The notes below the pieces were generated by a model. It searched no databases, was not told the DNA's origin, and was given only the letters and a program-made list of their open reading frames with translations. 64,000 nt of DNA from the NCBI GenBank assembly GCA_963768835.1, contig CAVYJB010000002.1, positions 208,223 through 272,222 on the forward strand, given 5' to 3'. The number at the start of each line of letters is the position of its first letter. Positions within the stretch are counted from its first letter, which is position 1. Source of the stretch: an uncultured bacterium. GTDB taxonomy: Bacteria; Patescibacteriota; Minisyncoccia; UBA6257; GWB1-50-10. The position numbers were made by a program, and so were the translations under genes. Positions 1 through 64,000 of this stretch are shown one piece after another.

Positions 1-3
1 CAG

Positions 4-3000
4 TTGAATGGGGGTAACTCCGGATCGATGTCATCGTACAACTTCACCCGCAACCTCACTGTGGGCTCGAGGGGGGCCGATGTAACAGCGCTCCAGAACA
101 TCCTTATTTCAAAGGGATTTCTCCACATTACAGCCGCAACTGCCTACTTCGGTCCCGCGACCAAGGCAGCCGTTGCAGCATGGCAGGCGTCCGCTGGGAT
201 CTCCCCGGCAGTCGGTTACGTCGGTCCGTTGAGCCGCGCGGCCTTAAACGCGATGGCTTCTACGGGCGGTAACGGCGGTAATGGAGGTAACGGCGGCAAT
301 GGCGGGAATGGAGGCGTCGTGGCTCCGAGCTCGGGTTTGGCGGTCAGTTTGGCCTCCGATAACCCCGGGCAAGGCTCCTTCATCGGCGGCTCCACGCGCG
401 TCAAAGTGCTTGCTGTGAACTTCACGGCCGGCAACTCGGGCGCGGTGAACATCACCCAGCTCCAGTTCCACAAGTCCGGCGTCCTCTCGGACAGCCAGGT
501 TTCGAACGCCTACCTCATGCAGGGCGGGAAGGTAGTGGCTCAGTACCAATCGATTTCGCAGGGTGTCATCACCTTTGCGGGGTTGAACTTCTCGATTCCG
601 GCGGGGCAGACCTGGGAGTACACGTTGGGCATTGATCCGGCTACGGGCATCACAGCGGGGAACACAGTAAACTTCTCCCTGAATGCTCCGTCTGACGTCA
701 CGGCGACTGACGTGTCCAACAACCCGATTACCGCATCCGGTCCGCTTCCTCTGACGAGCAACATCTTCACCTCGGCAAGTGTCACGAGCCCGTCGCTCGC
801 TTCGCTCGGTTTCACGAACGCAGCGGTCGGCAACTCGGTCTACGCCGGGACGCAGAACGTCCTCGTCTCGCAGTGGACGACGAACGTGCAGAACAGCCCA
901 GTGAACCTTTCTTCGATCAACTTCCGGGTCGTGGGTTCCGCGAACAAGAGCGACATCAAAAATGTGAAGCTCTACATCAACGGCACCCAGGTGGGCAACA
1001 CCCTAACCTCGGTTGATCCGAGCGGGTTGGCTTACTTCGATCTCTCGGCAACGCCGGTGAAGATCTCGACAGGTTCCTCGAACGTGCAGGTCTACGCGGA
1101 CGTCATGGGTTCCCCGAGCTTCAACTTCCAGTTCGAGCTCCTGAACACCTATGACATCTACGCGATCGACACGCAGTACAACGTTCCGGTCGCAATCAGC
1201 ATCACGGGCGGCGCGGGCACAGTGGTGGCCATCAACCAGGGCCAGCTGACCGTCACGCAGTCCAGCGACTCGCCGACCTCGAACGTCGCGAAGGGCCAGA
1301 ACTCTGTAACCCTCGCGAAGTACAAGATCTACGCCGCGGGTGAAGCCGTGCGCGTGAAGTTCTTGACCTTCAACATCGTCTTCGCTACGACCGGCCTTGC
1401 TAATGGGCAGGTTCCTAGCCAGATTAAGAATGTCCAGATCGTAGACGATCAGGGACAGCAGGTAGGTAGCACCATCAACACACCTCCGACCTCCAACACC
1501 TGTGACACCAGCGGTGGGAGCAACAATGGAGCCACAGCAACAGCAGGCACCGGTGGTACCAACACCTACACCGATTGCTTCGGCAACTCGTCGTCCCCAA
1601 TCAACTACGTGATCCCGGCGAACACGACTCGTATCCTCTCCCTCAAAGCGGACATCCAGTCGGCCCCGATCTTCACGACTATCCAGGCCAACCTCAACGG
1701 GAACTACCAAAACCTGCAGGGCTTGACCTCGAGCCAGATTGCGAACACCTCGGCGGTTTCGGGTAACACCCTTACCCTCGCCGCGAACTCGCTCTCGGTC
1801 GGCATCAACACGGCTTATGGTAACCAGACGATGCCGAAGGGTTCTTCGGGACAGCACATTGGTTCCTACCTCCTCACCGCTTCGACAGCTGAGGGCGTGA
1901 ACGTGAGCAACCTGACGATTACGTTGGGTGGCCCCGCTTCTACCTCGACCGCGAACCTCGTGGTGAAGGTGAACGGAACGCAGTTCGGAAGCCAGTACGG
2001 GACGGTGTCGGCCACCGGCTACACCTTCTCGGGCACGCCGTTTATGGTCCCGGCAGGTGGCAGCGTGACGGTAGACGTCTACGCGGACATCCTGTCCTCG
2101 GCGAACGGCGCGTTGGGCACCATCACCACCCTCACGTCCTGTCAGGGCACGGGTGCGGTGTCCTTCTCGGCGGTCTCCTGTAACCCGGCTGGCGTCGGTG
2201 GCCAGGCCCTCACGATTGGCGCAGCGGCTTCGCTCGTCATCGCGGCGGACTCCAACACCCCGGCGGCAAACCAGGTTGTGATGGGTGCGACGCAGGTTCC
2301 GCTTGCGTCTTACCGCTTCACAGAGACCTCGAACGTTGAGTCGGTAAAGATCACGGACTTGCACGTCTTCCAGATGGTGGCGACTTCCACGGCGTCGACC
2401 CAGTCGGCGTTTGGTAACCTCACCTTCTACGACGCGTCGAACAACAACCTCGGCGTGGCAGGTTCCGCAGTCGTCTCGACGAACCCGGCGGCGACCACAA
2501 CCAACCCGTCCGGTCCCGGATACCTCTACTCGTTCCACTTTGTGAACCCTGTAGTGGTGCCGGCCGGCAACTCGGCTGTGATCACCCTGAAGGGCGATGT
2601 GTCGACGTACGGATCGCACGGTGCGACCGACAACACGACCTCAACCTTTATCGTCGCGACCTCGACCGACGTGGGCAACCAGACCGTGGCGCAGATGATC
2701 ACGGCGCTGGGACAGACCTCGAATGCGACGGCGAACACCTCGTTCTCGTCGGGTAACCAGGCGAACGGTAACGTGATGACCGTCCTCCGCAGCAACCTCG
2801 CGGTTACGGCGGCAGCGATGGGCGCAAGCGTGAACCGCTCCAAGGCGACCAACGACGACATCGGGTCCCTCACCTTCACGGCAAACGCGAAGGGTTCAGT
2901 GGCCCTGAACAAGGTGACTGTCACCTTCGGTGGTTCCGCTCCGTCCTCGACGAACTTCACGGCGGCGGCGGGCAACTTGATTCTCTTCGACCCCTCGACG

Positions 3001-3336
3001 GGCCTTGCGGCGGCGGGCTACACGCTTGCCACCTCGACGGCTTGTAACTCTGCGAACACCTGTTCGGCTGTGTTTACCTTCGGTAGCAGCACGAATGGGT
3101 ACCAGATCTCGGCGGGTACGGCGAAGACCTTCACGGTGCGTATTGCCAACGAGAACTCGAACATGCTGACGGGTGCCAATGGTGTGACGGAATCTCTCTC
3201 CGCGACCATCCAGAACGTGGGTGATGTAACATTCACCGACGGCTTGGATTCGACCGCGGTAGCGAACATTGCCGTCCCCGTGACCAACCCGGTTCCGCTG
3301 ACGATCAACTCGATCGGCTTCACGCAGGGTCAGTAG
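4..3336 (+). CDS. Giant Ser/Thr/Asn-rich surface protein with N-terminal peptidoglycan-binding (PG_binding_1-like) domain and a (GGN)n linker; 5' end probably lies upstream of the window
   Basis: The ORF runs in frame from position 1 (frame 1 is open from the first base); the track ORF begins at a TTG. The N-terminus 'RGADVTALQNILISKGFL...YFGPATKAAVAAWQ' matches the PG_binding_1 pattern. It is followed by a GGNGGNGGNGGNGG run and about 1000 aa of low-complexity T/S/N/G/V-rich sequence typical of beta-rich cell-surface proteins. The antisense 538-aa Arg-rich ORF is a GC artefact. Confidence 0.6.
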   Translation: MNGGNSGSMSSYNFTRNLTVGSRGADVTALQNILISKGFLHITAATAYFGPATKAAVAAWQASAGISPAVGYVGPLSRAALNAMASTGGNGGNGGNGGNGGNGGVVAPSSGLAVSLASDNPGQGSFIGGSTRVKVLAVNFTAGNSGAVNITQLQFHKSGVLSDSQVSNAYLMQGGKVVAQYQSISQGVITFAGLNFSIPAGQTWEYTLGIDPATGITAGNTVNFSLNAPSDVTATDVSNNPITASGPLPLTSNIFTSASVTSPSLASLGFTNAAVGNSVYAGTQNVLVSQWTTNVQNSPVNLSSINFRVVGSANKSDIKNVKLYINGTQVGNTLTSVDPSGLAYFDLSATPVKISTGSSNVQVYADVMGSPSFNFQFELLNTYDIYAIDTQYNVPVAISITGGAGTVVAINQGQLTVTQSSDSPTSNVAKGQNSVTLAKYKIYAAGEAVRVKFLTFNIVFATTGLANGQVPSQIKNVQIVDDQGQQVGSTINTPPTSNTCDTSGGSNNGATATAGTGGTNTYTDCFGNSSSPINYVIPANTTRILSLKADIQSAPIFTTIQANLNGNYQNLQGLTSSQIANTSAVSGNTLTLAANSLSVGINTAYGNQTMPKGSSGQHIGSYLLTASTAEGVNVSNLTITLGGPASTSTANLVVKVNGTQFGSQYGTVSATGYTFSGTPFMVPAGGSVTVDVYADILSSANGALGTITTLTSCQGTGAVSFSAVSCNPAGVGGQALTIGAAASLVIAADSNTPAANQVVMGATQVPLASYRFTETSNVESVKITDLHVFQMVATSTASTQSAFGNLTFYDASNNNLGVAGSAVVSTNPAATTTNPSGPGYLYSFHFVNPVVVPAGNSAVITLKGDVSTYGSHGATDNTTSTFIVATSTDVGNQTVAQMITALGQTSNATANTSFSSGNQANGNVMTVLRSNLAVTAAAMGASVNRSKATNDDIGSLTFTANAKGSVALNKVTVTFGGSAPSSTNFTAAAGNLILFDPSTGLAAAGYTLATSTACNSANTCSAVFTFGSSTNGYQISAGTAKTFTVRIANENSNMLTGANGVTESLSATIQNVGDVTFTDGLDSTAVANIAVPVTNPVPLTINSIGFTQGQ

Positions 3337-3381
3337 TCCGGACCGATTGTCCTAGGTTTTCTGGTAGCGTAAACCAGACTT

Positions 3382-3415
3382 CCAGCCCCTCCTTCGGGAG
3401 GGGCTGGTCGTTTTT
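3382..3415 (+). terminator. Rho-independent terminator after the giant surface protein gene
   Basis: Stem ccagcccctcc / ggaggggctgg with ttcg loop, followed by tcgttttt. Confidence 0.6.
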
Positions 3416-3458
3416 AGAGGGAGGAGGCCCTGCCTGGAGCGAGAATTGAGTTTTTAAA

Positions 3459-4853
3459 ATGGGTAGGGTACACTGGAGGAGCGTTTTTCTTATGCCCCAC
3501 TGGTTCAAGCTTTCGAAATTTTTCCTCATTGTAGCAATCGTGAACGTGGTCATCGTCACGACCTCGACGCTCTTCCCGTTCATTGTCGGGAAGTATGCGT
3601 GGTTTCGGACGAGCGTGGACCTCGCTCTCATCACATTTCTCCTCGGGGTTCTCATGGGGGGCGTAGAGGCCACCGATATTCTCGCGCGGCTGAAGCGCAT
3701 TGCGCGCTCGCCCCTCGCTATCGCCGTCACGGTCTTCGTGGCGATGTTTTTGCTTGCTTGCCTCTTCGGCGTCGACCCCCACAACTCTTTCTGGTCCAAC
3801 TTTGAACGGGGCGAGGGTGGATTCCAGGTGCTCCACCTATGGATTTTCTTTGCGCTTCTTGTGGCGCTTTTCCGCACGGACCGCGATTGGTGGAAAGCGT
3901 TCGGGTGGTTCATGGGGGCCGGGATCGTAATGGCGCTCTATGGCATTGGGGCGGGGTTCCAGTGGCAAGGGTTTATCGGTATTCCATTCACGCAGCCTTC
4001 CTACCGCCTCCAAGGCACTATAGGAAACCCAGCTTATGTGGCAACTTACCTTCTCTTTCTCCTGGCATACACTATCTATTTTTTCCTTGATGCGTACCGC
4101 AAACGCCCTCGCGCCGGCGGCGCCATTGCCATCATCGCGTCTTTTGTCGTTCTTCTCGCAGCCTTCTATTTTGCGGCGACTCGTGGGGCTTTCGTAGGAC
4201 TTATCGTGGCGGCCCTCGCATTCCTTGCATACTTTGCATACAGCCATAAAGCATGGCGCAAGTGGCTTATCGCTATCGGCGTGGCCATGGTGGCACTTGT
4301 GATACTCGGGGTGAGCCTCAAAAACAATCCGATAATGCAGAAGATTCCTGGCTCGCGCATCTTCGACCTCTCGTTCACCACGCAGACGTTCCATGATCGC
4401 ACTGTGATTTGGAAGATGGCGTGGGACGGTTTCCTGGCGCGCCCCGTCTTCGGCTGGGGTCCCGAGAACTTTATCAAGGTCTTCGACACGCATTTCAATA
4501 TTGTTTACTTCACGCCCCCGGGTGCGTTCGGGGCCTGGTTCGATCGGGCGCACAGCCTTATCTTTGATTACCTCGCAGAAACAGGCATTATCGGGTTCTT
4601 GAGCTTCGCAGCCGTCTTTGTTGTCTTTTTCCTTGCATTTATCAAGGCGCGGCGACCTGGCTCCGGGGCAGTCCTCGCAGAGAAACCAATCGTTCTCCAA
4701 GCGCTCGTTTTTGCAGTCCCGTTCGCGTACCTCACGCAGGGGCTCGTACTTTTCGATGTGCTGCCCACCTACACAAATGTCTTTTTCTTCCTCGCTCTCG
4801 CGACCTATCTTTTCGCGCGCGGAAACCACACGGAGCATAAACCCCAGTCATGA
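3459..4853 (+). CDS. Wzy_C-family polytopic membrane protein (O-antigen ligase/polymerase or O-oligosaccharyltransferase-like)
   Basis: About 10 or more predicted TM helices. Contains the Wzy_C signature 'AHSLIFDYLAETGIIGF' (H-x-x-x-x-x-YL-x-ETG-x-x-G), which is conserved in WaaL, Wzy and PglL-type enzymes. Confidence 0.6.
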   Translation: MGRVHWRSVFLMPHWFKLSKFFLIVAIVNVVIVTTSTLFPFIVGKYAWFRTSVDLALITFLLGVLMGGVEATDILARLKRIARSPLAIAVTVFVAMFLLACLFGVDPHNSFWSNFERGEGGFQVLHLWIFFALLVALFRTDRDWWKAFGWFMGAGIVMALYGIGAGFQWQGFIGIPFTQPSYRLQGTIGNPAYVATYLLFLLAYTIYFFLDAYRKRPRAGGAIAIIASFVVLLAAFYFAATRGAFVGLIVAALAFLAYFAYSHKAWRKWLIAIGVAMVALVILGVSLKNNPIMQKIPGSRIFDLSFTTQTFHDRTVIWKMAWDGFLARPVFGWGPENFIKVFDTHFNIVYFTPPGAFGAWFDRAHSLIFDYLAETGIIGFLSFAAVFVVFFLAFIKARRPGSGAVLAEKPIVLQALVFAVPFAYLTQGLVLFDVLPTYTNVFFFLALATYLFARGNHTEHKPQS

Positions 4854-5515
4854 CGCAGGAGACCACGACAAACGACAAACACCCGCTTCTCCGGTACTTC
4901 GTCTGTACCGCGGGCATCATTCTCGCGTTCCTTGGCATCGTCTACGGTTCCTTCCTGCCGTTCACGCGATCACAGCGTTTCATTCAGGCCTTGAATGCTT
5001 TGGGTGGTGGACAGATCAAGTCGTTCCAGGATTTCCAAACCACCTTCGATGGAGTCTTCAACTATTATGCTCCGGTGGGCAATGAAGAGGTGGCAAAGTT
5101 TCTCGCAGGTGACGTGATGCAGCTCGTAAGTCAACCTGGGCAGCCGGAGGCCATCGCGCGCATGGTGGTGCAATATATCGAACCGCACATGTTCAAGAAC
5201 GATGTGCGACACCTCCTCTCCCTCGGACAGATGTATTACACGCTCTGGAAGAACTATGGGAAATCCTCAGATTATGTCACGGCGGAAGGATACTACCTTA
5301 AAGCTCTCGCAATCGGCCCCAAACTCCCACCAGTTCTCTACAGCCTCCTTTCGATCTATGCCGAAGCAGGACAAATCGCAAAGGTGAAAGCGGTGGCCGA
5401 AACCATTCTCACGTACTGGCCGCAAGATACGAGTGTGCAGCAAGCGCTCGCTGCCGCGAACGTGGCACTGGCGAGTTCCACAGCTACCTCAACGTCCGCT
5501 CAAAAGCACAAGTAA
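4850..5515 (+). CDS. Hypothetical membrane-anchored protein (N-terminal TM, helical/TPR-like C-terminal part)
   Basis: ATGA start/stop overlap with the upstream gene suggests translational coupling. There is a single N-terminal hydrophobic helix. No recognisable catalytic motif. Confidence 0.4.
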   Translation: MTQETTTNDKHPLLRYFVCTAGIILAFLGIVYGSFLPFTRSQRFIQALNALGGGQIKSFQDFQTTFDGVFNYYAPVGNEEVAKFLAGDVMQLVSQPGQPEAIARMVVQYIEPHMFKNDVRHLLSLGQMYYTLWKNYGKSSDYVTAEGYYLKALAIGPKLPPVLYSLLSIYAEAGQIAKVKAVAETILTYWPQDTSVQQALAAANVALASSTATSTSAQKHK

Positions 5516-5528
5516 GGGGCAAGTAGGA

Positions 5529-5568
5529 ATAGCGCGTTTGCCAACGGACGGCAAACGCGCTATTTTTA
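5529..5568 (+). terminator. Rho-independent terminator
   Basis: Perfect 12-bp stem agcgcgtttgcc / ggcaaacgcgct with aacggac loop, followed by atttttatt. Confidence 0.6.
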
Positions 5569-5621
5569 TTCGAGTATTTTCATATAAAAAAACATCCATT
5601 CACGAATAAGAGAGGGACGAT

Positions 5622-7397
5622 ATGGCGGCGAAAAAGCGGGTGATTCTCGTGGGTCGCTACCACATCATCGAGCCCTTGGGGATTCTGTATCTTCTAGGGG
5701 TCGCAAAGCGGTTGGATTGGGATACGCAGGTGGTGCTTGTGAGCGCGTTTGATTTCGGACCTTTGTTCGAGGAGATCCGTCGCGCAAAACCGGACATCGT
5801 TGGGTTCTCGATCTGGACAGGGTATCATCTGCCCATGTTCGAGGCTTGCGATAAGGTTCGCGCGCTCGGAATCTCCGTTATCATCGGAGGTCCGCACGCG
5901 ACATTCGCCACCGAGCAGTGCGCGGAACATGCCACATGGGTCGTAAAAGGGGAGGGGTTCCGGAATTTCAGGAGGATTCTTGAGGGCGAACTTGAGCCGG
6001 GGGTCCATTTCGACGACGTGCGTATGGCAGAAGGCTTCCCGATGCCGGACCGCGCGCTCGTGTATCGCACCTACCCCGCACTGGGGTTGAATCCCATCAA
6101 GAGCATCATCGCTTCTGTGGGATGCCCCTTCAAGTGCAGCTACTGCTACGCTCCGCACTACAACGATTTGTACGGCGGATTTCTTCTCACGCTCCGGCCC
6201 ATCGACCAGATCATCGAAGAAGCCATCATTATGCGAGACCGTTGGGCGCCTCGGATGGTCTATTTCCAGGACGATATCTTCGGCTTTAACATTCCGTGGC
6301 TTCGAGAGTTCTCGAAGCGGTGGAGAGACGAAGTCGGGATTCCCTGGCATTGCCAAATACGCCTGGAGCTTACCCGCGACGAGGAACGGTTAGACCTGTT
6401 CCGTGAAGCGGGTTGTACCGGCATCACACTTGCCATTGAGTCTGGGAACGCATTCCTCCGGGAGTTCGTCCTTCTCCGGCCGATGCCCGACAACCTTATT
6501 GTGGAGGGTATCCAGCGGATTCGGGCCCGCGGTTTCACGCTGCGGACCGAGCAGATCCTGCAGGTGCCCTTCAGCAATCGTCGGACGGATCTTCAGACGC
6601 TCGAGCTCAATAATCGATTGAATCCCGAGATCGCCTGGACCTCCATCCTTTCGCCGTACGGAGGGACGAATATGGGACGCATCGCGAAGCAGTTCGGATT
6701 CTTTGACGCGAACAATGACGCGTTGCAGGATACGTTCTTCAACCGAAGCGTTCTGCGTCACGTTCGGGACGGCATCGAGACTTTGGAGCCGGTAGTCGCG
6801 AAGGCGCTCCAGGGGAAGGGTGACAACCCATTGCTCCGAATGCGCGTGGAGCCTAACGGTCGGAACAAGGCGCAGGTGTATCTTATGCGCCACGACCCCA
6901 CGGCCCGCGAGGAGCCGGTATGCGAGCTCAAATTCCTTTCTCAAAAAGAGAACGAGCGTTATCGGGATGAGGGAGTCGTGCTCCAACGGCTTTTCGACTG
7001 GTTCTCCCGCGTTCCCAAAGGTTCTGAACTTGCGGAACGGTTCCTTGAGCTTCCTTCGGAAGCGTGGAGCTGGGAGAGGCTGGGGCGGATGACCGAGAAG
7101 CATCTCGGGGACCTCGGCTATGGGGAGCGGATGCGGGATTGGAAGCTTCAACTCGCGCATGAGCTCGGGGTCACACCCGATGCGTTGCCGCGGGGGGTTG
7201 CTGAGAATCCCTTCTACTTCTGCTTTTTCCCATCGGCGGCGGGGTTTGCGCGGACGGTCATCGCGCGGCACGCCTTCGAGCAATCGTCGTTCGAAGCGGA
7301 ACTCTCCATTCTCGGGCGGGAAGTTCGGTACTGGCTCTATGATCATGCGCTCTATCGGATTGAGGGCGCGGAGGAACCTATCACCGTGGATGCATGA
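5622..7397 (+). CDS. B12-binding radical SAM protein (class B radical SAM, methyltransferase-like)
   Basis: CxxxCxxC motif 'CPFKCSYC' preceded by an N-terminal Rossmann-like region of the kind seen in B12-binding radical SAM enzymes. RBS agagggA lies upstream of the ATG, and an AT-rich promoter-like stretch precedes it. Confidence 0.65.
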   Translation: MAAKKRVILVGRYHIIEPLGILYLLGVAKRLDWDTQVVLVSAFDFGPLFEEIRRAKPDIVGFSIWTGYHLPMFEACDKVRALGISVIIGGPHATFATEQCAEHATWVVKGEGFRNFRRILEGELEPGVHFDDVRMAEGFPMPDRALVYRTYPALGLNPIKSIIASVGCPFKCSYCYAPHYNDLYGGFLLTLRPIDQIIEEAIIMRDRWAPRMVYFQDDIFGFNIPWLREFSKRWRDEVGIPWHCQIRLELTRDEERLDLFREAGCTGITLAIESGNAFLREFVLLRPMPDNLIVEGIQRIRARGFTLRTEQILQVPFSNRRTDLQTLELNNRLNPEIAWTSILSPYGGTNMGRIAKQFGFFDANNDALQDTFFNRSVLRHVRDGIETLEPVVAKALQGKGDNPLLRMRVEPNGRNKAQVYLMRHDPTAREEPVCELKFLSQKENERYRDEGVVLQRLFDWFSRVPKGSELAERFLELPSEAWSWERLGRMTEKHLGDLGYGERMRDWKLQLAHELGVTPDALPRGVAENPFYFCFFPSAAGFARTVIARHAFEQSSFEAELSILGREVRYWLYDHALYRIEGAEEPITVDA

Positions 7398-7410
7398 TGG
7401 ATCGGATACC

Positions 7411-7445
7411 AAGTGGCCTGCAGGATATTCTGCAGGCCACTTTTT
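7411..7445 (+). terminator. Rho-independent terminator after the radical SAM gene
   Basis: Perfect 13-bp inverted repeat aagtggcctgcag ... ctgcaggccactt with a 6-nt loop, followed by ttttt. It lies inside the 5' extension of track ORF 7413..8711, so the downstream gene must start later. Confidence 0.7.
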
Positions 7446-7484
7446 GTAATACCATCGACCACTTGGTATAGTTGGAGGAACGAT

Positions 7485-8711
7485 ATGCGGCCGAATGCGC
7501 TCCAACGGATTGAGTTGGCGGTGGTCCGCGGTTACACCGCGTTTCTGAACGCGCTCCTCTCCGCGCTCGAGAAACTGCTTTTTAGACCCCTTACCGCGGA
7601 ACCCAAGAATATCCTCATCTTTAAGGGGGGGAATATTGGGGATATCGTTTGTGCTATCCCGCTTTTCATCGCTATCCGGCGGACCTATCCCAAAGCGCAC
7701 ATCACGCTTATGACCTCGCCGGGCATGCGCGGTATCCCCGGCGCACCCGAACTTCTTACGGGCGCATGGTTTTTGGATGCCATCGAGGTCTACGATTCTA
7801 AGGACATCGATTCATGGGTGAAGCTTCGGCGGTTTGGGGAACGTATCCAGAAGAGGGGATACGACCTCTTCATCCATGTTCCTGTCCATGACTGGATGAA
7901 GTTTCGTACGTTCGTGCGGAACATGCTTTTCATTCGTCTCATGGGCTTCCGGCACGCATTCGGGTTCCGCGTCCGCACCGTCATTCGTCTTTTTCGCAAG
8001 ACACAACTTGATTACACATTCGAAACCAAAGAAGTGGAATCGCTCCTCGAGCTTTTTCGGAAGAACGGCATCCGCGCGGACCGCGTTGAGTTTGATTTTC
8101 CAGTTTCTGCTGCGGATGAAATTCAGGTAGAAGAACTCTTGAAAAAACAATGGCCAGACTTCGAGAAATGGAGTGCGGCCGGTGGGTTGCTCGTCGGTCT
8201 CCACGACGGGAGCAAACGGAAAGAAAAACAGTGGCCGCCAGAACGATTCGGGGAGATGGGGCGCTACCTAGAAAACGCCCACCACGCACGGTTTGTTATT
8301 CTCGGAGGTCCGGCAGATCGAGTGGAAGCGGCGGCTATAAAAGGTTTTCTTGCTTCTCCGGAAGATGCTCTGATCGTGGCAGGCGAACTTTCCATTCTCG
8401 AGGTGGTAGCTCTCCTGCGTCGCGTAAGCTTCCTCCTTTGTATTGACAGCGGAATGATGCACATCGCGGGAGCTCTCGGGAAGCCGACGGTGGGGCTTTT
8501 CTCCATCCTCGGCGTCCTTGGAAGATGGCATCCATATGGTGATAATCACGAAGGGCTTTTCCATCGTTTTTTGAAGTGTAATTACCATACTGTGGAATGC
8601 GTGCGAGAGAGTATGGAGGCCATTACGGTTCCTGAGGTTAAGGCTGCTTGCGACCGCGTGATCCGGCGGCTGCACGAAAACAAAGGACGGACGAAGAAGA
8701 ACCATGAATAG
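7485..8711 (+). CDS. Glycosyltransferase family 9 (ADP-heptose:LPS heptosyltransferase-like)
   Basis: GT9 pattern 'ILIFKGGNIGDIVCAIPLF' and C-terminal 'GGPADR...IDSGMMHIAGALGKPTVGLF'. Start chosen at ATG 7485, which has GGAGG 7 nt upstream and lies downstream of the terminator. Confidence 0.6.
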   Translation: MRPNALQRIELAVVRGYTAFLNALLSALEKLLFRPLTAEPKNILIFKGGNIGDIVCAIPLFIAIRRTYPKAHITLMTSPGMRGIPGAPELLTGAWFLDAIEVYDSKDIDSWVKLRRFGERIQKRGYDLFIHVPVHDWMKFRTFVRNMLFIRLMGFRHAFGFRVRTVIRLFRKTQLDYTFETKEVESLLELFRKNGIRADRVEFDFPVSAADEIQVEELLKKQWPDFEKWSAAGGLLVGLHDGSKRKEKQWPPERFGEMGRYLENAHHARFVILGGPADRVEAAAIKGFLASPEDALIVAGELSILEVVALLRRVSFLLCIDSGMMHIAGALGKPTVGLFSILGVLGRWHPYGDNHEGLFHRFLKCNYHTVECVRESMEAITVPEVKAACDRVIRRLHENKGRTKKNHE

Positions 8712-9630
8712 TTTTAAAGATAACATTCCGGAACCGTTCACAGGTCCTGCGACAGTTCCCGATTCGGAGGCAGAGCGACACATGCTCCAGGAAGCCAATC
8801 GAAGTTTCTGGGAGAAACACCCAATGCGTTATGACTGGAAGGAGCGTGTTGCCTATCCCGAATTCAGCCGAAAGTTCTTTGAGGAGATTGATCGACGTTT
8901 CTTTGAGGACTCGCGCGAGTACGCGCCATGGAGGGAGGTTCCATTCGAACGATTTATCGATTTCGCGGCACTCCCTCACATGGATGTTCTCGAGATTGGG
9001 GTCGGGAATGGGAGCCACGCGGGGCTTCTCGCCGCGCGCGCGAAGTCTTTTACCGGTATCGATCTTACTGGCTACTCCGTGCGGGCCGTCACGGAGCGGT
9101 TCAAGGTTTTCGGTCTGCGCGGGAAGATTCTTCAGATGGACGCCGAAAGGTTGGAATTCCCGGATGCGAGCTTCGATTTTGTCTGGAGCTGGGGCGTCAT
9201 TCACCATTCCTCGAACACGCCCCGGATTCTCCGGGAAATCCGCCGCGTGCTTCGGCCAGGCGGCACCGCCGCTATCATGGTTTATCACCGCGGATGGTGG
9301 AACTACTATGTGGTTGGGTTCCTCCGAGGCATTGTATCAGGGACGCTCTTGCAGACGAGGTCGCTTCACACGAGCATCCAGCTCCAGACTGACGGTGCCA
9401 TTGCGCGTTACTACTCGAAGCGTGACTGGCGGGCGCTCGCGCAATCAATAGGTTTTGGGTGTCGGCAGACAGGCATTTTCGGTCCTAAATCCGATGTGCT
9501 ACCACTTCCAGCTAGCGCTTTTAAGAACGTATTGCGGAGGGTTCTACCAGACTTCTTCTCGCGCTTTCTTACACACACCCTTAGCATGGGAGGCTTTCTT
9601 GTATCCGAGCTCTCCACCCCTCTTCGCTAA
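8704..9630 (+). CDS. Class I SAM-dependent methyltransferase (Methyltransf_11-like)
   Basis: Motif I 'VLEIGVGNGSHAG' and post-motif 'DASFDFVWSWGVIHH'. Paralogous to 28041..28823. Confidence 0.65.
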   Translation: MNSFKDNIPEPFTGPATVPDSEAERHMLQEANRSFWEKHPMRYDWKERVAYPEFSRKFFEEIDRRFFEDSREYAPWREVPFERFIDFAALPHMDVLEIGVGNGSHAGLLAARAKSFTGIDLTGYSVRAVTERFKVFGLRGKILQMDAERLEFPDASFDFVWSWGVIHHSSNTPRILREIRRVLRPGGTAAIMVYHRGWWNYYVVGFLRGIVSGTLLQTRSLHTSIQLQTDGAIARYYSKRDWRALAQSIGFGCRQTGIFGPKSDVLPLPASAFKNVLRRVLPDFFSRFLTHTLSMGGFLVSELSTPLR

Positions 9631-9637
9631 CCATTCC

Positions 9638-10573
9638 ATGACAATCGCGAGAAAAAAACGGAGCGTTCGTGAGGCAATTCGAGATACATTCGTGAAGACG
9701 GTGCGGTTTTTGCAGCGGGGGCACGGGTGGGGGCGGTTCAAGATCGTCAACATCCTATGGAACTTCGGTTATTCCACCGTAAAGGGTCTAATGAAAAACC
9801 CGAATGGGACCGTACCCGTCGGTCGGTTCCAGATGCGTCTGGATCCGGAGGATTCACTCGGCCTCTCGGTCTTTGGCGTCTACGAGCCCTTCTCGACAGA
9901 AGTGGTAAAACAACGGGTGGAACACGGCCAGGTGGCCGTGGATGTGGGAGCGAACATTGGATACTATACGTTACTGCTAAGCGACCTCGTCGGGACCACT
10001 GGAAAGGTGTTTGCGTTTGAGCCGGACCTGGGCAACTTTTCTATTCTGAAAGGGAACCTCGACGCGAATCATTGCCTGAATGTCATCCCGGAACAGGAAG
10101 CTCTCTCTGACGAAACAGGGAACGGGAAGCTCTACCTAAACCGTGAAAACCGAGGCGATCACCGTATCTTCGCCTCGGAGAAAAAACAGAAATCTGTGGC
10201 CGTGCGGACCGTATGCCTCGACGACTACCTTGAGAGGTTTCAGCAAAGGATTGATTTTGTGAAGATCGACGTTCAGGGCGCCGAGTACCGAGTACTCCGA
10301 GGCATGGAGAAGACGCTTCGCCGGAGCCCGAACGTAAAGATCCTTATGGAATATTGGCCGTACGCGCTGCGGGCAGCTGGTGCGGAGCCCCGCACGACTC
10401 TCGAGTTCCTCTCTCGAATGGGATTCGATTTGTGGAATGCCGACGAGCATCGAAAAGCGCTCATGCCTCTCACTGATCTGAGTGCGTTCCTCGCAGCATT
10501 CCCTCCCGAGAACACTGATTCGGTGAATCTCTTTGCTGCGAAGCGCGAAGCGGGCTCTTTTGTCGCGGTTTGA
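9638..10573 (+). CDS. FkbM-family methyltransferase
   Basis: 'VAVDVGANIGYYTLLL...KVFAFEPD' and 'DFVKIDVQGAEYRVLRGM' are characteristic of the FkbM domain. Start moved to ATG 9638 to avoid overlap with the upstream gene; the track ORF starts at 9455. Confidence 0.65.
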   Translation: MTIARKKRSVREAIRDTFVKTVRFLQRGHGWGRFKIVNILWNFGYSTVKGLMKNPNGTVPVGRFQMRLDPEDSLGLSVFGVYEPFSTEVVKQRVEHGQVAVDVGANIGYYTLLLSDLVGTTGKVFAFEPDLGNFSILKGNLDANHCLNVIPEQEALSDETGNGKLYLNRENRGDHRIFASEKKQKSVAVRTVCLDDYLERFQQRIDFVKIDVQGAEYRVLRGMEKTLRRSPNVKILMEYWPYALRAAGAEPRTTLEFLSRMGFDLWNADEHRKALMPLTDLSAFLAAFPPENTDSVNLFAAKREAGSFVAV

Positions 10574-10604
10574 CGGAGATATCCTTTCTCGCTAGCATAA
10601 CCCT

Positions 10605-11651
10605 ATGAAGTACGCGCTCGTGACCGGCGTGACGGGGCAAGACGGCTCCTATATGGCGGAGCTCCTGCTTTCTAAGGGATACACTGTGTACGGGGTCGTA
10701 CGTCGGTCCTCTGTTTTTAACACCGAGCGCATCGATCATCTTATCCACGACCGGCACGAGAAAGGCGTGAAGTTTTTCCGCCTGCATGCCGACCTCTCCG
10801 ATGCGGGGAGCCTCTACAAAATCATTCGCGAGGTCCAGCCTGACGAGGTATACCATCTCGGGGCACAGTCGCATGTGCGGCTAAGCTTCGATATGCCGGA
10901 GTATACCGCCGATGTCACAGGCGTGGGGACTCTTCGGCTCCTCGAAGCGGTCCGAAACTTCGAGGCCACAAATCCCAGCAAGAAGATCAAGTTCTACCAG
11001 GCTTCGAGCTCCGAGATGTTCGGCTCCTCCCCCCCTCCTCAAAACGAGCGGACCCGTTTCGAACCCCAAAGCCCCTACGGCGTCGCCAAGGTTTTCGCGT
11101 ACCAGTCGACGGTGAACTATCGGCGGGGGTTCCAGATGTTCGCGGTGAACGGTATCCTCTTCAACCATGAATCGCCGCGGCGGGGCGGCACCTTTGTTAC
11201 ACGCAAGATTACTCGTGGGGTCGCCGCCATCGCGGCGGGGAAAATCGAGAAGCTTTTCCTCGGGAACCTCGAGGCCAAGCGCGACTGGGGGTATGCACCG
11301 GAGTTTGTGGAGGCGATGTGGCGGATGCTCCAAGAGCCCGAGCCCGACGACTATGTCGTCGCGACGGGGGAGAGCCACACGGTGCGGGAGTTCGCGGAAC
11401 GGGCATTTGGGCACGCCGGTATGGATCTTATCTGGGATGGCGAAGGTTTGAATGAAAAAGGCATAAACCGGAAGACCGGCCGGATTGTGGTGGAGATCGA
11501 CCCCTCCTACTTCCGTCCCACGGAGGTGGACGATCTTCGTGGGGACGCCTCGAAGGCGCGTGAGCGGCTCGGCTGGAAACCCACCGTCACCTTCGATGAG
11601 CTCGTGCGCATCATGGTGGAGAGTGACCGGGAGGGGACCGGCACTCGATAG
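10605..11651 (+). CDS. gmd: GDP-mannose 4,6-dehydratase
   Basis: N-terminus '[35 protein letters not shown]' plus '[17 protein letters not shown]' (YxxxK) and '[10 protein letters not shown]' are near-canonical Gmd sequence. Confidence 0.85.
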
Positions 11652-11690
11652 GCTGTTCGCATTCCCGCAATCAGTATCACGCATCGAACA

Positions 11691-12896
11691 ATGAAGAAGT
11701 ACCGACTTGCGATCGTCACGTCGCACCCTATTCAGTATCAGATCCCGTTCTTCCGGAAGCTCGCCGCGCACCCCGCGATCGACCTCACGGTCTATTTCTC
11801 GTGGGATTTCGGCATCCGGAAGCCGGAGTTCGATGCCGGTTTCGGACAGAAGATTCAGTGGGACGTCCCGCTCCTCGAAGGATACCACTACAAGTTCCTA
11901 AAGAACCTCTCGTGGAAGCCCTCGACTGCGAGCCTTTGGGGCCAGGTGAACCCCGGTATCCTTCCGGAGCTGCTTCGGAACCGCTACGACGCCGTCTGGG
12001 TCCAGGGCTATCGGTTCCTTACCGATTGGTTCGCATTTTTCGCCGCCAAACTTTCTGGAACCCCCATCTTCTTCCGAGGTGAATCTAATCTTTTAAACCA
12101 GAGTAAGGACTGGAAGAAGCTCCTCATAAAGAAAGCCACCGTCGGGAATCTTTTCAAAATTATCTCAGCGTTCCTTTCGATCGGTACACTGAACCGCGAG
12201 TACTATCTTTCCTACAAGGTCCCACCGGAGCGGATCTTCCTTCTTCCGTTCTCGGTGGACGGTGAGTTTTTCGAGCGAGAACGCGGGCGCTGGTCCACTC
12301 GTGTTGCGGAAACGAGGGCGGAGATTGGAGCCACGAAGGACACCGTGGTCATCCTCTATTCCGGCAAGATATACGGGGACAAAGGACCAGGCGCCCTCGA
12401 CCTTCTGAAGGCATTCGAAAAACTAGGTCCCAACCCCGGGGCAGCATTGCTTTTCGTGGGAGACGGGAAAGACAAACCGACGCTTGAGGCTTATGTGCAG
12501 GAGCATAAGCTATCGCACGTCGCCTTCGTCGGTTTTAAGAACCAGACGGAGCTCTCGAGGTACTACAGTATCACCAATATCATGGTGCTTCCGTCCCATA
12601 CCGAGACCTGGGGGCTCGTCGTGAACGAGCTCATGTACTTCGGAGCCGCCATCATCGCATCCGACCGCGTGGGATCGGCGTACGACCTGGTCCGCGACGG
12701 AGTAAACGGCTATCGATTCCCCGTTGGCGATATTAACGCGCTTCGGCACTGTCTGGAGCGGCTGATCAAGAATCCGACGCTTCGAGCTACCATGGGCACT
12801 GCGTCGCGGGAGATCATCGGTACCTGGGGACTCGACGAGATCGTCGAAGGTGCGCTCAAAGCGCTCGAACAGTTCGGGCGACACAGGCAGAGTTGA
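11691..12896 (+). CDS. Glycosyltransferase family 1 (GT4-type, Glycos_transf_1 domain)
   Basis: C-terminal 'VLPSHTETWGLVVNELMYFGAAIIASDRVGS' resembles the EX7E-type retaining GT-B motif. Confidence 0.6.
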   Translation: MKKYRLAIVTSHPIQYQIPFFRKLAAHPAIDLTVYFSWDFGIRKPEFDAGFGQKIQWDVPLLEGYHYKFLKNLSWKPSTASLWGQVNPGILPELLRNRYDAVWVQGYRFLTDWFAFFAAKLSGTPIFFRGESNLLNQSKDWKKLLIKKATVGNLFKIISAFLSIGTLNREYYLSYKVPPERIFLLPFSVDGEFFERERGRWSTRVAETRAEIGATKDTVVILYSGKIYGDKGPGALDLLKAFEKLGPNPGAALLFVGDGKDKPTLEAYVQEHKLSHVAFVGFKNQTELSRYYSITNIMVLPSHTETWGLVVNELMYFGAAIIASDRVGSAYDLVRDGVNGYRFPVGDINALRHCLERLIKNPTLRATMGTASREIIGTWGLDEIVEGALKALEQFGRHRQS

Positions 12897-12931
12897 CGCT
12901 CCGCGCCTTTGGACGCTAGAATTGTTAAACA

Positions 12932-13831
12932 ATGGCTACTTTGGAGGGTAGGGTGGTGCTTATCACCGGCGGCACCGGAAGCCTAGGCCGCGAACTTACA
13001 AAGAAGATACTCCCTCTTGCGAAAGAGGTACGGATCTTCTCGCGCGACGAGGATCGACAGGTAGCGATGCGCAGGAAATTCCTAACGTGCCGCTACATTT
13101 TGGGCGACATTAAGGATTATTTTTCTATTCGGGATGCAGTACGTAACGTCGATGTCGTCATTCATACTGCCGCCTTTAAACATATCGATCTTGGTGAGGA
13201 GCAGCCGACCGAGTGTGTGGAAATCAACGTGGTAGGCTCCCTGAATGTTATCCGCGCCTCCAAGGAAGAAGGCGTTGGAATGGTTGTGGGCATCTCGACG
13301 GATAAGGTGACCCATCCTCAGAGTGTCTACGGATGCTCGAAGCACATCATGGAAAAGCTCTTTGCGGAAGCGGGGCGATCCGGTGCGAAGACAAAATTCA
13401 TCGTTTGCCGCTTCGGGAATCTTATTGGGAGCGCCGGCTCTGTCATCCCGCACTGGATCAAGCTTGCGGAGCAGGGGAAAGACTTGATGGTTACGAACCG
13501 CAGCATGACACGCATCTTTATCTCTCTTCCGGACGCCGCAAACCTCATTCTTGAAGCCATTCAACAGGAGAAGCCTTTCGTATTCAAGCAGACAAAAGCC
13601 GCGAAGATGTGGCGCGTCGCGGAGATCATCGCCGATGGTCGGGTGAAGGTTGTGGAGGGTAAACCACGTCCTGGTGAAAAAATCCACGAAGACCTCATCG
13701 CAGATTACGAAAGCTACAACGGCGGGAAACCTTTCGGTTCACAGAATGCGGAGCTTATGACGGACACCGAGATCCGCGGGATGGTAGAAATGGCGAAAAT
13801 CTCGAACGGCCAGAAGGTGGAGGTCTCATAA
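12932..13831 (+). CDS. Polysacc_synt_2 (CapD/PseB-like) nucleotide-sugar 4,6-dehydratase/epimerase, short form
   Basis: 'VLITGGTGSLGRELTKKIL...RIFSRDEDRQ' matches PseB/CapD 'TGGTGSFGK...SRDE.KQ'. Confidence 0.6.
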   Translation: MATLEGRVVLITGGTGSLGRELTKKILPLAKEVRIFSRDEDRQVAMRRKFLTCRYILGDIKDYFSIRDAVRNVDVVIHTAAFKHIDLGEEQPTECVEINVVGSLNVIRASKEEGVGMVVGISTDKVTHPQSVYGCSKHIMEKLFAEAGRSGAKTKFIVCRFGNLIGSAGSVIPHWIKLAEQGKDLMVTNRSMTRIFISLPDAANLILEAIQQEKPFVFKQTKAAKMWRVAEIIADGRVKVVEGKPRPGEKIHEDLIADYESYNGGKPFGSQNAELMTDTEIRGMVEMAKISNGQKVEVS

Positions 13832-13839
13832 CTATTCCC

Positions 13840-14916
13840 TTGCCGACACCCGCCCTGAACCTCCTCTTCGTCGGCGACCTGAACGAAGAAGGCCGGAGCT
13901 TCCAGCGTTACCGCACGTTTCAGGATCTTGGACTCTGCGTCCGGGGTATTTCGTTTGTCCCAGTGCGTACAGACGGGAAGGATCCTTATCACATCTCGTA
14001 CCTTGCTCGTCTCTGCTCGAAAATTGGGTTCCCGCCGGACCTCACAGGCGCGAACCAAGCCATCCGTGACGCGCTGCAAAGGGGCTCCTTCGACGTCGTG
14101 TGGATTGAGAAAGGGAATGCGGTGCGCCCTTCGACGCTACGCTTCGTCCGCACGCAGCATCCTTGCCCGGTACTCGTCTCTTGTTCGGAGGACGACATGT
14201 ATGCGCGGCATAACCACTCCCTTTATTACCGATGGGGGCTCAAGTATTACGACGTCATTTTTACAACAAAAACATACAACCTTACTGAGCTCCCACGGTG
14301 GGGCGCGCAGCGAGTGGAACTATTCCTCGACGCGTATGATGAGAAGATACATCGCCCGTTGGAGCTTACCCCAGAGGATCGAGCAATGTACGGAGCGGAG
14401 GTCGGTTTCGTAGGGACCTTTGAACGCGATCGGGCTGAGACAATGCTCTATCTTGCGGAGCACAACATTCCCGTCGTGGTATGGGGAGATGGTTGGGGGG
14501 CATGGGCAGGGCGGCATCCGAACCTCACTATCCGCGCCCGCGCTGTCTACGGTGACGAATACGTGAAGGCGATTATAGCCACAAAAGTGAATCTCTGCTT
14601 CCTTCGGAAGGTGAACCGCGATGAAACCACGAGCCGAACAGTGGAGATTCCCGCATGTGGCGGTTTCATGGCCGCGGAACGGACAACCCGCCACCTCGAG
14701 TTCTTCGAAGAGGGGAAAGAGGCTGTATTTTTCGGTTCGCGAGAAGAACTTCTGGACCTCGTGCGGCGGTATCTTCCAGACGGGACGGGACGGGCACGTA
14801 TCGCCGTAGCGGGGCTTACTCGCTGTCTTCGGAGCGGCTATAGCCACCGAGCCCAGCTCACCAAAATGCTTTCGTTGACCCGCGGAGTCCCGGTTGCTAG
14901 GATGGAAAAGCAGTGA
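13840..14916 (+). CDS. CgeB-like protein (DUF3880 + Glyco_trans_1_2-like C-terminus), putative glycosyltransferase
   Basis: C-terminal 'RTVEIPACGGFMAAERT...FFEEGKEAVFF' resembles the CgeB / Glyco_trans_1_2 family. Recognition is weak. Confidence 0.4.
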   Translation: MPTPALNLLFVGDLNEEGRSFQRYRTFQDLGLCVRGISFVPVRTDGKDPYHISYLARLCSKIGFPPDLTGANQAIRDALQRGSFDVVWIEKGNAVRPSTLRFVRTQHPCPVLVSCSEDDMYARHNHSLYYRWGLKYYDVIFTTKTYNLTELPRWGAQRVELFLDAYDEKIHRPLELTPEDRAMYGAEVGFVGTFERDRAETMLYLAEHNIPVVVWGDGWGAWAGRHPNLTIRARAVYGDEYVKAIIATKVNLCFLRKVNRDETTSRTVEIPACGGFMAAERTTRHLEFFEEGKEAVFFGSREELLDLVRRYLPDGTGRARIAVAGLTRCLRSGYSHRAQLTKMLSLTRGVPVARMEKQ

Positions 14917-15032
14917 GCCTTATGCTGTGTTTAACACGCCATCCTGCGAAAAGCTCTCTCTCGGTATTTCCGGAGAAAAACCCTCGGAGAAAGTAAGTAG
15001 CTGTTTAGCAATAAATAGAGAAAAACAATAGC

Positions 15033-15929
15033 ATGTTGCCGAAACTAAGATTACTTTTTCATATTATAAGATCCACAAAAAACTGGATTTATGTAGCGAT
15101 TTCTCGTCTGAGAAATAAAAATTTCACTGCCCATTTCCGGAATGGCAAAACGATGAACGTGAACGCTGGAACGTGGTCGGATTACGCTAGCTACGTCTAC
15201 CTTTTTTCTTTAATAAATGGCGCAAAGATTGAGGGCGACATCCTCGAGTTTGTCTATGGGAAGCCATTGAAATTCACGTTCGGCAAGTGGGGATTTGGAA
15301 CGATCGCGGAGGTGTTTGGGAAGGATGAGTATAAAAAGGTATTCAATGTCAGAGGCAAGGTTGTTGTCGATGTCGGCGCAGCATTTGGAGACACAGCGAT
15401 ATATTTTTTAATGAACGGGGCAAAATACGTCCACGCATTTGAACCCATGCCTGGGTATTTCCGACTCGCTGAATCTAACATCCGACTGAATAAGCTTACG
15501 GAAAAATGTAATGTATCGCTTACTGCAGTGGGGGGGTTGCCAGGGAGTTTGCGTATCAACCCTGATTCTGACAATATGTTCGGCAAAGATCAGCAAGTGC
15601 CATCAAAAGGGAAGGTGAAAGAGGAAGTGGTGCCCGTGGTTACTCTCCAGCACATTGTCGAACAGCGCGGCATTCAGGACGGTTGTCTGAAGATAGACAC
15701 CGAGGGATTTGAGTATGAAATCATTCAGAACACGCCGCCAGAGATTCTACGAAAATTCTCCGACATATTTATTGAGTACCATTATGGATATGAAGGCATA
15801 GAGCCATATTTACGGAACGCTGGATTTAAGGTTTTTCACACAAAACCGATATATCACTATATGCCGGTATACAAGGAAGAAGCCGCCAAAACCATGTTCG
15901 TTGGATATGTGATAGCAAAAAGGCAATGA
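15033..15929 (+). CDS. FkbM-family methyltransferase, in a low-GC islet
   Basis: 'VVVDVGAAFGDTAIYF...YVHAFEP' and 'CLKIDTEGFEYEI'. The gene and its flanks are conspicuously AT-rich compared with neighbouring genes. Confidence 0.6.
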   Translation: MLPKLRLLFHIIRSTKNWIYVAISRLRNKNFTAHFRNGKTMNVNAGTWSDYASYVYLFSLINGAKIEGDILEFVYGKPLKFTFGKWGFGTIAEVFGKDEYKKVFNVRGKVVVDVGAAFGDTAIYFLMNGAKYVHAFEPMPGYFRLAESNIRLNKLTEKCNVSLTAVGGLPGSLRINPDSDNMFGKDQQVPSKGKVKEEVVPVVTLQHIVEQRGIQDGCLKIDTEGFEYEIIQNTPPEILRKFSDIFIEYHYGYEGIEPYLRNAGFKVFHTKPIYHYMPVYKEEAAKTMFVGYVIAKRQ

Positions 15930-16056
15930 GGGAGCGGAAGCGGTACTAAGGAAGGGAGGCATTCTAGAAGTAGCTATAGTAAAAAATTCTTGATTAGAAG
16001 ATATTTTCTTCGCAAAAACCTTCTTTCGTCTGATGGAATTACTATAGATTAAATTA

Positions 16057-17028
16057 ATGTCTGAAACCACTAAAACAAGAGATGATAGCATGCTGTTGAG
16101 TATCTGCATTCCCACTTATGATCGCCCTAAGCAGGTGGAACGACTCCTGAGGGAGCTCCCGCCCCAGCTCGTTCCCGGCGTGGAAGTCATAATCCGTGAC
16201 GATAGTTCCAACAACGAAACAGAGCGACTCATAGAGTCCCATCGGGCCGATCCCCGCATCCGATATTTTAGAGGTGAGCGCATGGGCGTTGATCGCGCTA
16301 TATTGTTTTTAGTAAAAGAGGCAAAGGGTGAATACGTTTGGCTTTTCGGTGATGATGAGATGGTCGATGGTGCAGCGGGCTACATCATATCCGTTCTCAA
16401 GCGATTCCCTAAGATTTCCTTTATGTACCTTAATGCCCGCAGTTCTAATTCAGAACAAGCAGCTTTTGATTTTGGAGAAGACAGATTTTTCCTCGACCGC
16501 AACGAGGTTATTGAGAAAATTGGTCATCTCTTAACCTTTATCTCAGCCCTCGTTTTTAAGAGAAGCGAAGCTCTGACTGGCGTTCGTCAGTCCGAAAAAT
16601 ATGCGGATAGCGCACTACTCGATTTTTATTTAGTGCTCCATATCCTGTCAGGTACTGGCCGATTTTACTTTATTAACAAACCCCTGATTATTACGGATCC
16701 CAAAATGCCCGACGAGCCTCTGTGGTATGACAGTTACCGGGTATTTATCGTCAACGTGTCGAACATACTTCACGAGTTTGATGGTAAGTTTCGTAAGGAA
16801 TCCATTAGACGATTATTGAAGGAGCACTTCGGGAGGATTTTGAAAGCGATTCTAGTGTATCGAGTCAAAAGCTACACCCATGATTGGGGGTCAGAATCCA
16901 TAAAAACAGGCAATCTCCTCAGATTCATGTGGAGCTTTCCAGAATTTTGGATGAGCCTACCGTTCCTCATGATGCCGCGGGCTGTCTTAAGACCGGTTTA
17001 TCGGGCGTACAAATCTTTCAAGCGGTAG
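16057..17028 (+). CDS. Glycosyltransferase family 2
   Basis: 'LSICIPTYDRPKQVERLL...VIIRDDSSNNETERL' and a DD motif 'LFGDDEM'. Paralogue of 20216..21208; they share the C-terminal 'WSFPEFW..LPFLMMPRAVL' motif. Confidence 0.6.
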   Translation: MSETTKTRDDSMLLSICIPTYDRPKQVERLLRELPPQLVPGVEVIIRDDSSNNETERLIESHRADPRIRYFRGERMGVDRAILFLVKEAKGEYVWLFGDDEMVDGAAGYIISVLKRFPKISFMYLNARSSNSEQAAFDFGEDRFFLDRNEVIEKIGHLLTFISALVFKRSEALTGVRQSEKYADSALLDFYLVLHILSGTGRFYFINKPLIITDPKMPDEPLWYDSYRVFIVNVSNILHEFDGKFRKESIRRLLKEHFGRILKAILVYRVKSYTHDWGSESIKTGNLLRFMWSFPEFWMSLPFLMMPRAVLRPVYRAYKSFKR

Positions 17029-17039
17029 TTCCAAGACGA

Positions 17040-17897
17040 TCAGTGTTCGCGTTCCACCAAGAAATTTCCTGAACTGAGAGCGAGTACCTCGTCGGGCGTC
17101 ATGGGTTCAAGTTTCTTTTTCTCTTCATTGACGTATCGGAAAGAAAAGCCCATTCGCGCGAGCGAGAGCACGCACTCGCGGGGGTCATCTCCCGCCGCGC
17201 GGACATCGGGCATTGAAAATTCAATGAGCATCGTCAAATTACTGCTGCGAGCGAGCACCTCGGGCATGCCGCGCAGTACCTTTGCCTCAGCTCCCTGCAC
17301 ATCGATTTTGACGAAGTCAACTTTCGAACCCTTCGGGATACATTCGTCAATCTTTACCGTCTTAACCTGGACCGACCTCCGTTCGCCACTTCCTTCTTTG
17401 TAGATTCGGTGATCTCCGGTATTTTCTTCTGAAAGATAAAGTTGCGTTGTTGCGGTAGTGTCCGCGGCTGCAGCGGGGATTACAACGATACGGTCCGACA
17501 TGTCATTTTTGCGAACGTTTTGGTTGAGGACGGAAAGGTTCTCAGGGTCTGGCTCCAAGGCGAATACCTTACCCCGTGGTCCCACGGCGCGCGCTGCCAG
17601 GATGGTGTAGTAGCCGATGTTTGCCCCCACGTCAACGACGATGGCGCCTTGGTGGAGCCGCTCTAGGAAAACACTCGATTCGAACGGTTCCCATGTACCT
17701 TTCAGGATCAAAGCGTCAGCGATGACGTGGTCCTGCGGGTTGAGCTGTATCTGCATTCCCGAAACCGATGCGCTTCGAGGCTTCAGCAAGCGATACAGAA
17801 AGTCGTGGAGCGCGCGGGCAACCGGAGAGCGCGTGATCCAGCTTCCGCGTGTCAACCCGGTCAATGACCGGTAGAGTCGGAACATCGCGCTTTTCAT
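17040..17897 (-). CDS. FkbM-family methyltransferase
   Basis: 'VVDVGANIGYYTILAARAVGPRGKVFALEPD' and 'DFVKIDVQGAEAKVLRGM'. Close paralogue of 9638..10573. Its start overlaps the stop of the upstream minus-strand gene. Confidence 0.65.
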   Translation of the reverse strand: MKSAMFRLYRSLTGLTRGSWITRSPVARALHDFLYRLLKPRSASVSGMQIQLNPQDHVIADALILKGTWEPFESSVFLERLHQGAIVVDVGANIGYYTILAARAVGPRGKVFALEPDPENLSVLNQNVRKNDMSDRIVVIPAAAADTTATTQLYLSEENTGDHRIYKEGSGERRSVQVKTVKIDECIPKGSKVDFVKIDVQGAEAKVLRGMPEVLARSSNLTMLIEFSMPDVRAAGDDPRECVLSLARMGFSFRYVNEEKKKLEPMTPDEVLALSSGNFLVEREH

Positions 17898-18670
17898 AGT
17901 CCTTGGAGCAGCTTTCCTATCACGCCTATAATGACGGCATTCGCGCTAGGGAATGGGTGCCCATAAATGCAATTTTCCACCTCGGAGAACGGAACCTCCT
18001 TCCATTGATTATCAGCCGTCATCCTTTTTAAAAAATAAACGCGGTCGAACAGCTTCCGCCCTTCACGAAACCACCGATCTACATGAGGATTGAACCCCCA
18101 TGGCATCGTAATAATCGCAGTCCCGTTCGGCGCGAGGCATCGTTCGCGAATCGTTACAAGTGTCCGCAAAATCTTTTCGGGATCCCGTGGGGTTTCGTCC
18201 CATCCCACATGCTCGAGCGTTGAAATGCTTACAACAAGATCGTATGGCTTTTCAGGGTGGAACGTAGCTATGTCCTCATGGATAATCCCAAAGCCGGGCT
18301 CGTATTTATCTAGTACCGTGTGGCGATATGCGTTCGAATAATTAAGTAACACGTTCCCGATTTCAAGTATGCGCTCAGCGTGGGAATCGCGGACCAGAGC
18401 TCCGATAATCGAAACCTCTACCGTCCGTTCGTTTTTCCACGAATGGTTGTACGTATGGCGCGTGTAAGAATACGGCTTTCCCTGGAAAGAGAATTTCTTA
18501 GGGGAGGAGAGACGGAAGAATGTATTAAGGAAAAAATCGCGCAATCCGCGGGCAGGCACCGCAATTACTTTTAAAAAAATGCCTCCTACTCCACTTTCCT
18601 GATATCGCAGGCGAACCCTTTCTATTGTTGAGCGAAGCGAGTTTCCCATAATTTCTCTTAAAACTAACAC
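17894..18670 (-). CDS. Hypothetical protein, possibly a degenerate class I methyltransferase fold
   Basis: 'ILEIGNVLLNY' could be a degenerate motif I, and 'DLVVSISTLEHV' resembles the post-motif II region. Weak call. It is co-oriented and overlapping with the downstream FkbM gene. Confidence 0.4.
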   Translation of the reverse strand: MLVLREIMGNSLRSTIERVRLRYQESGVGGIFLKVIAVPARGLRDFFLNTFFRLSSPKKFSFQGKPYSYTRHTYNHSWKNERTVEVSIIGALVRDSHAERILEIGNVLLNYSNAYRHTVLDKYEPGFGIIHEDIATFHPEKPYDLVVSISTLEHVGWDETPRDPEKILRTLVTIRERCLAPNGTAIITMPWGFNPHVDRWFREGRKLFDRVYFLKRMTADNQWKEVPFSEVENCIYGHPFPSANAVIIGVIGKLLQGL

Positions 18671-18808
18671 GGCTGATTTATCTCATCAAGCTCTTGGGTG
18701 GGGTTAGGGTATGATGGGCGATTGGCTCAACTTGAGGAGGTTCGCGTTCGTCCCTCTCCTCTCATCTCATAGACAAAATTCAGCTCATTTGCTATCTTAG
18801 AAAGTATT

Positions 18809-20122
18809 ATGAAAGCTGAGATTTTGCGGGAGATTAAAACTTGCCGCGCGTGCGGATCAAGCAATCTAAAACCGATTTTATCACTCGGGGATCTTTATGT
18901 TTCAGATTTTATGGATGTCAACGATAGCGCCAGCAACGCCAATAAGGTTCCTCTTGAGTTGGTGCTTTGTAGCGTCGCTGATGGAGGTTGCGGTCTCTTA
19001 CAGTCAAGACACACCGTTTCCCACGAAGCGATGTATCGGAATTATTGGTACCGATCCGGCATCAATAAAAGCATGACCGATGAACTAAATGGTATCGCAG
19101 CGAAAGCGGAATCCATCCTACCGCTTAAGTCGGGCGACTTCGTGATCGATATTGGTTCAAACGATGGGACGCTTCTCCGCGCCTACACAGTGGAAGGTCT
19201 CCGGCGGATTGGGTTCGAGCCTGCGCGGAACATCGTCGAGAAATACGGGCGAGAGGGGATTACCGACGTGATTACCGACTTCTTCGGCTACAAGGTATGG
19301 CGGGAGAAATTCGGTAACGCTCGCGCGAAAATCATCACAGCAATCGCGATGTTCTATGATCTGGACGACCCTAACGCTTTCGTGGCAGATCTGGCCAAGT
19401 GCCTAGATGATAATGGTGTCGCGATAATCCAGATGCTTTACCTGCCGTCCTTTTTGAAACGAAACGCATTCGATGGTATTTGCCACGAGCACCTAGAGTA
19501 TTATTCCTTACTTTCCGTAGAAAACCTTTTAAAGCGGCACGGCCTTGAAATAGTTGATGTTGAGATGCGGGAGCACATAAACGAAGGCAGTTTTCGGGTC
19601 TATGCGCGAAAAGTTGGTGGGGCGGGATCTCTGAACGTGGGGCCCGGGGCCAAGGAGCGACTGGAAAGAATGCGTGCCGAAGAACAAAAACTTGGATTGG
19701 GCAGCGAGGAAGTCTATAAGGATTTTGTCCGTCGCATCCTCGCGATTAAAGACAAGACCGTTTCCTTCATAAAAAAAGAAGTTGCGAGCGGGAAGAAGGT
19801 TTATGCCTATGCCGCATCCACTAAAGGCAACACTACCCTGCAATTCTTTGGTCTCGACTCCGGTCTTATAAAAGCTATTGCCGACAGGAATCCGGACAAA
19901 TGGGGCAAGAAGACTATTGGAACCATGATTCCTGTAATCTCCGAGGAGCAATTTCGCAAAGAAAGACCGGACTATACTCTCGTTCTGGCGTGGCACTTTC
20001 TTCCGGAATTTGTGAAGAGAGAATCAGATTATCTGAATAATGGGGGAAAGTTTATAGTTCCTCTCCCAGAATTTAAAATCATCGATAAAACGGTGTTGGC
20101 ATCGGTCTCGCGGAAACCTTGA
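18809..20122 (+). CDS. SAM-dependent sugar C-methyltransferase, TylC3/TcaB9 family (Methyltransf_13/14-like)
   Basis: The N-terminal zinc-ribbon 'CRACGSSNLKPILSLGDLYVSDF' matches the CxxCG...LxLGxxP...F signature of NDP-hexose C3-methyltransferases. A SAM-binding core 'VIDIGSNDGTLL' follows. Start ATG 18809 is preceded by an AT-rich divergent promoter region. Confidence 0.6.
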   Translation: MKAEILREIKTCRACGSSNLKPILSLGDLYVSDFMDVNDSASNANKVPLELVLCSVADGGCGLLQSRHTVSHEAMYRNYWYRSGINKSMTDELNGIAAKAESILPLKSGDFVIDIGSNDGTLLRAYTVEGLRRIGFEPARNIVEKYGREGITDVITDFFGYKVWREKFGNARAKIITAIAMFYDLDDPNAFVADLAKCLDDNGVAIIQMLYLPSFLKRNAFDGICHEHLEYYSLLSVENLLKRHGLEIVDVEMREHINEGSFRVYARKVGGAGSLNVGPGAKERLERMRAEEQKLGLGSEEVYKDFVRRILAIKDKTVSFIKKEVASGKKVYAYAASTKGNTTLQFFGLDSGLIKAIADRNPDKWGKKTIGTMIPVISEEQFRKERPDYTLVLAWHFLPEFVKRESDYLNNGGKFIVPLPEFKIIDKTVLASVSRKP

Positions 20123-20215
20123 TTGTCACACCGGTCGGGCAGAATCATCGTGTCTGCGGAACAACTGCGACGCATTCTGTCCGCACCCTCCTTACAAGAT
20201 TAACCCAATATCCAC

Positions 20216-21208
20216 GTGAATGATTCTAAGGATAGAAAATTCCTACTTACTGTTGCCATCCCAACCTACAATCGGCCAAGAGAGATCGATCGGCTTCTCC
20301 GTGGTCTTGTCCCGCAAATCACACCAGAAATTGAAGTATATATTCAAGACGATGGCACAAATGACGAGACCCAGGCAGTTGTTTTCAGACATTTTGAAGG
20401 GAAGGAGGGCGGCTTAACCTACGTTCGAGGCAAAAAGCTGGGCGTCGATAATGCCATTCTTCTCACGGTCGAGCATGCACATGGCGGGTATGTTTGGACC
20501 TTCGGCGATGACGACGAGATGGCGGCTGAAGCGCTTGAAAAAGTAACAAGCATTCTCAAGAAGCATCCCAACATCACATTTATTTGGGCTAATTTTCGGG
20601 CGGCTTACATGGATAAGCCCGTTATCGATCTTGGTGGCGACAAGTTTTTCAAAGACCGTAACGAGGTCCTAACCGACGTCAATAACAGGATTGGCCTGCT
20701 ATCCACCCTGATCTTTAAAAAAAGCGAGGCTATGTCTGCCATGCCGTTAGCTCGGAAGAATGTCGGTTCCTGGTGGTCACTTATCATGCTGGTACTGGAG
20801 GTTCTTTCAAAAGACGGGAAGTTCTATTTTCTGCAAGGCCCGTATGTAACCGCCCATCCGACACCCCCGGCCGAGCTTAAGGCGTATGGTTTCCACGACC
20901 TCGGTTTCCAGGGCTTCGCTGTCAATTTCTACAAAATTTTCGGACCCTTCCGCAAGAAATTTGATCGTAGGGCGATCAGAAGAGTTCTAAAGTTGAACTT
21001 TGGCAGTGCTTGGCGCGGTGTTATCATGGGGGAGTTGCGAGGATCAGAAACTACTCGTGGTAAGGTGGGTCAGATGATCAAGCTTTACTGGAGTTATCCG
21101 GAATGCTGGATTGCTGCGCCACTCTTCTTAATGCCGAGACCCGTGCTCGCAATTCTCTACAAGCTTTATAAAAAGGTGATCCGGCACGGATACCGGGAAG
21201 GCAATTAA
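20216..21208 (+). CDS. Glycosyltransferase family 2 (paralogue of 16057..17028)
   Basis: 'LTVAIPTYNRPREIDRLL...YIQDDGTNDETQ', DD motif 'FGDDDEM', and C-terminal 'WSYPECWIAAPLFLMPRPVL'. Starts at GTG 20216. Confidence 0.6.
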   Translation: MNDSKDRKFLLTVAIPTYNRPREIDRLLRGLVPQITPEIEVYIQDDGTNDETQAVVFRHFEGKEGGLTYVRGKKLGVDNAILLTVEHAHGGYVWTFGDDDEMAAEALEKVTSILKKHPNITFIWANFRAAYMDKPVIDLGGDKFFKDRNEVLTDVNNRIGLLSTLIFKKSEAMSAMPLARKNVGSWWSLIMLVLEVLSKDGKFYFLQGPYVTAHPTPPAELKAYGFHDLGFQGFAVNFYKIFGPFRKKFDRRAIRRVLKLNFGSAWRGVIMGELRGSETTRGKVGQMIKLYWSYPECWIAAPLFLMPRPVLAILYKLYKKVIRHGYREGN

Positions 21209-21212
21209 CGTT

Positions 21213-21971
21213 ATGGAGGATCTGCTTGTCCGTTTGGTGGGATACATCGCGACGGTGCTCCACGGTGATGCCGCCGTCTTCGACCGGTGGCTTTGGCTTC
21301 GGAAGCATATCTTGCGAGGGCCCCGGCGCACCCTCGACGCTGGGTGCGGTACTGGGGCGTTCGCGATGTACGCCGCAAAAGCAGGGAACGAAGTGGTTGG
21401 TATCTCCTTCCATCCGCGGGAGAACGAGGTGGCTGCGCGGCGGGCGCGTATCCTCGGTCTCACGAATATCCGATTTGTGACAGGTAACTTGGGGGAGCTG
21501 AGCGCTATGCGAGCGGCGCTCGGGTCCTTCGACCAGGTTATCTGTTTCGAGACCATGGAGCACATCATGGACGACCGAAAGTTGCTGCGCGATCTGGCTT
21601 CCATTCTCCGACCCGGCGGAAGACTGCTTCTTACAGTTCCCCACCTTCACTACCATCGAATGCCAGGGGATAGCATCTCGAAAGTGGAGGACGGCCGACA
21701 TGTCCGGTGGGGGTACACACCCGAACAGCTAAGGAAAATGTTTGAAGAGGTGGGGCTCAAGGTGCAGACCACAGAGTATCTCACTGGGTATGCCGTGCAG
21801 CATGCTATTCAAGCGGAACGCGCGGTCTTAAAGGTCTTAGGCCCCCGACTCGCCTGGCTTATTACCTTTCCACTCCGGCTCGGGAGGATTATAGACCCAC
21901 TTCTTATGCGCCTTACCTCCTATCCCGCGTTCACAGTCGGCGTGGTGGGTGAAAAGCCGATTAACGCCTGA
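21213..21971 (+). CDS. Class I SAM-dependent methyltransferase
   Basis: Motif I 'LDAGCGTGAFAMYAAKAGNEVVGIS' and 'GGRLLLTVP'. Confidence 0.6.
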   Translation: MEDLLVRLVGYIATVLHGDAAVFDRWLWLRKHILRGPRRTLDAGCGTGAFAMYAAKAGNEVVGISFHPRENEVAARRARILGLTNIRFVTGNLGELSAMRAALGSFDQVICFETMEHIMDDRKLLRDLASILRPGGRLLLTVPHLHYHRMPGDSISKVEDGRHVRWGYTPEQLRKMFEEVGLKVQTTEYLTGYAVQHAIQAERAVLKVLGPRLAWLITFPLRLGRIIDPLLMRLTSYPAFTVGVVGEKPINA

Positions 21972-22004
21972 TTATCTGGGCTTCGCCCTCAGGAGAAACT
22001 TTTA

Positions 22005-22718
22005 ATGGTGAACTTTGCGAGGAGATACTATCATCGGATTCGACTCACTCTCTGGTCGGTTTTCCATCTGCCAAAGAAATTATTTGTTGCTGATACAAAT
22101 CTGTTTTTTCCTGCATGGAATTGGCAGGTGGCGCTTCTTTGTAAGGTGCCCTCTACGATCATTCAGAACGGGCGCATGACCTATGAGCCCATCGAGCGCG
22201 AACACTTCCTGGGACTTTTGGAAAAGGGAGATATTTTCTTTGATGTGGGGGCAAACATCGGATATTATTCTCTCCTTGCGGCAGGGCACGGGGCCAAAAA
22301 AGTTTTTGCATTTGAAATACTTGATGAGTACGCCTCTATCGCAGAGAAAGCGTTTAAGCTTAACCATATCGATGGAGAGGTCATAAGATGCGGCGTTGGG
22401 AAAGGAGACACTCCCATTTCTTTCAATGATTCTCTCGCTGGCAAATCCGGGCGTACACCTCTCGCGCTTGATGATTTTTCGAAAAAGAGCGGCATGTATC
22501 CCGACGTAATCAAGATGGATATCGAAGGGTTTGAAGGCGAAGCCTTGCAATATGCAACGGAAATATTAAAGAGAAAGCCTTCAATCGACATCTCCGTCCA
22601 TTCAAAGTTTCTTGAAGAAAAAGGAACAAGTGGTGAGGCGGTACTTAGCCTCTTGGCGGGATTTGGGTATCGCGTTCAGTATGAATACGGAGGAACGCAT
22701 TTTATGAAGGCGAAGTAG
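22005..22718 (+). CDS. FkbM-family methyltransferase
   Basis: 'FFDVGANIGYYSLLAAGHGAKKVFAFE' and 'IKMDIEGFEGEAL'. Confidence 0.6.
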   Translation: MVNFARRYYHRIRLTLWSVFHLPKKLFVADTNLFFPAWNWQVALLCKVPSTIIQNGRMTYEPIEREHFLGLLEKGDIFFDVGANIGYYSLLAAGHGAKKVFAFEILDEYASIAEKAFKLNHIDGEVIRCGVGKGDTPISFNDSLAGKSGRTPLALDDFSKKSGMYPDVIKMDIEGFEGEALQYATEILKRKPSIDISVHSKFLEEKGTSGEAVLSLLAGFGYRVQYEYGGTHFMKAK

Positions 22719-22741
22719 GATGGGTTAGAGATGAAAAATCT

Positions 22742-23911
22742 ATGAAAACCATTGTTTCGGTCGGCGGGCGATTTCATGCGTTCAATCTTGCTGCGGAACT
22801 GGCGAAACAGGGACACCTCGAACGCCTCATCACTTCCTACCCCGCATTCGAGGTGGCGAAGTATGGTATCCCGCGAGGGTCTATATGTTCTATGCCAGCG
22901 AAAGAGGTGCTGGAGCGCGCTTGGGGTCGGCTGCCACGATTCCTCCGTGTGGCGTGGAACCCACAGTTCTTCTTTGCAGAATTCTTTGATGAAAGAGCGG
23001 CTCGGAGAGTTGTCCCCGCCGACATTTTCGTTGGATGGTCAAGCTTCTCGCTCCACACACTCCGAAAAGCTCGGACCTTAGGTGCTCGGATCATTGTAGA
23101 ACGGGGCAGCTCCCATATTGTTTATCAGCGGGATCTCATGCGGGATGAGTATGAGCGGTGGGGGGTTGCTCCTACGTCGCTCCAGCTACCTCACCCCGCG
23201 GTGGTCGAGAAGGAGCTAAAGGAGTACGAGGAAGCGGACGCGGTTGCAGTTCCCTCGCTCTTTGTGAAGCGAACTTTTCTTGAGAAGAAGATCCCAGAAC
23301 GAAAAATAATCCATATTCCTTACGGAGTCGACCTTTCCTCGTTCCGGAGGATTCCACGGAGCGATACGAAATTTCGTGCCATCTACACTGGAGGAATGAG
23401 TTTCCGGAAAGGAACACCCTATCTTCTCCAGGCATGGAGCGAACTTCGGCTCCCAGACGCTGAACTCGTGCTCATCGGATCGATGAGCGACGAGGTGCGG
23501 CCATTTTTCAGGAAATATGCGGGGACCTTCACTTATCTTGGGCATGTCCACCAATCGGAGCTCTATCGCCACTACTCGAACGCGTCGGTCTTCGTGATGC
23601 CGTCCATAGAAGAAGGTCTTGCGCTTGTGCAACTTCAGGCGATGGCTTGCGGTTTGCCGATCCTTGCAACGACGAACACGGGAGCAGAAGATGTTGTGCG
23701 TGACGGTACGGACGGGTTTATCGTACCTATCCGCGATACGGAGGCGCTCAAGAAGAAGCTGACGTATCTCTACGAGAATAGAGAAATCTGTGCGAAGATG
23801 GGAGAGTCAGCCGCGGCTCGAGTATCACAGAGCTTTACCTGGGATGACTATGGAGCGAAGATTGTGGTTGCTTACCAGCGGTTGCTCGACGGCCTCTCGG
23901 TACGGAACTAG
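22742..23911 (+). CDS. Glycosyltransferase family 1 (GT4)
   Basis: 'VFVMPSIEEGLALVQLQAMACGLPILATTNTGAEDVV' is a classic Glycos_transf_1 motif. Confidence 0.65.
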   Translation: MKTIVSVGGRFHAFNLAAELAKQGHLERLITSYPAFEVAKYGIPRGSICSMPAKEVLERAWGRLPRFLRVAWNPQFFFAEFFDERAARRVVPADIFVGWSSFSLHTLRKARTLGARIIVERGSSHIVYQRDLMRDEYERWGVAPTSLQLPHPAVVEKELKEYEEADAVAVPSLFVKRTFLEKKIPERKIIHIPYGVDLSSFRRIPRSDTKFRAIYTGGMSFRKGTPYLLQAWSELRLPDAELVLIGSMSDEVRPFFRKYAGTFTYLGHVHQSELYRHYSNASVFVMPSIEEGLALVQLQAMACGLPILATTNTGAEDVVRDGTDGFIVPIRDTEALKKKLTYLYENREICAKMGESAAARVSQSFTWDDYGAKIVVAYQRLLDGLSVRN

Positions 23912-23913
23912 AC

Positions 23914-25407
23914 ATGTCTATGATCGAAAAATTTAGAGCTATTCTGCTTAAGAAACGGGGTGCGCGGCAGACCGTTTTCAAGAATTTCCTCTGGCTCCTG
24001 ACCTCAAACGTGGGGACCCGCATACTCCGAGGAGCCGTCACGCTCTATGCGGCCCGGGTCCTCGGAGACGCCGGATACGGGGTTTTCGCGTACGCGTTTG
24101 GACTCGCCGGCCTCTTCGTGTTTGTAAAAGACATTGGGGTGGATGTGGTGTTGACGAGGGAGGTCGCGAAGAACCCTGAGGCGCGGCCGGCGTACCTTGC
24201 GACGTCATTCTGGATTGAGCTCGGGCTTCTCGCTATTACCCTTCCACTCCTTCTCTTCGTCGCGCCCCTTTTCAGCAAGAGCCCGGAAGCTACCACACTC
24301 ATCCCTCTCGTTGCGCTTAGCTTCATTTTGGACGATCTCCGAGACCTCTTCGTCGGGTTCTTCCGCGGCACAGAGCGGATGGAATTCGAGGCGTTTGTGG
24401 TTGTGGGCGGTAATCTCCTTCTTACCATCCTCGGTTTTGCCGCGCTCCTCCTCCGGCCCACCCCCCATACCCTTGTCCTCGCTTACGTGGGGTCCTCCGT
24501 TGCGGGGCTCCTTCTCGCTTGCGCGTTCCTCCGGGGTTCTTTCTGGGATCTTTTTACGCGTTTTCGGAAGGAGCTTATAAAACCTATCTTTGTGGCGGTC
24601 TGGCCGCTGGCCCTCTCGTCTCTTGCGGGCGTCCTCTTTCTCTTTGACGTCGACACGGTGATGCTCGGATGGTGGAAGAGCACTGCGGATATTGGGCTCT
24701 ACGGAGCCGCTCAGCGCTTCGTCGGCGTCGTGAGCGCGCTCTCGGTGCTCGTTGGCACAAGCGCATTCCCCGCTCTCTCGCGGTTCGTGCACCAAGGGGA
24801 TCGTGCGAAGGCGCGGGAGTTAATTGAACGTATCCTCGCGGTTCTCTACCTCATTTCGTTGCCGATTATTGTAGGAGGCGTACTTCTTCGGGGACCTCTC
24901 ATGGGGTTCGTGTTCGGTGCGAGCTACGCGCAGGGCGGTCTCGCCTTCGCAGTCCTTCTCCTCACAATGCTTGGGGGCAACGCTCTGGGGTTCTATTCGG
25001 GCATCATTTTCGCCCATAACCAGCAGAAGCGGACCGTCATATTCACGATTATCGCCGGCTTCCTGAATGTCGGGTTTAACTTCCTTCTCATCCCGGTCTA
25101 CGGTGCGGCGGGCTGCGCCGCTGCCACAGTCATCGCGGACACCGTCTACACAGGTGCCCTCTGGTGGCTCTCGAAGCGGTCCATTTCATTCACCGTGCTC
25201 CCGCACCTCGTGAAGATTGCCATCGCCTCCGCCCTGATGGGGGTTCTTGTCGCCATCCTTGCGGCTTTAGGCGTGCATGTTCTTATCTCCGTCGTGGCCG
25301 GAGCCGCGGTCTACTTCCTTCTCCTCCATCTCCTTAAGGAGCCGGTCCTGAAGGAAGTCCTAGGCCTCGCAGGGTTCCTTCGCAAGTCGGAATCCACACC
25401 AGCATGA
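23914..25407 (+). CDS. Wzx-type oligosaccharide flippase (Polysacc_synt / MATE-like family)
   Basis: Roughly 12-14 predicted TM helices. The N-terminus 'RQTVFKNFLWLLTSNVGTRILRGAVTLYAARVLGDAGYGVF' is typical of the PST family. Paralogue of 38980..40479. Confidence 0.65.
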   Translation: MSMIEKFRAILLKKRGARQTVFKNFLWLLTSNVGTRILRGAVTLYAARVLGDAGYGVFAYAFGLAGLFVFVKDIGVDVVLTREVAKNPEARPAYLATSFWIELGLLAITLPLLLFVAPLFSKSPEATTLIPLVALSFILDDLRDLFVGFFRGTERMEFEAFVVVGGNLLLTILGFAALLLRPTPHTLVLAYVGSSVAGLLLACAFLRGSFWDLFTRFRKELIKPIFVAVWPLALSSLAGVLFLFDVDTVMLGWWKSTADIGLYGAAQRFVGVVSALSVLVGTSAFPALSRFVHQGDRAKARELIERILAVLYLISLPIIVGGVLLRGPLMGFVFGASYAQGGLAFAVLLLTMLGGNALGFYSGIIFAHNQQKRTVIFTIIAGFLNVGFNFLLIPVYGAAGCAAATVIADTVYTGALWWLSKRSISFTVLPHLVKIAIASALMGVLVAILAALGVHVLISVVAGAAVYFLLLHLLKEPVLKEVLGLAGFLRKSESTPA

Positions 25408-26582
25408 AGGTTCTCCATGTCGTTCTGAGCTACCTGCCCGCCTACGCGCACGGCGGCCCCATCCTCTCGGTCCACTCCCTAAATAAGTCGCTTGTGAAGG
25501 AAGGGGCGGATGTGACAGTTTTCACGACGAACATCAATGGCCGAGGGCGCATCGACGTGCCGCTCGGGCAGGAGGTCACGGTGGATGGCGTGAAGGTCTG
25601 GTACTTCCCAGTTTCTTTCCCCGAGGCATGGGTCTATTCCAGAGATCTCCATCGAGCTCTCCGGGAACGGACCAAAGAGTTCGACCTTGTGCACATCACC
25701 TCTGTTTTCCTCGCCGCCTCAACCCTAGGTGCCCACTACGCAAAGAAGTTTGGGAAACCCTATATCATTTCTCCGCGTGGAAGCCTGATGCGGGAAACTT
25801 TAGGGAGGAAGAATATGTTGGTAAAGAAGGCCTACGTCGCCCTCGTTGAGAAGCAGAATCTTCGTGGTGCAGCCGCGATCCACTTCACGGCTCCAGCGGA
25901 AGAGGAAGAGTACCGGGCCGCGGGATTACCGCTCCGTCGTTCGTTCGTCATACCCAACGGCATTGATCCGGAGGGGTTCGACGAATCTCTCGGTGGGGAC
26001 ACGTTCCGAAAGCGGTGGGACATCCAACCGGATCAACGAGCCGTGCTCTCCATGGGCCGCATCAATTGGAAAAAGGGTTTCGACACGTTGATTCCCGCTT
26101 TTGCTATCGTGGCCAAAGAAGATCCACGTGCCGTGCTCGTTATCGACGGGACCGACGACGAGGGATACCGAGCGGTCGTAGAGCGGATGATCGCAGAGTA
26201 CCACCTGGAGACACGCGTGCGTTTCACTGGCGCTTTCCAAGGGCTCGACGTTCCTGCGCTCAAGGCCAGCGCGTGCTTCGTGCTCCCGTCCTATTCAGAA
26301 AACTTCGGTATGGCCGTCGTACAGGCAATGTATCTCAAGCTTCCAGTTGTGGTGACTCCGGGTGTCGCGCTTGCGAAGTCGGTGCAACAAGCGGGCGCCG
26401 GCAGAGTTGTAGAAAAAACCCCAGACGCGGTTGCGGGTGCTATTCTAGAAATACTCCGAAGCTCCGCGGAAGCACGCGCGATGGGGGCACGGGGCCGAAC
26501 GCTCGTAGAGAAAGAGTACCTAGCGGAGCAGGTCGCGAGAGCGTTCAAGGCGCAGTATAGTATTGTCATCCATGCCTGCTAG
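25404..26582 (+). CDS. Glycosyltransferase family 1 (GT4)
   Basis: N-terminal 'MKVLHVVLSYLPAYAHGGP' and C-terminal 'VLPSYSENFGMAVVQAMYLKLPVVVT'. Confidence 0.6.
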   Translation: MKVLHVVLSYLPAYAHGGPILSVHSLNKSLVKEGADVTVFTTNINGRGRIDVPLGQEVTVDGVKVWYFPVSFPEAWVYSRDLHRALRERTKEFDLVHITSVFLAASTLGAHYAKKFGKPYIISPRGSLMRETLGRKNMLVKKAYVALVEKQNLRGAAAIHFTAPAEEEEYRAAGLPLRRSFVIPNGIDPEGFDESLGGDTFRKRWDIQPDQRAVLSMGRINWKKGFDTLIPAFAIVAKEDPRAVLVIDGTDDEGYRAVVERMIAEYHLETRVRFTGAFQGLDVPALKASACFVLPSYSENFGMAVVQAMYLKLPVVVTPGVALAKSVQQAGAGRVVEKTPDAVAGAILEILRSSAEARAMGARGRTLVEKEYLAEQVARAFKAQYSIVIHAC

Positions 26583-27189
26583 CTTCTATGAACGTTATTG
26601 GGGGGAACGCGAAGGGGAGCACCTCACGGATTTCCTCGAGAAATGGCCGAAACTCCGTCCGCACATTCCACTTGCGGACGGTATCACCATTGTTGATTTT
26701 GGTTGCGGCGCCGGCGCGGTGCTTCAGGAGATTCGGAAACTGAACCCCCACGCTCGCCTCATTGGTCTCGATGTGTCGGAGCGCGCGTTGAAGAGGGCGA
26801 AAAACGCCTTACCCGGCGGGCAATTTCATCACATTGAGGATGGCGGCGCATTTCCCCTTCCAGACCGTTCCGTGGACTTTCTCTTTTCTTCTGAAGTCAT
26901 CGAGCACGTGTACGACACTGAGAATGCGTTTGCGGAGATGGCGCGCGTGGTGAAGAATGGAGGCAAGGTACTTCTCACAACGCCGTATCACGGGTTCGTG
27001 AAGAACCTCGCAATCGTCTTCTTCGGTTTCGACCGGCACTTCAGCCCCACGGGGCCCCATGTCAGGTTCTTTTCGAGAAAGAGCCTTATAGCCCTTTTCC
27101 AGAAGAACGGGTTCCAGGTACTCAAAGAGGGATACTACGGGCGCTTCTACCCGCTCTCGCACTCCATCTACATCCTTGCGGAAAAATAA
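26563..27189 (+). CDS. Class I SAM-dependent methyltransferase
   Basis: 'IVDFGCGAGAVLQEI' and 'GGKVLLTTPY'. Confidence 0.55.
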   Translation: MSSMPASFYERYWGEREGEHLTDFLEKWPKLRPHIPLADGITIVDFGCGAGAVLQEIRKLNPHARLIGLDVSERALKRAKNALPGGQFHHIEDGGAFPLPDRSVDFLFSSEVIEHVYDTENAFAEMARVVKNGGKVLLTTPYHGFVKNLAIVFFGFDRHFSPTGPHVRFFSRKSLIALFQKNGFQVLKEGYYGRFYPLSHSIYILAEK

Positions 27190-28054
27190 TCCTATGAAAC
27201 TTCCTGTCACCGTCATCATTTTGACGAATAACGAAGAAAAGAACCTGCCGCACGCGCTCCGGAGCGTCGTGGGCTTTGCTCACGAGATTGTGGTAGTAGA
27301 CTCCGGGAGCACCGACCGCACGGTGGAGATTGCCCGCACGAGCGGCGCACGCGTCATTGTGCACGTGCCATACGAGAACCAAGCCCGGCAGTTCAACTGG
27401 GCTTTGGACAACGCTGATATCAAAAGCGAGTGGATCTTTCGGCTGGATGCCGACGAGTGGCTCATGCTGGAGCTCGTGGCGGAACTGGAGAAGGAGCTCC
27501 CCCGTGCGGCGAAAGAGACCGGCGGCTTTCTCATGAAGCGGCGGGTGTATTTTATGGGGCGCTGGATCAGACATGGGGGTTACTACCCGACCTGGATCCT
27601 GCGTCTCTTCCGGAACGGGCAGGCGCGCTACGAAGACCGCGCGATGGATGAACATCTTGTGGTTTCGAAGGGGCGCGTAGAACGCCTGGAGAACGATTTT
27701 GTGGATGAGAACCGTAAAGGGCTCGCTAATTGGATTGCAAAACACAACGACTTCTCAACGCGAGAAGCATTGGAGCGGCTTCGGGAGCGTACGGAGATGC
27801 AGGGAAAAATGGCGGGATCTCTCGAAGGTGCACAAGCGGAACAGAAGCGCTGGGTCAAGAACAATCTCTATCTTAAGTTCCCGCTCTTCCTGCGCGCGTT
27901 TGGTTATTTTCTCTATCGCTACATAATCCGCCTCGGATTCTTAGACGGGCGCGAGGGTCTCATTTTCCACTTTCTCCAGGGTTGCTGGCACCAGTTCCTT
28001 ATCGACGCGAAGGAATTCGAACTGAAGAGAGCGGGGAGCCATGGCGGACACTAA
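27176..28054 (+). CDS. Glycosyltransferase family 2
   Basis: 'VTVIILTNNEEKNLPHALRSV...VVVDSGSTDRT' and 'RLDADEW' (DxD). Confidence 0.6.
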   Translation: MRKNNPMKLPVTVIILTNNEEKNLPHALRSVVGFAHEIVVVDSGSTDRTVEIARTSGARVIVHVPYENQARQFNWALDNADIKSEWIFRLDADEWLMLELVAELEKELPRAAKETGGFLMKRRVYFMGRWIRHGGYYPTWILRLFRNGQARYEDRAMDEHLVVSKGRVERLENDFVDENRKGLANWIAKHNDFSTREALERLRERTEMQGKMAGSLEGAQAEQKRWVKNNLYLKFPLFLRAFGYFLYRYIIRLGFLDGREGLIFHFLQGCWHQFLIDAKEFELKRAGSHGGH

Positions 28055-28823
28055 GACGGGCCTGAAAGAGCGCATCCGCGCGTATTGGGACGCCTCGCCC
28101 TGCGGAACGCTCGGAGACGTGCCGCAAGACCCGGACCGTGCCTATTTCGAGGGTGTGCGGGAGCGACGGTATCGTCTGGAGCCTTGGAGTGACCGAGGTA
28201 TATCGGGGGAGACGATCCGGGGTAAACGAGTGCTTGAGATCGGGTGCGGGTTGGGCACGGACGGGGGTGAGCTTGTACGTCGAGGCGCCACCTACACCGC
28301 CATTGACGCATCAGGGGAATCCTTGGAGCTTGCGCGACGCTTTTTCTCGCTCGAGGGGTTTGCGGGCACTTTCGTGCAGGCCGATGCCGAGCGCTTGCCT
28401 TTCCCTGATGCCAGCTTCGAGTTCGTATATTCGTGGGGCGTCTTGCATCACACGCCCGATATCCGGAAGGCCATCGCGGAAGTGCAACGGGTCCTTGTGC
28501 CAAACGGCAGTTTCTGCATCATGCTCTATAACCGGTGCTCACTCGTCGGCTTCCAGCTCTGGGCCCTCCATGGTCTCCTGCGTGGGAAACCATTCGTTTC
28601 CTGGCGAACGCTTTTTGCTGAACACCACGAAAGCCCTGGTACGCAGGCATTCACTAGACATGAGATGCGAGAACTTTTCCATGATTTTTCATCCGCGAAG
28701 CTTTGCACGGTTGTGACGCCCTATGACGCGCGCGTTGCCCATCGGCGATTTCTTCCGAAACCGCTGCGCGTGCTCATCCCCCGCTCGCTCGGATTCTTCC
28801 ATGTCATGAGCGGAACGAAGTAA
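28041..28823 (+). CDS. Class I SAM-dependent methyltransferase (paralogue of 8704..9630)
   Basis: 'VLEIGCGLGTDGGEL...YTAIDAS' and 'DASFEFVYSWGVLHH'. Confidence 0.6.
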   Translation: MADTKTGLKERIRAYWDASPCGTLGDVPQDPDRAYFEGVRERRYRLEPWSDRGISGETIRGKRVLEIGCGLGTDGGELVRRGATYTAIDASGESLELARRFFSLEGFAGTFVQADAERLPFPDASFEFVYSWGVLHHTPDIRKAIAEVQRVLVPNGSFCIMLYNRCSLVGFQLWALHGLLRGKPFVSWRTLFAEHHESPGTQAFTRHEMRELFHDFSSAKLCTVVTPYDARVAHRRFLPKPLRVLIPRSLGFFHVMSGTK

Positions 28824-28849
28824 GAAAAATACCGGCTTCTCGCCGGTTG

Positions 28850-30076
28850 TTATTTTCTAACCACCGAAGTGAGAAGTTCGTGGAGTTTCACCGCGATGAC
28901 CCGCCGGTCATAGTGTTTTTCCGCGTATAGTCTCCCGTTTTTCCCCAGCTCTTTCGCTTCCTTCGGGTCTCGGTATACGCGGAGTATGGTTTCCGCGAGT
29001 GCTTTGGGATCCTCCGGATGGATGACGAACCCGCATTCCGCCGCGCGGATGATTGCGGCGCCCTCGCCGTTGATGTTGATGACGACCGGGCGTTCGGCTC
29101 CCATGTAGTCGAACATCTTCGACGGGATAACATCCTTGAAGAGCGGCATGTTCTTGTAGGGGATGATCGCGAGCCCCGCGCGGGCAGCGAAGGCTGGCAT
29201 TTCTTCGCGCGGTCGTCCACCGGTGAAGATAACGTTCGAAAGGCCGTATTTCTTAGTAAGCGTCTCGCACCCCGCCTTCTTTGCGCCCTCTCCCACGATA
29301 AGGAAGACAATATCCCTTTCGTTCTTCAATATATTTGCGGCCTCGATGATTATTTCCGGAGCTTGCGCAAGCCCCAGGAGACCCGTATAAAGCGCGACGA
29401 ACTTCCCCGCGAGGTTATAGCGGGCATCCACGGTTGCGTGGTCCGCATCCGGCGTGAAAAGGTCGAGATCCGCGCCGTTCGTGATAAGCGCAAGCTTGTC
29501 CTCCGGCACGCCCTTCTCGGTGACAAGGCGGCGACCGATGCCTTCCGCGTTTACCGCGACCCGCGCGCTTGCGCGGTAGGCCTTCCGTTCGAACCGCTCC
29601 ATCAAACGAAAGAAAAGGTTTTTTCGGAGCATGCCGACCGCGAACGCGGACTCAGGCCAAATGTCGCGGATATCCGCGACAAGCGGCACGCGTCGGAGTT
29701 TCGCGATGACGTATCCGGCAAAGAGGACGGGTAGGGGTGGGGAGGAGGCAAAAATGACGTCGGGCTTCGGAACGCGCAGTCCCGCAAGCGTGGCCGACTT
29801 GAAGAACGAGCCGTACATCATGATGCGGTCCAGGAAACCTCTCCGTGGGGTGATCCAAACCCATGTACGCACGACCGTGACGCCATTCTCCTGCGTTTTT
29901 GAGAAAAGCCTATTTTTGTATCCGGGGAAAAGAACGCCCTTCGGGTAGTTCGGTGGCTCACAGATGACCGTGACCTCGTCGCCCAGCTCGGTGAGAAGCT
30001 TCGAAAAGGACCCGTGTCGGTGTGCCGGCGCGTTCGTTTCGGGGGGGAAGAATTGAGTGAGGAGGAGAACTTTCAT
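28850..30076 (-). CDS. Glycosyltransferase family 1 (GT4)
   Basis: 'MKVLLLTQFFPPETNAPAHR' is the canonical GT4 N-terminus. Start placed at that Met (30076) rather than at the 15-codon longer track start. Divergent from 30115 (+). Confidence 0.6.
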   Translation of the reverse strand: MKVLLLTQFFPPETNAPAHRHGSFSKLLTELGDEVTVICEPPNYPKGVLFPGYKNRLFSKTQENGVTVVRTWVWITPRRGFLDRIMMYGSFFKSATLAGLRVPKPDVIFASSPPLPVLFAGYVIAKLRRVPLVADIRDIWPESAFAVGMLRKNLFFRLMERFERKAYRASARVAVNAEGIGRRLVTEKGVPEDKLALITNGADLDLFTPDADHATVDARYNLAGKFVALYTGLLGLAQAPEIIIEAANILKNERDIVFLIVGEGAKKAGCETLTKKYGLSNVIFTGGRPREEMPAFAARAGLAIIPYKNMPLFKDVIPSKMFDYMGAERPVVININGEGAAIIRAAECGFVIHPEDPKALAETILRVYRDPKEAKELGKNGRLYAEKHYDRRVIAVKLHELLTSVVRK

Positions 30077-30114
30077 TTTTGCGCTTTCCCTTCTTTTAGT
30101 TATAATGCAGCTGC

Positions 30115-31359
30115 ATGTCAATCCGTAGGATTTCCGTCATCGGTCTCGGATATATGGGGCTTCCCATGGCTGCGCTTCTCGCGCAGGCAGGCTTTTCCGT
30201 TACGGGCGTGGATATTGATGCCAAGAGGGTACAGATGCTTCGGGAGGGAAAGGTGCCGTTTGACGAGCCGGGTTTCCCTGAACTTTTCAAACAAAGCTTC
30301 TCCCGGCTCGTATTTTCGAGGAAACCCGTTCCTTCGGACGCGTTCATTATAGCAGTGCCAACGCCCATCACGAAGCGGCGCACCATCGATCTCACTTTCG
30401 TCACGGCAGCGGTCCATTCCCTCGCACCCGTTCTCCGAAACGGGAACCTCGTGGTTATCGAATCCACTGTCGGTCCCGGTTCCTGCGCCGCAGCCGTAAA
30501 ACCCATCCTCGATCGGACCGGCAAACGCTATCTTCTTGCTTACTGCCCCGAACGCGCTTTTCCTGGGAAAACGCTCTATGAAATGGTCCACAATGACCGC
30601 ATTGTGGGCGGGATGAGCGCAACGTCCTCCGAAGCGGCCCGCGGTCTCTACAAGAAGTTCGTCAAGGGAAATATCTTTGTCACCGACATCGAAACTGCGG
30701 AGACGGTCAAGGTACTCGAGAATTCCTACCGCGACGTGAATATTGCTTTTGCGAACGAGGTTGCGAGGATGGCGCACACAATTGGCATCGATATCTGGGA
30801 GGTGATTCGGCTCGCGAACCGGCATCCACGCGTGGACATTATGCAGCCAGGTCCTGGCGTTGGCGGGCACTGCATCCCCATCGACCCGTGGTTCCTGGTG
30901 GAGAAAGGGAAGAAGGACGCAAAACTCATTCGTCGTTCTCTTCTTGTGAACGAAGGGATGCCGCACTTCGTGGTGGATCTTATGGAGCGGGCAGCGCGGA
31001 AGTATAAGTTAAAACCAAAGAATATTGCGATCCTGGGCGTCGCCTACAAAAAGAACGTGGATGATACCCGTGAAACTCCCGCGGAGCGAATCATCGAGAG
31101 ACTCCATGAGCTGCGGTACTCTGTCCGGTGTGCCGACCCTCTCGTGAAGCATTTCTATGAGCCGCTCTTTGGAGCGAAGGAGGCGCTTGCCTGGGCCGAC
31201 GCGGCCATTCTGGTCACTGACCACGACGCATTCCGGAAACTTTCCTTTACGCACCCAAAACTGAAGCTTGTGGTAGATACCCGCAACGCGCTAACTGAGG
31301 GGCAGCGGAAGCAACTCCGTCGCAAGAAAGTCGTCACGTTGGGGAAGGGTGTACAATAA
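30115..31359 (+). CDS. Nucleotide-sugar dehydrogenase, UDP-ManNAc / UDP-GlcNAc 6-dehydrogenase family (WecC/WbpA-like)
   Basis: 'ISVIGLGYMGLPMAALLAQAGFSVTGVDIDAKRV' Rossmann motif, and 'GGHCIPIDP' containing the catalytic Cys. Confidence 0.75.
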   Translation: MSIRRISVIGLGYMGLPMAALLAQAGFSVTGVDIDAKRVQMLREGKVPFDEPGFPELFKQSFSRLVFSRKPVPSDAFIIAVPTPITKRRTIDLTFVTAAVHSLAPVLRNGNLVVIESTVGPGSCAAAVKPILDRTGKRYLLAYCPERAFPGKTLYEMVHNDRIVGGMSATSSEAARGLYKKFVKGNIFVTDIETAETVKVLENSYRDVNIAFANEVARMAHTIGIDIWEVIRLANRHPRVDIMQPGPGVGGHCIPIDPWFLVEKGKKDAKLIRRSLLVNEGMPHFVVDLMERAARKYKLKPKNIAILGVAYKKNVDDTRETPAERIIERLHELRYSVRCADPLVKHFYEPLFGAKEALAWADAAILVTDHDAFRKLSFTHPKLKLVVDTRNALTEGQRKQLRRKKVVTLGKGVQ

Positions 31360-31365
31360 GTTGGT

Positions 31366-33534
31366 ATGAAGCAGGTATTCCAAAATCCGAAGTCCGGGAA
31401 GACGAACGTCGAGGATGTCGCAGCGCCCTCGGTGAGCCATGGCCGCGTGCTAGTCCGGAACCACTACTCCGTCATCTCCGCCGGAACCGAGCGGAGTATT
31501 ATCGAACTCTCGAAAAAGAGCGCGCTTGAGAAAGCCAAGGAGCGCCCGGACTACGTGCAGAAGTTCTTCCGCACGGTCCAGACCAAAGGGATCTTCGCTG
31601 CATGGCAAATGGTGCAGGCGAAGCTCTCGGTTCCTATCGCACTTGGCTACTCCTCCGCGGGTGAGGTGCTTGAGGCGGGGAGCGGCGTTGAAATGATAAA
31701 ACCCGGTGACCGCGTCGCGTGTGCAGGGCAGGACCACGCGTCGCACGCGGAGATAGTTTCGGTTCCGAAGAACTTAGTAGCGAAGATCCCGGAGGGTGTC
31801 GCGGATGATGAAGCGGCTTTTACCACACTTGGCGCCATTGCGCTTCAAGGTATCCGGCAGGCGGAGCTTACACCAGGGGAAAACGTAGCTGTGGTGGGGC
31901 TGGGGCTCCTAGGCCAGATTGGTGTTCGCATGCTCAAGTCTTACGGTCACCCCGTGCTAGGAATCGACGTGAACCCCGCGCAGGTGGCATTCGCGGAGAA
32001 GAACGGTCTTAACCAAGGATGCGTTCTGGGGCAGGACGACCCTGTGGCGGTTAGCCAGCGATTCACAGACGGCCGTGGGGTAGACGCTGTTATTATCTAT
32101 GCGAGCTCGAAAAGTGACGAACCCTTGAAGCTCGCGGTTTCCATTTCCCGCGAGAAGGGCCGCGTGGTGCAGGTGGGAAGCGTCCTCGCGAACATCCCCT
32201 GGCGTGATTTTTACCAGAAAGAGCTGGCGTTCTTTTCCTCCCGCTCCTACGGCCCGGGCCGTTATGACCGGCGCTACGAGGAAGGCGGGGAGGATTATCC
32301 CGTGGGCTATGTACGGTGGACGGAGCAGCGGAACATGGAGGAGTTCCTGCGCCTTCTTGCGGAAAAGCGCGTGAATGTCCGCGATCTTGTGACGAAAACT
32401 TTCCCCATTGCGGAGGCGGAGGCGGGGTATCGCTTTATCTTCGAATCGCAGCAACTGGTGCACGGCGTTCTTCTCTCGTACCCGGAGGGGCGACTTGCAG
32501 AAACAACCCTTCGCATTACGGAGCCTGTGCAGGGGGCGCTCGTGCCGCAGCAAAGCGTGCGAGTCGGGATCGTGGGTGTTGGGGCTTTTATGACGGGGAC
32601 CGTAGTGCCGCTCCTCAAGAAGATGAAGGACGTCTCCGTGCGCGCCGTCTGCGATTCACGCGGGCTTATTGCGAAGAATTTTGCTACCGCACTCGGCGCG
32701 GAGTACACCACCTCGGATTACCACAAGGTCCTCGAGGACCGCGCGGTGGATCTTATCGTCTGCGCGACGCGTCACAGTTCGCACGCAGCCATCGCGGAGG
32801 CGGCGCTCGCGGCGGGCAAAAGCATCTATGTCGAGAAGCCGCTCGCGCTGAACTCCGAGGAGCTTGAGAATGTGCTTCAGGTTGCGGCGTCGTCGAAGGG
32901 GCGACTCCTTGTTGGGTTTAACCGCAGATTCTCGCTGCATGTCCGAAAAACCCGCGAGGCGTTCTTGAAACGAACCACCCCGGTCCAGATGCTCTACCGC
33001 GTGAACGCGGGGCCGCTCGACAAGGATTTCTGGGGTTATGATCCTAAGGAGGGTGGCCGTATCCTTGGTGAAGGTTGCCACTTTGTGGATACGCTCCAGT
33101 ACATCGTCGGCGCGCCGGCGGTGCGAGTAAGCGCAACTGCGGTGCCGGTCCAGGGCGCGGTCACTCATGAAGAGAACTTCACTGTGACCATTGAGTATGC
33201 GGATGGGTCCCAAGGAACTATCGTCTACACCGCGCTCGGGAACTTCCGGGCGCCGAAGGAGTACTTCGAAGTTTATGGCGGGGGGACCGTCTGCAAAGTA
33301 GACGATTTCAAAACGGGAAGCATCATGCGACCCTCGGGTACGGAGAAACTAAACCTCTGGAAGCAGGACAAGGGCTATGCCGCGGAACTCTCCGCGTTCC
33401 TAGACGCGCTCCGGAGCGGCGCGCGCTCACCGATGCCGCTTGAGGACATCCGCACGGTCCACGAAACCACCTTCGCCATCCTTGAGTCCCTCCGAACCGG
33501 AAAGCCGGTCACCGTCCATGGGCGGGCGGCTTGA
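31366..33534 (+). CDS. Bi-domain oxidoreductase: N-terminal MDR/zinc-type alcohol dehydrogenase fold fused to a C-terminal Gfo/Idh/MocA-family oxidoreductase
   Basis: N-terminal 'VISAGTERS' and 'VVGLGLLGQIGVRM' indicate the MDR fold. C-terminal 'VRVGIVGVGAFMTGTVVP' and 'VDLIVCATRHSSHAAIAEAALAAGKSIYVEKPLA' are GFO_IDH_MocA hallmarks. Confidence 0.6.
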   Translation: MKQVFQNPKSGKTNVEDVAAPSVSHGRVLVRNHYSVISAGTERSIIELSKKSALEKAKERPDYVQKFFRTVQTKGIFAAWQMVQAKLSVPIALGYSSAGEVLEAGSGVEMIKPGDRVACAGQDHASHAEIVSVPKNLVAKIPEGVADDEAAFTTLGAIALQGIRQAELTPGENVAVVGLGLLGQIGVRMLKSYGHPVLGIDVNPAQVAFAEKNGLNQGCVLGQDDPVAVSQRFTDGRGVDAVIIYASSKSDEPLKLAVSISREKGRVVQVGSVLANIPWRDFYQKELAFFSSRSYGPGRYDRRYEEGGEDYPVGYVRWTEQRNMEEFLRLLAEKRVNVRDLVTKTFPIAEAEAGYRFIFESQQLVHGVLLSYPEGRLAETTLRITEPVQGALVPQQSVRVGIVGVGAFMTGTVVPLLKKMKDVSVRAVCDSRGLIAKNFATALGAEYTTSDYHKVLEDRAVDLIVCATRHSSHAAIAEAALAAGKSIYVEKPLALNSEELENVLQVAASSKGRLLVGFNRRFSLHVRKTREAFLKRTTPVQMLYRVNAGPLDKDFWGYDPKEGGRILGEGCHFVDTLQYIVGAPAVRVSATAVPVQGAVTHEENFTVTIEYADGSQGTIVYTALGNFRAPKEYFEVYGGGTVCKVDDFKTGSIMRPSGTEKLNLWKQDKGYAAELSAFLDALRSGARSPMPLEDIRTVHETTFAILESLRTGKPVTVHGRAA

Positions 33535-34492
33535 TTACTGGAGGCGTATCGCTTCGGTCTACCTCTTAGGGGCGCCGAGCGCGGTCACATTTTGGCACGA
33601 AAAACCTGCCGTGTCGGAGGGCGTGGATATGCATTCTCTCGGGGCCTATTACATGACCTTCGCGGATAAAGCGCGCTATACGGGGCCACGCGACGAGAAA
33701 GGCGTTATCAAGTTGGATTATCACGGATCTATCGGTGTGCGGTACAACCCTATCGCCGTTGCGCAGTACGGCCTCGCGCATTGGAATCTTTTCTTGAAAA
33801 CAAAAGATCACAGGCATTTAACCGAGGCGACGGCACAAGCGGATTGGTTGGTGGGGAATCTCGAGGAGAACGAAAAAGGCGTGCCGGTCTGGAAACATCG
33901 CTTCGCGTGGCGGTATGCGCAAGAACTCAAGCCCGGGTGGTACTCAGGACTCGCCCAAGGGAGTGGCATCTCGCTTCTCTCGCGCATCTACACCGCGACA
34001 AAGGATGAAAAGTACCGCGCGGCTGCGCAACGTGCCTTCCGAGCGTTCGTCACCAATGTGAAGGATGGGGGAGTGCAGGTGAAGGATGAGGAAGGCAACC
34101 TCTGGCTCGAAGAGTACATCGTTAAGCCACCGACCCATATCCTGAATGGTTTTCTCTGGACGCTCTGGGGTGTCTGGGATTACTGGCTTTTGACCGGTGA
34201 CAAGGTTGCGCACGATCTTTTTGACCGCTGCATCGCGACGCTCAAAACGAATCTCCCGCGCTACGATATCGGATTTTGGTCTCTCTATGATCTCTCGGAG
34301 CAGAATCTCAAGATGGTCGCCAGCCCTTTCTACCACCATCTGCATGTAGTCCAGCTTGGTGTCACACACATTCTAACCAGCGAGGAGGTGTTCGGGTTAT
34401 ACGCCAAGCGCTGGAGTCGTTATGCGCTAAATCCTCTCTACTTTGGCCTCGCGGTTGCCTACAAAGCGTTCTTTAAGATTTTTTATTTCTAA
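33518..34492 (+). CDS. D-glucuronyl C5-epimerase C-terminal-domain-like protein
   Basis: 'PGWYSGLAQGSGISLLSRIYTAT' resembles the 'WYSAMAQGQAIS' core of the C5-epimerase C-terminal domain. Start chosen at ATG 33518, which overlaps the upstream stop by 17 nt. An alternative start is Met at 33623. Confidence 0.45.
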   Translation: MGGRLDYWRRIASVYLLGAPSAVTFWHEKPAVSEGVDMHSLGAYYMTFADKARYTGPRDEKGVIKLDYHGSIGVRYNPIAVAQYGLAHWNLFLKTKDHRHLTEATAQADWLVGNLEENEKGVPVWKHRFAWRYAQELKPGWYSGLAQGSGISLLSRIYTATKDEKYRAAAQRAFRAFVTNVKDGGVQVKDEEGNLWLEEYIVKPPTHILNGFLWTLWGVWDYWLLTGDKVAHDLFDRCIATLKTNLPRYDIGFWSLYDLSEQNLKMVASPFYHHLHVVQLGVTHILTSEEVFGLYAKRWSRYALNPLYFGLAVAYKAFFKIFYF

Positions 34493-34503
34493 CCCCCGCT
34501 CAT

Positions 34504-35055
34504 ATGCCGAAGAAGAATATTGAAATAGAGTATCGCGCGCGTTTTGACGAGAAGAAACACATTGAGCTTCAAAAATTCTTGAGCGCAAAAGCGCAGGATT
34601 TAGGGCAGGACGACAAGGATGTCTATTTCTTTCTATTTCCGGACAAGCTCGTGAAGACGGTGAATAATATATCAAAGAAGACCGCGAAGATCGTTCTAAA
34701 ACTGAATAAGATTGGCAAGGGAAGCATTTTCGAGGAAATTGAGATTCCCATCAATTCAGGAGACTTCGATAAAGCGACAAGGCTTTTTGTCGCGCTTGAG
34801 ACGGGCGAGTATATGCACTCGTTCCAGAAACGGCACAACTATCTCTATAAAGGCGTTGAACTAGCGCTGAAGTGGAGCGAGACGTGGGGCTATCATCTGG
34901 AACTCGAAATTGTCATGGATGATGCCGAGGGGAAAGGAGATGCCGAAAGAAAGATATCCGCAGTTGCAGAAGAGTTAGGGATTAAAACCATGACAGACCA
35001 AGAGCTTTCGGAGTTTACGCAGGCTGCGGAGGCGGAATACAAGAAGCAGAAATGA
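34504..35055 (+). CDS. CYTH-domain protein (triphosphate tunnel metalloenzyme / CyaB-like)
   Basis: N-terminal 'NIEIEYRARF' matches the ExExK/R opening beta-strand signature of CYTH. Basic/acidic residues alternate along predicted beta-strands. The gene is low-GC. Confidence 0.4.
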   Translation: MPKKNIEIEYRARFDEKKHIELQKFLSAKAQDLGQDDKDVYFFLFPDKLVKTVNNISKKTAKIVLKLNKIGKGSIFEEIEIPINSGDFDKATRLFVALETGEYMHSFQKRHNYLYKGVELALKWSETWGYHLELEIVMDDAEGKGDAERKISAVAEELGIKTMTDQELSEFTQAAEAEYKKQK

Positions 35056-36005
35056 ACAAGATTTTGGACTCTACGAACTTTGTCGTTCAGGACTCCCGTT
35101 CTGTGAAAATCAACAGAATAAAGGTCTCTGAATTCTCGAAGATTTTCAAGCAGGAGGAAACTAATGACTTACTGAGCCAGGCCCCATTCGATTTTTCGGG
35201 ATTCAGTGACGATGAAAGGTTTAGATTTACACTCATCTTCCAGTCGATCAATTTCTGTTATTGGGGTGACCCCAAGTGGACAATTGAGCACGATGGGAAA
35301 CTCTACGATGGTGCTTGGGGCATGGTCGTCGCGCTGGGGCAAGGTATCCGAGATGGGTTTCCACTTCTCGACTTTAGGTATTGCTCGAAGATAACCAAAG
35401 ACGACCTTGGAAGAATTTTGCGGGCGAACACCGAGATTCCGCTGTTCGAAGAACGCTGGCGAATCCTCCAAGAGATTGGGTTGGTGATGTTAAGTAAATA
35501 CGAAGAGGGGTTAACCTCGCTTGTCGCTAATTCAAACTCCGATGCCGCAAGACTACTCGATGTGATCGTGCGGGATTTTCCTTCATTTAGAGATAGCTCA
35601 AGCTATCGGGGGCGAGAGGTGTTTTTCCAGAAGAGGGCTCAGCTGCTTATTACGGATCTTTGTCAGATGTTGAAGAGACAGGGTGTTATGCTCAAAAACA
35701 TTGATCAACTTACTGCTTGTGCAGACTACAAGCTCCCGCAGATTATACGACGACTCGGGATACTGGAATATGCCGACCAGCTCGCGAAAACAATCGACAG
35801 TAAGATCGAGCTCCCGCATGGGTCGGATGAGGAGGTCGAGATACGCGCTAACACCATTTGGGCAGTGGAGTATATGAAAGAAGAGATACAGAGACAAAGT
35901 CCAGATGTCACTTCAATGGAGATCGACGGTTATCTGTGGCAAGCCAGCCAGGAAAAGCCGGTTGACGAGAAGCCTTATCATCGAACAAGGACAACGGCAT
36001 ATTAG
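35052..36005 (+). CDS. Queuosine-salvage family (DUF2419/Qng1-like) protein
   Basis: 'FQSINFCYWGDPKWTIEHDGKLYDGAWGMVVAL' resembles the conserved core of the Q_salvage family. Low-GC gene that overlaps the stop of the upstream CYTH gene. Confidence 0.4.
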   Translation: MNKILDSTNFVVQDSRSVKINRIKVSEFSKIFKQEETNDLLSQAPFDFSGFSDDERFRFTLIFQSINFCYWGDPKWTIEHDGKLYDGAWGMVVALGQGIRDGFPLLDFRYCSKITKDDLGRILRANTEIPLFEERWRILQEIGLVMLSKYEEGLTSLVANSNSDAARLLDVIVRDFPSFRDSSSYRGREVFFQKRAQLLITDLCQMLKRQGVMLKNIDQLTACADYKLPQIIRRLGILEYADQLAKTIDSKIELPHGSDEEVEIRANTIWAVEYMKEEIQRQSPDVTSMEIDGYLWQASQEKPVDEKPYHRTRTTAY

Positions 36006-36029
36006 GCCCGTGGTATCCTTCCTCTAGAC

Positions 36030-36542
36030 ATGACCAATCCTTCCACAACCTGTCCCGGCTGTGGAATTGTGCTACCCGCCGGTTCAATACGAGCGAACGG
36101 GCTCGGCAACCGATCTCCTGAATGCCAGGAACTTTTCCACGAGTTGTCTTTCTACACGCTCGCGCATCCCAAGCCCTCCTTCTTTATCCATCAGTACGCC
36201 GTGGATGCCTACGCGGCGCAGCATGCGGGGCCAAAGACAAAGCCCATAACCGTGGCCTTCGCCCTGACGGGTCTCCATCTTTTCATAACGTATGGGTACT
36301 CGGGCCGAGAGGTCCAGAAGGCGCATATGTACATGGCGAAGCAAAGGAAGGAGTGGCCGACGTTCGCCATCCCGAAAACCAAGGGAGCACTCACGGTTCG
36401 GGATGTGATACAAGCTCCGGCCGGTCCGGAACGTGATAAGGCGATAAAGAACTGGGCTCGGTCGGTCTGGGCCGTATGGAGCGGTGAGCACAAGGCCGTT
36501 GCAGACCTCCTCGTGTCGCTGAACCTCCCGCCCGCTCGTTGA
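36030..36542 (+). CDS. Hypothetical Cys-containing protein (possibly DUF5946-like, zinc-ribbon N-terminus)
   Basis: 'CPGCG...SPEC' is a putative Zn-binding N-terminus. High GC, unlike the two upstream genes. No functional motif recognised. Confidence 0.4.
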   Translation: MTNPSTTCPGCGIVLPAGSIRANGLGNRSPECQELFHELSFYTLAHPKPSFFIHQYAVDAYAAQHAGPKTKPITVAFALTGLHLFITYGYSGREVQKAHMYMAKQRKEWPTFAIPKTKGALTVRDVIQAPAGPERDKAIKNWARSVWAVWSGEHKAVADLLVSLNLPPAR

Positions 36543-36670
36543 CTCCCTATCGGCTAATACGTGCGAATAAGAAAATAAGGGAATCGCTTCGTGATGCAAC
36601 GTTCTTGAAATCAGGATTTCCAGCCTCTACCATTTAGGTAGAGACCTTTCATATTCGGAGGGAAACAGAT

Positions 36671-37255
36671 ATGGGACTCTTATTACTTCTGCTTCTCGTG
36701 GTGCTCTACGCGCGATACTTGTTTGAAGACCTCCCGGAGCATAGAAGAATTCTGAGGTTGCAGGAGGCCGGGCTCAGGGCTACCAATGAGGACTGCGACG
36801 CGAGTGATGCAATGGACAACTGGCGTCTTGCGAATCCCACCATAGGGTTCGGCGACTCTGCGTATGCCCAAGAACTGGTATGGAGACGTATTGCCGCTTG
36901 GCGACGATTCATGGAGACCCACCCGCACGTGCAAGACCGCGGCTTCACCGCTTTTCTCTATTCTCTCCTCGACCAGCGCGGGTCACCGCCACCCGCCCAT
37001 CACTTACCGCTTTCTAAACGGCCTCCTACGGAGGCCGTTCTTTTTATACCTAGCCGAACCACTCGTCGTACCAGAGCGAAAGCGTTACGAGATTCCAGAT
37101 GCGGAAGTTATGCTCCACACCCCGTTCTTGGTGCGCATGGACAAGCGTGTTCACATAGTCGTAGTCGAGGATACCGCGCTCGCGGAGCTTGGAGTTCAGG
37201 ATGGCGTCCACGAAGAGTGGCGCCATTTTTGATTCTGGCTTCAGCCACTCACTAA
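36671..37255 (+). CDS. Hypothetical protein with a hydrophobic N-terminus; the 3' end is doubtful
   Basis: GGAGGG lies 7 nt upstream of the ATG, and the N-terminus 'MGLLLLLLLVVLYARYLF' looks like a signal/TM segment. The first ~110 aa look protein-like. The distal part is R/S/P-rich and overlaps the asnB-like 3' end on the other strand, so a frameshift or artefactual extension is possible. Confidence 0.25.
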   Translation: MGLLLLLLLVVLYARYLFEDLPEHRRILRLQEAGLRATNEDCDASDAMDNWRLANPTIGFGDSAYAQELVWRRIAAWRRFMETHPHVQDRGFTAFLYSLLDQRGSPPPAHHLPLSKRPPTEAVLFIPSRTTRRTRAKALRDSRCGSYAPHPVLGAHGQACSHSRSRGYRARGAWSSGWRPRRVAPFLILASATH

Positions 37256-38969
37256 GGGATGTCCCGAAGCCCTGTTTTTTACGCCAGATGATCTCGTGAG
37301 GGATGATGTCCTCGACGGCTTTTTTGAGGATGTACTTTGGCTCGTTATCCTTGAGTTTGATGTCCGCGGGGATTTGGAAGGCGAGCTCCACGAGACGGGT
37401 ATCAAGGAACGGCACCCGGCCCTCGAGGGAGTGCGCCATTGTCATCCGGTCCGCGCGCGCGAGGAGGAGCTCTGGCAGACGCTGTTTCACTTCAAGATAA
37501 GTGAGTTGCTTCAGGAAATCGGCTTTGTTGTCGATGCCCTCAAGCTCTTTATAGAAGCGTTCAATGTAGGGATAGCTCGAGGCATGGCGGATCCGCTCTT
37601 GGTAGCTTGGTGTGAGGAGCTTCTGTTTCTGGAAGTCCGAGAAGGCAATCGCGTTTCCCCAGTAGGGTTCCTGGTGATCCTTGAGGCGCCGGAAATACTC
37701 CTTATAGAAGTCGAACTTCGGGTGCGCGAGGAGCTTCGCAGCGCTCCAGGCGCCGTGCCGCGCGAAACCTGGGGTTTTCTCAAGCCAGTGCCACCAGCTC
37801 TCGTAGAGCCGGACAGCTTTAACGTAGGTGTCATACCCTGTGAAAAGCTCGTCCGAGCCTTCGCCGATCTGGATGACGATGACGCCTGCGTCGCGCGTGA
37901 GTTTGGAGAGCCAGTAGAGCGGGAAGCAGACCTGGTCGCCGTTCGGATCGTCGAAGTAGTGGGAGAACTTCGGGAGGAATTCGCGCATGTGCGCTTCGGT
38001 CGTCAGGATTTCGTGGGGTTTCGTGCCGATGCGCTCCGCGATGAGGCGGGAGTACTGGAACTCGTTGTACTTCGCGAACTCCTTCGAACCCACCGAGAAG
38101 GTTTCGACGGGCTTGCCGAGCGCCTCGCTCATCAAGGTTGCGTTCGTCGAGGAGTCGATGCCGCCTGAGAGGAAGCAGCCGAAGGGCACGTCTGAGACCA
38201 TCTGGAGTTTAATGGAATCACGCAGAAGCCGGCGAATTTCCGAGACGTAGAATTCCTCGCCCCGGCCCTCGGCGCCTTTGGCACGCGCGGGGTTCCAGTA
38301 CTCTCGCTCGGAGATAGCTCCGCCTGCGTCGATAGAGAGGAGATGCGCCGGGGGGAGCTTGCGCACATTTCGGAAGAGCGTGAGCGGCGAAGGGAGCGAG
38401 GAGAAGGTGAGGTAGTGAGAAACATTCGGTTCGTCGAGCTCCTTCTTGAAATCAGGATGGGCGAGGATTGCTTTGATTTCCGAGCCGAAATAGAAGGTCC
38501 CGTCCACGATCGCATAGTAGAACGGCTTGATGCCCATGTGGTCGCGCGCCGCAAGGAGGACTTTCTTCCGCTCATCCCAGATGACGAATGCGAACATGCC
38601 ATTCAGGCGCCCCACGAACTCCGGGCCGTACTCCTCGTACATATTGAGGATGACTTCAGTGTCCGAGCGTGACTTGAATGCGTGCCCCTTCTCCTCCAGC
38701 TCGCGCCGGAGCTCCATAAAGTTGTAGATCTCACCGTTGAAGGTGATCCAGGTGCCGCCACAGGCAGTCGTCATCGGCATATGGCCGGCCGGTGAGAGAT
38801 CAATGATCTTCAGCCTTCGGGTACCGAGCCCCACCTTCTTGTCTTGGGAGAAATAAGCCCCCGCGTCGTCGGGCCCGCGGTGCACCAAGGTATCGCGCAT
38901 GCGGACGAGATCGTCCTCACGGACAGTTTTCGAGTTCTTAAAATGGTAGAGACCAGCGATGCCGCACAT
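37050..38969 (-). CDS. asnB: Asparagine synthase (glutamine-hydrolysing) family amidotransferase
   Basis: 'MCGIAGLYHFK' gives the N-terminal Cys2 of the class II glutamine amidotransferase domain. 'GCFLSGGIDSS' is the PP-loop (SGGxDS). Confidence 0.8.
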   Translation of the reverse strand: MCGIAGLYHFKNSKTVREDDLVRMRDTLVHRGPDDAGAYFSQDKKVGLGTRRLKIIDLSPAGHMPMTTACGGTWITFNGEIYNFMELRRELEEKGHAFKSRSDTEVILNMYEEYGPEFVGRLNGMFAFVIWDERKKVLLAARDHMGIKPFYYAIVDGTFYFGSEIKAILAHPDFKKELDEPNVSHYLTFSSLPSPLTLFRNVRKLPPAHLLSIDAGGAISEREYWNPARAKGAEGRGEEFYVSEIRRLLRDSIKLQMVSDVPFGCFLSGGIDSSTNATLMSEALGKPVETFSVGSKEFAKYNEFQYSRLIAERIGTKPHEILTTEAHMREFLPKFSHYFDDPNGDQVCFPLYWLSKLTRDAGVIVIQIGEGSDELFTGYDTYVKAVRLYESWWHWLEKTPGFARHGAWSAAKLLAHPKFDFYKEYFRRLKDHQEPYWGNAIAFSDFQKQKLLTPSYQERIRHASSYPYIERFYKELEGIDNKADFLKQLTYLEVKQRLPELLLARADRMTMAHSLEGRVPFLDTRLVELAFQIPADIKLKDNEPKYILKKAVEDIIPHEIIWRKKQGFGTSLSEWLKPESKMAPLFVDAILNSKLRERGILDYDYVNTLVHAHQERGVEHNFRIWNLVTLSLWYDEWFG

Positions 38970-38979
38970 AGGTTAAGGG

Positions 38980-40479
38980 TTAGGGCAAGGGGTGCTCCGC
39001 GAGTCCTTCGCGACCCCGGAGAGCTTGGAGAATGGTACGGAGCTCGTGCACTAGAGGTTCCCGGAGGAGAAAGAGCGCCCCAACATAGACCGCGACGGAG
39101 GTGAAAAGGGTCAGCACCACCGATATCCCTCGGGCGTTCAAGACCCACGCCACGACCGCCATAATCACGGTTGCGATGGCGATGCGCGGAAGGTTTCGGA
39201 GGGTCGGGAAACGTATCATGCGCTGGCGCACGATACGCCACATAAGACCGTTGTTAAAGATGAGCGCGACGATGGTGGCGGCCGAGCAGCCAGCAATCCC
39301 GAAGGGTGGGATGAGGAGGATGTCGAAGAGGATGTTCGCAACACTTCCGAGGATCACAGGCACCGCGAGCCGTAGTTGCTGGTTGTACGCGATGGAGAGG
39401 TTCCCGAGGAGGGTCCCAGGAAAGACGAGGAGGACGGTGACGACGAGGAATCGGAAAGCCGCGGCCGCGGGGGCGTACTCCACTCCGTAGAGCAGCACCA
39501 TGAGCGGCTTTGCAAGAACGACGCCGCCGACTGCCATGGGTACTGCGACGAAGAGCACCGCGCGCATAGCCTGCTCCATCAATTCCTTGATTTTCGCCTC
39601 ACGCGCCTGCCGCACGAACCGGGACATCGCGGGGAAAATAGCGGCGGCGAGGATGGCAGGCAGAATGTAGAGGAGTTGGAGCACCTTCTGCGCGGCGGAG
39701 TAGTACCCGAGCTCCGTAGCGGTGCGCCACCACCCGAGCATCACAAAGTCGGTATTCAGCATGAAGGTGCCGAGAAGGCCAATGACGGCGATGGGGACGG
39801 CGGCTCGGAGAACGGGGCGCACGAGGCTCCGCTCGAACTTAGAGAAAATCTGCGACACCTGCTTGCGGACGATAATGAGTACGACAAGCGTGCCGAGGCC
39901 GGAGCTCGCGACGTAGGCGACGGTGAGAGCTCCGGCGGTGTGGGAAAGGGTTAGGATGACGAAGCCCGCGACCGTGATAGCGAGGTTTGTGAAGGTATTG
40001 ATGAACGCCTCAATCTCCATCTTTTCGAGGGCGCGCAGGTAGGATAGGCAAAAATCCCGCATGCCATCGAAAATAGTAAGAAGTGCCATGAAGGGGATGA
40101 GGACCCGGGCGGCGGGGATGTTCGAGAGCGACGGAGCCACGAAGATCATAATGAGGGCTGTGGCGGTCAGAAGCACCGCCTTGATCCAGAAGGTGGTGGC
40201 GAAGATTTGTAGGCGACGCTCGGGGTTTTGGCTCGCCTCGCGCGTAAGGATGTTGCTCACACCGATGTCGGCAAAGATGGTGAAAAACCCGGCGACCCCC
40301 AGCACGTAGGAGAAAACGCCGTAGTCTGCGGCTCCCAGAAGTCGCGCGGCGTAGATGATGATGGCGGCGCGGATTACACGGCCCGCAATCTGTCCGAACG
40401 AGAGCCAGAACACGTTTTTCACGATGGTCTGGCGCGTTCCGCGATTGTGGAGGAAGAACTCCCGAAGACGTGCAAACAT
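38980..40479 (-). CDS. Wzx-type oligosaccharide flippase (second copy)
   Basis: The polytopic N-terminus 'RQTIVKNVFWLSFGQIAGRVIRAAIIIYAARLLGAADYGVF' is clearly homologous to 23914..25407. Confidence 0.6.
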   Translation of the reverse strand: MFARLREFFLHNRGTRQTIVKNVFWLSFGQIAGRVIRAAIIIYAARLLGAADYGVFSYVLGVAGFFTIFADIGVSNILTREASQNPERRLQIFATTFWIKAVLLTATALIMIFVAPSLSNIPAARVLIPFMALLTIFDGMRDFCLSYLRALEKMEIEAFINTFTNLAITVAGFVILTLSHTAGALTVAYVASSGLGTLVVLIIVRKQVSQIFSKFERSLVRPVLRAAVPIAVIGLLGTFMLNTDFVMLGWWRTATELGYYSAAQKVLQLLYILPAILAAAIFPAMSRFVRQAREAKIKELMEQAMRAVLFVAVPMAVGGVVLAKPLMVLLYGVEYAPAAAAFRFLVVTVLLVFPGTLLGNLSIAYNQQLRLAVPVILGSVANILFDILLIPPFGIAGCSAATIVALIFNNGLMWRIVRQRMIRFPTLRNLPRIAIATVIMAVVAWVLNARGISVVLTLFTSVAVYVGALFLLREPLVHELRTILQALRGREGLAEHPLP

Positions 40480-40484
40480 GGGGT

Positions 40485-41795
40485 TCAGCCGTGCGAGGCG
40501 AAGAGATACCGGACGGTTTTCAGGATGATGAGGAGATCGAGAACGAGGGAACGGTTCTTGATGTAATAGATGTCATACCGCAGTTTCTCATAGGCTTCTT
40601 CAGGGGACGCGCTCGGTTTGTAGTTAATCTGCGCCCATCCCGTGAGGCCCGGTTTCACCATGTGCCGCATCCCGTAGTAGGGGAGCCGCTCGTATTGCCG
40701 CACGAGTTCCACCCGTTCGGCGCGCGGGCCCGTGAGGGAAAGATCGCCGCGGAAGACATTCAAAAGTTGGGGGAACTCATCGAGGTGGGTAAAGCGAAGA
40801 ACTCGACCGACAGGGGTGAGGCGCGGATCATGCGCTTCCGTCCAGAGCGGTCCGTGATTCTCGCGCATTGTGCGGAACTTAAAGAGTGTGAAAGGGATAC
40901 CATTCTTCCCAACCCGTTCCTGTCGAAAGATGACGGGGCCGCGAGAGGAGAGCGCAATAAGGATCGCCGAGAGAAGCATAAAAGGGGAAAATATCACAGT
41001 TGTGAGAGTCGAGATGGCGATATCGACTAAGCGTTTCAGGGCGTCGTAGAAAGGACGTCGGGTAGTGATGTTCTCCAGAAACCACGCCTCCGCGAGTTCG
41101 TCGAGGGGGATCTTCTCAAAAACGAGTTCATAAAAATCCCAAAAATTAAGGATACCAACCTCGAGAGGAAGGAGACGGTATACCGCAGAGAGCACGTCCA
41201 GGTTGCTCGCGAAGTGCGGCTGAACTACGACGAGATGAACTCGCCGATTCTCGATCGCTGTTCGTAGGATGCGAAAATCCTCCGGGTGGGGGTCCGAGAT
41301 ACGAAGCTCAATCCGATACCCCGCAGTCGGATTCTCTTTGAGGAAGTGAGCTGTTTCCTCCGCGAGAGGCGAGGTTCCTAAAAAGGCCACCCCAAGCGCG
41401 CCTGAAGCGAAGAGACGCAGGAAAAGGGAACGAATGAAGAAGTCGAGCCCAAGGAAGAGAACGCTGAAAATGAGGAGATTCGTCTTCGGCGTCAGCCGGA
41501 AAAAATCTCCGAAAAGATAGAGCGCTACTGTCGAAAGTAGGGCCGCGACAACAACGGTTGCCGTGAGAGTCGAAAGAAGCGCCGCACGGTTTGGGGCCCT
41601 CCGGTGCCGGTAGAGGTCCGCGAGGTAAAACACAAAGAGCCACAAGATAAAAAGAGCTGAGAACGGCACAAGGTGGCTCTGCCAGCTTTGGGGGAAGGCC
41701 GAAAAGCCATAACGCACAAGAAGCGCCAGGACAAGGGCGGCGTAGAGGGCGGCGAGGTCGCCGGCTAAGAGAACCAGCTTCTTCCAGGTAGACAT
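40485..41795 (-). CDS. Polyprenyl-phosphate hexose-1-phosphate transferase (WbaP/WcaJ-like initiating phosphoglycosyltransferase, Bac_transf domain)
   Basis: The C-terminal 'RPGLTGWAQINY' / 'DELPQLLNVFRGDLSLTGPRAE' block is characteristic of the Bac_transf family. It is preceded by several TM helices. Confidence 0.75.
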   Translation of the reverse strand: MSTWKKLVLLAGDLAALYAALVLALLVRYGFSAFPQSWQSHLVPFSALFILWLFVFYLADLYRHRRAPNRAALLSTLTATVVVAALLSTVALYLFGDFFRLTPKTNLLIFSVLFLGLDFFIRSLFLRLFASGALGVAFLGTSPLAEETAHFLKENPTAGYRIELRISDPHPEDFRILRTAIENRRVHLVVVQPHFASNLDVLSAVYRLLPLEVGILNFWDFYELVFEKIPLDELAEAWFLENITTRRPFYDALKRLVDIAISTLTTVIFSPFMLLSAILIALSSRGPVIFRQERVGKNGIPFTLFKFRTMRENHGPLWTEAHDPRLTPVGRVLRFTHLDEFPQLLNVFRGDLSLTGPRAERVELVRQYERLPYYGMRHMVKPGLTGWAQINYKPSASPEEAYEKLRYDIYYIKNRSLVLDLLIILKTVRYLFASHG

Positions 41796-41885
41796 ACGCT
41801 TTCCTACATCCTACCACCGTCCGGCGCCCTCGGTAAACGGCATCGGCTATTTGACGGCCTTGCTATCGCTCCGTAGAATGGTTGC

Positions 41886-42632
41886 ATGGAAACCACACCA
41901 ATCACCGAAGAGAAGCGGAAGCGCGACTACTTAATGCCGGGGAGCATCCTGGTTGCAGCCCTCCTTGTCTCCATCTCACTCGTGTACAACGCGGGGGTGA
42001 AAACCGCAACGCCGCAGGCGGCCAACCTTGGGAATGCCGCTGCTCCAAATGCTGCCGCACCGGCGGTAGCAACTGTCGGACAGCCGAAACCAATTGGGCC
42101 GACAGACCACATCATGGGAAATCCCGCAGCGCCCGTGAAGGTGATTGAATACTCGGATCTTGAATGCCCCTTCTGTAAGGAGTTCCAGCCCACAATGCAG
42201 AAGATCGTCTCTGACTATGCGGGCCAAGTCGCATGGGTTTTTAGAGAATTTCCCCTAGCGCAGCTTCATCCGAAGGCTCCGCATGAAGCGGAAGCTGCCG
42301 AGTGCGCAGCAGAGGTCGGCGGGAACGACGGATTCTGGGCTTTTATCAACCGTCTCTATGCGGTGACGCCCTCTAACAACGGGCTCGACCCCGCGCAGTT
42401 GCCACAGATTGCTGCCGATGTGAATCTCGACGCTTCAAAGTTCGCAACTTGCCTTTCGAGCGGCAAGTACGCGTCCGTGGTCGCCGCAAGTGCGGCAGAA
42501 GCCCAGTCCATCGGAGCCCAGGGGACGCCCTTCTCCGTCGTGATCACGAAGAGCGGCAAACTTTCGGTTCTGAATGGTGCGTATCCTTATGCGCAGGTGA
42601 AGGCGGTGATTGACCAAGCTCTCCAGAGCTAG
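41886..42632 (+). CDS. DsbA-family thiol:disulfide oxidoreductase (thioredoxin fold, membrane-anchored)
   Basis: Active site 'CPFCKEF' (CxxC) within a DsbA-like context, after an N-terminal TM segment. Confidence 0.65.
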   Translation: METTPITEEKRKRDYLMPGSILVAALLVSISLVYNAGVKTATPQAANLGNAAAPNAAAPAVATVGQPKPIGPTDHIMGNPAAPVKVIEYSDLECPFCKEFQPTMQKIVSDYAGQVAWVFREFPLAQLHPKAPHEAEAAECAAEVGGNDGFWAFINRLYAVTPSNNGLDPAQLPQIAADVNLDASKFATCLSSGKYASVVAASAAEAQSIGAQGTPFSVVITKSGKLSVLNGAYPYAQVKAVIDQALQS

Positions 42633-42645
42633 CGGTAACAGTCGG

Positions 42646-42673
42646 GATCCCCGCCCCGGCGGGGATCTTTTTT
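42646..42673 (+). terminator. Rho-independent terminator
   Basis: gatccccgcc / ggcggggatc hairpin with ccgg loop, followed by tttttt. Confidence 0.6.
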
Positions 42674-42679
42674 GAGATC

Positions 42680-42698
42680 TTGACGCTAGGTGTATAAT
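42680..42698 (+). promoter_or_regulatory. Putative extended -10 promoter (TGTATAAT) immediately upstream of the SPW micro-ORF; the transcript may be leaderless
   Basis: TGnTATAAT element at 42691-42698, only about 7 nt upstream of ATG 42706. The TTGACG at 42680 is too close to serve as a canonical -35. Confidence 0.3.
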
Positions 42699-42705
42699 AG
42701 AAACA

Positions 42706-42873
42706 ATGCGATGGCACCAATGGGTCTTGGTTGGGCTTGGACTCTGGCTTACCCTCGCGCCGTGGATTCTTGGGTTTTCAGATCTGAATCTTGCGACGTG
42801 GGACAGCGTGATGGTGGGAGGCCTCGTGATCGTCTTCGCGCTCTGGAACCTTTCCCCGCCGATGGTCCCCTAG
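42706..42873 (+). CDS. SPW-repeat small membrane protein (55 aa); not in the ORF track
   Basis: Hand translation gives MRWHQWVLVGLGLWLTLAPWILGFSDLNLATWDSVMVGGLVIVFALWNLSPPMVP. The repeated 'W..L.L.PW' unit and a trailing SP... element are typical of SPW-repeat proteins. Two hydrophobic helices are predicted. Confidence 0.4.
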   Translation: MRWHQWVLVGLGLWLTLAPWILGFSDLNLATWDSVMVGGLVIVFALWNLSPPMVP

Positions 42874-42915
42874 GTCCCACATCGCTTGCGCCCCAATTTA
42901 ACCATTTTATTATCT

Positions 42916-43146
42916 ATGTCAATCACAATTTATAGCACTCCCTCCTGCGTCTACTGCAAAATGCTGAAAGATTATCTCGCGCAGCGGAACATCGCCTTCC
43001 AAGAGAAAGATGTTCTCACGGATCTTAAGGCTCGCGAAGAGATGGTTGAGAAATCTCACCAGCTTGGTGTCCCAGTCGTCGATATCGACGGGCAAGTCTT
43101 CGTCGGTTTCAACCGAACGGCTATCGCGAAGGCGCTCGGTCTCTAG
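42916..43146 (+). CDS. Glutaredoxin-like protein (NrdH/Grx family)
   Basis: 'ITIYSTPSCVYCKMLKDYL' is the CxxC redox motif in a glutaredoxin context. Start chosen at the Met of MSITIYS. Confidence 0.6.
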   Translation: MSITIYSTPSCVYCKMLKDYLAQRNIAFQEKDVLTDLKAREEMVEKSHQLGVPVVDIDGQVFVGFNRTAIAKALGL

Positions 43147-43153
43147 TTCTACC

Positions 43154-44077
43154 ATGTACGACCTTACCATCGTGGGTGGTGGCCCGGCAGGGGTCGCCGC
43201 TGGCGTCTATGCGGCGCGGAAGAAAATGAACTCCATCCTCGTGACGGACGCGTTCGGAGGCCAGTCGGTTGTTTCTGCGGACGTCCAAAATTGGATTGGC
43301 ATCAAATCCGTTTCCGGCCTAGACCTCGCGCATCAGATGGAGGAGCACCTCCGCGCCCAGGAGGGGATTGAAGTGCGGGATGCGGACCGAGTGACAACTC
43401 TTACGAAGATTCCCGAGGGTTTTCATGTCACGACCGAGCGTGGGGAGCAGTGGGATACAAGAACCGTGCTCCTTACAACCGGCAGCGGACGACGGAAACT
43501 TGGTGTGCCTGGGGAAAAAGAATTTGAGGGACGTGGCGTCGCCTACTGCTCCACCTGCGACGCGCCGCTTTTTGGAGGGAAACGTGTGGCGGTGGTGGGC
43601 GGAGGGAATTCGGGTTTGGAGTCCGTCCTTGATCTAGTCCCATACGCTGCGGCTGTCTATCTCGTGCACCACAGCGTGGCCCTGAAAGGGGACCCGGTGA
43701 CTCGAGAAAAGGTGCGTGCGCATCCTAAAGTCACCGTGCTTTTGCAGGCGGAGACCAAGGAAATCGTGGGGGCGGGAGGAATGGTTACCGGGCTCCGGTA
43801 CACAGACAAGACGACGGGCGAGGAGCGGACGCTTCTGGTAGACGGCGTCTTCGTTGAGATCGGTTCGATCCCGAGCAGTGAGGTCGTGAAGGGGCTCGTC
43901 AACCTGAACGAGAGGGGCCAAGTTATCGTGGACCACCAGACCCAGCAATCGTCTGCCCCGGGTATCTGGGCGGCCGGGGATGTCACCGACGGTCTTTACA
44001 AGCAGAATAATATTTCAATGGGTGAGGCCATCACGGCAACCCTGAACATCTACGATTTCCTCCGGTCTTCCTCCTGA
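43154..44077 (+). CDS. trxB: Thioredoxin-disulfide reductase
   Basis: FAD motif 'YDLTIVGGGPAGVAAGVYAAR', redox-active 'CSTCDAPLF', and NAD(P) motif 'RVAVVGGGNSGLE'. Start taken at the Met of MYDL (43154). Confidence 0.75.
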   Translation: MYDLTIVGGGPAGVAAGVYAARKKMNSILVTDAFGGQSVVSADVQNWIGIKSVSGLDLAHQMEEHLRAQEGIEVRDADRVTTLTKIPEGFHVTTERGEQWDTRTVLLTTGSGRRKLGVPGEKEFEGRGVAYCSTCDAPLFGGKRVAVVGGGNSGLESVLDLVPYAAAVYLVHHSVALKGDPVTREKVRAHPKVTVLLQAETKEIVGAGGMVTGLRYTDKTTGEERTLLVDGVFVEIGSIPSSEVVKGLVNLNERGQVIVDHQTQQSSAPGIWAAGDVTDGLYKQNNISMGEAITATLNIYDFLRSSS

Positions 44078-44118
44078 GCCTAGTTGCCTCGTATAACAAA
44101 TGTGGTATACTACCCGTC

Positions 44119-44550
44119 ATGAGTACTATGAATAAAATCCTTCTTACCCTTGTTATTGTGCTCTTTCTCGTGTTGGTAGGCCTTTTCTTTGGGAGAGGGC
44201 TCTTCACCTCGTCGTGGACCGCCGTGTATCTCCAGAGTGGCGACCTCTACTTCGGGAGGCTCATACATTTCCCTCACTACGGTCTTACGCACGTGTATCT
44301 CTTCCAGGTAGACAAGAACAGCACACAGACCCCAGTGAGCGTGCAAAAGTTCACGAAAGTTTTCTGGGGTCCGCAGGATTTCCTATCTCTGAACCGGAAT
44401 CAGGTAGTCTGGACGACCACGCTTGACCCCCAGGGTCAGCTCGCAAAACTTCTTGATACAAACCCTGATCTCACGTCGGGAGCAAGCGCTCCAACACCCG
44501 TTCCGGGCCTTCCCACGTCTCCGGTCACGACTACGACGCCGCTCCAATAG
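44119..44550 (+). CDS. Hypothetical membrane-anchored/secreted protein
   Basis: N-terminal TM/signal segment 'ILLTLVIVLFLVLVGLFF' and a Pro/Thr-rich C-terminus. Confidence 0.35.
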   Translation: MSTMNKILLTLVIVLFLVLVGLFFGRGLFTSSWTAVYLQSGDLYFGRLIHFPHYGLTHVYLFQVDKNSTQTPVSVQKFTKVFWGPQDFLSLNRNQVVWTTTLDPQGQLAKLLDTNPDLTSGASAPTPVPGLPTSPVTTTTPLQ

Positions 44551-44603
44551 TATTTCTCGATATAACGCCAAAACCCCGCTCGCCCGCCGAGCGGGGTTTT
44601 GTT

Positions 44604-45119
44604 ATGATAAGGGAGCCTATGGAACCGGAGGCCGTCCCGTATCACGTTCGTGCCCGACGTTCTTTTGCTAGGACGAACTTAAGGCGCCGCAGAATTCGTG
44701 AGCCCAATAAAGGACAGGCCACGCTCTCCTTCGTTCTCATCGTGAGCGGCATCATTATCGAGATCGCCATTGCGGGGTCCTTCATCGCTTACTTCCTTTC
44801 GAATGCGGGGCTAGGGGAGCGGCTCTCGGCCCGCGCGCTTGCGGCTTCGGAGGCTGGCCTCCGTGACGCGGCGGAGAGAGTTGCCCGCAATAAAGATTCC
44901 TGCGCCAGCACCTGCCTCTACAATTTCGCCGTAGGGAGCGACGCGGCGGCTATCACCGTGACACGTACCGACGATCCCACCGATAACATCTACTTTTTCT
45001 CTATTACCTCTCTTGGCACCGCAGGGACACGAGAGCGGCAATTCGTCGAGACTCTTTCAGTAAACAAAACCACAGGTGTCGTCGGGCTAAGCACCATTAC
45101 TGAGCAACCTCTCCCATGA
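44604..45119 (+). CDS. Putative pilin/pseudopilin-like protein with an atypical long basic leader
   Basis: A basic leader 'RRRRIREPNKGQ' precedes the hydrophobic segment 'ATLSFVLIVSGIIIEIAIAGSFIAY'. This resembles a class III (prepilin) signal but lacks the canonical G/FTLIE. It lies directly upstream of a PilM/N-like gene. Confidence 0.3.
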   Translation: MIREPMEPEAVPYHVRARRSFARTNLRRRRIREPNKGQATLSFVLIVSGIIIEIAIAGSFIAYFLSNAGLGERLSARALAASEAGLRDAAERVARNKDSCASTCLYNFAVGSDAAAITVTRTDDPTDNIYFFSITSLGTAGTRERQFVETLSVNKTTGVVGLSTITEQPLP

Positions 45120-46630
45120 AACCGATTCTCCAAGATCTCCTCGCGCGGTTACATTCTCTCGTCGAACGCCTTACCTCGCCTCCCCGGATTGCGGGTCTTG
45201 AGATCACCGACTCTGGTCTCCAGTATCTCCGGGTTGGGAAGGACATACAGGCCTTATCGCTTCGGTTCCTCCCCGGTGTCCTGCGGGATGGAAAGATTCT
45301 TGACGAAGCGCGCATGGAAGAGACGCTTCGGCAGCTTCATGATATGGCGGAGCCAGGCAAGCTTCGCCAAATGCTCCCTGTGGTGGTCGCGCTTCCGCCT
45401 TCTCTCATCTATACGCAGTCTTTAAGTATCCCAAACGCGGGGCGCGAGCACCTCGAGGAGTCCGCTGATCTCAACCTCCAGATGATAGCGCCCATGCAGC
45501 GGGATCAGGCGTACGCAAGCTGGCAGCTCATTGCGGAGTCGCCTGACCGGTTTGAGCTCCTCGGCGCCTTTGCGGAGCGGGTGATCGTAGACCGTTTCCG
45601 TGCAATTCTTGCCCGGTGCGGCTTCGCTCCCGTGGCGCTCGAGTTTCCAAGTCTCGCCCTCTCGCGCGTTATCGTGGAGGCCGCGGGAACCTTCCCCGCC
45701 GCAGTTCTTGGGTTTCAGGTATCAAGCGACGGCCTGGAACTTTTCATCGTCCGTAGCGGTGCGCTCGTCTTCGACTACTTTCATTCTTGGCAAGCCATCC
45801 AAGGGGACCGTAGGGAAATCCCCCGCGAGCTTTTTGAACAAGTAATGGCGCAGGAAGTGCAGCGTGTCATGAATTTTGCCTTAAGCAAATTCAAGGAAAC
45901 CCTCACGCAAGTATTTCTTGTAGCGCCGGGTTTCGAGGGAGAGATAACCGAATTCCTCGTAAAACGTTTCGGTCTTCGCGTGGTCCCCTTGGAGCTCAAG
46001 TCATGGAATCTAGATTCCACGTGGTATGTCGCCCTCGGTTCCGCGCTTCGCGGTGGGATGGATCGAAGCACTGATCAATTTATCAGTCTCGCGCCCGTCC
46101 GGGCGGCCGACCTCTATTACCACGAACAAGTGCTCAGTTTTGTAGCCCTGTGGAGGAAAGTCCTTGTGGGTACGCTTGCGCTTTTTCTTCTGCTTTTCGG
46201 TGGCATCGCGTATGTTTTTTCCCGATACAATCAAGTACTCGAGGGCCAGCTTGTCTCCATTCCTATCGCATCACGACAGGGTGATTTTCTACAGCTTCAA
46301 GCCGAGGCCGCAGAGTTTAACCGTCTCGCTACGGCCGCTGCTACCGTTCAGGCTGGCGCCCAGCCTTTCGAAGCTCTTCTCACGAGCCTTCAGGGTCTCA
46401 CGGCTGCAAACCACGTATCAATCGAACGCTTGGACGTGACCTCTTTTCAGGATCCTGTGCAGCTTACCGCCGCAGCACCGGACGAAACGACCGTGATTCA
46501 GTTTAAGAACGTTCTCATCCAGGACCCCCATTTCTTTGATGTGAACTTCAGTATTGCCAACATCGTTAGGAACTCAAGCGGCTCCTACGAGTTCAGTATC
46601 GCATTTCGCTTCCGACCCCAGACGCCCTAG
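45116..46630 (+). CDS. Type IV pilus assembly PilM-like (actin-like ATPase fold) fused to a PilN/PilO-like TM + periplasmic region
   Basis: 'IAGLEITDSGLQYLRV' resembles the PilM N-terminal 'GLDIGxxSIKxVxL', and 'VVVALPPSLIYTQSLSIP' follows it. An internal TM segment 'VLVGTLALFLLLFGGIAYVF' is followed by a coiled C-terminal part. Confidence 0.4.
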   Translation: MKPILQDLLARLHSLVERLTSPPRIAGLEITDSGLQYLRVGKDIQALSLRFLPGVLRDGKILDEARMEETLRQLHDMAEPGKLRQMLPVVVALPPSLIYTQSLSIPNAGREHLEESADLNLQMIAPMQRDQAYASWQLIAESPDRFELLGAFAERVIVDRFRAILARCGFAPVALEFPSLALSRVIVEAAGTFPAAVLGFQVSSDGLELFIVRSGALVFDYFHSWQAIQGDRREIPRELFEQVMAQEVQRVMNFALSKFKETLTQVFLVAPGFEGEITEFLVKRFGLRVVPLELKSWNLDSTWYVALGSALRGGMDRSTDQFISLAPVRAADLYYHEQVLSFVALWRKVLVGTLALFLLLFGGIAYVFSRYNQVLEGQLVSIPIASRQGDFLQLQAEAAEFNRLATAAATVQAGAQPFEALLTSLQGLTAANHVSIERLDVTSFQDPVQLTAAAPDETTVIQFKNVLIQDPHFFDVNFSIANIVRNSSGSYEFSIAFRFRPQTP

Positions 46631-46644
46631 CGGGCAATGGCGAG

Positions 46645-47199
46645 CTACTCCTTATCGGGAGAGCGGAGGAGCTTCTCGAGTCCTCGAAACGCGGGCTCGA
46701 GAGTAGCTTCGTCGTAGATTTTCGAGAGGACAAAATCGCCCGCGGGGATTCGGGGTGCGCCCTGGGGGAGTTCCCGCCGAATGCCGATACGAAAACGTGG
46801 AAACGCATCGGTGCCGAGGGTAGCGATGACCGACTGGACGCCACGGTGTCCCGCGTCTCCGCGCCCAAGAGCGATACGGGTTTCCCCGAGCGGAAGGTCC
46901 GCGTCGTCGTGAACCAGTAATAGATTTTCTGGGGACACCTTATAGTATTTTATCGCTGCGCCAACCGCGCGGCCTGACTCGTTCATAAAGATGGTAGGGT
47001 ATGCGAGGGTGAAAGTTCCCGCCCGAGTCGCTTCAATCGGTAGTTTCGAAACGGAAGTAAACGCCGGCGCCCCTAAAATCTTCGCAAAATGTTCCACCGC
47101 GAGCCGTCCGGCGTTGTGGTAGGTGTGCTCATACTCCGGTCCTGGGTTCCCAAGACCCACGATGAGTCGGATGCGCGCGGGGTTGAAATCGTGCTCCAT
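46645..47199 (-). CDS. pth: Peptidyl-tRNA hydrolase
   Basis: 'LIVGLGNPGPEYEHTYHNAGRLAVEHFAK' is canonical Pth. Confidence 0.85.
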   Translation of the reverse strand: MEHDFNPARIRLIVGLGNPGPEYEHTYHNAGRLAVEHFAKILGAPAFTSVSKLPIEATRAGTFTLAYPTIFMNESGRAVGAAIKYYKVSPENLLLVHDDADLPLGETRIALGRGDAGHRGVQSVIATLGTDAFPRFRIGIRRELPQGAPRIPAGDFVLSKIYDEATLEPAFRGLEKLLRSPDKE

Positions 47200-47231
47200 T
47201 GTCCCTACAATGATGCCATACGAAAATTCGT

Positions 47232-47771
47232 ATGCGCAAACTGCTTTGGTCGTTCATCGAAGTCGTCGAAACCATCATTATCGCCGTGGTGGCGGTATTT
47301 CTCGTCCGTTCCTTCGTGGCGCAGCCCTTCCTCGTGAGCGGTTCCAGCATGGAGCCAAACTTCCAGAACGGAGATTATCTCCTGATCGACGAGCTGTCAT
47401 ATCGCTTCCGGCCGCCGGAGCGGGGCGAGGTTATTGTTTTCAGATATCCCGGGGACCACAAATCCTTTTACATCAAGCGGGTCATCGGGCTCCCCGGCGA
47501 ACGGGTGGTGGTCAACAACGACCAGGTGGCGGTCTACGACAGCGGTGCCCAGAAGGTTCTTGATGAACCCTATCTCGATGGTAATCGCACCACGGGCTCC
47601 ACAGACACAACACTCGGGCCCGGACAGTATTTTGTGATGGGCGACAACCGACCTTTCAGTTCCGACTCGAGGAGCTGGGGTCCTGTCTCAACCAGCGATC
47701 TTGTGGGGCTCGTCCGTTTCCGCCTTTGGCCGGTGAACCGTGCGATGGCATTCACCGCCCCCGCCTACTAG
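47232..47771 (+). CDS. lepB: Signal peptidase I
   Basis: 'VSGSSMEPNF' contains the catalytic Ser box (SM/EPT). 'GDYLLIDELSY' and 'IKRVIGLPGE' are Lys-box regions. Confidence 0.75.
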   Translation: MRKLLWSFIEVVETIIIAVVAVFLVRSFVAQPFLVSGSSMEPNFQNGDYLLIDELSYRFRPPERGEVIVFRYPGDHKSFYIKRVIGLPGERVVVNNDQVAVYDSGAQKVLDEPYLDGNRTTGSTDTTLGPGQYFVMGDNRPFSSDSRSWGPVSTSDLVGLVRFRLWPVNRAMAFTAPAY

Positions 47772-47821
47772 CAGAGCTACCCCTCCCATCAACTCAGCGA
47801 TCCTCTGGGATCCACTATCCT

Positions 47822-49138
47822 ATGCCTACCCCACAACCCTCCAAAAACTCTAAAAAATCTAAACCGCCCACCCTCATTCTTCCCGCCACGGTGCGCGGGA
47901 TGTCCGACATCCTTCCGAAAGATGAGATGTGGTGGAAAGCGGTGACGCAAGCGGGGACGAACGTGGCAGAGCTCCACGATTTCCACCTCATCGAAACTCC
48001 CATCCTCGAGTCCGCGGATCTCTTTGAGCGTGGGGTGGGGGATACTACCGACATCGTGGAAAAGCAGATGTATACCTTCCGGACCCGCGGAGATGACCGT
48101 GTTGCCCTTAGGCCTGAAGGTACCGCCTCCGTGATGCGCAGCTATTTAGAGCACCACCTCGGATACTTCGCGTCGCCGCTTAAGGTGTACTATGTCGGTC
48201 CGATGTTCCGCTATGAGAGACCCCAAGCGGGGCGCGAGCGACAGTTCCACCAGTGGGGCTTCGAGGTCATCGGGGACGGGGACCCGCTTTATGATGCGGA
48301 GGTTATTATGGCGACGATGGATCTTTTGGGTGCGCTCCGGCTCAAAAACCTAATCCTGAAAATTAATAGCATTGGATGCCGCGTGTGCCGGGGAAATTAT
48401 CGAGAGAAGCTCAAATCCTATTATGGTGGTCACCGCTCGAAGCTTTGCAAAGACTGTGAGCGTCGCCTCGAGCGGAACCCGCTCCGGCTTCTCGATTGCA
48501 CGGAACCGGACTGCGTGGCGCTACGGAAGGATGCGCCCATTATCCTTGACTACCTATGCCAAAACTGTAACAATCACCTGAAGACCGTGCTGGAAATCAT
48601 GGAGGATCAGGGGATCGTCTATGAGCCAGATCCTTACCTTGTTCGCGGCCTCGACTACTACAATCGTACGGTCTTTGAGGTATGGAGCCCTTCGTTCGGA
48701 TCGGCGCTCGGCGGCGGCGGCCGCTACGACTACCTTTCTGAAATCCTGAGCGGTCGCTCCGTGCCGGCCGTCGGGGTTGCGCTGGGGATTGAACGGATCA
48801 TTGAAACATTGAAAGCTCTGGAGATACCGCCGTACGTGAAGACGCGTCCTCGAATCTTCTTCGCCGCGGTGGGAGAGCAGGCGCGTAAGGCTGCCATGAA
48901 ACTGATCGGCGAACTACGGCGCAGCGGGATCCCCGTCGTGGAAGCGATTGGAAAGAAATCTCTCAAGGCGCAGCTGAAATCCGCGGACAAGATGGAGGCT
49001 CCTCTCGCGATCCTTCTCGGTCAAAAAGAAGTATTTGAAGGAAGCGTCATTCTCCGGGATATGCGGAGCGGTGCCCAAGAAACCGTCGTAGTGGCGAAAC
49101 TCACCGAAGAGGTGAAGCGGCGCCTGAAGGCTGTCTGA
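47822..49138 (+). CDS. hisS: Histidine--tRNA ligase
   Basis: Class II aaRS motifs: 'KVYYVGPMFRYERPQAGRERQFHQ' (motif 2) and 'GGGRYDYL' (motif 3 region). Start taken at the Met of MPTPQ. Confidence 0.8.
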   Translation: MPTPQPSKNSKKSKPPTLILPATVRGMSDILPKDEMWWKAVTQAGTNVAELHDFHLIETPILESADLFERGVGDTTDIVEKQMYTFRTRGDDRVALRPEGTASVMRSYLEHHLGYFASPLKVYYVGPMFRYERPQAGRERQFHQWGFEVIGDGDPLYDAEVIMATMDLLGALRLKNLILKINSIGCRVCRGNYREKLKSYYGGHRSKLCKDCERRLERNPLRLLDCTEPDCVALRKDAPIILDYLCQNCNNHLKTVLEIMEDQGIVYEPDPYLVRGLDYYNRTVFEVWSPSFGSALGGGGRYDYLSEILSGRSVPAVGVALGIERIIETLKALEIPPYVKTRPRIFFAAVGEQARKAAMKLIGELRRSGIPVVEAIGKKSLKAQLKSADKMEAPLAILLGQKEVFEGSVILRDMRSGAQETVVVAKLTEEVKRRLKAV

Positions 49139-49153
49139 CGGATTCCTCCGCGC

Positions 49154-49579
49154 ATGCCTACCTCGAAAGAGTGCCTCTTCTGTCGAATCATCCGGAAGGA
49201 GATTCCGGCCCAGATCATCTATGAGGATGCGGCGACGATGGCAGTTCTCGATGTGAACCCCCGCGCGCCGGGCCACACGATGATCCTCCCTCGCGATCAC
49301 GTGAACTCGATCTTGGAGCTCGACGACCAGCACCTAGGCCCCACCTTCCATACCGTGAAGCGGATTGTGAAAGCTCTCAAAGCCACGTTCGCGCCGGACG
49401 GCTTCACGATCGGCATCAACCACGGGCGGGCGGCGGGGCAGGCGATTGATCATCTCCATATTCATGTCATCCCGCGGTGGAGTACGGACGGAGGTGGCTC
49501 CATCCACTCCGTTGTTTCGAATCCGCCTCAGGAGTCCCTTGCTGTGCTCCGGTCGAAGATCGTCGAACACTTAACCTAA
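49154..49579 (+). CDS. HIT-family protein (histidine triad nucleotide-binding)
   Basis: 'HLHIHVIPR' is the histidine triad motif. Confidence 0.75.
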   Translation: MPTSKECLFCRIIRKEIPAQIIYEDAATMAVLDVNPRAPGHTMILPRDHVNSILELDDQHLGPTFHTVKRIVKALKATFAPDGFTIGINHGRAAGQAIDHLHIHVIPRWSTDGGGSIHSVVSNPPQESLAVLRSKIVEHLT

Positions 49580-49597
49580 CCAAATAATTTAATCGCA

Positions 49598-49813
49598 ATG
49601 GCTATTGAGATACGCAAGCGAGAGGGAGAGACCACGGGGTCGTTCCTCTACCGTTTCAACAAGAAGGTCCAACACAGCGGCCTTATTAAGGAAGTGCGGA
49701 AGCGCCAGTTCCGCGGCCGCACCGCGAACCAGCGGAAGCGTCGGCTCTCGGCGCTCTATCGCCTGGGCCGCCAACAGGATCTCACGCGTGCTCGGAAGTA
49801 CGGCAATGCCTAA
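49598..49813 (+). CDS. rpsU: 30S ribosomal protein bS21
   Basis: Short basic protein. 'FLYRFNKKVQHSGLIKEVRKRQFRGRTANQRKR' has the pattern of S21 '..ALRRFKR...G...E.RRR.FYEKP...RKR'. Confidence 0.55.
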   Translation: MAIEIRKREGETTGSFLYRFNKKVQHSGLIKEVRKRQFRGRTANQRKRRLSALYRLGRQQDLTRARKYGNA

Positions 49814-50297
49814 ACCGCTCAAGGAAGCGACGGAACCAACGCTTGCGCGACGCATCGACGCTGACACGGTCGCGGCTCTAAAGAGTGGCGACGCGGTGCG
49901 GGTCGGGACTCTTCGACTGCTTCGGACCGTTCTCCACAACCGCGAAATCGAAAAGCATGGGAAGGGGGACGACGCTCCGCTTTCGGATGCCGAGGTTCTG
50001 GATCTTATCGGGCGGGAAATTAAGAAGCGACGCGAAGCTATCGAGCTTTATGGAAAGGCGGGACGCACTGAATTGGTGACGAAGGAACAGGGTGAGCTCA
50101 AGATTCTCGAGGTGTATCTTCCTCCGCAGATGGGGGAGGCGGAGGTTCGGAACGCGGTCGAGGCGGCGGTCCTCGAGACGGGAGCCGCGGGACCCAAGGA
50201 TTTTGGGCGCGCCATGGGAGTCCTTGCGGGGCGCTTGAAAGGAAAAACGGATGCCACGCTGATCGCGCGGATCTTGAAAAATCGGCTCGGGGGGTAA
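49806..50297 (+). CDS. GatB/YqeY-domain protein
   Basis: The rpsU-yqeY adjacency is conserved in many bacteria. The sequence 'ALKSGDAVRVGTLRLL...EVYLPPQMGEAEV...GAAGPKDFGRAMG' fits the YqeY family. Confidence 0.55.
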   Translation: MPKPLKEATEPTLARRIDADTVAALKSGDAVRVGTLRLLRTVLHNREIEKHGKGDDAPLSDAEVLDLIGREIKKRREAIELYGKAGRTELVTKEQGELKILEVYLPPQMGEAEVRNAVEAAVLETGAAGPKDFGRAMGVLAGRLKGKTDATLIARILKNRLGG

Positions 50298-50300
50298 GGC

Positions 50301-50741
50301 ATGAACCGTATTATTCTGGAAGTTTCAGATAAGCGATGGGGGTCCGTCGAGAAGGCCGTTTGTGCGGCGCTCCGGCGGGCCCTTCTTCTTTTAAAGGAGT
50401 CGGGGGTCGCTCTCGAGGTCCACCTCGTAACCGATGCCGAGATGAAAAAGCTCTCGGGGGCCTACCACGGTCGTCGGGCGCCCGTGAATGTTCTAAGTTT
50501 CCCCGCCCATGCGTTCCCACATCCGACGGTGGGGCGCCGGACGCGCTATCTCGGAGAGATCTATGTGGCGCCGCAGTATGCGCGCGCGCACCATTTTGAC
50601 CCTCGCTTCCTCGTGGTGCACGGTCTCCTACATCTCCTGGGGTATACGCACCAGGGCGCTCGTGATACTATAAAAATGGAACAGCTCGAGGACCGTCTCT
50701 TGGCACGCTCCGAGCGGAAATCGGGTCCCTCTTTTGCATGA
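50301..50741 (+). CDS. ybeY: rRNA maturation endoribonuclease YbeY
   Basis: 'HGLLHLLGYTH' is the H-x-x-x-H-x-x-G-Y-x-H zinc-binding motif of YbeY. Confidence 0.75.
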   Translation: MNRIILEVSDKRWGSVEKAVCAALRRALLLLKESGVALEVHLVTDAEMKKLSGAYHGRRAPVNVLSFPAHAFPHPTVGRRTRYLGEIYVAPQYARAHHFDPRFLVVHGLLHLLGYTHQGARDTIKMEQLEDRLLARSERKSGPSFA

Positions 50742-51946
50742 TCACCAGTCTCGACATCGGTTCATCGCATATTAAAGGCATCGTCGCAGAGACGAGGAAA
50801 GGCGGCGGGCTCGGCGTGCTCGCGGCTTTCAAACATCCGTCCGCCGGCATCCGAAAAGGAACGATCGTGGATGTGGAAGAGGCGGGAGCGGTCCTCCGTG
50901 ATCTTGTGTTGGACCTCCAAAAACTTTCCAAGCACGCGACGCAGAATATTTTCGTGAATCTCCAGAGCGAGCACGTGCGCTCGCGTATATCTCAAGGCAT
51001 GGTAGCCGTCGCCCGCGCGGATCAAGAGATCCAATCGGACGACATCGACCGCGTGATGGACGCATCGCGCGCCGTGAAGCTGCCGTCGAATTACATGGTG
51101 CTTCACAATGTCACCCGGGAATACTACGTGGACGACATCGGGGACATCTCCGATCCCCTCGGTATGAGCGGAAACCGCCTAGGCGTGAGCACGCTCATCG
51201 TCGAAGCTTTCGCGCCGCAGTTCACCCAGCTCACCAAGCTTCTCGAACGCGTCGGAGCTCGGGTCGGCGGAGTGGTCTTCGGCCCGCTCGCGTCCTCGCG
51301 CGCCGTTCTTACGAAACGTCTCCGGGATCTCGGGGTTCTCATGATTGACCTCGGGTTCGGGACCACCTCTATCGCAATCTACGAGGAGAATAAGCCCTTA
51401 CACACGAAGTGTATCCCTATCGGATCGGGCCACGTGACGAACGACATCGCGATTGGCCTCAAGACCTCGATTGACGCGGCCGAGAAGCTGAAGACGACCT
51501 ACGGGTGTGCGGTGGCCAAAGATATCTCCCGCAAGGAATCCCTCCGGCTCGCGGAAGTAGACCCCTCGCTACCAGGAGAAGTCTCGCGCCGACTCCTCGC
51601 CGAGATTATCGAGGTGCGTCTTGCGGAAATTCTGGACCTCGTGGATAATGAGCTCAAATCGTTGGGGCGGAGCGTCCAACTGCCCGGCGGTGTGATCCTG
51701 ACCGGCGGGGGAGTGAAGCTGCCCGGCATGGTGGAGCTGGTGAGAAGCGAGATGAAGCTCCCGGTGCAGATCGGTTTCCCGAACCTCGGAGGGCTCGAGG
51801 TTACAAATCCCACCCACGAAGAGCTCCTCGACGATCCGGAGTTCGCGACCGCGGTGGGGCTCATCCTCTCGGCGGAAGAGCATGACCGGAAGGCGCCGCG
51901 GACTGCAGGCGGTATCCGAACCTTCTTCAAAAACTTTATTCCCTAG
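50738..51946 (+). CDS. ftsA: Cell division protein FtsA
   Basis: 'ITSLDIGSSHIKGIVAE' is the actin-fold phosphate-1 motif at the N-terminus. It is positioned immediately upstream of ftsZ. Confidence 0.8.
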   Translation: MITSLDIGSSHIKGIVAETRKGGGLGVLAAFKHPSAGIRKGTIVDVEEAGAVLRDLVLDLQKLSKHATQNIFVNLQSEHVRSRISQGMVAVARADQEIQSDDIDRVMDASRAVKLPSNYMVLHNVTREYYVDDIGDISDPLGMSGNRLGVSTLIVEAFAPQFTQLTKLLERVGARVGGVVFGPLASSRAVLTKRLRDLGVLMIDLGFGTTSIAIYEENKPLHTKCIPIGSGHVTNDIAIGLKTSIDAAEKLKTTYGCAVAKDISRKESLRLAEVDPSLPGEVSRRLLAEIIEVRLAEILDLVDNELKSLGRSVQLPGGVILTGGGVKLPGMVELVRSEMKLPVQIGFPNLGGLEVTNPTHEELLDDPEFATAVGLILSAEEHDRKAPRTAGGIRTFFKNFIP

Positions 51947-51952
51947 ATTTCC

Positions 51953-53158
51953 ATGAAACGAGTCAGAAAAAATTTAAAAGCGCAGCTTGCGGGTCCCGCG
52001 AGGGCGACTCCGAAGCGTCTCTTGGCGCGCATCAAAGTGGTGGGTGTCGGCGGTGGTGGCAGTAACGCGGTGACGCGAATGATGGAAGGCGACCGCATCA
52101 AAGGTGTGGAGTTTATCGCGATCAACACCGACGCCCAGGATCTTGATTACGCCGCGGCGCATCGGAAGATTTATATCGGGAAAGCCCTGACACACGGGCT
52201 CGGCACCGGCATGAACCCGGAGCTCGGGAAGCAGGCCGCGGAGGAGAACCGCTCCGAGATTGGAGAAGCGGTGGAAGGAGCCGACATCGTCTTCGTAACA
52301 GTCGGGCTGGGTGGCGGGACCGGTTCGGGTGCGGGCCCCATCGTAGCCGAGATCGCCCGTGAAAAGGGCATTCTCACCATCGGCATCGTCACGAAGCCGT
52401 TCGCGTTCGAAGGTACTCAGCGCGCGACCATCGCGCAGGACGCAGTGAACCGACTGAAAGATAAGGTGGACGCGCTCGTCGTTATCCCGAACGACCGGAT
52501 CTTCAGTCTTATTAGCAAGGATACGCCCCTCGTGCGCGCGTTCGGTTTTATCGACGATGTCCTGAAGAACGGCGTGCAAGCCATCGCGGAGCTTATCAAC
52601 GTGCCCGGCATCATCAACGTGGATTTTGCGGACATTCGGACGACTCTCAAGGACGCCGGCTCGACCCTTATCGGCATCGGAATAGCCTCGGGCGGGGATC
52701 GGAGCGTCAAGGCGGTGGACCAAGCCATCAACTCACCCCTTCTCGAAGTTTCTATTGAAGGAGCGAAAGGAGTGCTCTTTTCCATCGCAGGAGGACGAGA
52801 CCTCAAAATGTCCGAAATCCATGATATCGCAAAGACAATTGCCGGGAATCTTGACCCGGCTGCCCGGGTTATCTTCGGCGCGTACCACGACCGGAGCCTG
52901 CGGGATAAAAGCATTAAAGTCACGGTTATCGCGACCGGTTTCAATGGAGTGCTTCGGGAAAAACTCTCGACCTTACCCTCCCTCTTTGTGGATGAAGGTT
53001 TCCCGGGGAAGCGGGAGGTAGGGAAATCCCCCATGCCCCCCCGGAACGAAGAGGAACGGGAGAGGGAGAAGGAGAAAGGCGAGAAATCGGACGCTCCCAA
53101 GGTTTCGAAGGCTGACCAGTGGGAAATTCCGGCCTTCATGCGGAAGAAGAAACGCTAA
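51953..53158 (+). CDS. ftsZ: Cell division protein FtsZ
   Basis: Tubulin signature 'GGGTGSGAGP', 'VGVGGGGSNAV', and a C-terminal basic tail ending 'IPAFMRKKKR'. Confidence 0.9.
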   Translation: MKRVRKNLKAQLAGPARATPKRLLARIKVVGVGGGGSNAVTRMMEGDRIKGVEFIAINTDAQDLDYAAAHRKIYIGKALTHGLGTGMNPELGKQAAEENRSEIGEAVEGADIVFVTVGLGGGTGSGAGPIVAEIAREKGILTIGIVTKPFAFEGTQRATIAQDAVNRLKDKVDALVVIPNDRIFSLISKDTPLVRAFGFIDDVLKNGVQAIAELINVPGIINVDFADIRTTLKDAGSTLIGIGIASGGDRSVKAVDQAINSPLLEVSIEGAKGVLFSIAGGRDLKMSEIHDIAKTIAGNLDPAARVIFGAYHDRSLRDKSIKVTVIATGFNGVLREKLSTLPSLFVDEGFPGKREVGKSPMPPRNEEEREREKEKGEKSDAPKVSKADQWEIPAFMRKKKR

Positions 53159-53173
53159 GAGATTCTCTCTAGA

Positions 53174-53196
53174 GACCGCCTGCGGGCGGTTTTTTG
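53174..53196 (+). terminator. Probable rho-independent terminator after ftsZ
   Basis: Short hairpin gaccgcc-tgcg-ggcggt followed by ttttt. Confidence 0.4.
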
Positions 53197-53423
53197 TCGG
53201 GAAGGAAGCCGGATCCTCTCGGGCCCCACCCCTTTTGCTCAGAAATTTGACCGACTTCGGTCAGGACCCACCGTATACCCTTTCCGAGGTTCCGTGTCTT
53301 GACGGCGGAGCTCCTTTCCGTCGTTTTCAAAAATGGGGAGAGTTATCCACACCTCGTAAATGGAAAAAGCGTGACCTAGAATGTCTGAGTCGTTCTGAGC
53401 ACCAAACTATTTTCAAAAGTCCC

Positions 53424-55664
53424 ATGCCATTCAAGTCGGTACGGAAGCGAGACGGGAGTATTGTTTCTTTCGATGCGTCGCGGATCACGGCAGCTATCCT
53501 CAAGGCCATGCTCGTCACGAAAGAAGGCGCTGAGGAGGAGGCAAAAAAGATCGCGGAGAAGGTTGTGAAAGAGCTCTCAACGCTGTACCGGTCGGACCAC
53601 ATACTTGGCATTGAGGAAATCCAGGATACCGTGGAGCGGGAACTTATTCTTGCGGATTACGCGGGCACCGCGAAAGCTTACATTCTCTACCGGCAAGAAC
53701 GCTCGCGGCTTCGAGAGCAACGCCGACAGATTCCCGAGCGCGTGAAGCAGCTCGCGGAGGAGAGTAAGCGATATTTTCGAAACGCGCTCGGCGAGTTTGT
53801 CTACTACCGTTCGTACTCGCGCTGGATCGAAGAAGAAGGACGGCGCGAGACCTGGATCGAAACCGTGGACCGCTACATCGCGTTCATGCGCGAGAAGCTT
53901 GGCACGAAACTCACTGACGACGAGTACGCCGAAGCGCGCGTCGCGATCCTCCGACAGGAGACGATGCCCTCAATGCGGCTTCTCTGGAGTGCGGGGGAGG
54001 CAGCACGCAAGACGAATGTCTCGGCTTACAACTGTTCCTTCATCGCGCCGACGAAGCCTCGTGATTTCGCGGAGATTATGTACCTCTCGATGTGCGGTAC
54101 GGGCGTCGGGTTTTCTGTAGAACAGCAGACGGTTCAGATGCTCCCACAGATTTCACGACAAACCGGCGAACGACTGCCGACGCACGTGGTCGGTGACAGC
54201 AAGGAGGGCTGGGCCGACGCGCTTACCCTCGGTCTCACCTCGTGGTTTGAAGGAAAGGATATTGATTTTGATTTCTCGCAGCTTCGTCCGCAAGGTGCGC
54301 GCCTCAAAACGATGGGTGGCAAGAGCTCAGGCCCCGAGCCGCTCCGCGCCGTCCTTGATTTTTCGCGACGCAAGATTCTTGCGAAACAGGGTCGGCGCCT
54401 CACGCCGATTGACGTGCACGATATCGTTTGCAAGGTTGGCGAGGTCGTGGTGATGGGAGGTGTGCGGCGCACTGCGCTCATCTCGCTCTCGGATCTCGAC
54501 GACCCCGAGATGCGTTTCGCGAAGACCGGGCAGTTCTATCTCACAGAGCCCCAGCGCGCCATGGCGAACAACTCCGCGGTCTATCTTGAGAAGCCTCCGG
54601 CGAGCGTCTTCCTCGACGAGTGGATCGCACTCGCGAAGAGTGGGACGGGGGAACGGGGCATCTTCAACCGCGGAGGTCTCCGCACGCAGATACCCGCGCG
54701 CCGCTGGGATCTTATCAAAGACCGCGCTGCCACGACTGGGACGAATCCGTGCGGAGAGATCAACCTGCTTTCAAAGGAGTTCTGCAACCTCACGGAGGTG
54801 GTGGCGCGCGCCGAGGATACTGAGGAGGATTTGATGAAGAAAATGCGGGTTGCGACCATCCTAGGGACCTACCAATCCACCCTCACTCAGTTCCCATATC
54901 TTTCGAAGGAATGGACGGAAAACTGTGAACAGGAGCGGCTTCTCGGGGTTTCCATCACCGGCCAGTGGGATTGCCCTGCGCTCCGTGACCCTGGGGTGCT
55001 CCGCCGGCTGCGTGACCACGCGCTTGAGGTGAATCGCACATATGCGAAGCGCTTTGGTATCAATGCGTCAGCAGCTATTACGTGCGTGAAACCATCCGGA
55101 ACTGTCTCGCAGCTTGTCGATGCCGCCTCTGGTCTCCACCCGCGGCACGCTCCGTACTACATCCGCCGTATCCGTGTCGCGGCGTCGGACGGTCTCTTCC
55201 AGATGTTGCGTGACCAGAAGGTGCCATACTACCCCGAGGTGGGACAGTACGTGGGGAACGCCTCGACCTATGTTTTCGAGTTCCCTGTGAAAGCGCCGGA
55301 AGGTTCCACGTTTAAGAACGACATCTCCGCAATCGAGCAGCTTGAGTGGTGGCGGATGGTGAAGGAAAACTACACCGAGCATAACCCGTCGGTGACCATC
55401 TCAGTGGGGGAGAATGAATGGATCGAGGTCGCAAATTGGCTCTACCATCACTGGGATATTCTGGGCGGCCTCTCCTTCCTTCCGCGCGAAGACCATGTCT
55501 ATGCACTAGCCCCCTATGAAGAGATTACTGAGGAGCGTTATCGCGAGATGGTCGCGAGTCTCCCGGACGTGGACTTCTCTCAGATCCTTCTCTACGAAAA
55601 GATGGACGAGACGCAAGGTGCGAAGGAGCTCGCCTGCGTGGGCGGGGTCTGCGAGATACAGTAG
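53424..55664 (+). CDS. Ribonucleotide reductase with N-terminal ATP-cone, probably class II (adenosylcobalamin-dependent, NrdJ-like)
   Basis: ATP-cone N-terminus 'VRKRDGSIVSFDASRITAAILKAM'. Catalytic region 'NPCGEINLLSKEFCNLTEV' has the thiyl-radical Cys loop. No separate small-subunit gene is adjacent, and the length of about 750 aa fits monomeric class II. Start taken at the Met of MPFKS (53424) rather than the longer track ORF. Confidence 0.65.
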   Translation: MPFKSVRKRDGSIVSFDASRITAAILKAMLVTKEGAEEEAKKIAEKVVKELSTLYRSDHILGIEEIQDTVERELILADYAGTAKAYILYRQERSRLREQRRQIPERVKQLAEESKRYFRNALGEFVYYRSYSRWIEEEGRRETWIETVDRYIAFMREKLGTKLTDDEYAEARVAILRQETMPSMRLLWSAGEAARKTNVSAYNCSFIAPTKPRDFAEIMYLSMCGTGVGFSVEQQTVQMLPQISRQTGERLPTHVVGDSKEGWADALTLGLTSWFEGKDIDFDFSQLRPQGARLKTMGGKSSGPEPLRAVLDFSRRKILAKQGRRLTPIDVHDIVCKVGEVVVMGGVRRTALISLSDLDDPEMRFAKTGQFYLTEPQRAMANNSAVYLEKPPASVFLDEWIALAKSGTGERGIFNRGGLRTQIPARRWDLIKDRAATTGTNPCGEINLLSKEFCNLTEVVARAEDTEEDLMKKMRVATILGTYQSTLTQFPYLSKEWTENCEQERLLGVSITGQWDCPALRDPGVLRRLRDHALEVNRTYAKRFGINASAAITCVKPSGTVSQLVDAASGLHPRHAPYYIRRIRVAASDGLFQMLRDQKVPYYPEVGQYVGNASTYVFEFPVKAPEGSTFKNDISAIEQLEWWRMVKENYTEHNPSVTISVGENEWIEVANWLYHHWDILGGLSFLPREDHVYALAPYEEITEERYREMVASLPDVDFSQILLYEKMDETQGAKELACVGGVCEIQ

Positions 55665-55704
55665 CGACTAGGAGAGAACGACTCCCGATAAAATAAGGAC
55701 AAGA

Positions 55705-55730
55705 AAGCCCGTCGCGAGACGGGCCTTTCG
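55705..55730. terminator. Bidirectional hairpin terminator between the RNR gene (+) and tRNA-Lys (-)
   Basis: gcccgtc-gcga-gacgggc hairpin, flanked by a short T tract on the + strand (ctttcg) and, on the - strand, by gctttctt. Confidence 0.5.
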
Positions 55731-55739
55731 TTAACGTTG

Positions 55740-55812
55740 TCCCCCCACTAGGAATCGAACCTAGAACCTTCTCCTTAAAAGGGAGCTGCTCTACCAATTG
55801 AGCTATGGGGGG
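55740..55812 (-). tRNA. tRNA-Lys (anticodon UUU)
   Basis: The reverse complement folds as a canonical 73-nt cloverleaf. D-arm TAGCTCAATTGGTAGAGC. Anticodon loop CTTTTAA with a GCTCC/GGAGA stem. Variable loop AGGTT. T-arm CTAGG-TTCGATT-CCTAG. Acceptor CCCCCCA/TGGGGGG with discriminator A. CCA is not encoded. It resembles E. coli tRNA-Lys except for the C1:G72 acceptor. Confidence 0.7.
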
Positions 55813-55935
55813 TTCGGGGGCAGTTAGATTCTAAGAGGGTTCGAGCCTTTAGGCAACCCGGTCGAGACGCGATGAATTCTCGAAGAGTGTATAATATACC
55901 CAGTCAATCAAAAGGTCTCCTTTTTTAACCCAACC

Positions 55936-58900
55936 ATGAAGAAGTTTTCCATTCTCCTGTTCGTGTGCGCGGTAGTCGTCGGTTCGGTAGGAGCGGCAAC
56001 GGTTCTGCCGCCGGTCGAGGTACATGCGGCGTCCCAGTGGTACGTATCCCCGAACGGAAGTTCGGGAGGCAGCGGCTCGCAGTCGAGTCCGTGGGATCTC
56101 CAGACGGCGCTGAACGGCGGTCCGTCCGGACAAGTGCAGCCCGGCGACACCGTCTGGCTCTTGGGTGGGACGTACAACGGCACGTACACCGTGAACATCT
56201 CGGGAAGCTCCGGCAACTACATCACCATCCGTAACTGGAACGGCCAGCGAGCGACCATCAACCAGAACATGTGGAACAACCAGAGCGCCATCCTCAGCGT
56301 GAACGGGTCGTACCTGCAGATTTGGGGGCTCGAGATTGAGAGCACCGCTCCAACCAATAATCCTTGGATGAGTGACGGCATCGGTTTCTCGCCCAACGTG
56401 ACCGAGACCGACGACCGCATCATCAACTGCGTCGTTCACGATGCCGGGGGCATCGGCATCTCGAACCTCAACGGAGTCGAGCGCACGGAAGTGAACGGCA
56501 CGCTCATGTACTACAACGGGCGCAGCCCCATCAGCGACCAAAACGGGAACGGGGCGTACGGGACGTATACGCAGAACGTCGGCTCGAACGGGCAGAAACT
56601 CTATCAGGATAACTTCGTCTTCTCGAACTGGTACTACGGAGCCCATGTCTACACACAGGATTCGAGCATCGACAACTTCAAATTCGACGGGAACACGATG
56701 TTCAACAACGCGTGGTTTCGGAGCTGGCGCGGGGGGCAACAGACAATAACTCCCGGCACCTACGACGCCAACTTCATTCTGGGCGGCGTGACGGCACATA
56801 ACCTCGTTTTCACGAACAACTATATGTATTTCCCCGGAGCATCCACTGTATCCATCCCTACCGATGATGTTGGGCGGGAGACCATTGGGTTCAACGGCAC
56901 CGTGCCGCCGTCTCCGGACATTGAAGGCAACTATTTTATCCGCGGGAAGATCAACGTCAGCATGTCGACTCCCGTATTCAAGAACAATCACTTCTACGAT
57001 AATGTCTCTTTTGGTGATGCGGGGGGGACGCTCGCGAGTGGCTACGACACAGCGGACGGGAACACCTACAGCACTCCGCCGAATACGGTTATCGTCCGGA
57101 AGAATAAGTACGAGACAGGGCGGGCGAACATCATTGCCTACAACTTCAATCTGAGCCCGACAGTCACGGCGGATGTCTCGAGCGTGCTCCAACCCGGCGA
57201 TAGCTATGTTGTAAAGGATGTGCAGGACTTCTATGGAACGACGGTCGCGGCAGGTACTTACACCGGCGGCTCGATTACGATTCCGATGGACCCGGCGCAC
57301 CACACTATTTCGACCGCTGTGGACCAGCCTATTGCACCAGTCCAATCCGCCCCCGAGTTCGCGGCGATGGTGCTCATGCGAACCTCCGGCGGCGGGGGAG
57401 GTAGCACTCCCTCCCTTTCTATTTCCCCCTCTTCTCTCTCCTTCTCTGCCCAACAAAACGGCTCAACACCGGCAGCTCAATCGGTTTCCCTCTCGAACAC
57501 GGGTGGAGGTACGCTCCCTTCGTGGGGCGCCTCAGGAAATCAGTCTTGGCTTTCTGTAAGTCCCTCCTCGGGTTCGGGGAATGGGAGCATTTCCGTTTCC
57601 GCGAACCCCTCAAGCCTCGCTGCGGGGACGTACGCCGGTACCGTGACCGTTACCGCGTCAGGCGCCTCGGGGAGTCCTCAGAATATCTCAGTCTCTTTCA
57701 CTATCTCGGGTGGCGGAGGTGACACCACTTCGCCCACTGTCTCCCTCACGGCTCCCGCGGCGAACGCGACCCTCACCGGCACCGCAACTCTCTCTGCGTC
57801 CGCCGCCGACAATGTGGGAGTCACGAAAGTGGAGTTTTATGTGGACGGTTCTCTTCTCTCGACCGACACCTCTTCCCCGTACGCCGCGTCCTGGAACACG
57901 GCCAATGTTTCGAACGGCTCTCACGCTCTCCAAGCTAAAGCGTATGACGCGGCAGGGAACGTGGGCACCTCGGCAGCGGTTGGCGTTACCGTCTCCAACG
58001 TCACGACCGATACCACCGCCCCCACCATCACCCCGACCGCGCCTGCCGTGGGAGCGACCCTCTCTGGAGTCGCGACCCTCTCCGCCACGGCCTCCGACCC
58101 CGATGATGCGGTCTCCTCCCTCTCCTTCTATGTGGACGGCTCCCTCCTCTCGACCGACACCACGAGTCCCTATACCGCCTCCTGGGATACCACCAGTGTT
58201 TCGAACGGTTCTCACACCATCTCCGAGAAAGCCTGTGACACCCACAGCAACTGTGCGACGACGCAGGGCTATACGGTCACAGTTTCGAATGGCGGAGGAG
58301 GTGGCGGTGGTGGAAGCGGCGTCTTCTCCCTCGGCGATACGGTCCGCGTGGTTCTCACGACAGATTGTGTGAACGCCCGCGACAGCGCCTCCCTCTCTTC
58401 GAACATCTACAAATGTGAGGTGGCGGGTACCCAAGGCACGGTCCTCGCGGGTCCCACTCCCGATTCTGCCTCCGGCTACACCTTCTGGAAGATCGCGTAT
58501 ACCGATGGCGTGACGGGATGGTCGGCCGACAAGTACCTTGAGAAAGTGAGTGGTGGCGGAGGCGGAGGAGGTGGCGGTGGTGGAAGCGGCGTCTTCTCCC
58601 TCGGCGATACGGTCCGCGTGGTTCTCACGACAGATTGTGTGAACGCCCGCGACAGCGCCTCCCTCTCTTCGAACATCTACAAATGTGAGGTGGCGGGTAC
58701 CCAAGGCACGGTCCTCGCGGGTCCCACTCCCGATTCTGCCTCCGGCTACACCTTCTGGAAGATCGCGTATACCGATGGCGTGACGGGATGGTCGGCCGAC
58801 AAGTACCTTGAGAAAGTGAGTGGGAGCAGTGCTCTTCCTGTCCTTTCAGCCTCTCCCTCCTCCCTCTCATTCTCCGCTTCGCAGGGCGGCAACGCTCCCG

Positions 58901-61176
58901 CTCCGCAATCGATCGGTGTCTCCAACGCAGGTGGCGGCACGCTCTCCTGGAGCGCGACCGGCAACGCCACCTGGTTCTCCGTTGCTCCCTCCTCGGGCAC
59001 GAACGGAGGCTCTATTGCGGTGAGCATGAGCCCCGCGGGTCTCGCCGCAGGCACGTACACGGGCGCCGTCACCGTCGCGGGCGCGGGCTCGGCGGGGAAC
59101 AAGTCCATCCCAGTCTCCCTTGTTGTTGTGGGGGGCAACTGCAATCCTAATGCCAACCCTGGCGCCACTATCCCTCCCCCTTCTGGTTCTTCCCCCTCCC
59201 TCTCCGTCTACCAGGACTCGGTCCTTCCCCCCTGGCAGAAAGCCTCCTTCCGTGGCGTCTACACGTACAATTCCACGGCGCAGGTCCACTCCGGTTCCGC
59301 CTCCATCAAGGCAGTCTCCCAGCCCACAGGCTCCGTGAGCCTCCAGTCCTGGACCTCTCCTCAATCGATCTCCGGCTACACCACCTTCCAGTTCTGGGTG
59401 TACCCCACGACCCCTATCACGCTTCACACCACCCTCCAGGGTCCCTCCGGTGTCTACGGAGCCCCCGCCTCTGGCACGCTCCCCGCGAACCAGTGGAGTC
59501 AAATCACGATTCCTCTCGCGAACTACAAGCTCCCTGCAGGCTTCCAGCTCACCCGCATCTATATCGGGGGCATCGGCACCGCCACCACCTGGTATCTCGA
59601 TGACGTGGGGTTTGGGGGTGGGGGAGGAACCCCGGCCGCCAACACCTCCGGCGCTTCCAACCCTTCTTCCTGTGATACCACTCCGCCCACCGTCTCCCTC
59701 ACGGCTCCCGCGACAAACGCGACTGTCTCTGGCACCGTCTCTCTTACTGCCTCCGCCTCTGACAATGTGGGCGTCACCTCCGTCTCCTTCTATGTGGACG
59801 GCTCTCTCCTCTCGACCGACACCTCCTCCCCCTATATAGTATCCTGGGATACCACTAGTGCCTCGAACGGCTCCCACACGCTCACCGCCAAGGCTTATGA
59901 CGCGGCCAACAATGTGGGCACTTCGGCGTCCGTTACCATCACGGTTTCGAATGCTGTGGTGGCACCACCAAGCTCTCCCGTGTCCTCCTACGGTCCCGGT
60001 ATCGGTGCCGACTCCCTGAACAACCACCAAATCTCGAGCATTGACGTCGATTACCGCTTCCGTGCCGCAGTAACCGGCGCCGTGAAAAATATCATTTGGT
60101 ACGACATCTTCACGCCGGGCACTAGCGATTCGGGATATAGCAACGGAACGGGCGGGAGCGTCAGAATCTGCTTGCAGACCGATGATGGCACTGCCAGCCA
60201 CTTGGCGTCCGGCACCAACCTTGCTTGCGTCGATGACCTCGCGCCTAAGACCGGCTTCTTCCCGGTTGAAACCTTTTCCACGCCGCCGACCCTGACGGCG
60301 GGGCAGCTCTACCACATCCACTGGCACAATTTGGACCCGTCGCCCGACGCCAACCACGTCTCGGTGGATGGTATATTCGTCTGGGATGCCACGACGCCGC
60401 GACAACCGACCTACTCTGACACCGATCTCGCGGTTTTCCGCGGCACAACACTCCAACCTCGCGATACGCCCATCTTTCAAGCGACCTACACCAATGGCAC
60501 CGTGCAGGGCGTTGGCTACATGGAGTTCTGGGTGGCCACTGCGCCTGCGGTGTCCGGTGCGAACCAAGTACGCGAGCAATTCACCGTGACCGGCGGTGAC
60601 AAGGTCGTGTCGAGCCTTTCGCTCCGCATGATGCGGGACAGCACAAGCGCCGGCACGAGCCCGCTCACGGTCACGCTCGAAACCGTAGCGGGGACCATCA
60701 TCGAACGTGGCACCATTCCTGCCGTCACTTTCCCCCTCGGAACAACCAATGACACAGCAAGCAACCACAACGCGTGGGGGACCCTCACGTTCTCGACTCC
60801 GCATACGCTGACTTCCGGTCAAACTTATCAGTTCGTTCTCTCGGCTCCGGCGGACACCACATATCGGGTGCAGCCGATGGAACGCGGGAATAACTACAGC
60901 TTCATTGCGCCGACGTTCTTCGGGGACGGCTTCGGGCAATTCTCGGCCGATGGCGGCACCACCTGGTCGGGTTTCAACCAGCCCGGCGGCCGCACGAACA
61001 ACAACAACGCCGATGTGCAGTTCTATTTCAGTCTTGGGACGGTTGTTGCGGCTTGGTACAAACCGACGGCGACATCTCCGGCGATCGGCAAGGCAACCTC
61101 GCTGTCTCAGGTAACGGATGATTATTTCGGCAGCACGAGGGGAGCACCGCCCGATATGGGAGCAGTGAACCACTAA
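55936..61176 (+). CDS. Giant secreted multidomain surface protein: signal peptide, right-handed beta-helix (pectate-lyase-like) region, BACON-like domains, Ig-like (Big) repeats, two tandem SH3b-like modules with poly-Gly linkers, and a C-terminal beta-rich region
   Basis: Signal peptide 'MKKFSILLFVCAVVVGSVGAATV'. Asn/Gly-rich repeats periodic in 'NG..Y' suggest a beta-helix. 'PSLSISPSSLSFSA...GTYAGTVTVTASG' is BACON-like. 'TSPTVSLTAPAANATLTGTATLSASAADNVGVTKVEFYVDGSLLSTDTSSPY' are Ig-like repeats (4 or more). 'GDTVRVVLTTDCVNAR...GYTFWKIAYTDGVTGWSADKYLEKV' is SH3b-like. The long antisense ORFs here are GC artefacts. Confidence 0.7.
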   Translation: MKKFSILLFVCAVVVGSVGAATVLPPVEVHAASQWYVSPNGSSGGSGSQSSPWDLQTALNGGPSGQVQPGDTVWLLGGTYNGTYTVNISGSSGNYITIRNWNGQRATINQNMWNNQSAILSVNGSYLQIWGLEIESTAPTNNPWMSDGIGFSPNVTETDDRIINCVVHDAGGIGISNLNGVERTEVNGTLMYYNGRSPISDQNGNGAYGTYTQNVGSNGQKLYQDNFVFSNWYYGAHVYTQDSSIDNFKFDGNTMFNNAWFRSWRGGQQTITPGTYDANFILGGVTAHNLVFTNNYMYFPGASTVSIPTDDVGRETIGFNGTVPPSPDIEGNYFIRGKINVSMSTPVFKNNHFYDNVSFGDAGGTLASGYDTADGNTYSTPPNTVIVRKNKYETGRANIIAYNFNLSPTVTADVSSVLQPGDSYVVKDVQDFYGTTVAAGTYTGGSITIPMDPAHHTISTAVDQPIAPVQSAPEFAAMVLMRTSGGGGGSTPSLSISPSSLSFSAQQNGSTPAAQSVSLSNTGGGTLPSWGASGNQSWLSVSPSSGSGNGSISVSANPSSLAAGTYAGTVTVTASGASGSPQNISVSFTISGGGGDTTSPTVSLTAPAANATLTGTATLSASAADNVGVTKVEFYVDGSLLSTDTSSPYAASWNTANVSNGSHALQAKAYDAAGNVGTSAAVGVTVSNVTTDTTAPTITPTAPAVGATLSGVATLSATASDPDDAVSSLSFYVDGSLLSTDTTSPYTASWDTTSVSNGSHTISEKACDTHSNCATTQGYTVTVSNGGGGGGGGSGVFSLGDTVRVVLTTDCVNARDSASLSSNIYKCEVAGTQGTVLAGPTPDSASGYTFWKIAYTDGVTGWSADKYLEKVSGGGGGGGGGGGSGVFSLGDTVRVVLTTDCVNARDSASLSSNIYKCEVAGTQGTVLAGPTPDSASGYTFWKIAYTDGVTGWSADKYLEKVSGSSALPVLSASPSSLSFSASQGGNAPAPQSIGVSNAGGGTLSWSATGNATWFSVAPSSGTNGGSIAVSMSPAGLAAGTYTGAVTVAGAGSAGNKSIPVSLVVVGGNCNPNANPGATIPPPSGSSPSLSVYQDSVLPPWQKASFRGVYTYNSTAQVHSGSASIKAVSQPTGSVSLQSWTSPQSISGYTTFQFWVYPTTPITLHTTLQGPSGVYGAPASGTLPANQWSQITIPLANYKLPAGFQLTRIYIGGIGTATTWYLDDVGFGGGGGTPAANTSGASNPSSCDTTPPTVSLTAPATNATVSGTVSLTASASDNVGVTSVSFYVDGSLLSTDTSSPYIVSWDTTSASNGSHTLTAKAYDAANNVGTSASVTITVSNAVVAPPSSPVSSYGPGIGADSLNNHQISSIDVDYRFRAAVTGAVKNIIWYDIFTPGTSDSGYSNGTGGSVRICLQTDDGTASHLASGTNLACVDDLAPKTGFFPVETFSTPPTLTAGQLYHIHWHNLDPSPDANHVSVDGIFVWDATTPRQPTYSDTDLAVFRGTTLQPRDTPIFQATYTNGTVQGVGYMEFWVATAPAVSGANQVREQFTVTGGDKVVSSLSLRMMRDSTSAGTSPLTVTLETVAGTIIERGTIPAVTFPLGTTNDTASNHNAWGTLTFSTPHTLTSGQTYQFVLSAPADTTYRVQPMERGNNYSFIAPTFFGDGFGQFSADGGTTWSGFNQPGGRTNNNNADVQFYFSLGTVVAAWYKPTATSPAIGKATSLSQVTDDYFGSTRGAPPDMGAVNH
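58291..58823 (+). repeat. Perfect tandem direct duplication (2 x about 263 bp, 270-bp register) inside the giant protein gene, encoding an SH3b-like module plus poly-Gly linker
   Basis: 58291-58553 and 58561-58823 are identical base for base by visual alignment (ggcggaggaggtggcggtggtggaagcggcgtcttctccc ... aagtaccttgagaaagtgagtgg). The copies are separated by 7 bp of Gly-codon run. Confidence 0.9.
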
Positions 61177-61215
61177 TTACTCGACAGGAGTAAGTTCAGC
61201 TCGGTTTATACCCGC

Positions 61216-61250
61216 AAGTCCGCCCTTCGAGGGCGGACTTTCTGTTATTT
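61216..61250 (+). terminator. Rho-independent terminator after the giant protein gene
   Basis: aagtccgccc / gggcggactt hairpin with ttcga loop, then tctgttattt. It is followed by TTGTCA ... TGGTATAAT promoter-like elements upstream of the next gene. Confidence 0.55.
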
Positions 61251-61333
61251 GTCACCCGTGCATTCTGGTATAATAGAGCTAATAAACGGCGCCAGTCGGC
61301 GCTAAAGTCGAAGACATACAAAAGCAAATTCTT

Positions 61334-64000
61334 ATGCTTTATTCTTCTCCGTCGGTTCTTGGTCGATCGTCCCTTTGGCGCGTCGCCCTCTTCGGGGCGC
61401 TTGCTGTTTTTATACTAGTCGCCATGCCGCACCACGCGGCCGCGCAGACGAGTTCCGGGTTCTTCAACACGGTCTACTACGATAGCAGCAATGAAGAAGC
61501 TTTCGGCATGCAGTGGGGCGGCGTCGATACCGGTGTGCCGCCCGAGGACGTCGACTGGCAAAACCTCCACTTCACAGATGTCATCCAGTTCAACGGGAAC
61601 GACACCGTGCAGTCGGGCGCGCCCTACTCCAACGTGTACGTGACGAACGGTACCCCGTCGTCTATGGCAAACGTGCTCGTGTACGGTCCGAACTGCGACC
61701 CGACGACGCAGACGTGCCGTGATTATCTGCATGGCAGCAATGGTCTTATCACGCTCGCGCATGCGGCGGGGGCTCGTGTCATCTACAACATTCAGGCGGT
61801 TGATGGTTCGGCGCTTGGCAGCATCACGAGCGGGTCCAACGCCGCGGCGACGACCCAGACTTTTGTGAACTCGCTCATGACCTTTGTCACCGCAGAAGGA
61901 TATGATGGCGTTGAGATCGACTGGGAGTCGTACGATCCGACCGTGGCGCAGACCTCGCTTCTCACGAACACGCTCCGTACGGCGCTCGATGCCTCGGGCT
62001 CCGCGTTCAACGGGACGCGCAAAATGATCATCTGGGCCGCGGGCGGCGGGCAGGCAGACTTGTTCGACTCCTCACTCGACTCGAAAGTCGATCAGTACGA
62101 TCCGCAGTTCTATGGACTCTATGATTCGTCGCTGAACACGGGTACTCCTCCGTGGTATGTTGTGCCCCTTCACAACTCCTCGAATCCCAACTGCGTCAGC
62201 CAGAACACGCGGTCGCTCGACGGCGTCGGCGGGTCTCCGGAGGTGAGCGCCCTCTGGTGGGCGAGGTTGCACGACCCGAAGAAGATCGGCATCGGTCTTG
62301 CCTCGGCGGCGACCATCTTTGTGGGTTCGAACCAGCTCTGTGCGGGGAATGTGACCTCGATGCACTACGGGCACTATCAGCATGGGCTCAGTCTGGCCTC
62401 GAATGGGGGGACGGTCGGGTATGACACCCAGACCCAGAATGCGTATATCTCCGGGACGGCGATATCGACTCTTGCCGCGGATGACCAAGGTCTTGGGGTC
62501 GGCGCGAACCAGCCATTCTTCCTCTCTTACGAGAACGCCCAGAGCATTCAGGCAAAAGTGACGTGGGCAAAAGCGAACGGGCTCGGGGGAATTATGATGT
62601 TCGAGCTCCGCGATGATCTTGACTCCACGAAACCGAGCGGTGGGGGCAGGTTCCCGGTCGAGGAAGCGGTCGCGGCAGCCCTCGGCGGAAGCACTGGGGG
62701 TGGTGGTGACACCACGCCCCCCACCGTCTCCCTCACCGCCCCTTCAGGTGGGGCCACAGTCTCGGGTACCGTAACGGTCTCTGCTACCGCCTCCGATAAC
62801 GTGGGAGTCACACAGGTCAGCTTCTACGACGGTTCGACGCTCATCGGCAGCGATTCCTCCTCCCCCTACTCGGTTTCTTGGAATACCAGCGGTCTTTCTG
62901 GGACTCAGGTCCTTACCGCCAAGGCCTATGATGCGGCAGGGAACGTGGGTACCTCCGCCTCGGTCAGTGTGACGGTGTCGAGCGGTGGCGGCGGCGACAC
63001 CACGCCCCCCACCGTCACCCTCGCGAACCCCGGGAGCACCCTCTCCGGCACCATCTCCCTCTCCGCTACCGCCTCCGACAACGTGGGCGTCACGAAGGTG
63101 GAGTTCTATGTGGACGGCACGCTCCTCACCTCCGACACCACGAGCCCCTACACCGCAAGCTGGAACACGACCAATGTCTCGAACGGCTCCCACACCCTCC
63201 AGGCCAAGGCCTATGACGCGGCAGGGAACGTGGGAACCTCCGCCTCGGTCAGTGTGACGGTCTTGAACACGGCGGTTGACATCACTCCTCCCTCCGTCAC
63301 CCTGAACGGACCCCAGAATGGTACCTCGGTCTCCGGCTCCGTCTCCCTCTCCGCCACCGCCTCGGATGTCGATGACGCGGTCTCTGCGGTCACCTTCTAC
63401 GACGGCACGACTGTCATCTCAATCGACACCACCTCCCCGTACCAGGCCATCTGGAACACCACCTCCCTCGTGAACGGCAGCAGTCACACCCTCACGGCCA
63501 AGGCCTGCGATACCCACAAAAATTGTGCGACCACCCCAGGGATCACAGTCATGGTGAACAACACGGTCGTGAGCACCCCTCCCTCCATCTCCCTTACGGC
63601 TCCTGCCAATAACACCACTGTCCAGGGCACCGTGACCCTCTCCGCCTCCGCCTCGGCGAACGTGTCGGGCGCCACCATCGCAAGCGTCCAGTTCTACGTG
63701 GACGGCACCTCCATCGGCACGGACACCACCTCCCCCTACAGCATTTCCTGGAACACCTCCGGACTCTCTGCAGGATCCTCCCACACCTTGACCGCCAAGG
63801 CGACGGACTCCGCGGGCAACACCGCGACCTCTCAGCCGGTCACGGTTGCCCTTGCTAACGTAAACCCAGGTGCCGTGACAGTCGCGATCACGGCGCCTTC
63901 CGCGGGCTCGATCGTGAGTTGCTCCACAGGCGTTACCGCGACCGCCACAGGAGGCTCTATCACGGGAGTTCAGTTCCGGGTGGACAACCAGAACCTCGGT
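61334..64000 (+). CDS. Secreted glycoside hydrolase family 18 (chitinase-like) protein with five or more C-terminal Ig-like repeats; 3' end beyond the window. Not in the ORF track because no stop codon lies in the window
   Basis: Hand translation from ATG 61334 gives an uninterrupted ORF to the window end. Signal peptide 'MLYSSPSVLGRSSLWRVALFGALAVFILVAMPHHAAAQT'. GH18 catalytic motif 'GYDGVEIDWES' (DGxDxDWE). Repeats 'DTTPPTVSLTAPSGGATVSGTVTVSATASDNVGVTQVSFYDGS...' are homologous to the Ig-like repeats of the 55936..61176 protein. Confidence 0.65.
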   Translation, partial: MLYSSPSVLGRSSLWRVALFGALAVFILVAMPHHAAAQTSSGFFNTVYYDSSNEEAFGMQWGGVDTGVPPEDVDWQNLHFTDVIQFNGNDTVQSGAPYSNVYVTNGTPSSMANVLVYGPNCDPTTQTCRDYLHGSNGLITLAHAAGARVIYNIQAVDGSALGSITSGSNAAATTQTFVNSLMTFVTAEGYDGVEIDWESYDPTVAQTSLLTNTLRTALDASGSAFNGTRKMIIWAAGGGQADLFDSSLDSKVDQYDPQFYGLYDSSLNTGTPPWYVVPLHNSSNPNCVSQNTRSLDGVGGSPEVSALWWARLHDPKKIGIGLASAATIFVGSNQLCAGNVTSMHYGHYQHGLSLASNGGTVGYDTQTQNAYISGTAISTLAADDQGLGVGANQPFFLSYENAQSIQAKVTWAKANGLGGIMMFELRDDLDSTKPSGGGRFPVEEAVAAALGGSTGGGGDTTPPTVSLTAPSGGATVSGTVTVSATASDNVGVTQVSFYDGSTLIGSDSSSPYSVSWNTSGLSGTQVLTAKAYDAAGNVGTSASVSVTVSSGGGGDTTPPTVTLANPGSTLSGTISLSATASDNVGVTKVEFYVDGTLLTSDTTSPYTASWNTTNVSNGSHTLQAKAYDAAGNVGTSASVSVTVLNTAVDITPPSVTLNGPQNGTSVSGSVSLSATASDVDDAVSAVTFYDGTTVISIDTTSPYQAIWNTTSLVNGSSHTLTAKACDTHKNCATTPGITVMVNNTVVSTPPSISLTAPANNTTVQGTVTLSASASANVSGATIASVQFYVDGTSIGTDTTSPYSISWNTSGLSAGSSHTLTAKATDSAGNTATSQPVTVALANVNPGAVTVAITAPSAGSIVSCSTGVTATATGGSITGVQFRVDNQNLG

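Follow-up and report, generated by a model that had tools for sequence, protein, structure and literature searches.

Organization of the locus

Analysis of the window, i.e., the entire 64-kb stretch of DNA considered here, revealed a Wzx/Wzy-type surface-glycan locus at positions 3459-41795 (Table 1). Those FtsZ matches that bear names all originated from Patescibacteria (up to 75% identity; 77% for the best match overall) and, as judged by sequence, the organism is a member of the Patescibacteria (CPR) with a GC content of about 57%. No close relative was found in the databases searched: the FtsZ 90% cluster is a singleton, and no GT4b relative exceeds 62-63% identity.

With GT4b serving as the anchor for locus comparisons, loci were retrieved from genomes (23; identity up to 63%) and metagenomes (80; identity up to 62%), mostly of Patescibacteria. 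These comparisons place the locus in a cluster family that is common in CPR, in which a conserved backbone (GT1a-GT1_2 ... MT11-GT4b-GT4c-MT-GT2d) surrounds a hypervariable centre. The backbone genes are 44-64% identical to those of related loci (L007, L008, L012, L013, L030, L069, and L115). Homologues of GT1_2 (53-60% identity) occupy the same position in L004, L037, L042, L108, L111, L113, and L115, and the variable region starts downstream of this gene. At the other end, the genes directly upstream of GT4b are unrelated in 47 of 75 loci, while 19 of the 75 have a homologue of MT11_21213 (32-54% identity) in that position; by such comparison, MT11_21213 is assigned to the conserved backbone.

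As the sequence-only reading had observed, the genes at 17040-18670 are the sole minus-strand genes within the run 3459-28823. Neither an integrase, a transposase, a tRNA nor a flanking repeat was found at the locus. In the spacer at 14917-15032, repeats were not above chance level and no Rfam match was obtained, while the divergent intergenic region contains one weak promoter-like match (18770-18798), with regional promoter-like counts being at chance level.

Table 1. Features of the interval 14917-22718 and its surroundings, with positions given in window coordinates.
Feature	Position	Strand	Description	GC
FkbM_9638	9638-10573		FkbM gene	0.545
Gmd	10605-11651	+	GDP-mannose 4,6-dehydratase; TIGR01472 equivalog, 521.9 bits (cutoff 415)	
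GT1_2	13840-14916	+	Glyco_trans_1_2 glycosyltransferase; PF13524, E 7e-25; left conserved flank	0.574
AT-rich spacer	14917-15032		Left GC step	0.42
FkbM_15033	15033-15929	+	FkbM-family SAM methyltransferase; PF05050, 59.1 bits (cutoff 22.7); TIGR01444, 91.4 bits (cutoff 37.7); z = -6.3, lowest-GC gene	0.436
Spacer	15930-16056			0.354
GT2-A	16057-17028	+	GT2; PF00535	0.460
FkbM_17040	17040-17897	-	FkbM-family methyltransferase; PF05050, 82.5 bits; TIGR01444, 115 bits	0.548
MT_17894	17894-18670	-	Probable class I SAM methyltransferase, divergent	0.480
Divergent intergenic region	18671-18808		138 nt, between MT_17894 (-) and C-MT (+)	0.457
C-MT	18809-20122	+	Nucleotide-sugar 3-C-methyltransferase, TcaB9/MtmC/KijD1 type; PF08421, PF13489, PF08484	0.483
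GT2-B	20216-21208	+	GT2; PF00535	0.485
MT11_21213	21213-21971	+	Class I methyltransferase; Methyltransf_11/23/25	0.584
FkbM_22005	22005-22718	+	FkbM-family methyltransferase; PF05050, 45.2 bits; TIGR01444, 63.2 bits	0.458
GT4b	22742-23911	+	Glycosyltransferase; PF00534 and PF13692; right conserved flank	0.542

Compositional anomaly of six genes

Per-gene GC was calculated across the 64-kb window, the background being the 39 other genes of this one window and not the whole genome. Six genes inside 14917-22718 (FkbM_15033, GT2-A, MT_17894, C-MT, GT2-B, and FkbM_22005), all located in the hypervariable centre, presented GC contents of 43.6-48.5%, corresponding to a deficit of 8-13 GC points relative to a background mean of 0.570 (sd 0.021; minimum 0.528; z = -4.0 to -6.3; Mann-Whitney p = 1.2e-7). 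Per-gene GC in the window is bimodal, with an empty gap between 0.485 and 0.528. The deficit is not restricted to GC3, as GC1 and GC2 are lowered too. The RSCU distance of the six genes is 0.370, as opposed to 0.141 +/- 0.025 (maximum 0.239) for random six-gene sets, and their dinucleotide delta* is 75 versus 36 +/- 12.5 (p about 0.006). In the six proteins, 31% of residues are of the FYMINK type, as compared to 24% in the background. The dip in GC is real and far beyond chance, and the deviation noted by eye in the sequence-only reading is borne out by GC, codon usage, dinucleotides and amino acids alike.

That reading had described a fall from 60-65% GC in the flanks to 35-50% across 14917-21208 and again at 22005-22718. 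FkbM_15033 is indeed the most extreme gene. The flanks, however, measure 53-60%, values of 35-40% are reached only in spacers such as 15930-16056 (minimum for any 300-nt window, 0.377), and the dip is not continuous, being broken by FkbM_17040 and, before FkbM_22005, by MT11_21213, both of which present host-like GC. Given this host-like composition, FkbM_17040 falls outside the foreign set. In total, composition switches five separate times across the interval, in sharp steps located at gene borders. The left step falls from 0.597 to 0.407 over about 300 nt, and one of the switches lies where two genes share 4 nt, namely at the start of FkbM_17040 and the stop of MT_17894.

Predicted functions of the encoded enzymes

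Four of the six low-GC genes are methyltransferases. All four FkbM genes of the window score above the PF05050 and TIGR01444 thresholds. FkbM_15033 is predicted to be a SAM-dependent sugar O-methyltransferase; its best homologues, 55-56% identical, are from Patescibacteria, with a copy in Nitrospira moscoviensis (L113) being 48% identical. FkbM_22005, the best homologues of which are found in L113 (45%) and L108 (43%), lies between MT11_21213 and GT4b, genes that abut in L007, L008, L012, L013, L069, and L115. Among the FkbM genes, FkbM_17040 alone has a match to PF05575, the RfbT family, and this match is sub-threshold (20.9 bits; cutoff 27.9).

The only family match of MT_17894, to Methyltransf_23, is likewise sub-threshold (22.6 bits; cutoff 27), as it is weak in four aligned homologues (E <= 0.1). 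Searches for a PDB relative found none and the AF2 model, with a pLDDT of 38.8, was unusable. Still, conserved motifs (ILEIGN and DLVVSISTLEH) are present, homologues at 42-45% identity occur in L042, L108, L111, L113, and L173, and the protein is probably a divergent class I SAM methyltransferase.

C-MT aligns over its full length with PDB 4rv9 (E 2.6e-58; about 1e-39 for TcaB9), including the CxxC...C..C and HEH motifs, although the window protein has Cys in place of the Tyr that precedes HEH in 4rv9. By homology, C-MT is assigned as a nucleotide-sugar 3-C-methyltransferase of the TcaB9/MtmC/KijD1 type, and shares the three domains (PF08421 zinc, SAM, and PF08484) of these enzymes (PDB 3ndi, 4rv9, and 5t64). 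Those members of the type with solved structures use dTDP-sugars as substrates in antibiotic pathways. By contrast, C-MT of the window and of related loci accompanies GDP-mannose 4,6-dehydratase: in six cellular loci (L011, L042, L061, L093, L111, and L113), C-MT homologues (60-68% identity) have Gmd or a Gmd-like SDR as their direct neighbour, and Gmd is found within 10 kb in 32 of 80 IMG/VR loci. Because of this association, GDP-4-keto-6-deoxymannose is the presumed substrate of C-MT, and Gmd of the window is likely the supplier of that 4-keto-6-deoxy sugar.

Relationships of the paralogues

The sequence-only reading considered GT2-A and GT2-B, as well as FkbM_17040 and FkbM_9638, to be paralogous pairs that arose by duplication within the locus. 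The pairs exist, with the members of each being mutual best matches within the window, yet they are not close, sharing 37.7% and 41.2% identity, respectively. GT2-A belongs to a family of about 60 full-length members (best non-self match, 47% identical), while the nearest relatives of GT2-B are L069_2643, L115_9998, and P0036 (52-53% identical). In the GT2 tree, a B clade receives 95/100 support and GT2-A lies apart from GT2-B, in an A-type grade. The two were sisters in 0/100 bootstraps, whereas the split separating the B proteins of the window and L069 from the A proteins of both was recovered in 100/100 replicates. Every locus type contains one GT2-A type and one GT2-B type protein, and an orthologue of each is present in L069 and L115. 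Since A-B-MT11-GT4b is contiguous in L069, L115, and L116, the GT2 pair is old and conserved in this cluster family, likely stemming from an ancient duplication in its ancestor. Nor are the FkbM proteins reciprocal nearest relatives: among 150 representatives, FkbM_9638 ranks 12th for FkbM_17040 and FkbM_17040 ranks 76th for FkbM_9638. Low identity, the lack of sister bootstraps and these non-reciprocal ranks refute recent duplication within the locus, which is accordingly given almost no weight.

The same gene set in other loci

Homologues of all six low-GC genes, each of which is full length relative to its homologues, are encoded by two loci of Patescibacteria, L108 (GC 0.354) and L111 (GC 0.387), and by N. 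moscoviensis. In the latter (CP011801.1, about 3.29-3.31 Mb), the six homologues are contiguous and present a GC content of 0.45-0.49, as compared to 0.57-0.59 nearby in the same locus. Overall, the N. moscoviensis cassette, which is unannotated, and the Hainich groundwater Patescibacteria contigs (L108-L112) contain the same families as does the window, at 37-68% identity, with C-MT adjoining a Gmd-like gene. In L108, L111, and L113, a contiguous triad is led by a FkbM_15033-like gene, followed by MT_17894-like and GT2-A-like genes. These Nitrospira and Hainich loci lack GT4b and MT11_21213, and their genes are co-directional and contiguous, whereas in the window host-like genes intervene among the six, one of which has the opposite orientation.

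Affinities differ among the six. GT2-B is nearest to backbone-type loci, while the four methyltransferases are nearest to the L108/L111/L113 type. Relative to L108, mean identity is about 51% for the backbone and about 48% for the module; as the module is no closer than the backbone to any candidate donor, no donor can be named and any transfer would be old. In other loci, homologues of GT2-A, GT2-B, and C-MT are 1-7 GC points lower than the backbone genes of the same locus (mean deficits of 3.0, 4.1, and 1.3 points, respectively; maximum 7.2), such that part of the deficit may typify these families or accessory glycan genes. By contrast, homologues of FkbM_15033, serving as control, show no GC deficit against the loci in which they reside (L093, +3.5 points; L108, about 0).

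Origin of the six genes

Taken together, these observations make it probable that the six genes are later arrivals, or replaced alleles, from lower-GC lineages containing the same kind of locus. Entry would likely have been by recombination, the mosaic pattern suggests more than one event, and amelioration to the host composition would still be incomplete. The horizontally acquired look described in the sequence-only reading is thus upheld by the deviating composition and by the recurrence of the six families in L108, L111, and the N. moscoviensis block, as is the content of a decoration module, the tailoring functions being methyltransferases plus GT2s. Late arrival is accordingly favoured, while internal duplication and a single graft are not supported.

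The principal alternative, considered unlikely, is vertical inheritance, with low GC reflecting weak expression, relaxed codon selection, AT-biased mutation, or families rich in AT-coded residues. The GC-poor homologues elsewhere agree with this explanation, as do the larger deficits seen at higher host GC (L037 and L069) and the failure to find a donor nearer than backbone relatives; the lack of a mobility signature at the locus also fits, and speaks against transfer. Yet, the deficits in the window exceed those of every comparison locus, per-gene GC falls into two groups with nothing in between, same-family neighbours (FkbM_17040, FkbM_9638, and MT11_21213) are host-like, homologues of FkbM_15033 are not GC-poor, and the same set forms a discrete low-GC block in the unrelated, high-GC N. 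moscoviensis locus.

That a single event introduced all of 14917-22718 as one island, in the sense of the grafted module of the sequence-only reading, is more doubtful still. Although the interval is compact and includes both minus-strand genes of the run, and although its six low-GC genes have contiguous homologues in N. moscoviensis, low-GC and host-like genes alternate across five GC steps, MT11_21213 is a backbone gene abutting GT4b in related loci, and the two affinities shown by the low-GC genes speak against a single event. An assembly or binning chimera of reads from organisms differing in GC might be imagined, given that the source is a metagenome-assembled contig (551,795 bp), but is highly improbable. 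A Logan contig (run ERR11594402), possibly derived from the same reads, is 100% identical over 17,305 nt and spans every GC step, the switches coincide exactly with gene borders, even where genes overlap, and gene order is sensible against related loci.

Comparison with known systems and implications for the cell surface

Later arrival of the six genes would be in keeping with what is seen at O-antigen and capsule centres, such as those of Burkholderia cenocepacia IST439 (PMC5462993) and Proteus O-antigen clusters (PMC5560731), where, as in the window, a glycosyltransferase and tailoring block about 10 GC points lower lies between conserved flanking genes and has been interpreted as a lateral acquisition. 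In IST439, seven genes of a hybrid O-antigen cluster present 56% GC against a background of 66-67%, and the low-GC genes are broken up by high-GC genes in another species (PMC5462993). The window differs in that the CPR host has no close sequenced relative and no donor species can be named, and in that the cargo is dominated by methyltransferases and the product may be an O-antigen, a wall polysaccharide or a protein glycan.

The FkbM genes offer a second parallel. In Vibrio cholerae, RfbT/WbeT, a FkbM-family sugar O-methyltransferase, switches between the Inaba and Ogawa serotypes. Like RfbT/WbeT, the window genes encode FkbM-type SAM methyltransferases in a polysaccharide locus and, by analogy, could plausibly change a surface epitope by methylation, although the match to the RfbT family is confined to FkbM_17040.

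In the proposed scheme, Gmd would yield GDP-4-keto-6-deoxy-D-mannose, which C-MT, being TcaB9/MtmC-like, would C-methylate to a branched 6-deoxyhexose; GT2-A and GT2-B would add sugars, and methylation of sugars would fall to the FkbM enzymes and MT_17894. The feature is of an ordinary kind, namely a set of tailoring genes of a glycan locus that undergoes lateral exchange, with the host being what is unusual. As such, a well-known pattern, the swapping-in of decoration genes at glycan loci, is encountered in a CPR bacterium, where the gene set would alter the assortment of decorated sugars on the cell surface.

Gene content of the glycan locus

Assignment of gene families by Pfam and NCBIfam revealed a glycan locus of ~38 kb (window positions 3459-41795) that encodes nine glycosyltransferases, at least 10 SAM methyltransferases, two Wzx proteins on opposite strands, a Wzy_C protein, a GT9 protein, GDP-mannose 4,6-dehydratase (Gmd) and a Bac_transf protein. 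An initiating transferase, Wzx and Wzy-type proteins, enzymes of nucleotide-sugar synthesis and several glycosyltransferases are thus all present, as in a Wzx/Wzy-dependent surface polysaccharide cluster. Residing in a CPR genome, the locus is methylation-heavy to an unusual degree.

Genes of the glycan locus considered here (window positions; GC as fraction; scores in bits)
Feature	Position	Strand	GC	Assignment
Wzy-type polymerase/ligase	3459-4853			PF04932 Wzy_C, domain-level basis
B12-binding radical-SAM protein	5622-7397
FkbM 9638	9638-10573			PF05050 81.2
Gmd	10605-11651			TIGR01472 equivalog match
GT1_2	13840-14916			Glyco_trans_1_2 glycosyltransferase
FkbM_15033	15033-15929	+	0.436	PF05050 59.1; TIGR01444 91.4
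GT2-A	16057-17028	+	0.460	GT2 glycosyltransferase
FkbM_17040	17040-17897	-	0.548 (host-like)	PF05050 82.5; TIGR01444 115
MT_17894	17894-18670	-	0.480	Methyltransf_23, sub-threshold (22.6; cutoff 27)
C-MT	18809-20122	+	0.483	PF08421 39.7; PF13489 59.8; PF08484 149.6
GT2-B	20216-21208	+	0.485	GT2 glycosyltransferase
MT11_21213	21213-21971	+	0.584 (host-like)	class I methyltransferase
FkbM_22005	22005-22718	+	0.458	PF05050 45.2; TIGR01444 63.2
GT4b	22742-23911			GT4 glycosyltransferase
Wzx flippase 1	23914-25407			PF01943/PF13440, domain-level basis
UDP-glucose dehydrogenase	30115-31359
Wzx flippase 2	38980-40479	-		PF01943/PF13440, domain-level basis
Initiating polyprenyl-phosphate sugar transferase	40485-41795	-		PF02397 Bac_transf 206.9

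The FkbM genes scored lie above the curated family cutoffs (PF05050, 22.7 bits; TIGR01444, 37.7 bits). For MT_17894, the only family matched, Methyltransf_23, is also matched weakly by four aligned homologues (E <= 0.1); no relative was found in the PDB, including by a profile search with alignment A2, and a single-sequence AlphaFold2 model was unusable (pLDDT 38.8).

Composition of the low-GC genes

In a 1-kb sliding profile, the window shows ~55-60% GC overall, with dips to 43-50% over ~14.5-21 kb, 22-23 kb and 34-36 kb. The first two of these dips correspond to the interval 14917-22718, for which a sequence-only reading had proposed a horizontally acquired, internally duplicated decoration module of low GC. 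The dip is real, with sliding GC, per-gene GC, codon usage and dinucleotide composition all deviating. The GC figures originally offered need some correction: the flanks are at 53-60% rather than 60-65%, and values below 40% are confined to spacers. Likewise, FkbM_17040 had been counted in the low-GC segment, its host-like composition having been overlooked. The statement that the interval holds the only minus-strand genes of a co-directional run is true for the run spanning 3459-28823.

Six genes (FkbM_15033, GT2-A, MT_17894, C-MT, GT2-B and FkbM_22005) account for the deviation. Relative to the 39 other genes of this one 64-kb window, which served as background (GC mean 0.570, sd 0.021, minimum 0.528), they yield z values of -4.0 to -6.3 (Mann-Whitney p = 1.2e-7), with the GC range 0.485-0.528 left empty. 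The RSCU distance of the six was 0.370, as compared to 0.141 +/- 0.025 (maximum 0.239) for random six-gene sets, and their symmetrised dinucleotide delta* was 75, as compared to 36 +/- 12.5 (p ~0.006). In the encoded proteins, the AT-coded FYMINK residues make up 31%, as opposed to 24% in the background. The six genes thus stand apart in codon usage and oligonucleotide signature as well as in base composition, as do genomic islands. The five GC steps are sharp and coincide with gene borders.

At the junctions between genes, GT2-A and FkbM_17040 converge on an 11-nt spacer (17028-17040) in which no terminator-like site was seen, and FkbM_17040 and MT_17894 share a 4-nt overlap (17894-17897). 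Given this overlap, these two genes, despite differing in composition, appear to be translationally coupled.

Elsewhere in the window, a second low-GC islet (34504-36005) is flanked by glycan genes of normal GC. Its two genes are one for a CYTH-domain protein (34504-35055; GC 0.453, z = -5.5) and one for queuosine salvage (Q_salvage/DUF2419; 35052-36005; GC 0.473, z = -4.6). At the window edge, an ORF of 1110 aa (4-3336) presents an odd codon-position composition (GC1 0.50, GC2 0.52, GC3 0.79).

Mobility signatures of genomic islands, namely, an integrase or transposase, an adjacent tRNA and direct repeats, were not detected. All genes between 13840 and 23911 encode glycosyltransferases, methyltransferases or SDR proteins, with no integrase or transposase among them; a tRNA scan placed the sole tRNA of the window at 55739-55812, not adjacent to the interval; and flanking repeats were short and at chance level. 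A promoter and terminator scan, together with an Rfam search around the GC steps, returned nothing above chance.

Related loci and their variable centre

CPR/Patescibacteria are ultra-small episymbionts, mostly uncultured, and to our knowledge little is known of their surface chemistry. For the FtsZ protein of the present host (51953-53158), identity is 77% with the top match, which is unnamed, and 75% with the top named match; all matches that carry a name come from Patescibacteria (Patescibacteria group, Jorgensenbacteria, Minisyncoccia, Paceibacterota and Brennerbacteria), and the protein is a singleton in its 90%-identity cluster. Exact look-ups of three locus proteins found no strain variants, the sole other occurrence being one Logan contig of 18.9 kb, belonging to the same population, that is 100% identical over 17.3 kb.

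Comparison loci (L plus a number) were gathered in part using GT4b as anchor. This anchor yielded 23 genome loci (identity up to 63%) and 80 metagenome loci (up to 62%); no GT4b relative above 63% identity was found in the genome and metagenome scans, the nearest being at 62-63%. The named genome loci are mostly from Patescibacteria, with the remainder from Scalinduaceae, Omnitrophica, Margulisiibacteriota and Pelagibacteraceae. Mapping by tblastn revealed a conserved backbone, with GT1a-GT1_2 upstream and MT11_21213-GT4b-GT4c-(methyltransferase)-GT2d downstream; MT11_21213 belongs to this backbone and is of host-like GC. The gene immediately 5' of GT4b differs among the 75 loci considered (an MT11 homologue in 19, an FkbM_22005-like gene in five and a gene unrelated to the window in 47). 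Within this family of clusters, the hypervariable centre is thus the GT1_2-GT4b interval, where the low-GC genes sit. FkbM_22005 is itself wedged between MT11_21213 and GT4b, homologues of which abut in L007, L008, L012, L013, L069 and L115.

GT4b, and in part the whole backbone, is also found outside Patescibacteria, in L025 (Scalinduaceae), L010 (Omnitrophica), L024 (Margulisiibacteriota) and L017-L023 (Pelagibacteraceae), at identities of 57-58%, no lower than those among CPR lineages, or ~40% in Pelagibacteraceae. This occurrence suggests mobility of the cluster family itself between phyla. The distribution of the backbone across phyla is patchy and offers no vertical reference tree. Literature searches turned up no account of such clusters from CPR.

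Co-occurrence of the six gene families

The best homologues of FkbM_15033 are from Patescibacteria (55-56% identical), followed by a Nitrospira-type group (45-48%). The gene contexts of these homologues were then compared. In two patescibacterial loci from Hainich groundwater, L108 (GC 0.354) and L111 (GC 0.387), counterparts of the full low-GC set lie between GT1_2 and GT4c: homologues of FkbM_15033 (55%), MT_17894 (44-45%) and GT2-A (37-43%) as an uninterrupted triad, together with those of GT2-B (41-42%), C-MT (61-68%) and FkbM_22005 (35-43%). In L108, the C-MT homologue (6789-8209) looks disrupted, with the called gene being of 121 aa and tblastn covering 298 of 437 residues.

All six families also recur, contiguously and co-directionally over ~12.5 kb, in Nitrospira moscoviensis (L113; CP011801.1, 3288970-3309914). 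Here, the order is GT1_2 (53%), FkbM_22005-like (45%), C-MT (65%), Gmd-like (47%), FkbM_15033-like (44%), GT2-B-like (42%), a further FkbM_15033-like (48%), MT_17894-like (42%) and GT2-A-like (37%). The block is at GC 0.45-0.49, as compared to 0.57-0.59 in genes a few kb away, a contrast that is within-locus. Another locus, L042, holds homologues of four of the six. Identity to every comparison locus is similar for the low-GC genes and for the backbone, so that none can be named as donor.

The paralogue pairs

The proposed internal duplication was considered for both pairs of paralogues, GT2-A and GT2-B (37.7% identical) and FkbM_17040 and FkbM 9638 (41.2%). In neither are the copies mutual closest relatives, as recent duplication within the locus would have them. 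GT2-A and GT2-B, members of a small family, were sisters in 0 of 100 bootstraps of neighbor-joining (NJ) trees. Instead, a GT2-B clade (the window copy, L069_2643, P0036, P0016 and P0018) received 95% support (NJ, 100 bootstraps), and the B copies of the window and L069 were split from the A copies of both in 100/100 NJ replicates. Orthologues of each are present in L069 and L115; in these loci and in L116, GT2-A, GT2-B, MT11 and GT4b are contiguous, whereas the window pair is separated by 17040-20122. L108, L111 and L113 each contain one A-type and one B-type GT2. With the A and B copies never sisters and related loci each holding both types, the GT2 pair is, by phylogeny and synteny, an ancient, conserved trait of the cluster family rather than a product of duplication in the window locus. 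As for the FkbM pair, 1.8 billion representatives were searched, and in a BLASTP ranking among 150 representatives FkbM 9638 (P0272) came 12th for FkbM_17040 and FkbM_17040 came 76th for FkbM 9638, lending duplication within the locus no support. Hence, while the original GC observation was sound, inferring duplication from similarity within the window was not.

In L004, a contig of 33% GC, two adjacent GT2 genes (8822-10785; mutual distance 0.65) are nearer each other than either window copy, and look like a separate, younger tandem duplication within the same family.

C-MT and predicted sugar chemistry

C-MT combines an N-terminal zinc domain, a SAM domain and a C-terminal PF08484 domain and aligns over its full length with the solved sugar 3-C-methyltransferase 4rv9 (E 2.6e-58, residues 7-425), with all four cysteines of the zinc site as well as the HEH motif in register, and with KijD1 and TcaB9 (E ~1e-39 to 1e-41). 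This is the architecture of TcaB9/MtmC-type enzymes. C-MT homologues of 60-68% identity adjoin Gmd or a Gmd-like SDR gene in L011, L042, L061, L093, L111 and L113, and Gmd lies within 10 kb of a C-MT homologue in 32 of the 80 IMG/VR contigs so considered (L117-L196, from a total of 91). Given this genomic context, the Gmd product, GDP-4-keto-6-deoxy-D-mannose, is the likely substrate of C-MT. SAM-dependent methylation at C-3 would then yield a 3-C-methyl-branched 6-deoxyhexose, following which the GT2 pair, the FkbM enzymes and MT_17894 would transfer and methylate sugars.

Origin and significance of the low-GC set

The low-GC genes are best read as tailoring genes of foreign composition that occupy the exchangeable centre of a locus for surface glycans, such that the acquisition of decoration genes originally proposed is supported. 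That they arrived as a single graft is not: the five GC steps, the 4-nt overlap of a low-GC and a host-like gene, and the differing affinities of GT2-B, nearest to backbone-type loci, and the four methyltransferases, nearest to loci of the L108/L111/L113 type, favour more than one event, or rearrangement at a later stage. The hybrid O-antigen cluster of B. cenocepacia IST439 offers a published parallel: seven of its genes, of 56% GC, stand against a background of 66-67% and are interrupted by high-GC genes in another species (PMC5462993). Low GC is likewise general in Proteus O-antigen clusters (PMC5560731). An alternative is that the low GC of the window set is a general property of such genes, with no transfer involved. 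This is considered unlikely, yet since in other loci the homologues of GT2-A, GT2-B and C-MT also fall short of their own backbone genes by 1-7 GC points, some of the deficit may be of this general kind.

Transfer by phage was likewise weighed. Homologues of C-MT occur in 91 viral-classified IMG/VR contigs, and in one of these, L173, the only such contig with two of the six genes, an MT_17894-like gene (42%) comes right after C-MT, the two overlapping by 4 nt (10001-11868). The viral C-MT homologues are, however, 32-48% identical, below the identity of cellular relatives, viral matches to FkbM_15033 are distant (<=33%), and the 14 kb of L173 examined contain no phage hallmark. Phage carriage was, therefore, not adopted.

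A compositionally foreign tailoring set of this sort is a known kind of feature, of mild interest for its CPR host and for its recurrence as a low-GC block in Nitrospira. It indicates that the centre of a CPR locus obeys the rules of O-antigen and capsule loci in well-studied bacteria, namely, a backbone that is conserved and a tailoring set that is exchangeable and foreign in composition, in a bacterium that gives ~38 kb to a methyltransferase-rich glycan locus. A more speculative proposal, regarded as rather unlikely, is that the six families form an undescribed cassette, arising in lineages of low GC and moving between Patescibacteria and Nitrospira, whose product would be a 6-deoxyhexose epitope with a C-methyl branch and multiple O-methyl groups. 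As N. moscoviensis is cultured, the chemistry of such a cassette is open to experiment there. If the proposal is true, the cassette could, in CPR, be a swappable surface determinant, bearing on host attachment or phage evasion.

Follow-up and report, generated by a model that had tools for sequence, protein, structure and literature searches.

Gene content of the glycan island

The window analysed here, a 64-kb stretch of DNA, comes from the genome of an uncultured Paceibacteria (Parcubacteria, CPR) bacterium and carries a cell-surface glycan island of ~38 kb (3459-41795) of the Wzx/Wzy_C type. An initiating phosphoglycosyltransferase (PGT), a flippase (Wzx2) and an AsnB-like protein are encoded at the end next to a housekeeping region, and a Wzy_C protein and its TPR partner at the far end. 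The interior contains nine glycosyltransferases (GTs), about 10 SAM methyltransferases (MTs) and sugar-nucleotide genes, as well as a further flippase (Wzx1). Based on Pfam matches, the features are as follows:

3459-4853, + strand: Wzy_C membrane protein (PF04932, E 2.5e-20), ten TM segments predicted
4850-5515, + strand: TPR partner of Wzy_C (TPR_19), one TM helix
5622-18670, no strand assigned: distal variable part, with B12-radical SAM, GT9, MTs, GDP-mannose 4,6-dehydratase and GT4, and further genes for a short-chain epimerase/reductase, GT1_2, FkbM MTs and GT2
18809-23911, + strand: upstream part of the Wzx1 operon, with a C-methyltransferase, GT2, MT, FkbM-MT and GT4_22742
23914-25407, + strand: Wzx1, MOP/PST flippase, 497 aa (PF01943, E 2.8e-35, 122.5 bits; cutoff 28.2)
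25404-30121, no single strand assigned: conserved GT block, with GT4_25404, MT26563, GT2_27176, MT28041 (+) and GT4_28850 (-)
30115-34492, + strand: uronic-acid cassette, with a UDP-sugar 6-dehydrogenase, an ADH+GFO bi-domain oxidoreductase and a glucuronyl C5-epimerase-like protein
37050-38969, - strand: AsnB-like glutamine amidotransferase (Asn_synthase, E 2e-89, plus GATase_7)
38980-40479, - strand: Wzx2, MOP/PST flippase, 499 aa (PF01943, E 1.3e-34)
40485-41795, - strand: large polytopic PGT (Bac_transf, EPS_sugtrans subfamily; PF02397, E 2.3e-61), five TM segments predicted
41886-53158, no strand assigned: housekeeping flank anchoring the island, with dsbA, trxB, three unknown genes, pth, lepB, hisS, HIT, yqeY, ybeY, ftsA and ftsZ

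Wzx1 has a native GC of 0.586, and public gene calls start it at ATG 23914 (497 aa) or ATG 23920 (495 aa). As the first-pass annotation had described, it is embedded among GT4 and methyltransferase genes, with a GT4 gene 2-8 bp upstream and another overlapping it by 4 bp downstream. The stretch before it (18809-23911) has intergenic gaps of 4-93 bp and is partly low in GC (0.46-0.49 in three genes). The Wzx1 operon is ended by a hairpin at 28831-28847, and a second hairpin lies at 37017-37039. Wzx2 starts 5 bp downstream of the PGT gene, and the AsnB-like gene is third in this unit; the Bac_transf and Asn_synthase matches agree with the earlier description of this neighborhood.

The PGT, earlier labelled "WbaP-like", passes NCBIfam TIGR03025 (337 bits; cutoff 295.55). 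The WbaP equivalog model scores below its own cutoff, as does that for WcaJ. Pfam, helix and leftover-ORF scans of the 64-kb window revealed no further Bac_transf or WecA/MraY-type protein, nor a GtrB-like GT2 carrying membrane helices or a small membrane ORF resembling GtrA. The claim of a single initiator thus holds for the window. A single Wzy_C protein had likewise been proposed; there is indeed one in the window, but it lies at 3459-4853, outside the range 23914-41795 to which the proposal referred. With its TPR partner it is the sole candidate polymerase/ligase of the window, and such a pair is also found at island ends in related loci (L033, L035, L036, L040-42, L047, L048, L054 and L072).

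Wzx1 and Wzx2 belong to separate clades

Both flippases called by the first-pass annotation match PF01943 and are intact. It had also raised the possibilities that they are recent, near-identical duplicates, or that one is a pseudogene. Aligned end to end, they are 40% identical (197/495; E 3e-115) and, judged by sequence, are true old paralogues. Neither is a pseudogene: against 28 homologues both are full length, with each of the 23 residues that are invariant in the family intact. Their transcription units are distinct and converge on each other. Fixed differences between the two clades amount to just three positions (N/D71, E100/K100 and L241/M240), among them the E100 versus K100 charge reversal, which is 100% fixed in each, and 40 positions are invariant in both; the sequences thus give little evidence of divergent specificity.

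A search with Wzx2 gave >227 homologues with E<1e-30, of which the closest is 63% identical. Wzx1 falls in a rare accessory clade of Paceibacteria, which has about 18 other loci among the ~165 related ones; its own closest homologue is 45-47% identical. The clades are cleanly split: 22 ORFs favor the Wzx1-clade HMM over the Wzx2-clade HMM by ≥99 bits, and no ORF has a difference of 0 to +50 bits. An NJ tree, in which the Wzx1 clade is monophyletic, agrees. The phylogeny that had been suggested as a check hence places the two flippases in different clades, each with its own orthologues.

The AF2 models (pLDDT 79.6 for Wzx1 and 90.6 for Wzx2) have the same helix pattern, with 14 helices as in MurJ and TacF, versus 12 in WzxE. 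Foldseek matched the Wzx2 model to MurJ (TMq 0.77 over about 508 columns) and WzxE (TMt 0.80). By sequence, the nearest solved relative is TacF (9xzn_B, E 7e-17), a remote similarity.

The PGT-Wzx2 module is conserved beside housekeeping genes

The comparison set comprised about 165 related loci, from a genome scan and from metagenomes, each with ~10 kb of flank. PGT>Wzx2(>AsnB) forms a module that is conserved next to dsbA-trxB-pth-lepB-hisS-ftsAZ, with PGT and Wzx2 adjacent in most of the loci and the flank in the same order at L005-L012, L022, L027, L032, L038, L043, L050, L053, L072, L089 and others. Of 84 loci, 80 of which came from the genome scan, 62 have a PGT ≤10 kb from the flippase, and most metagenome Wzx2-clade loci also include one. 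An AsnB orthologue (53-67% identity) follows Wzx2 in about 25 related loci. This synteny shows Wzx2 to be the predicted "house" flippase of the lineage, orthologous to the Paceibacteria flippase that is almost always coupled to a PGT.

Such a near-universal gene in a housekeeping neighborhood, close to ftsA/ftsZ, could in principle transport lipid II or a precursor resembling that of teichoic acid, in which case the glycan flippase proper would be Wzx1. The modelled 14 helices and the top structural matches to MurJ are compatible with this idea, as are the relationship to TacF, a teichoic-acid flippase, and the fact that MurJ can be replaced by O-antigen flippases (PMC4990322). However, both flippases score only 57 bits with the MurJ equivalog TIGR01695 (cutoff 235.55), the adjacency of Wzx2 to the PGT points to a PGT-primed rather than MraY-primed substrate, and most genomes carry only Wzx2-type flippases, in a GT-filled island. 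We consider this explanation very unlikely for either flippase, Wzx2 being the more plausible of the two.

The two-flippase layout recurs in related genomes

Wzx1-clade flippases always lie on the far side of the conserved GT block (GT4_28850, GT2_27176, GT4_25404), bordering variable genes. Sixteen loci extend far enough to show the neighbors of Wzx1: at 15, it is followed on the same strand by a GT4_25404 orthologue, at the other it is preceded by one, and a PGT adjoins it at none of the 16. The GT-block orthologues (25-63% identity; about 20 loci each in the genome set, plus many metagenome loci) always lie between the flippase positions.

The convergent order Wzx1, conserved GTs, Wzx2-PGT is present on at least five other contigs. 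The window, JACRPK010000005 (L056+L014), L099, ERZ1292623.44 (L094+L109) and ERZ1292623.1187 (L160+L101) each carry the two flippases on a single contig, in convergent orientation and separated by 9-14 kb; the L092 contig stops at the AsnB gene. This recurrence argues that selection keeps both flippases, and the two-flippase layout is a real design. Between the window and the other two-flippase contigs, Wzx1 is 42-44%, Wzx2 45-49%, the PGT 44-48% and GT4_25404 49-52% identical, a similar divergence that fits co-inheritance of Wzx1 and its neighbors under purifying selection. Two flippases also accompany a single PGT in other orders, namely Wzx>PGT>Wzx (L017, L034) and PGT>Wzx>Wzx (L029, L105, L122).

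Orthologues of the uronic-acid cassette occur in L013, L081, L093, L111-114 and L124. Where relatives show one flippase (L013, L111-L114, L124; ~10 kb flank), PGT-Wzx2 is followed by the cassette genes, MTs and the same GTs in interleaved order. In L007 and L089, where one flippase is visible within 10-kb flanks, the GT4_22742 and GT4_25404 orthologues abut with no flippase between them, and L127, L147, L159 and L169 have GMD, the C-methyltransferase and GT4_22742 with no Wzx1 beside the conserved GT block. It thus appears that one flippase can suffice for this set of enzymes. In L087, an AsnB-like gene and the bi-domain oxidoreductase directly follow a Wzx1-clade flippase. The suggestion that Wzx1 serves a neutral methylated glycan and Wzx2 an acidic amidated one finds no support in these arrangements.

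They also bear on the idea of two fully independent glycans, one made by Wzx1 with its surrounding GTs and MTs and the other by PGT-Wzx2-AsnB with the uronic-acid genes, perhaps with a second initiator elsewhere. The convergent units with their hairpins would suit this, Wzx proteins are usually unit-specific (PMC6436433), and genome CAYHGT carries a second flippase together with a WzyC-TPR-GT9-MT-GT4 module (L035) and has its PGT-Wzx2 (L037) on another contig. Yet no second PGT was seen near the Wzx1-clade flippases at about 18 loci, the window has a lone Wzy_C, and the GT block between the flippases is common to loci that show one flippase. Together with the interleaving, this makes independence improbable.

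Comparison with known systems

We regard the island as ordinary in kind. Like canonical Wzx/Wzy loci (O-antigen, ECA, colanic acid, Gram-positive CPS/EPS), it combines a PGT, GT2/GT4 enzymes, a MOP flippase, a Wzy_C-family protein and sugar-nucleotide genes. It differs in having two flippases per PGT and Wzy_C, in flippase models with 14 rather than 12 helices, in its monoderm-like CPR host, and in that Pfam scans found no Wzz/PCP, OPX or LCP ligase in the 64-kb window.

In E. coli K-12, WecA feeds both WzxE (ECA) and WzxB/RfbX (O-antigen), giving two products with a common first sugar; these flippases are very divergent and lie in separate loci that each encode a Wzy and a set of GTs of their own. 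The likeness is that one initiator feeds two flippases, whereas those of the island are 40% identical, lie together and have a single Wzy_C in common. That WecA starts both ECA and O-antigen is stated in reference 7 of PMC11706664.

The unipolar polysaccharide (UPP) system of Agrobacterium tumefaciens has one WbaP-type PHPT (UppE), the Wzx homologues UppX and UppV, two Wzy and two polysaccharides, made by overlapping pathways encoded in six gene clusters. Each flippase is required for both polysaccharides and each flippase mutant affects both; the products are defined by the two Wzy polymerases, and the flippases are not product-specific (bioRxiv 10.1101/2021.04.22.440995). The island shares the one-PGT, two-Wzx arrangement, but has one Wzy_C and contiguous genes.

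This precedent favors redundant or cooperative flippases that move the same unit(s), one being primary and the other adding capacity or robustness, with a single glycan made. So do the one PGT and one Wzy_C, the few clade-specific differences, and the one flippase visible in close relatives with the same GTs. To our knowledge, however, pure redundancy is seldom retained so long in genomes <1 Mb, and the Wzx1 clade is old, monophyletic and fixed in position and, in several genomes, has persisted together with Wzx2 down to identities of about 42-47%; the E100/K100 reversal likewise speaks against it. We judge redundancy rather unlikely.

In the rhamnose-rich cell-wall polysaccharide loci of lactococci, the rhamnan is exported via an ABC transporter and a flippase serves PSP only, with separate initiators and a GT-C ligase; an ABC transporter and a GT-C enzyme are both absent from the window. 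The likeness is a single large locus with conserved and variable parts, and rhamnan and PSP take separate export routes before being linked outside the membrane, as described in PMC10821137. TacF, the pneumococcal teichoic-acid "gatekeeper", is comparable as the closest solved sequence relative and in showing that a MOP flippase can discriminate between decoration states of its substrate (PMC13385700); the sequence similarity is remote, and choline or teichoic-acid genes were not found in the island.

A possible single pathway with two flippase substrates

The first-pass annotation had reasoned from two flippases to two products. The old paralogues, convergent units and recurrent layout are in keeping with this, but the reasoning is weak in general, since the UPP precedent means that product number is not proven by flippase number. 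Two products from this island are unproven.

The explanation that we tentatively prefer, and would put at somewhat less than even, is one branched pathway with one island and one primer but two flippase substrates, rather than two independent polysaccharide systems. We count in its favor the preference of Wzx proteins for cognate units (PMC6436433; PMC11706664) and the ability of TacF, a MOP flippase, to gate on substrate decoration state (PMC13385700), the second-flippase designs with a single PGT elsewhere in the family, and the one Wzy_C and one PGT of the window. The one-flippase relatives, the few clade-fixed positions and the non-specific UPP flippases count against it.

According to this branched-pathway model, the single PGT would prime undecaprenyl phosphate with hexose-1-phosphate, and cytoplasmic GT4 and GT2 enzymes together with methyltransferases would build the lipid-linked oligosaccharide. 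This one primer would give rise to two structurally different forms, a core unit and a unit extended or decorated by the variable genes, with one flipped by Wzx2 and the other by Wzx1. Outside the membrane, the lone Wzy_C and its TPR partner may then polymerise the units, or ligate them to an acceptor.

Two flippases of the 14-helix type

The first-pass annotation had placed a pair of Wzx-type flippases in the window, and both the ORF list and the Pfam scans bore this out. We refer to them as Wzx1 and Wzx2.

Flippase genes of the window
23914-25407 (+), Wzx1, 497 aa; PF01943 (Polysacc_synt), 122.5 bits against a cutoff of 28.2
38980-40479 (-), Wzx2, 499 aa; PF01943 (Polysacc_synt), 120.3 bits against a cutoff of 28.2

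Both PF01943 matches are at E ~1e-35, with weaker matches to Polysacc_synt_3, MurJ and MatE. A second in-frame ATG of Wzx1 at 23920, which yields a 495-aa product, is also used in public gene calls. The two proteins, both full length, share 40% identity from end to end (E 3e-115) and have all of the family invariants, which rules out a recent duplication or a pseudogene.

The AF2 models of Wzx2 (pLDDT 90.6, pTM 0.88) and Wzx1 (pLDDT 79.6, pTM 0.78) are confident and have a 14-helix pattern in common. In Foldseek, the Wzx2 model matched MurJ (7wax) over its full length (TMq 0.77) and the 12-helix WzxE (9g9n) over ~415 columns (TMt 0.80), with MATE transporters lower, and through these matches it shows the two six-helix lobes around a central cavity that characterize the MOP fold. 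Both proteins are MOP/PST flippases of the 14-helix type. They lie outside every named Wzx equivalog, as their best scores against the curated NCBIfam models (Wzx_EPS NF041871, Oglyco_Wzx NF058658, and HfsF NF050818) were 35-66 bits, compared to cutoffs of 700-800. Among solved proteins, the pneumococcal teichoic-acid flippase TacF (9xzn_B, E 7e-17) comes closest to the family profile by sequence, with MurJ next. Despite the MurJ-like structure, including the 14 helices, Wzx1 and Wzx2 each scored just 57 bits against the MurJ equivalog TIGR01695 (cutoff 235.55), and we consider it very improbable that one of the two flippases serves lipid II or a teichoic-like precursor. What we infer for their substrates comes from genomic association with an initiating transferase and glycosyltransferases (GTs), by which both are putative translocators of an Und-PP-linked oligosaccharide.

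One initiator and one Wzy_C protein

Three further genes define the ends of the glycan island and the immediate surroundings of Wzx2.

Initiator, amidotransferase and Wzy_C genes
40485-41795 (-), phosphoglycosyltransferase (PGT), 436 aa; ends 5 bp upstream of Wzx2
37050-38969 (-), AsnB-like amidotransferase; begins 10 bp downstream of Wzx2
3459-4853 (+), Wzy_C protein; PF04932, 73.2 bits against a cutoff of 31.7, residues 228-383; ten TM segments

The PGT is a polytopic phosphoglycosyltransferase with a C-terminal Bac_transf domain (PF02397, E 2.3e-61, residues 254-432) and an N-terminal multi-TM region (five predicted TM segments in the protein). It exceeds the cutoff of the NCBIfam EPS_sugtrans subfamily TIGR03025 (337 vs 295.55 bits) and falls below those of WbaP TIGR03022 (184.8 vs 403) and WcaJ TIGR03023 (272.6 vs 410.75), which are set at the subfamily and equivalog level, respectively, and would imply sugar specificity if passed. 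The PGT fails both models, and the earlier description of the initiator as WbaP-like stands for its architecture only.

The proposal that there is only one initiator holds within the window, where Pfam searches of every substantial ORF, a hydrophobicity scan and a check of leftover ORFs revealed no second one, and no further Bac_transf protein, WecA/MraY type, membrane-anchored GT2 or GtrA-like small membrane protein. A hidden initiator of the GtrB/WpsA type was rejected since no GT2 in the window has a TM helix, as was a partner in the form of a small GtrA-like multi-TM ORF or leftover ORF, of which the island has none. Two flippases might be taken to stand for two fully independent glycans, the second with an initiator that we do not see; alongside these scans, we regard this reading as improbable.

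The Wzy_C protein is the sole one of the window, as had been proposed, but it lies beyond the 23914-41795 range given in the first-pass annotation. The PF04932 family takes in WaaL ligases, PglL O-OTases and some Wzy proteins, and the window protein has no NCBIfam match and no solved relative by sequence. No Wzz/PCP, OPX or LCP protein was found in any window ORF at Pfam E<=1e-3, nor was an ABC exporter found in the window. The absence of Wzz/PCP leans the Wzy_C assignment towards a ligase rather than a polymerase, while proving nothing, and the locus within the window does not have the Wzz/PCP, OPX or LCP component of a complete Wzx/Wzy-dependent capsule or EPS pathway. All of its components come from known families, and it is a Wzx/Wzy_C-type glycan island.

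A conserved anchor and a variable island

We compared the window with 80 genome loci, 80 metagenome loci and several exact-match contigs (individual loci are denoted L001 to L169), onto which the window proteins were mapped by tblastn. Nearly all homologues of Wzx1 and Wzx2 belong to MAGs of Patescibacteria (Jorgensen-, Wolfe-, Brenner- and Liptonbacteria, and Paceibacterota). Housekeeping genes (dsbA, trxB, pth, lepB, hisS, ybeY, ftsA, ftsZ, and RNR) fill the right half of the window, and relatives keep the gene order ftsZ-ftsA-yqeY-hisS-lepB-pth-(three unknown genes)-trxB-dsbA, followed by PGT>Wzx2(>AsnB) and a variable island. A flippase has a PGT within 10 kb in 62 of 84 loci. Many genomes close the island with a TPR-Wzy_C pair, and nine loci have the compact order dsbA<, Wzx>, TPR<, WzyC< (L033, L036, L040-42, L047, L048, L054, and L072). 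The window represents this compact design stretched to ~38 kb, from Wzy_C-TPR at 3459-5515 to the PGT at 41795. Three GTs (named, like other window genes, by family and start position) recur in the variable island of relatives, namely GT4_28850, GT2_27176 and GT4_25404.

The three unknown genes are successive genes at 44119-46630 without a Pfam match (143, 171 and 504 aa, with roughly one TM helix apiece), and at least 10 related genomes have them in the same trxB-pth interval at 34-63% identity. The dsbA-trxB gap contains a 55-aa ORF with two hydrophobic helices (42706-42873), where a relative has a 54-aa gene of the SPW family (PF03779). Flanking the region are three predicted surface proteins of very large size.

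Predicted surface proteins
4-3336, PG_binding_1 domain, 1110 aa
55936-61176, Big_7 and BACON repeats, 1746 aa
61334-64000, GH18 chitinase-like domain and Big_7 repeats; extends past the window end

Within the island, the 5622-28823 interval is unusually dense in methylation genes, with ~10 SAM methyltransferases, of which four or five are FkbM-type, alongside 9 GTs, and includes a B12-binding radical SAM enzyme (5622-7397) and a sugar C-methyltransferase (18809-20122). This density suggests that the glycan may be heavily O- and C-methylated. The proteins of this CPR glycan island also include a GT9 (heptosyltransferase-family) at 7413-8711, a 39% identical orthologue of which lies within the L035 module WzyC-TPR-MT-GT4; the related island L085 has genes for a GDP-heptose-like pathway (GHMP kinase, SIS, HAD, and NTP transferase). 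An insertion of CYTH, queuosine-salvage (Q_salvage) and DUF5946 genes (34504-36542) separates the uronic-acid cassette from AsnB; the first two are low in GC (0.45-0.47), and among ~165 related loci the trio occurs solely in the Logan contig of the window's own genome (L001). Three mechanically called ORF starts are probably too long: FkbM9455 (9455-10573) overlaps MT8704 by 176 bp; the C5-epimerase-like ORF (33440-34492) overlaps an oxidoreductase by 95 bp and is 324 rather than 350 aa in the public call; and the TTG start of GT4_28850 (28850-30121) overlaps the UGDH start.

Wzx1 belongs to a separate lineage within a methyltransferase-rich run

A phylogeny of the two flippases had been proposed as a check, and both a neighbor-joining tree and competing clade HMMs set the Wzx1 clade cleanly apart from the Wzx2 clade. 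For 22 ORFs (~18 distinct loci), the Wzx1 HMM outscored its rival by 99 bits or more, and the interval from 0 to +50 bits was empty. Over 227 homologues were found for Wzx2 at E<1e-30, with top identities of 55-63%, whereas those of Wzx1 are few and at best just 43-47% identical. As judged from these sequences, Wzx1 and Wzx2 are different, old lineages.

The surroundings of the two clades also differ. The PGT never adjoins a Wzx1-clade gene, and a GT4_25404 orthologue lies directly after the Wzx1-clade gene on the same strand in 15 of the 16 loci with enough sequence, often followed by MT26563 and GT2_27176; the sole exception is L108, where the GT4 precedes the flippase. Wherever contigs reach far enough, PGT-Wzx2 is found 9-14 kb downstream of Wzx1 in convergent orientation (the window, JACRPK010000005 with L056 and L014, ERZ1292623.44 with L094 and L109, ERZ1292623.1187 with L160 and L101, and L099), while the contig of L092 stops at AsnB. 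Across the two-flippase contigs, Wzx1 is 42-44% identical and its neighbours 44-52%; Wzx1 is therefore about as diverged as its neighbours, which fits co-inheritance under purifying selection.

In the window, Wzx1 shows translational coupling to the two GT4 genes that flank it and sits within a methyltransferase-rich run of 10 plus-strand genes (18809-28823). A bidirectional GC-rich hairpin with T-rich tails on both strands (28831-28847), located between MT28041 and GT4_28850, is a possible bidirectional terminator, and a second GC-rich hairpin with a 10-bp stem (37017-37039) is found between the convergent DUF5946 and AsnB genes. The two hairpins fall exactly within the two convergent intergenic gaps. 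Together with gene spacing, they are suggestive of two convergent units, Wzx1 at 18809-28823 (+) and PGT-Wzx2-AsnB at 41795-37050 (-), and the evidence stays suggestive because the overall counts in the terminator and promoter scans were not above shuffled expectation. A compositionally foreign insertion of Wzx1 was ruled out, as its GC (0.586) and GC3 (0.70) are in line with the genome; the patches of low GC lie in other genes, namely FkbM15033, GT2_16057, MT17894, CMT18809, GT2_20216, FkbM22005, CYTH and Q_salvage.

Flippase presence and absence in relatives

Two of the closer relatives, L007 (Brennerbacteria) and L089, have no flippase at the Wzx1 position, as their GT4_22742 (58-62%) and GT4_25404 (50-56%) orthologues abut. 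A flippase lies right after the GT4_22742 orthologue in L085/86, L092, L096 and L100, and belongs to the Wzx1 clade in all except L096. Wzx1 is thus a presence/absence polymorphism in an otherwise conserved operon. In four other loci (L127, L147, L159, and L169), the conserved GTs are followed by GMD, C-methyltransferase and GT4_22742 genes while Wzx1 is absent, and 14 loci have no flippase within 1.6-6.7 kb past GT4_25404. Since the spacing in L109/L094 can be 5 kb, only L007, L089, L008 and L127 are firm single-flippase relatives.

Other arrangements combine two flippases with a single PGT, either as Wzx>PGT>Wzx (L017 and L034, some continuing into AsnB) or in tandem as PGT>Wzx>Wzx (L029, L105, and L122). 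In genome CAYHGT, a flippase is found beside WzyC-TPR-GT9-MT-GT4 (L035) and PGT-Wzx2 is on another contig (L037). The arrangements of L017, L034, L029, L105 and L122 are independent double-flippase designs around one PGT in other Paceibacteria, and flippase gain appears to be recurrent in the island.

One lipid-linked product or two

The first-pass annotation had proposed that Wzx1 might handle a neutral methylated glycan and Wzx2 an acidic amidated one. Gene layout in relatives contradicts such a split: a uronic-acid cassette, methyltransferases and GTs are interleaved behind one visible flippase in L013, L111-114 and L124, and in L087 an AsnB-like gene and oxidoreductases directly follow a Wzx1-type flippase.

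For one initiator that serves two flippases, the nearest parallels are E. coli WecA, together with WzxE and the O-antigen Wzx, and the Agrobacterium UPP system. In A. tumefaciens, two polysaccharides are made with two Wzx, two Wzy and one PHPT. Each flippase is needed for both products, and the pairing of one flippase with one product that the authors had expected "did not hold true" (bioRxiv 10.1101/2021.04.22.440995). Redundant or cooperative flippases would resemble this case, and we consider them rather unlikely here. The Wzx1 and Wzx2 clades share 40 invariant positions and have 3 clade-specific fixed positions, so that a strong signature of functional divergence was rejected, which is weak evidence either way. 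One difference is a full charge reversal where the third long helix starts (FWIE vs FWIK): residue 100 is Glu in 26/26 Wzx1-clade and Lys in 51/51 Wzx2-clade sequences.

Codon of residue 100
~24211-24213, Wzx1 (from the ATG at 23914)
~40180-40182, Wzx2

Our tentative preference, held at somewhat less than an even chance, is one island with one primer and two structurally different lipid-linked units. The lone primer (PGT) would give rise to the unit in a core form and in an extended or decorated one; Wzx2 would represent the ancestral flippase, with Wzx1 as a specialized accessory; and the single Wzy_C-TPR would serve as polymerase or ligase. Families, synteny, clades and recurrence are observed directly, while the substrates are assigned by inference. 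The bipartite CWPS locus of lactococci offers an analogy for conserved-plus-variable dual assembly (PMC10821137), and TacF one for a decoration-gating flippase (PMC13385700).

Significance for Paceibacteria surface glycans

Given the standard components, the finding offers useful context and comes as no surprise. What is new is the CPR setting, together with a contiguous gene arrangement that recurs and has a dedicated clade of accessory flippases. Our literature search found no paper on CPR flippases, CPR MurJ or PGT-flippase synteny, and almost nothing on how CPR surface glycans are made. CPR/Patescibacteria are mostly uncultured episymbionts, and their attachment to hosts probably depends on surface glycans. 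The PGT-flippase anchor beside cell-division and housekeeping genes, the GT core and the accessory flippase clade provide concrete markers for comparing Paceibacteria glycan islands and a tractable test case for flippase specificity versus glycan diversification.

A broader proposition, which we hold as doubtful, is that of a lineage-wide Paceibacteria envelope-glycan system, in which the PGT-flippase pair fixed beside dsbA-trxB-pth-lepB-hisS-ftsAZ would open a hypervariable island and Wzy_C-TPR would close it. In a subset of lineages, which would have evolved the Wzx1 clade as a dedicated second flippase, one initiator would feed two lipid-linked glycans (a core one, and an extended or methylated one), and a single Wzy_C-type enzyme would join or display both. 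If true, this would be a bifurcated pathway with one primer and two flippases, in a contiguous form undescribed for any organism, and the first defined surface-glycan architecture for CPR bacteria.

Follow-up and report, generated by a model that had tools for sequence, protein, structure and literature searches.

Known uronyl C5-epimerases and related pathways

Animal GLCE (6HZZ, 6I01, 4PW2), a Golgi enzyme of ~617 residues with N-terminal β-hairpin and β-barrel domains, acts on long N-sulfated heparosan. Prokaryotic proteins of the same Pfam family, PF06662, were catalogued in 2011, and the only bacterial one described in the literature as having shown activity is RED65_08024 of Bermanella marisrubri, a 448-aa protein thought to use the GLCE mechanism and assayed on a non-native substrate, O-desulfated heparin. 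Both of these characterized enzymes work on sugars that have been built into a chain. Gae of E. coli O112ab / Shigella boydii 15, a 323-aa PF06662 protein from a Wzx/Wzy-type O-antigen cluster, is tied by correlation to the L-IdoA in its product; its substrate is GlcA supplied by Ugd, and no association with a bi-domain oxidoreductase or AsnB is reported for it. Uronic acids are also C5-epimerized after incorporation by Halobacterium Agl32, which acts on a lipid-linked tetrasaccharide, and by the dermatan sulfate epimerases, but the folds and active sites of these enzymes are different from or unrelated to those of GLCE. The same holds for the alginate epimerases AlgG and AlgE.

Two further systems bear on how an L-configured, amidated uronic acid can be made. 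In Bordetella, WbmF, WbmG and WbmH are a proposed C4 oxidase, 3,5-epimerase and C4 reductase that convert UDP-D-ManNAc3NAcA to UDP-L-GalNAc3NAcA, and glutamine amidotransferases amidate part of the product, a step thought to take place on the nucleotide sugar. The WbpS family (WbpS, WbqG and PGN_1234; eps_aminotran_1) consists of ~640-aa proteins of AsnB architecture, with an N-terminal Cys nucleophile and a PP-loop, encoded in hexosaminuronic glycan loci; genetic evidence supports a need for it in uronamide formation by P. gingivalis, H. pullorum and E. coli O121.

Organization of the locus

In the window, by which we mean the whole 64-kb stretch of DNA analysed, the region from 27 to 42 kb contains the following features.

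27176–28054, plus strand: GT2 glycosyltransferase (Pfam)
28041–28823, plus strand: SAM methyltransferase (Pfam)
28850–30121, minus strand: GT4 glycosyltransferase, WcaI-family-like (Pfam Glycos_transf_1, Glyco_trans_4_4)
30115–31359, plus strand: WecC-like nucleotide-sugar 6-dehydrogenase, 414 aa (Pfam, NCBIfam)
31366–33534, plus strand: bi-domain oxidoreductase, MDR::Gfo/Idh/MocA, 722 aa (Pfam, PDB matches)
33518–34492, plus strand: GLCE-family uronyl C5-epimerase-like protein, 324 aa (PF06662)
34504–36542: CYTH, Q_salvage and DUF5946 genes, between the epimerase and AsnB genes
37017–37039: hairpin resembling a terminator, stem of 10 bp, located where the plus- and minus-strand operons converge (consensus scan only)
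37050–38969, minus strand: AsnB-family glutamine amidotransferase, WbpS-like in length, 639 aa (Pfam, NCBIfam)
38980–40479, minus strand: Wzx-type flippase (Polysacc_synt, MurJ), syntenic in Patescibacteria loci
40485–41795, minus strand: priming polyprenyl-phosphate glycosyl-1-phosphate transferase (Bac_transf, E = 2.3e-61), syntenic in Patescibacteria loci

The four reading frames singled out in the first-pass annotation (dehydrogenase, oxidoreductase, epimerase-like protein and AsnB) are all present at these coordinates, with profile matches so far above curated cut-offs that they are not due to chance. The gene set drawn there was nevertheless incomplete: it overlooked the minus-strand GT4 gene, whose true start probably lies ~45 nt inside the listed TTG, and the CYTH, Q_salvage and DUF5946 trio is an insertion foreign to the cassette. 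On the plus strand the dehydrogenase and oxidoreductase genes are separated by 7 bp and the oxidoreductase and epimerase genes overlap by 17 bp. AsnB is the last gene of an operon with the flippase and the phosphoglycosyl transferase, the latter scoring 337 bits against TIGR03025 (EPS_sugtrans; cut-off 296). By consensus scan, the total count of terminator-like sites across the region is not above that in shuffled sequence. The window comes from a Patescibacteria (CPR) genome, an origin missed in the first-pass annotation. Gene order in the locus is conserved in Patescibacteria loci, down to the neighbouring DsbA-like and thioredoxin reductase genes, and the GT2 and methyltransferase clusters, found in 39 and 12 loci respectively, both travel with the cassette there.

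The C5-epimerase-like protein

The 324-aa protein, a length counted from the ATG picked in the first-pass annotation, matches the PF06662 C5-epim_C profile with E = 5.7e-47 and 160.1 bits (cut-off 23.3) and human GLCE (6hzz) with E = 6.8e-32. The core motif that had drawn attention to it, GWYSGLAQG (residues 140–148; 33935–33961), aligns with GWYSAMAQG of human GLCE. All five GLCE catalytic residues are aligned as well, with E199, Y200, N210, Y257 and Y272 corresponding to E499, Y500, N510, Y560 and Y578. Four of these five positions never vary across 20 homologues, at least 90% of which retain Y200; its equivalent is missing in one close homologue (P0084) and in a fusion protein (P0282) described below. 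The AlphaFold2 model (pLDDT 91, pTM 0.90) is a single α-helical domain for which the top Foldseek matches in the PDB are 6hzz and 4pw2 (E ~2e-14), with an rmsd of 2.0 Å to 6hzz over 213 columns; identity to animal GLCE is ~33–34% over 213 positions. Profile, catalytic residues and fold all bear out the family assignment made from the motif, the first two being the points on which the first-pass annotation had said it could fail: the protein is a member of the GLCE family and, judged by its sequence, a predicted uronyl C5-epimerase.

It differs from animal GLCE in being one domain with no signal peptide, encoded in a Wzx-type locus beside a WecC-like dehydrogenase. The alignment covers GLCE chain residues 310–519 and a short 112–140 segment, and the N-terminal β-hairpin and β-barrel domains of GLCE are absent from the 324 residues. 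Like RED65_08024 it is a bacterial PF06662 protein, and like Gae it is a short one from a Wzx-type locus. The claim that such epimerases are rare in bacteria did not survive: the family comprises 3,684 matches at 90% clustering and 5,804 clusters at 50% identity, it occurs in 526 species genomes, and PGAP already gives these PF06662 proteins a name. With the window protein, a recognized enzyme family gains one further example; a rare heparan-like system it is not.

Predicted precursor supply and amidation

The dehydrogenase matches the N, central and C domains of UDPG_MGDP_dh (E = 2.5e-48, 3e-27 and 2.7e-20) and scores 408 bits against TIGR03026, above its cut-off of 190. Its best equivalog is the UDP-ManNAc dehydrogenase model NF008286, at 378 bits though below the cut-off of 459; UDP-ManNAc dehydrogenase models give 378 and 344 bits vs 69–179 bits for UDP-glucose dehydrogenase models. 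This agrees with the hexosaminuronic branch of the first reading, and the enzyme is WecC-like, probably converting UDP-ManNAc to UDP-ManNAcA. In one related locus (L005) a 59%-identical orthologue adjoins WecB, and two others (L084, L085) have a dehydrogenase of 45% identity flanked by WecB and C5-epim_C. Given these neighbours and the WecC-like character of the dehydrogenase, the substrate is probably ManNAcA, and C5 inversion of ManNAcA would yield an L-GulNAcA-type residue, not iduronic acid. Of the iduronic or guluronic-like product foreseen at first, the iduronic part is not supported and the gulo-type configuration is the predicted one. WecB was not found anywhere in the 64-kb window, and no more than 2 of the other 79 closest loci have a dehydrogenase gene within 10 kb of the epimerase gene; we count both against a demonstrated supply of the uronic acid here.

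The AsnB protein matches Asn_synthase (E = 2e-89), GATase_7 and GATase_6, and has an N-terminal MCGIAG with the Cys2 nucleophile and a PP-loop, FLSGGIDSS. It scores 509.6 bits against TIGR01536 (cut-off 267.1). Against eps_aminotran_1 (TIGR03108) it aligns end to end at 493.5 bits, below the cut-off of 816.9, and so, unlike WbpS, WbqG and PGN_1234, it is not called a member. Of 77 loci, 43 have AsnB adjacent to the cassette, and in four of five sampled contexts it adjoins the oxidoreductase. This conserved linkage to the epimerase fits WbpS-type uronamide formation, which makes conversion of the uronic acid to a uronamide the probable role of the enzyme and supports the amidation that had been raised as a possibility.

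Cassette conservation and gene fusions

The GT4 protein finds its best model, with a full-length alignment, in the WcaI family (NCBIfam NF007640), at 200.8 bits and below the cut-off of 276. It is the constant partner of the epimerase: 76 of the 79 other loci have a member of its cluster, in most cases as the next gene after the epimerase and in the same orientation. The association extends to fusion proteins, each a single metagenomic gene call: two join GT4 to C5-epim_C (P0266, P0269), and one, P0282, 39% identical to the window protein, joins Wzx to a C5-epim_C domain that probably lies on the cytoplasmic side. These fusions, together with the chain-acting characterized family members, argue that the epimerase is coupled to the GT4 step and to a lipid-linked stage.

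The oxidoreductase is, as first described, a 722-aa MDR-ADH::Gfo/Idh/MocA fusion. Pfam places ADH_N and ADH_zinc_N at residues 85–300 and GFO_IDH_MocA with its C-terminal domains at 398–717, and PDB matches are to alcohol dehydrogenases (125–278) and inositol 2-dehydrogenase 4hkt (397–687). By eye, SAGTE and GYS stand where zinc ADHs have Cys-His and His-Glu, and GLGLLG, EKP and GCHFVD are retained, so the MDR domain appears to be without zinc ligands. The protein is encoded in 34 of 77 related loci, and where it is found in the Patescibacteria loci its gene is directly 5' of the epimerase. Four of five blind-sampled oxidoreductase homologues have C5-epim_C and GT4 downstream; the order AsnB–oxidoreductase–WecB–dehydrogenase–epimerase–GT4 occurs twice, and AsnB–oxidoreductase–epimerase–GT4 once, with proteins 34–49% identical to those of the window.

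Proposed route and alternatives

The probable product of the cassette is an N-acetyl-hexuronic acid, L-configured and amidated, that goes into a surface glycan. The best explanation, which we hold with even confidence, is that a lipid-linked ManNAcA is converted to an L-GulNAcA-type residue, amidated and exported by Wzx. The WecC-like dehydrogenase would oxidize UDP-ManNAc at C6 to UDP-ManNAcA, and the GT4 would add this residue to a polyprenyl-diphosphate-linked intermediate begun by the phosphoglycosyl transferase. Using its Glu/Tyr set, the GLCE-like protein would then abstract the proton at C5 and give it back on the other face, turning the D-manno uronate into L-GulNAcA; the AsnB/WbpS-like enzyme would turn the C6 carboxylate into an amide, and the unit would be flipped by Wzx. 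The bi-domain oxidoreductase would contribute a further redox step, for which the most plausible reading is a keto group formed transiently to help the inversion or take it further, formation and reduction of a 4-keto group being one possibility. What the analysis shows directly are the identities of the domains, the conserved catalytic residues, the fold, and the linkage and fusion of the genes; the ManNAcA substrate, the product, epimerization of a lipid-linked intermediate at the cytoplasmic face, the sequence of events and the role of the oxidoreductase are inferred. As part of this same, evenly balanced explanation, 27–42 kb would encode a single Wzx-dependent assembly line for a surface glycan, with a conserved cassette for sugar tailoring at its core.

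Less probable is a pathway at the nucleotide level, in which the oxidoreductase and the GLCE-like protein convert UDP-D-ManNAcA to a UDP-L-hexosaminuronic acid. One oxidoreductase domain would oxidize C4, the GLCE-like protein would exchange the C5 (possibly C3) proton, and the other domain would reduce C4; amidation by AsnB would take place on the nucleotide sugar, leaving the finished L-sugar for transfer by the WcaI-like GT4. WcaI itself uses an L-sugar donor. With the GT4 closest to that family, and with full cassettes ordered like nucleotide-sugar operons (precursor, tailoring, transferase last), such a pathway fits equally well, and the tight packing of dehydrogenase, oxidoreductase and epimerase in the window, with stop and start overlapping, agrees with it. 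Bordetella provides the precedent, also reaching a partly amidated L-hexosaminuronic acid from a D-manno uronic precursor by C5 (and C3) inversion between flanking redox steps, but it does so with three SDR proteins, and the two enzyme sets are not homologous. Against this pathway, nucleotide sugars are not known as substrates of any PF06662 enzyme, the Wzx fusion suggests a lipid-linked substrate, and many loci have epimerase and GT4 without the oxidoreductase, on which the epimerase therefore cannot generally depend. We regard it as rather unlikely that the oxidoreductase and the GLCE-fold protein together open a hitherto undescribed way to UDP-L-hexosaminuronic acids that uses no SDR enzymes, with L-GulNAcA or L-GalNAcA and their amides as products.

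It is improbable that the PF06662 protein is something other than an epimerase (a lyase acting on uronates, a trimming enzyme or a GT4 partner without catalytic function) and AsnB an ordinary asparagine synthetase nearby. Epimerases and lyases share their first chemical step, the initial proton abstraction, and sequence cannot tell them apart; the (α/α) toroid fold is common to GH76, cellobiose 2-epimerases and polysaccharide lyases, and AsnB clears the cut-off of the general asparagine synthase model. All positions of the GLCE catalytic set are nonetheless invariant or nearly so in the 20 homologues, and cassette synteny across phyla, the operon with phosphoglycosyl transferase and Wzx, and the full-length eps_aminotran_1 match speak against an ordinary AsnB. 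Least probable, and very unlikely, is the heparosan-type reading of the first-pass annotation, a polymer-level D-glucuronyl C5-epimerase making iduronic acid in a glycosaminoglycan-like chain: GLCE homology with catalytic residues, the activity of the Bermanella enzyme on desulfated heparin and the L-IdoA of the E. coli O112ab O antigen, whose cluster has a PF06662-family C5-epimerase gene, favor it, but the dehydrogenase scores far better on UDP-ManNAc than on UDP-glucose dehydrogenase models, WecB is embedded in full cassettes, no heparosan-synthase-like gene occurs among the Pfam-scanned large ORFs of the locus, assembly is of the phosphoglycosyl transferase and Wzx type, and a protein lacking the β domains of GLCE and a signal peptide cannot reach an exported polymer.

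Distribution and significance

The cassette is a widespread, uncharacterized bacterial unit, and the window is one more instance of it. Its short, signal-peptide-free PF06662 clade is very large and tied to one glycosyltransferase, and a frequent form is the six-gene unit of AsnB, bi-domain oxidoreductase, WecB, dehydrogenase, epimerase and GT4. This provides a concrete proposal for how some bacteria could make L-configured N-acetyl-hexuronic acids and their amides. If the non-SDR nucleotide route were true instead, it would be the first use of the GLCE fold at the nucleotide-sugar level, would supply a missing enzyme for L-hexosaminuronic acids, and would define an envelope sugar characteristic of many Patescibacteria and Acidobacteriota. 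The cassette may also point to a surface sugar that is common in Patescibacteria, a group in which envelopes have hardly been studied. The FtsZ encoded in the window has its best named matches all in Patescibacteria, at 65–77% identity.

The predicted epimerase and its family

All four genes of the uronic acid branch proposed in the first-pass annotation were found in the window:

30115-31359 (+), WecC-like nucleotide-sugar dehydrogenase, 414 aa, with all three UDP-glucose/GDP-mannose dehydrogenase domains (Pfam)
31366-33534 (+), bi-domain oxidoreductase, 722 aa, with an MDR part (ADH_N and ADH_zinc_N, residues 85-300) and a Gfo/Idh/MocA part (residues 398-717) (Pfam)
33518-34492 (+), C5-epimerase-like protein (the epimerase below), ATG at 33518, 324 aa, Pfam C5-epim_C (E 5.7e-47)
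37050-38969 (-), AsnB-type amidotransferase, Asn_synthase (E 2e-89) and GATase domains (Pfam)

The epimerase start overlaps the oxidoreductase stop by 17 nt. The proposed MDR::Gfo/Idh/MocA fusion is borne out by the Pfam domains, and the AsnB assignment by its domains together with an MCGIAG nucleophile and an SGGIDSS PP-loop.

The assignment of the epimerase to the family of GLCE, the animal heparan sulfate D-glucuronyl C5-epimerase, also stood. The protein scores 160 bits against the C5-epim_C profile (cut-off 23.3), and its GWYSGLAQG motif (residues 140-148) has the counterpart GWYSAMAQG in human GLCE. The five catalytic residues of human GLCE, E499, Y500, N510, Y560 and Y578 (PMC13308652), all have aligned counterparts, E199, Y200, N210, Y257 and Y272; across 20 homologues (53-62% identity) four of these are invariant and Y200 is present in at least 90%. 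In Foldseek searches with an AlphaFold2 model (pLDDT 91, pTM 0.90), human and zebrafish GLCE were the top solved matches (E ~2e-14; rmsd 2.0 Å over 213 columns, 33-34% identity); next came further (alpha/alpha) toroids, GH76 and cellobiose 2-epimerases among them (E ~5e-4). The likeness covers only the C-terminal helical domain and one short N-terminal segment of GLCE, and the protein has none of the beta domains found in the animal enzyme. The N-terminal YWRRIASVYLL was rejected as a signal peptide or Tat motif, since the homologues have charged residues there and the model has a helix. The conserved C-terminal YKAxFKxFYF helix has only a moderate hydrophobic moment (0.30), and a role as a membrane-surface anchor is speculation.

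The claim that C5-epimerases of this family are rare in bacteria is contradicted by database counts. A word-index search returned 3,684 proteins (90% clustering). When 1.84 billion representatives at 50% identity were searched with the profile, 5,804 clusters passed E<=1e-3 and 1,458 of them E<=1e-30; relatives occur in 526 species-level genomes. PGAP already names such proteins 'D-glucuronyl C5-epimerase family protein', and a 2011 survey listed candidates from O-antigen and capsule clusters of prokaryotes (PMC3068255). Of the two outcomes named beforehand as refuting, lack of a significant profile match and loss of the catalytic residues, neither occurred. The initial reading holds for gene identities, profile and catalytic residues, fails for rarity and is not supported for the heparan sulfate link. 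The protein is a further member of a known, already annotated family in a conserved cassette of predicted function; what makes it interesting is the hypothesis on the cassette and its occurrence in Patescibacteria, rather than scarcity or kinship with heparan sulfate synthesis.

Shigella sonnei-type plasmid O-antigen clusters (L-AltNAcA) were rejected as a known home of the family: tblastn against plasmids gave seven distant matches, from Deinococcus, Priestia and Streptomyces. The Priestia locus has an epimerase followed by a glycosyltransferase weakly similar to GT4, the WcaI-family-like glycosyltransferase of the window (28850-30121, -), with WecB and a dehydrogenase close by; the Deinococcus copy is a lone fragment amid IS elements. 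Literature searches on 'bi-domain-containing oxidoreductase', on heparinase II/III and asparagine synthase cassettes and on Patescibacteria C5-epimerases found nothing useful.

The cassette in related loci

To count neighbors, we sorted every ORF of 80 related loci into clusters. GT4 is the one near-constant companion of the epimerase (76 of the 79 other loci), usually directly downstream and co-directional with it; in the window and the syntenic locus L005 it has moved and is inverted, lying upstream and divergent from the dehydrogenase. Among NCBIfam models it scores highest against the WcaI family, under the cut-off. AsnB was found in 43 of 77 loci, the bi-domain oxidoreductase in 34 of 77 and a GT2 glycosyltransferase in 39 loci. 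The usual order in Patescibacteria is GT2, methyltransferase, oxidoreductase, epimerase and GT4, facing a convergent series of AsnB, Wzx and phosphoglycosyl transferase.

Just 2 of the 79 other loci have a nucleotide-sugar dehydrogenase within 10 kb of the epimerase, which had suggested that this gene does not belong to the cassette. This view was revised with five loci found through oxidoreductase homologues (46-47% identity) chosen blind to their neighbors. Two of them, L084 and L085, contain a tight, co-directional six-gene unit of AsnB, oxidoreductase, WecB, dehydrogenase, C5-epim_C protein and GT4, whose proteins are 34-49% identical to those of the window and keep the catalytic motifs. 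L086 and L087 have oxidoreductase, C5-epim_C protein and GT4, preceded by AsnB in L086 and not in L087, and L088 has oxidoreductase and AsnB beside Wbp-type genes, without the epimerase. No WecB was found anywhere in the 64-kb window. Judged by these units, the window carries a rearranged copy of a widespread cassette, minus WecB.

Two features of the related loci stand apart. In Acidobacteriota (L013-L081), a ~360-aa protein without a Pfam match lies immediately 5' of the epimerase in 44 loci (e.g. L081:8811-9890, L057:7347-8777), often preceded by a carbamoyltransferase (28 loci), with GAF and PilZ-GAF-Sel1 proteins downstream. A second two-domain oxidoreductase, SDR epimerase/dehydratase::Gfo/Idh/MocA (647 aa), lies near the cassette in two Patescibacteria loci, at L009:1413-3356 (-) and L005:1-1833 (-).

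Probable substrate and product

Because the dehydrogenase scores best as a UDP-ManNAc type (378 and 344 bits, both under the equivalog cut-offs, versus 69-179 bits for UDP-glucose dehydrogenase models) and its orthologues adjoin WecB in other loci, the uronic acid of the cassette is most likely ManNAcA. On stereochemical grounds, D-ManNAcA inverted at C5 is L-GulNAcA. This sugar is known from a Vibrio cholerae exopolysaccharide, for which the same origin has been proposed (PMC3901696). Genetic evidence shows that P. gingivalis and H. pullorum need WbpS-type AsnB members to form uronamides, and the same literature cites E. coli O121 as a further case; the window AsnB aligns end to end with the WbpS-type model, with a score under the cut-off. 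The NAD(P) and Gfo/Idh/MocA motifs of the oxidoreductase are intact, its MDR half, read by eye, apparently has no zinc ligands, and inositol and sugar dehydrogenases are the solved structures closest to the enzyme. A precedent is the pathway proposed for Bordetella, in which UDP-D-ManNAc3NAcA is acted on by a C4 oxidase, then an epimerase, then a C4 reductase to yield UDP-L-GalNAc3NAcA, amidated in part. Should the oxidoreductase bring about C3 inversion too, the product here would be L-GalNAcA.

Possible levels of epimerization

Among the best 150 family representatives we found two GT4::C5-epim_C fusions (P0266 and P0269), one Wzx-like flippase::C5-epim_C fusion (P0282) and one methyltransferase::C5-epim_C fusion (P0323), each known from one metagenomic gene call. 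P0282 shares 39% identity with the window epimerase over residues 44-302. A crude hydropathy count gives it ~12 membrane spans and, after them, a linker rich in Lys and Arg, which would place its epimerase domain on the cytoplasmic side. The fusions support a functional link of the epimerase to the GT4 step and to a lipid-linked intermediate. Other family members in this set have tandem double epimerase domains or are joined to extracellular CWB2, dockerin, PKD or Calx-beta/TIG modules (P0274, P0270, P0334, P0364, P0382, P0370); in contrast to the signal-peptide-free clade, they look as if they were secreted and worked on polymers.

We give about an even chance to action of the window epimerase on a lipid-linked substrate, for which the Wzx and GT4 fusions speak, as do the characterized family members named in the literature, which act on chains. 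Action on the nucleotide sugar, toward which the operon order of the cassette, the likeness of GT4 to WcaI and the example of Bordetella point, seems rather unlikely. Set beside the aligned catalytic residues and the recurrent AsnB neighbor, a non-epimerase function or an unrelated AsnB is improbable. A heparosan-type pathway to iduronic acid, set beside the UDP-ManNAc-type dehydrogenase, is very improbable.

Genomic setting and other genes

The window (G+C ~56%) is a CPR genome segment, since all named best matches to its FtsZ (51953-53155) are from Patescibacteria (65-77% identity; Jorgensenbacteria, Brennerbacteria, Minisyncoccia, Paceibacterota), the nearest epimerase homologues (56-62% identity) are likewise Patescibacteria, and L002, L005, L007, L008 and L009 are syntenic with it, including flanking DsbA-like and thioredoxin reductase genes.

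Three co-directional genes separate epimerase and AsnB:

34504-35055 (+), CYTH protein
35052-36005 (+), queuosine salvage protein (Q_salvage/PF10343)
36030-36542 (+), DUF5946 protein

They occur in none of the related loci compared and are an insertion outside the sugar pathway. The low G+C of the first two (0.45-0.47 versus 0.56 for the window) suggests that it is recent. A terminator-like hairpin (37017-37039, from a consensus scan only) lies between the convergent operons. An ORF without a family match, 36671-37255 (+), spans this hairpin and reaches into the 3' end of AsnB; gene calling gave a shortened form of it (36864-37232), and it is unlikely to be a genuine gene.

From 3 to 42 kb the window is one large glycan locus with many glycosyltransferases and methyltransferases. 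It holds two Wzx-type flippases, 23914-25407 (+) and 38980-40479 (-), as does L009, which suggests two adjoining glycan assembly lines. A Wzy_C/O-antigen-ligase-like protein (3459-4853) and a GT9 heptosyltransferase-like protein (7413-8711) are also present, although LPS synthesis is not expected of Patescibacteria. Genes for methylation are unusually frequent in 5622-7397 and 9455-22718, partly within a stretch of lower G+C (14-24 kb, 0.50), and the window also encodes two very large putative surface proteins:

5622-7397, B12-binding radical SAM protein
9455-10573, 15033-15929, 17040-17897 (-) and 22005-22718, four FkbM-family methyltransferases
18809-20122, C-methyltransferase
4-3336, putative surface protein, 1,110 aa, with a peptidoglycan-binding domain
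55936-61176, putative surface protein, 1,746 aa, with Big_7 and BACON_2 repeats
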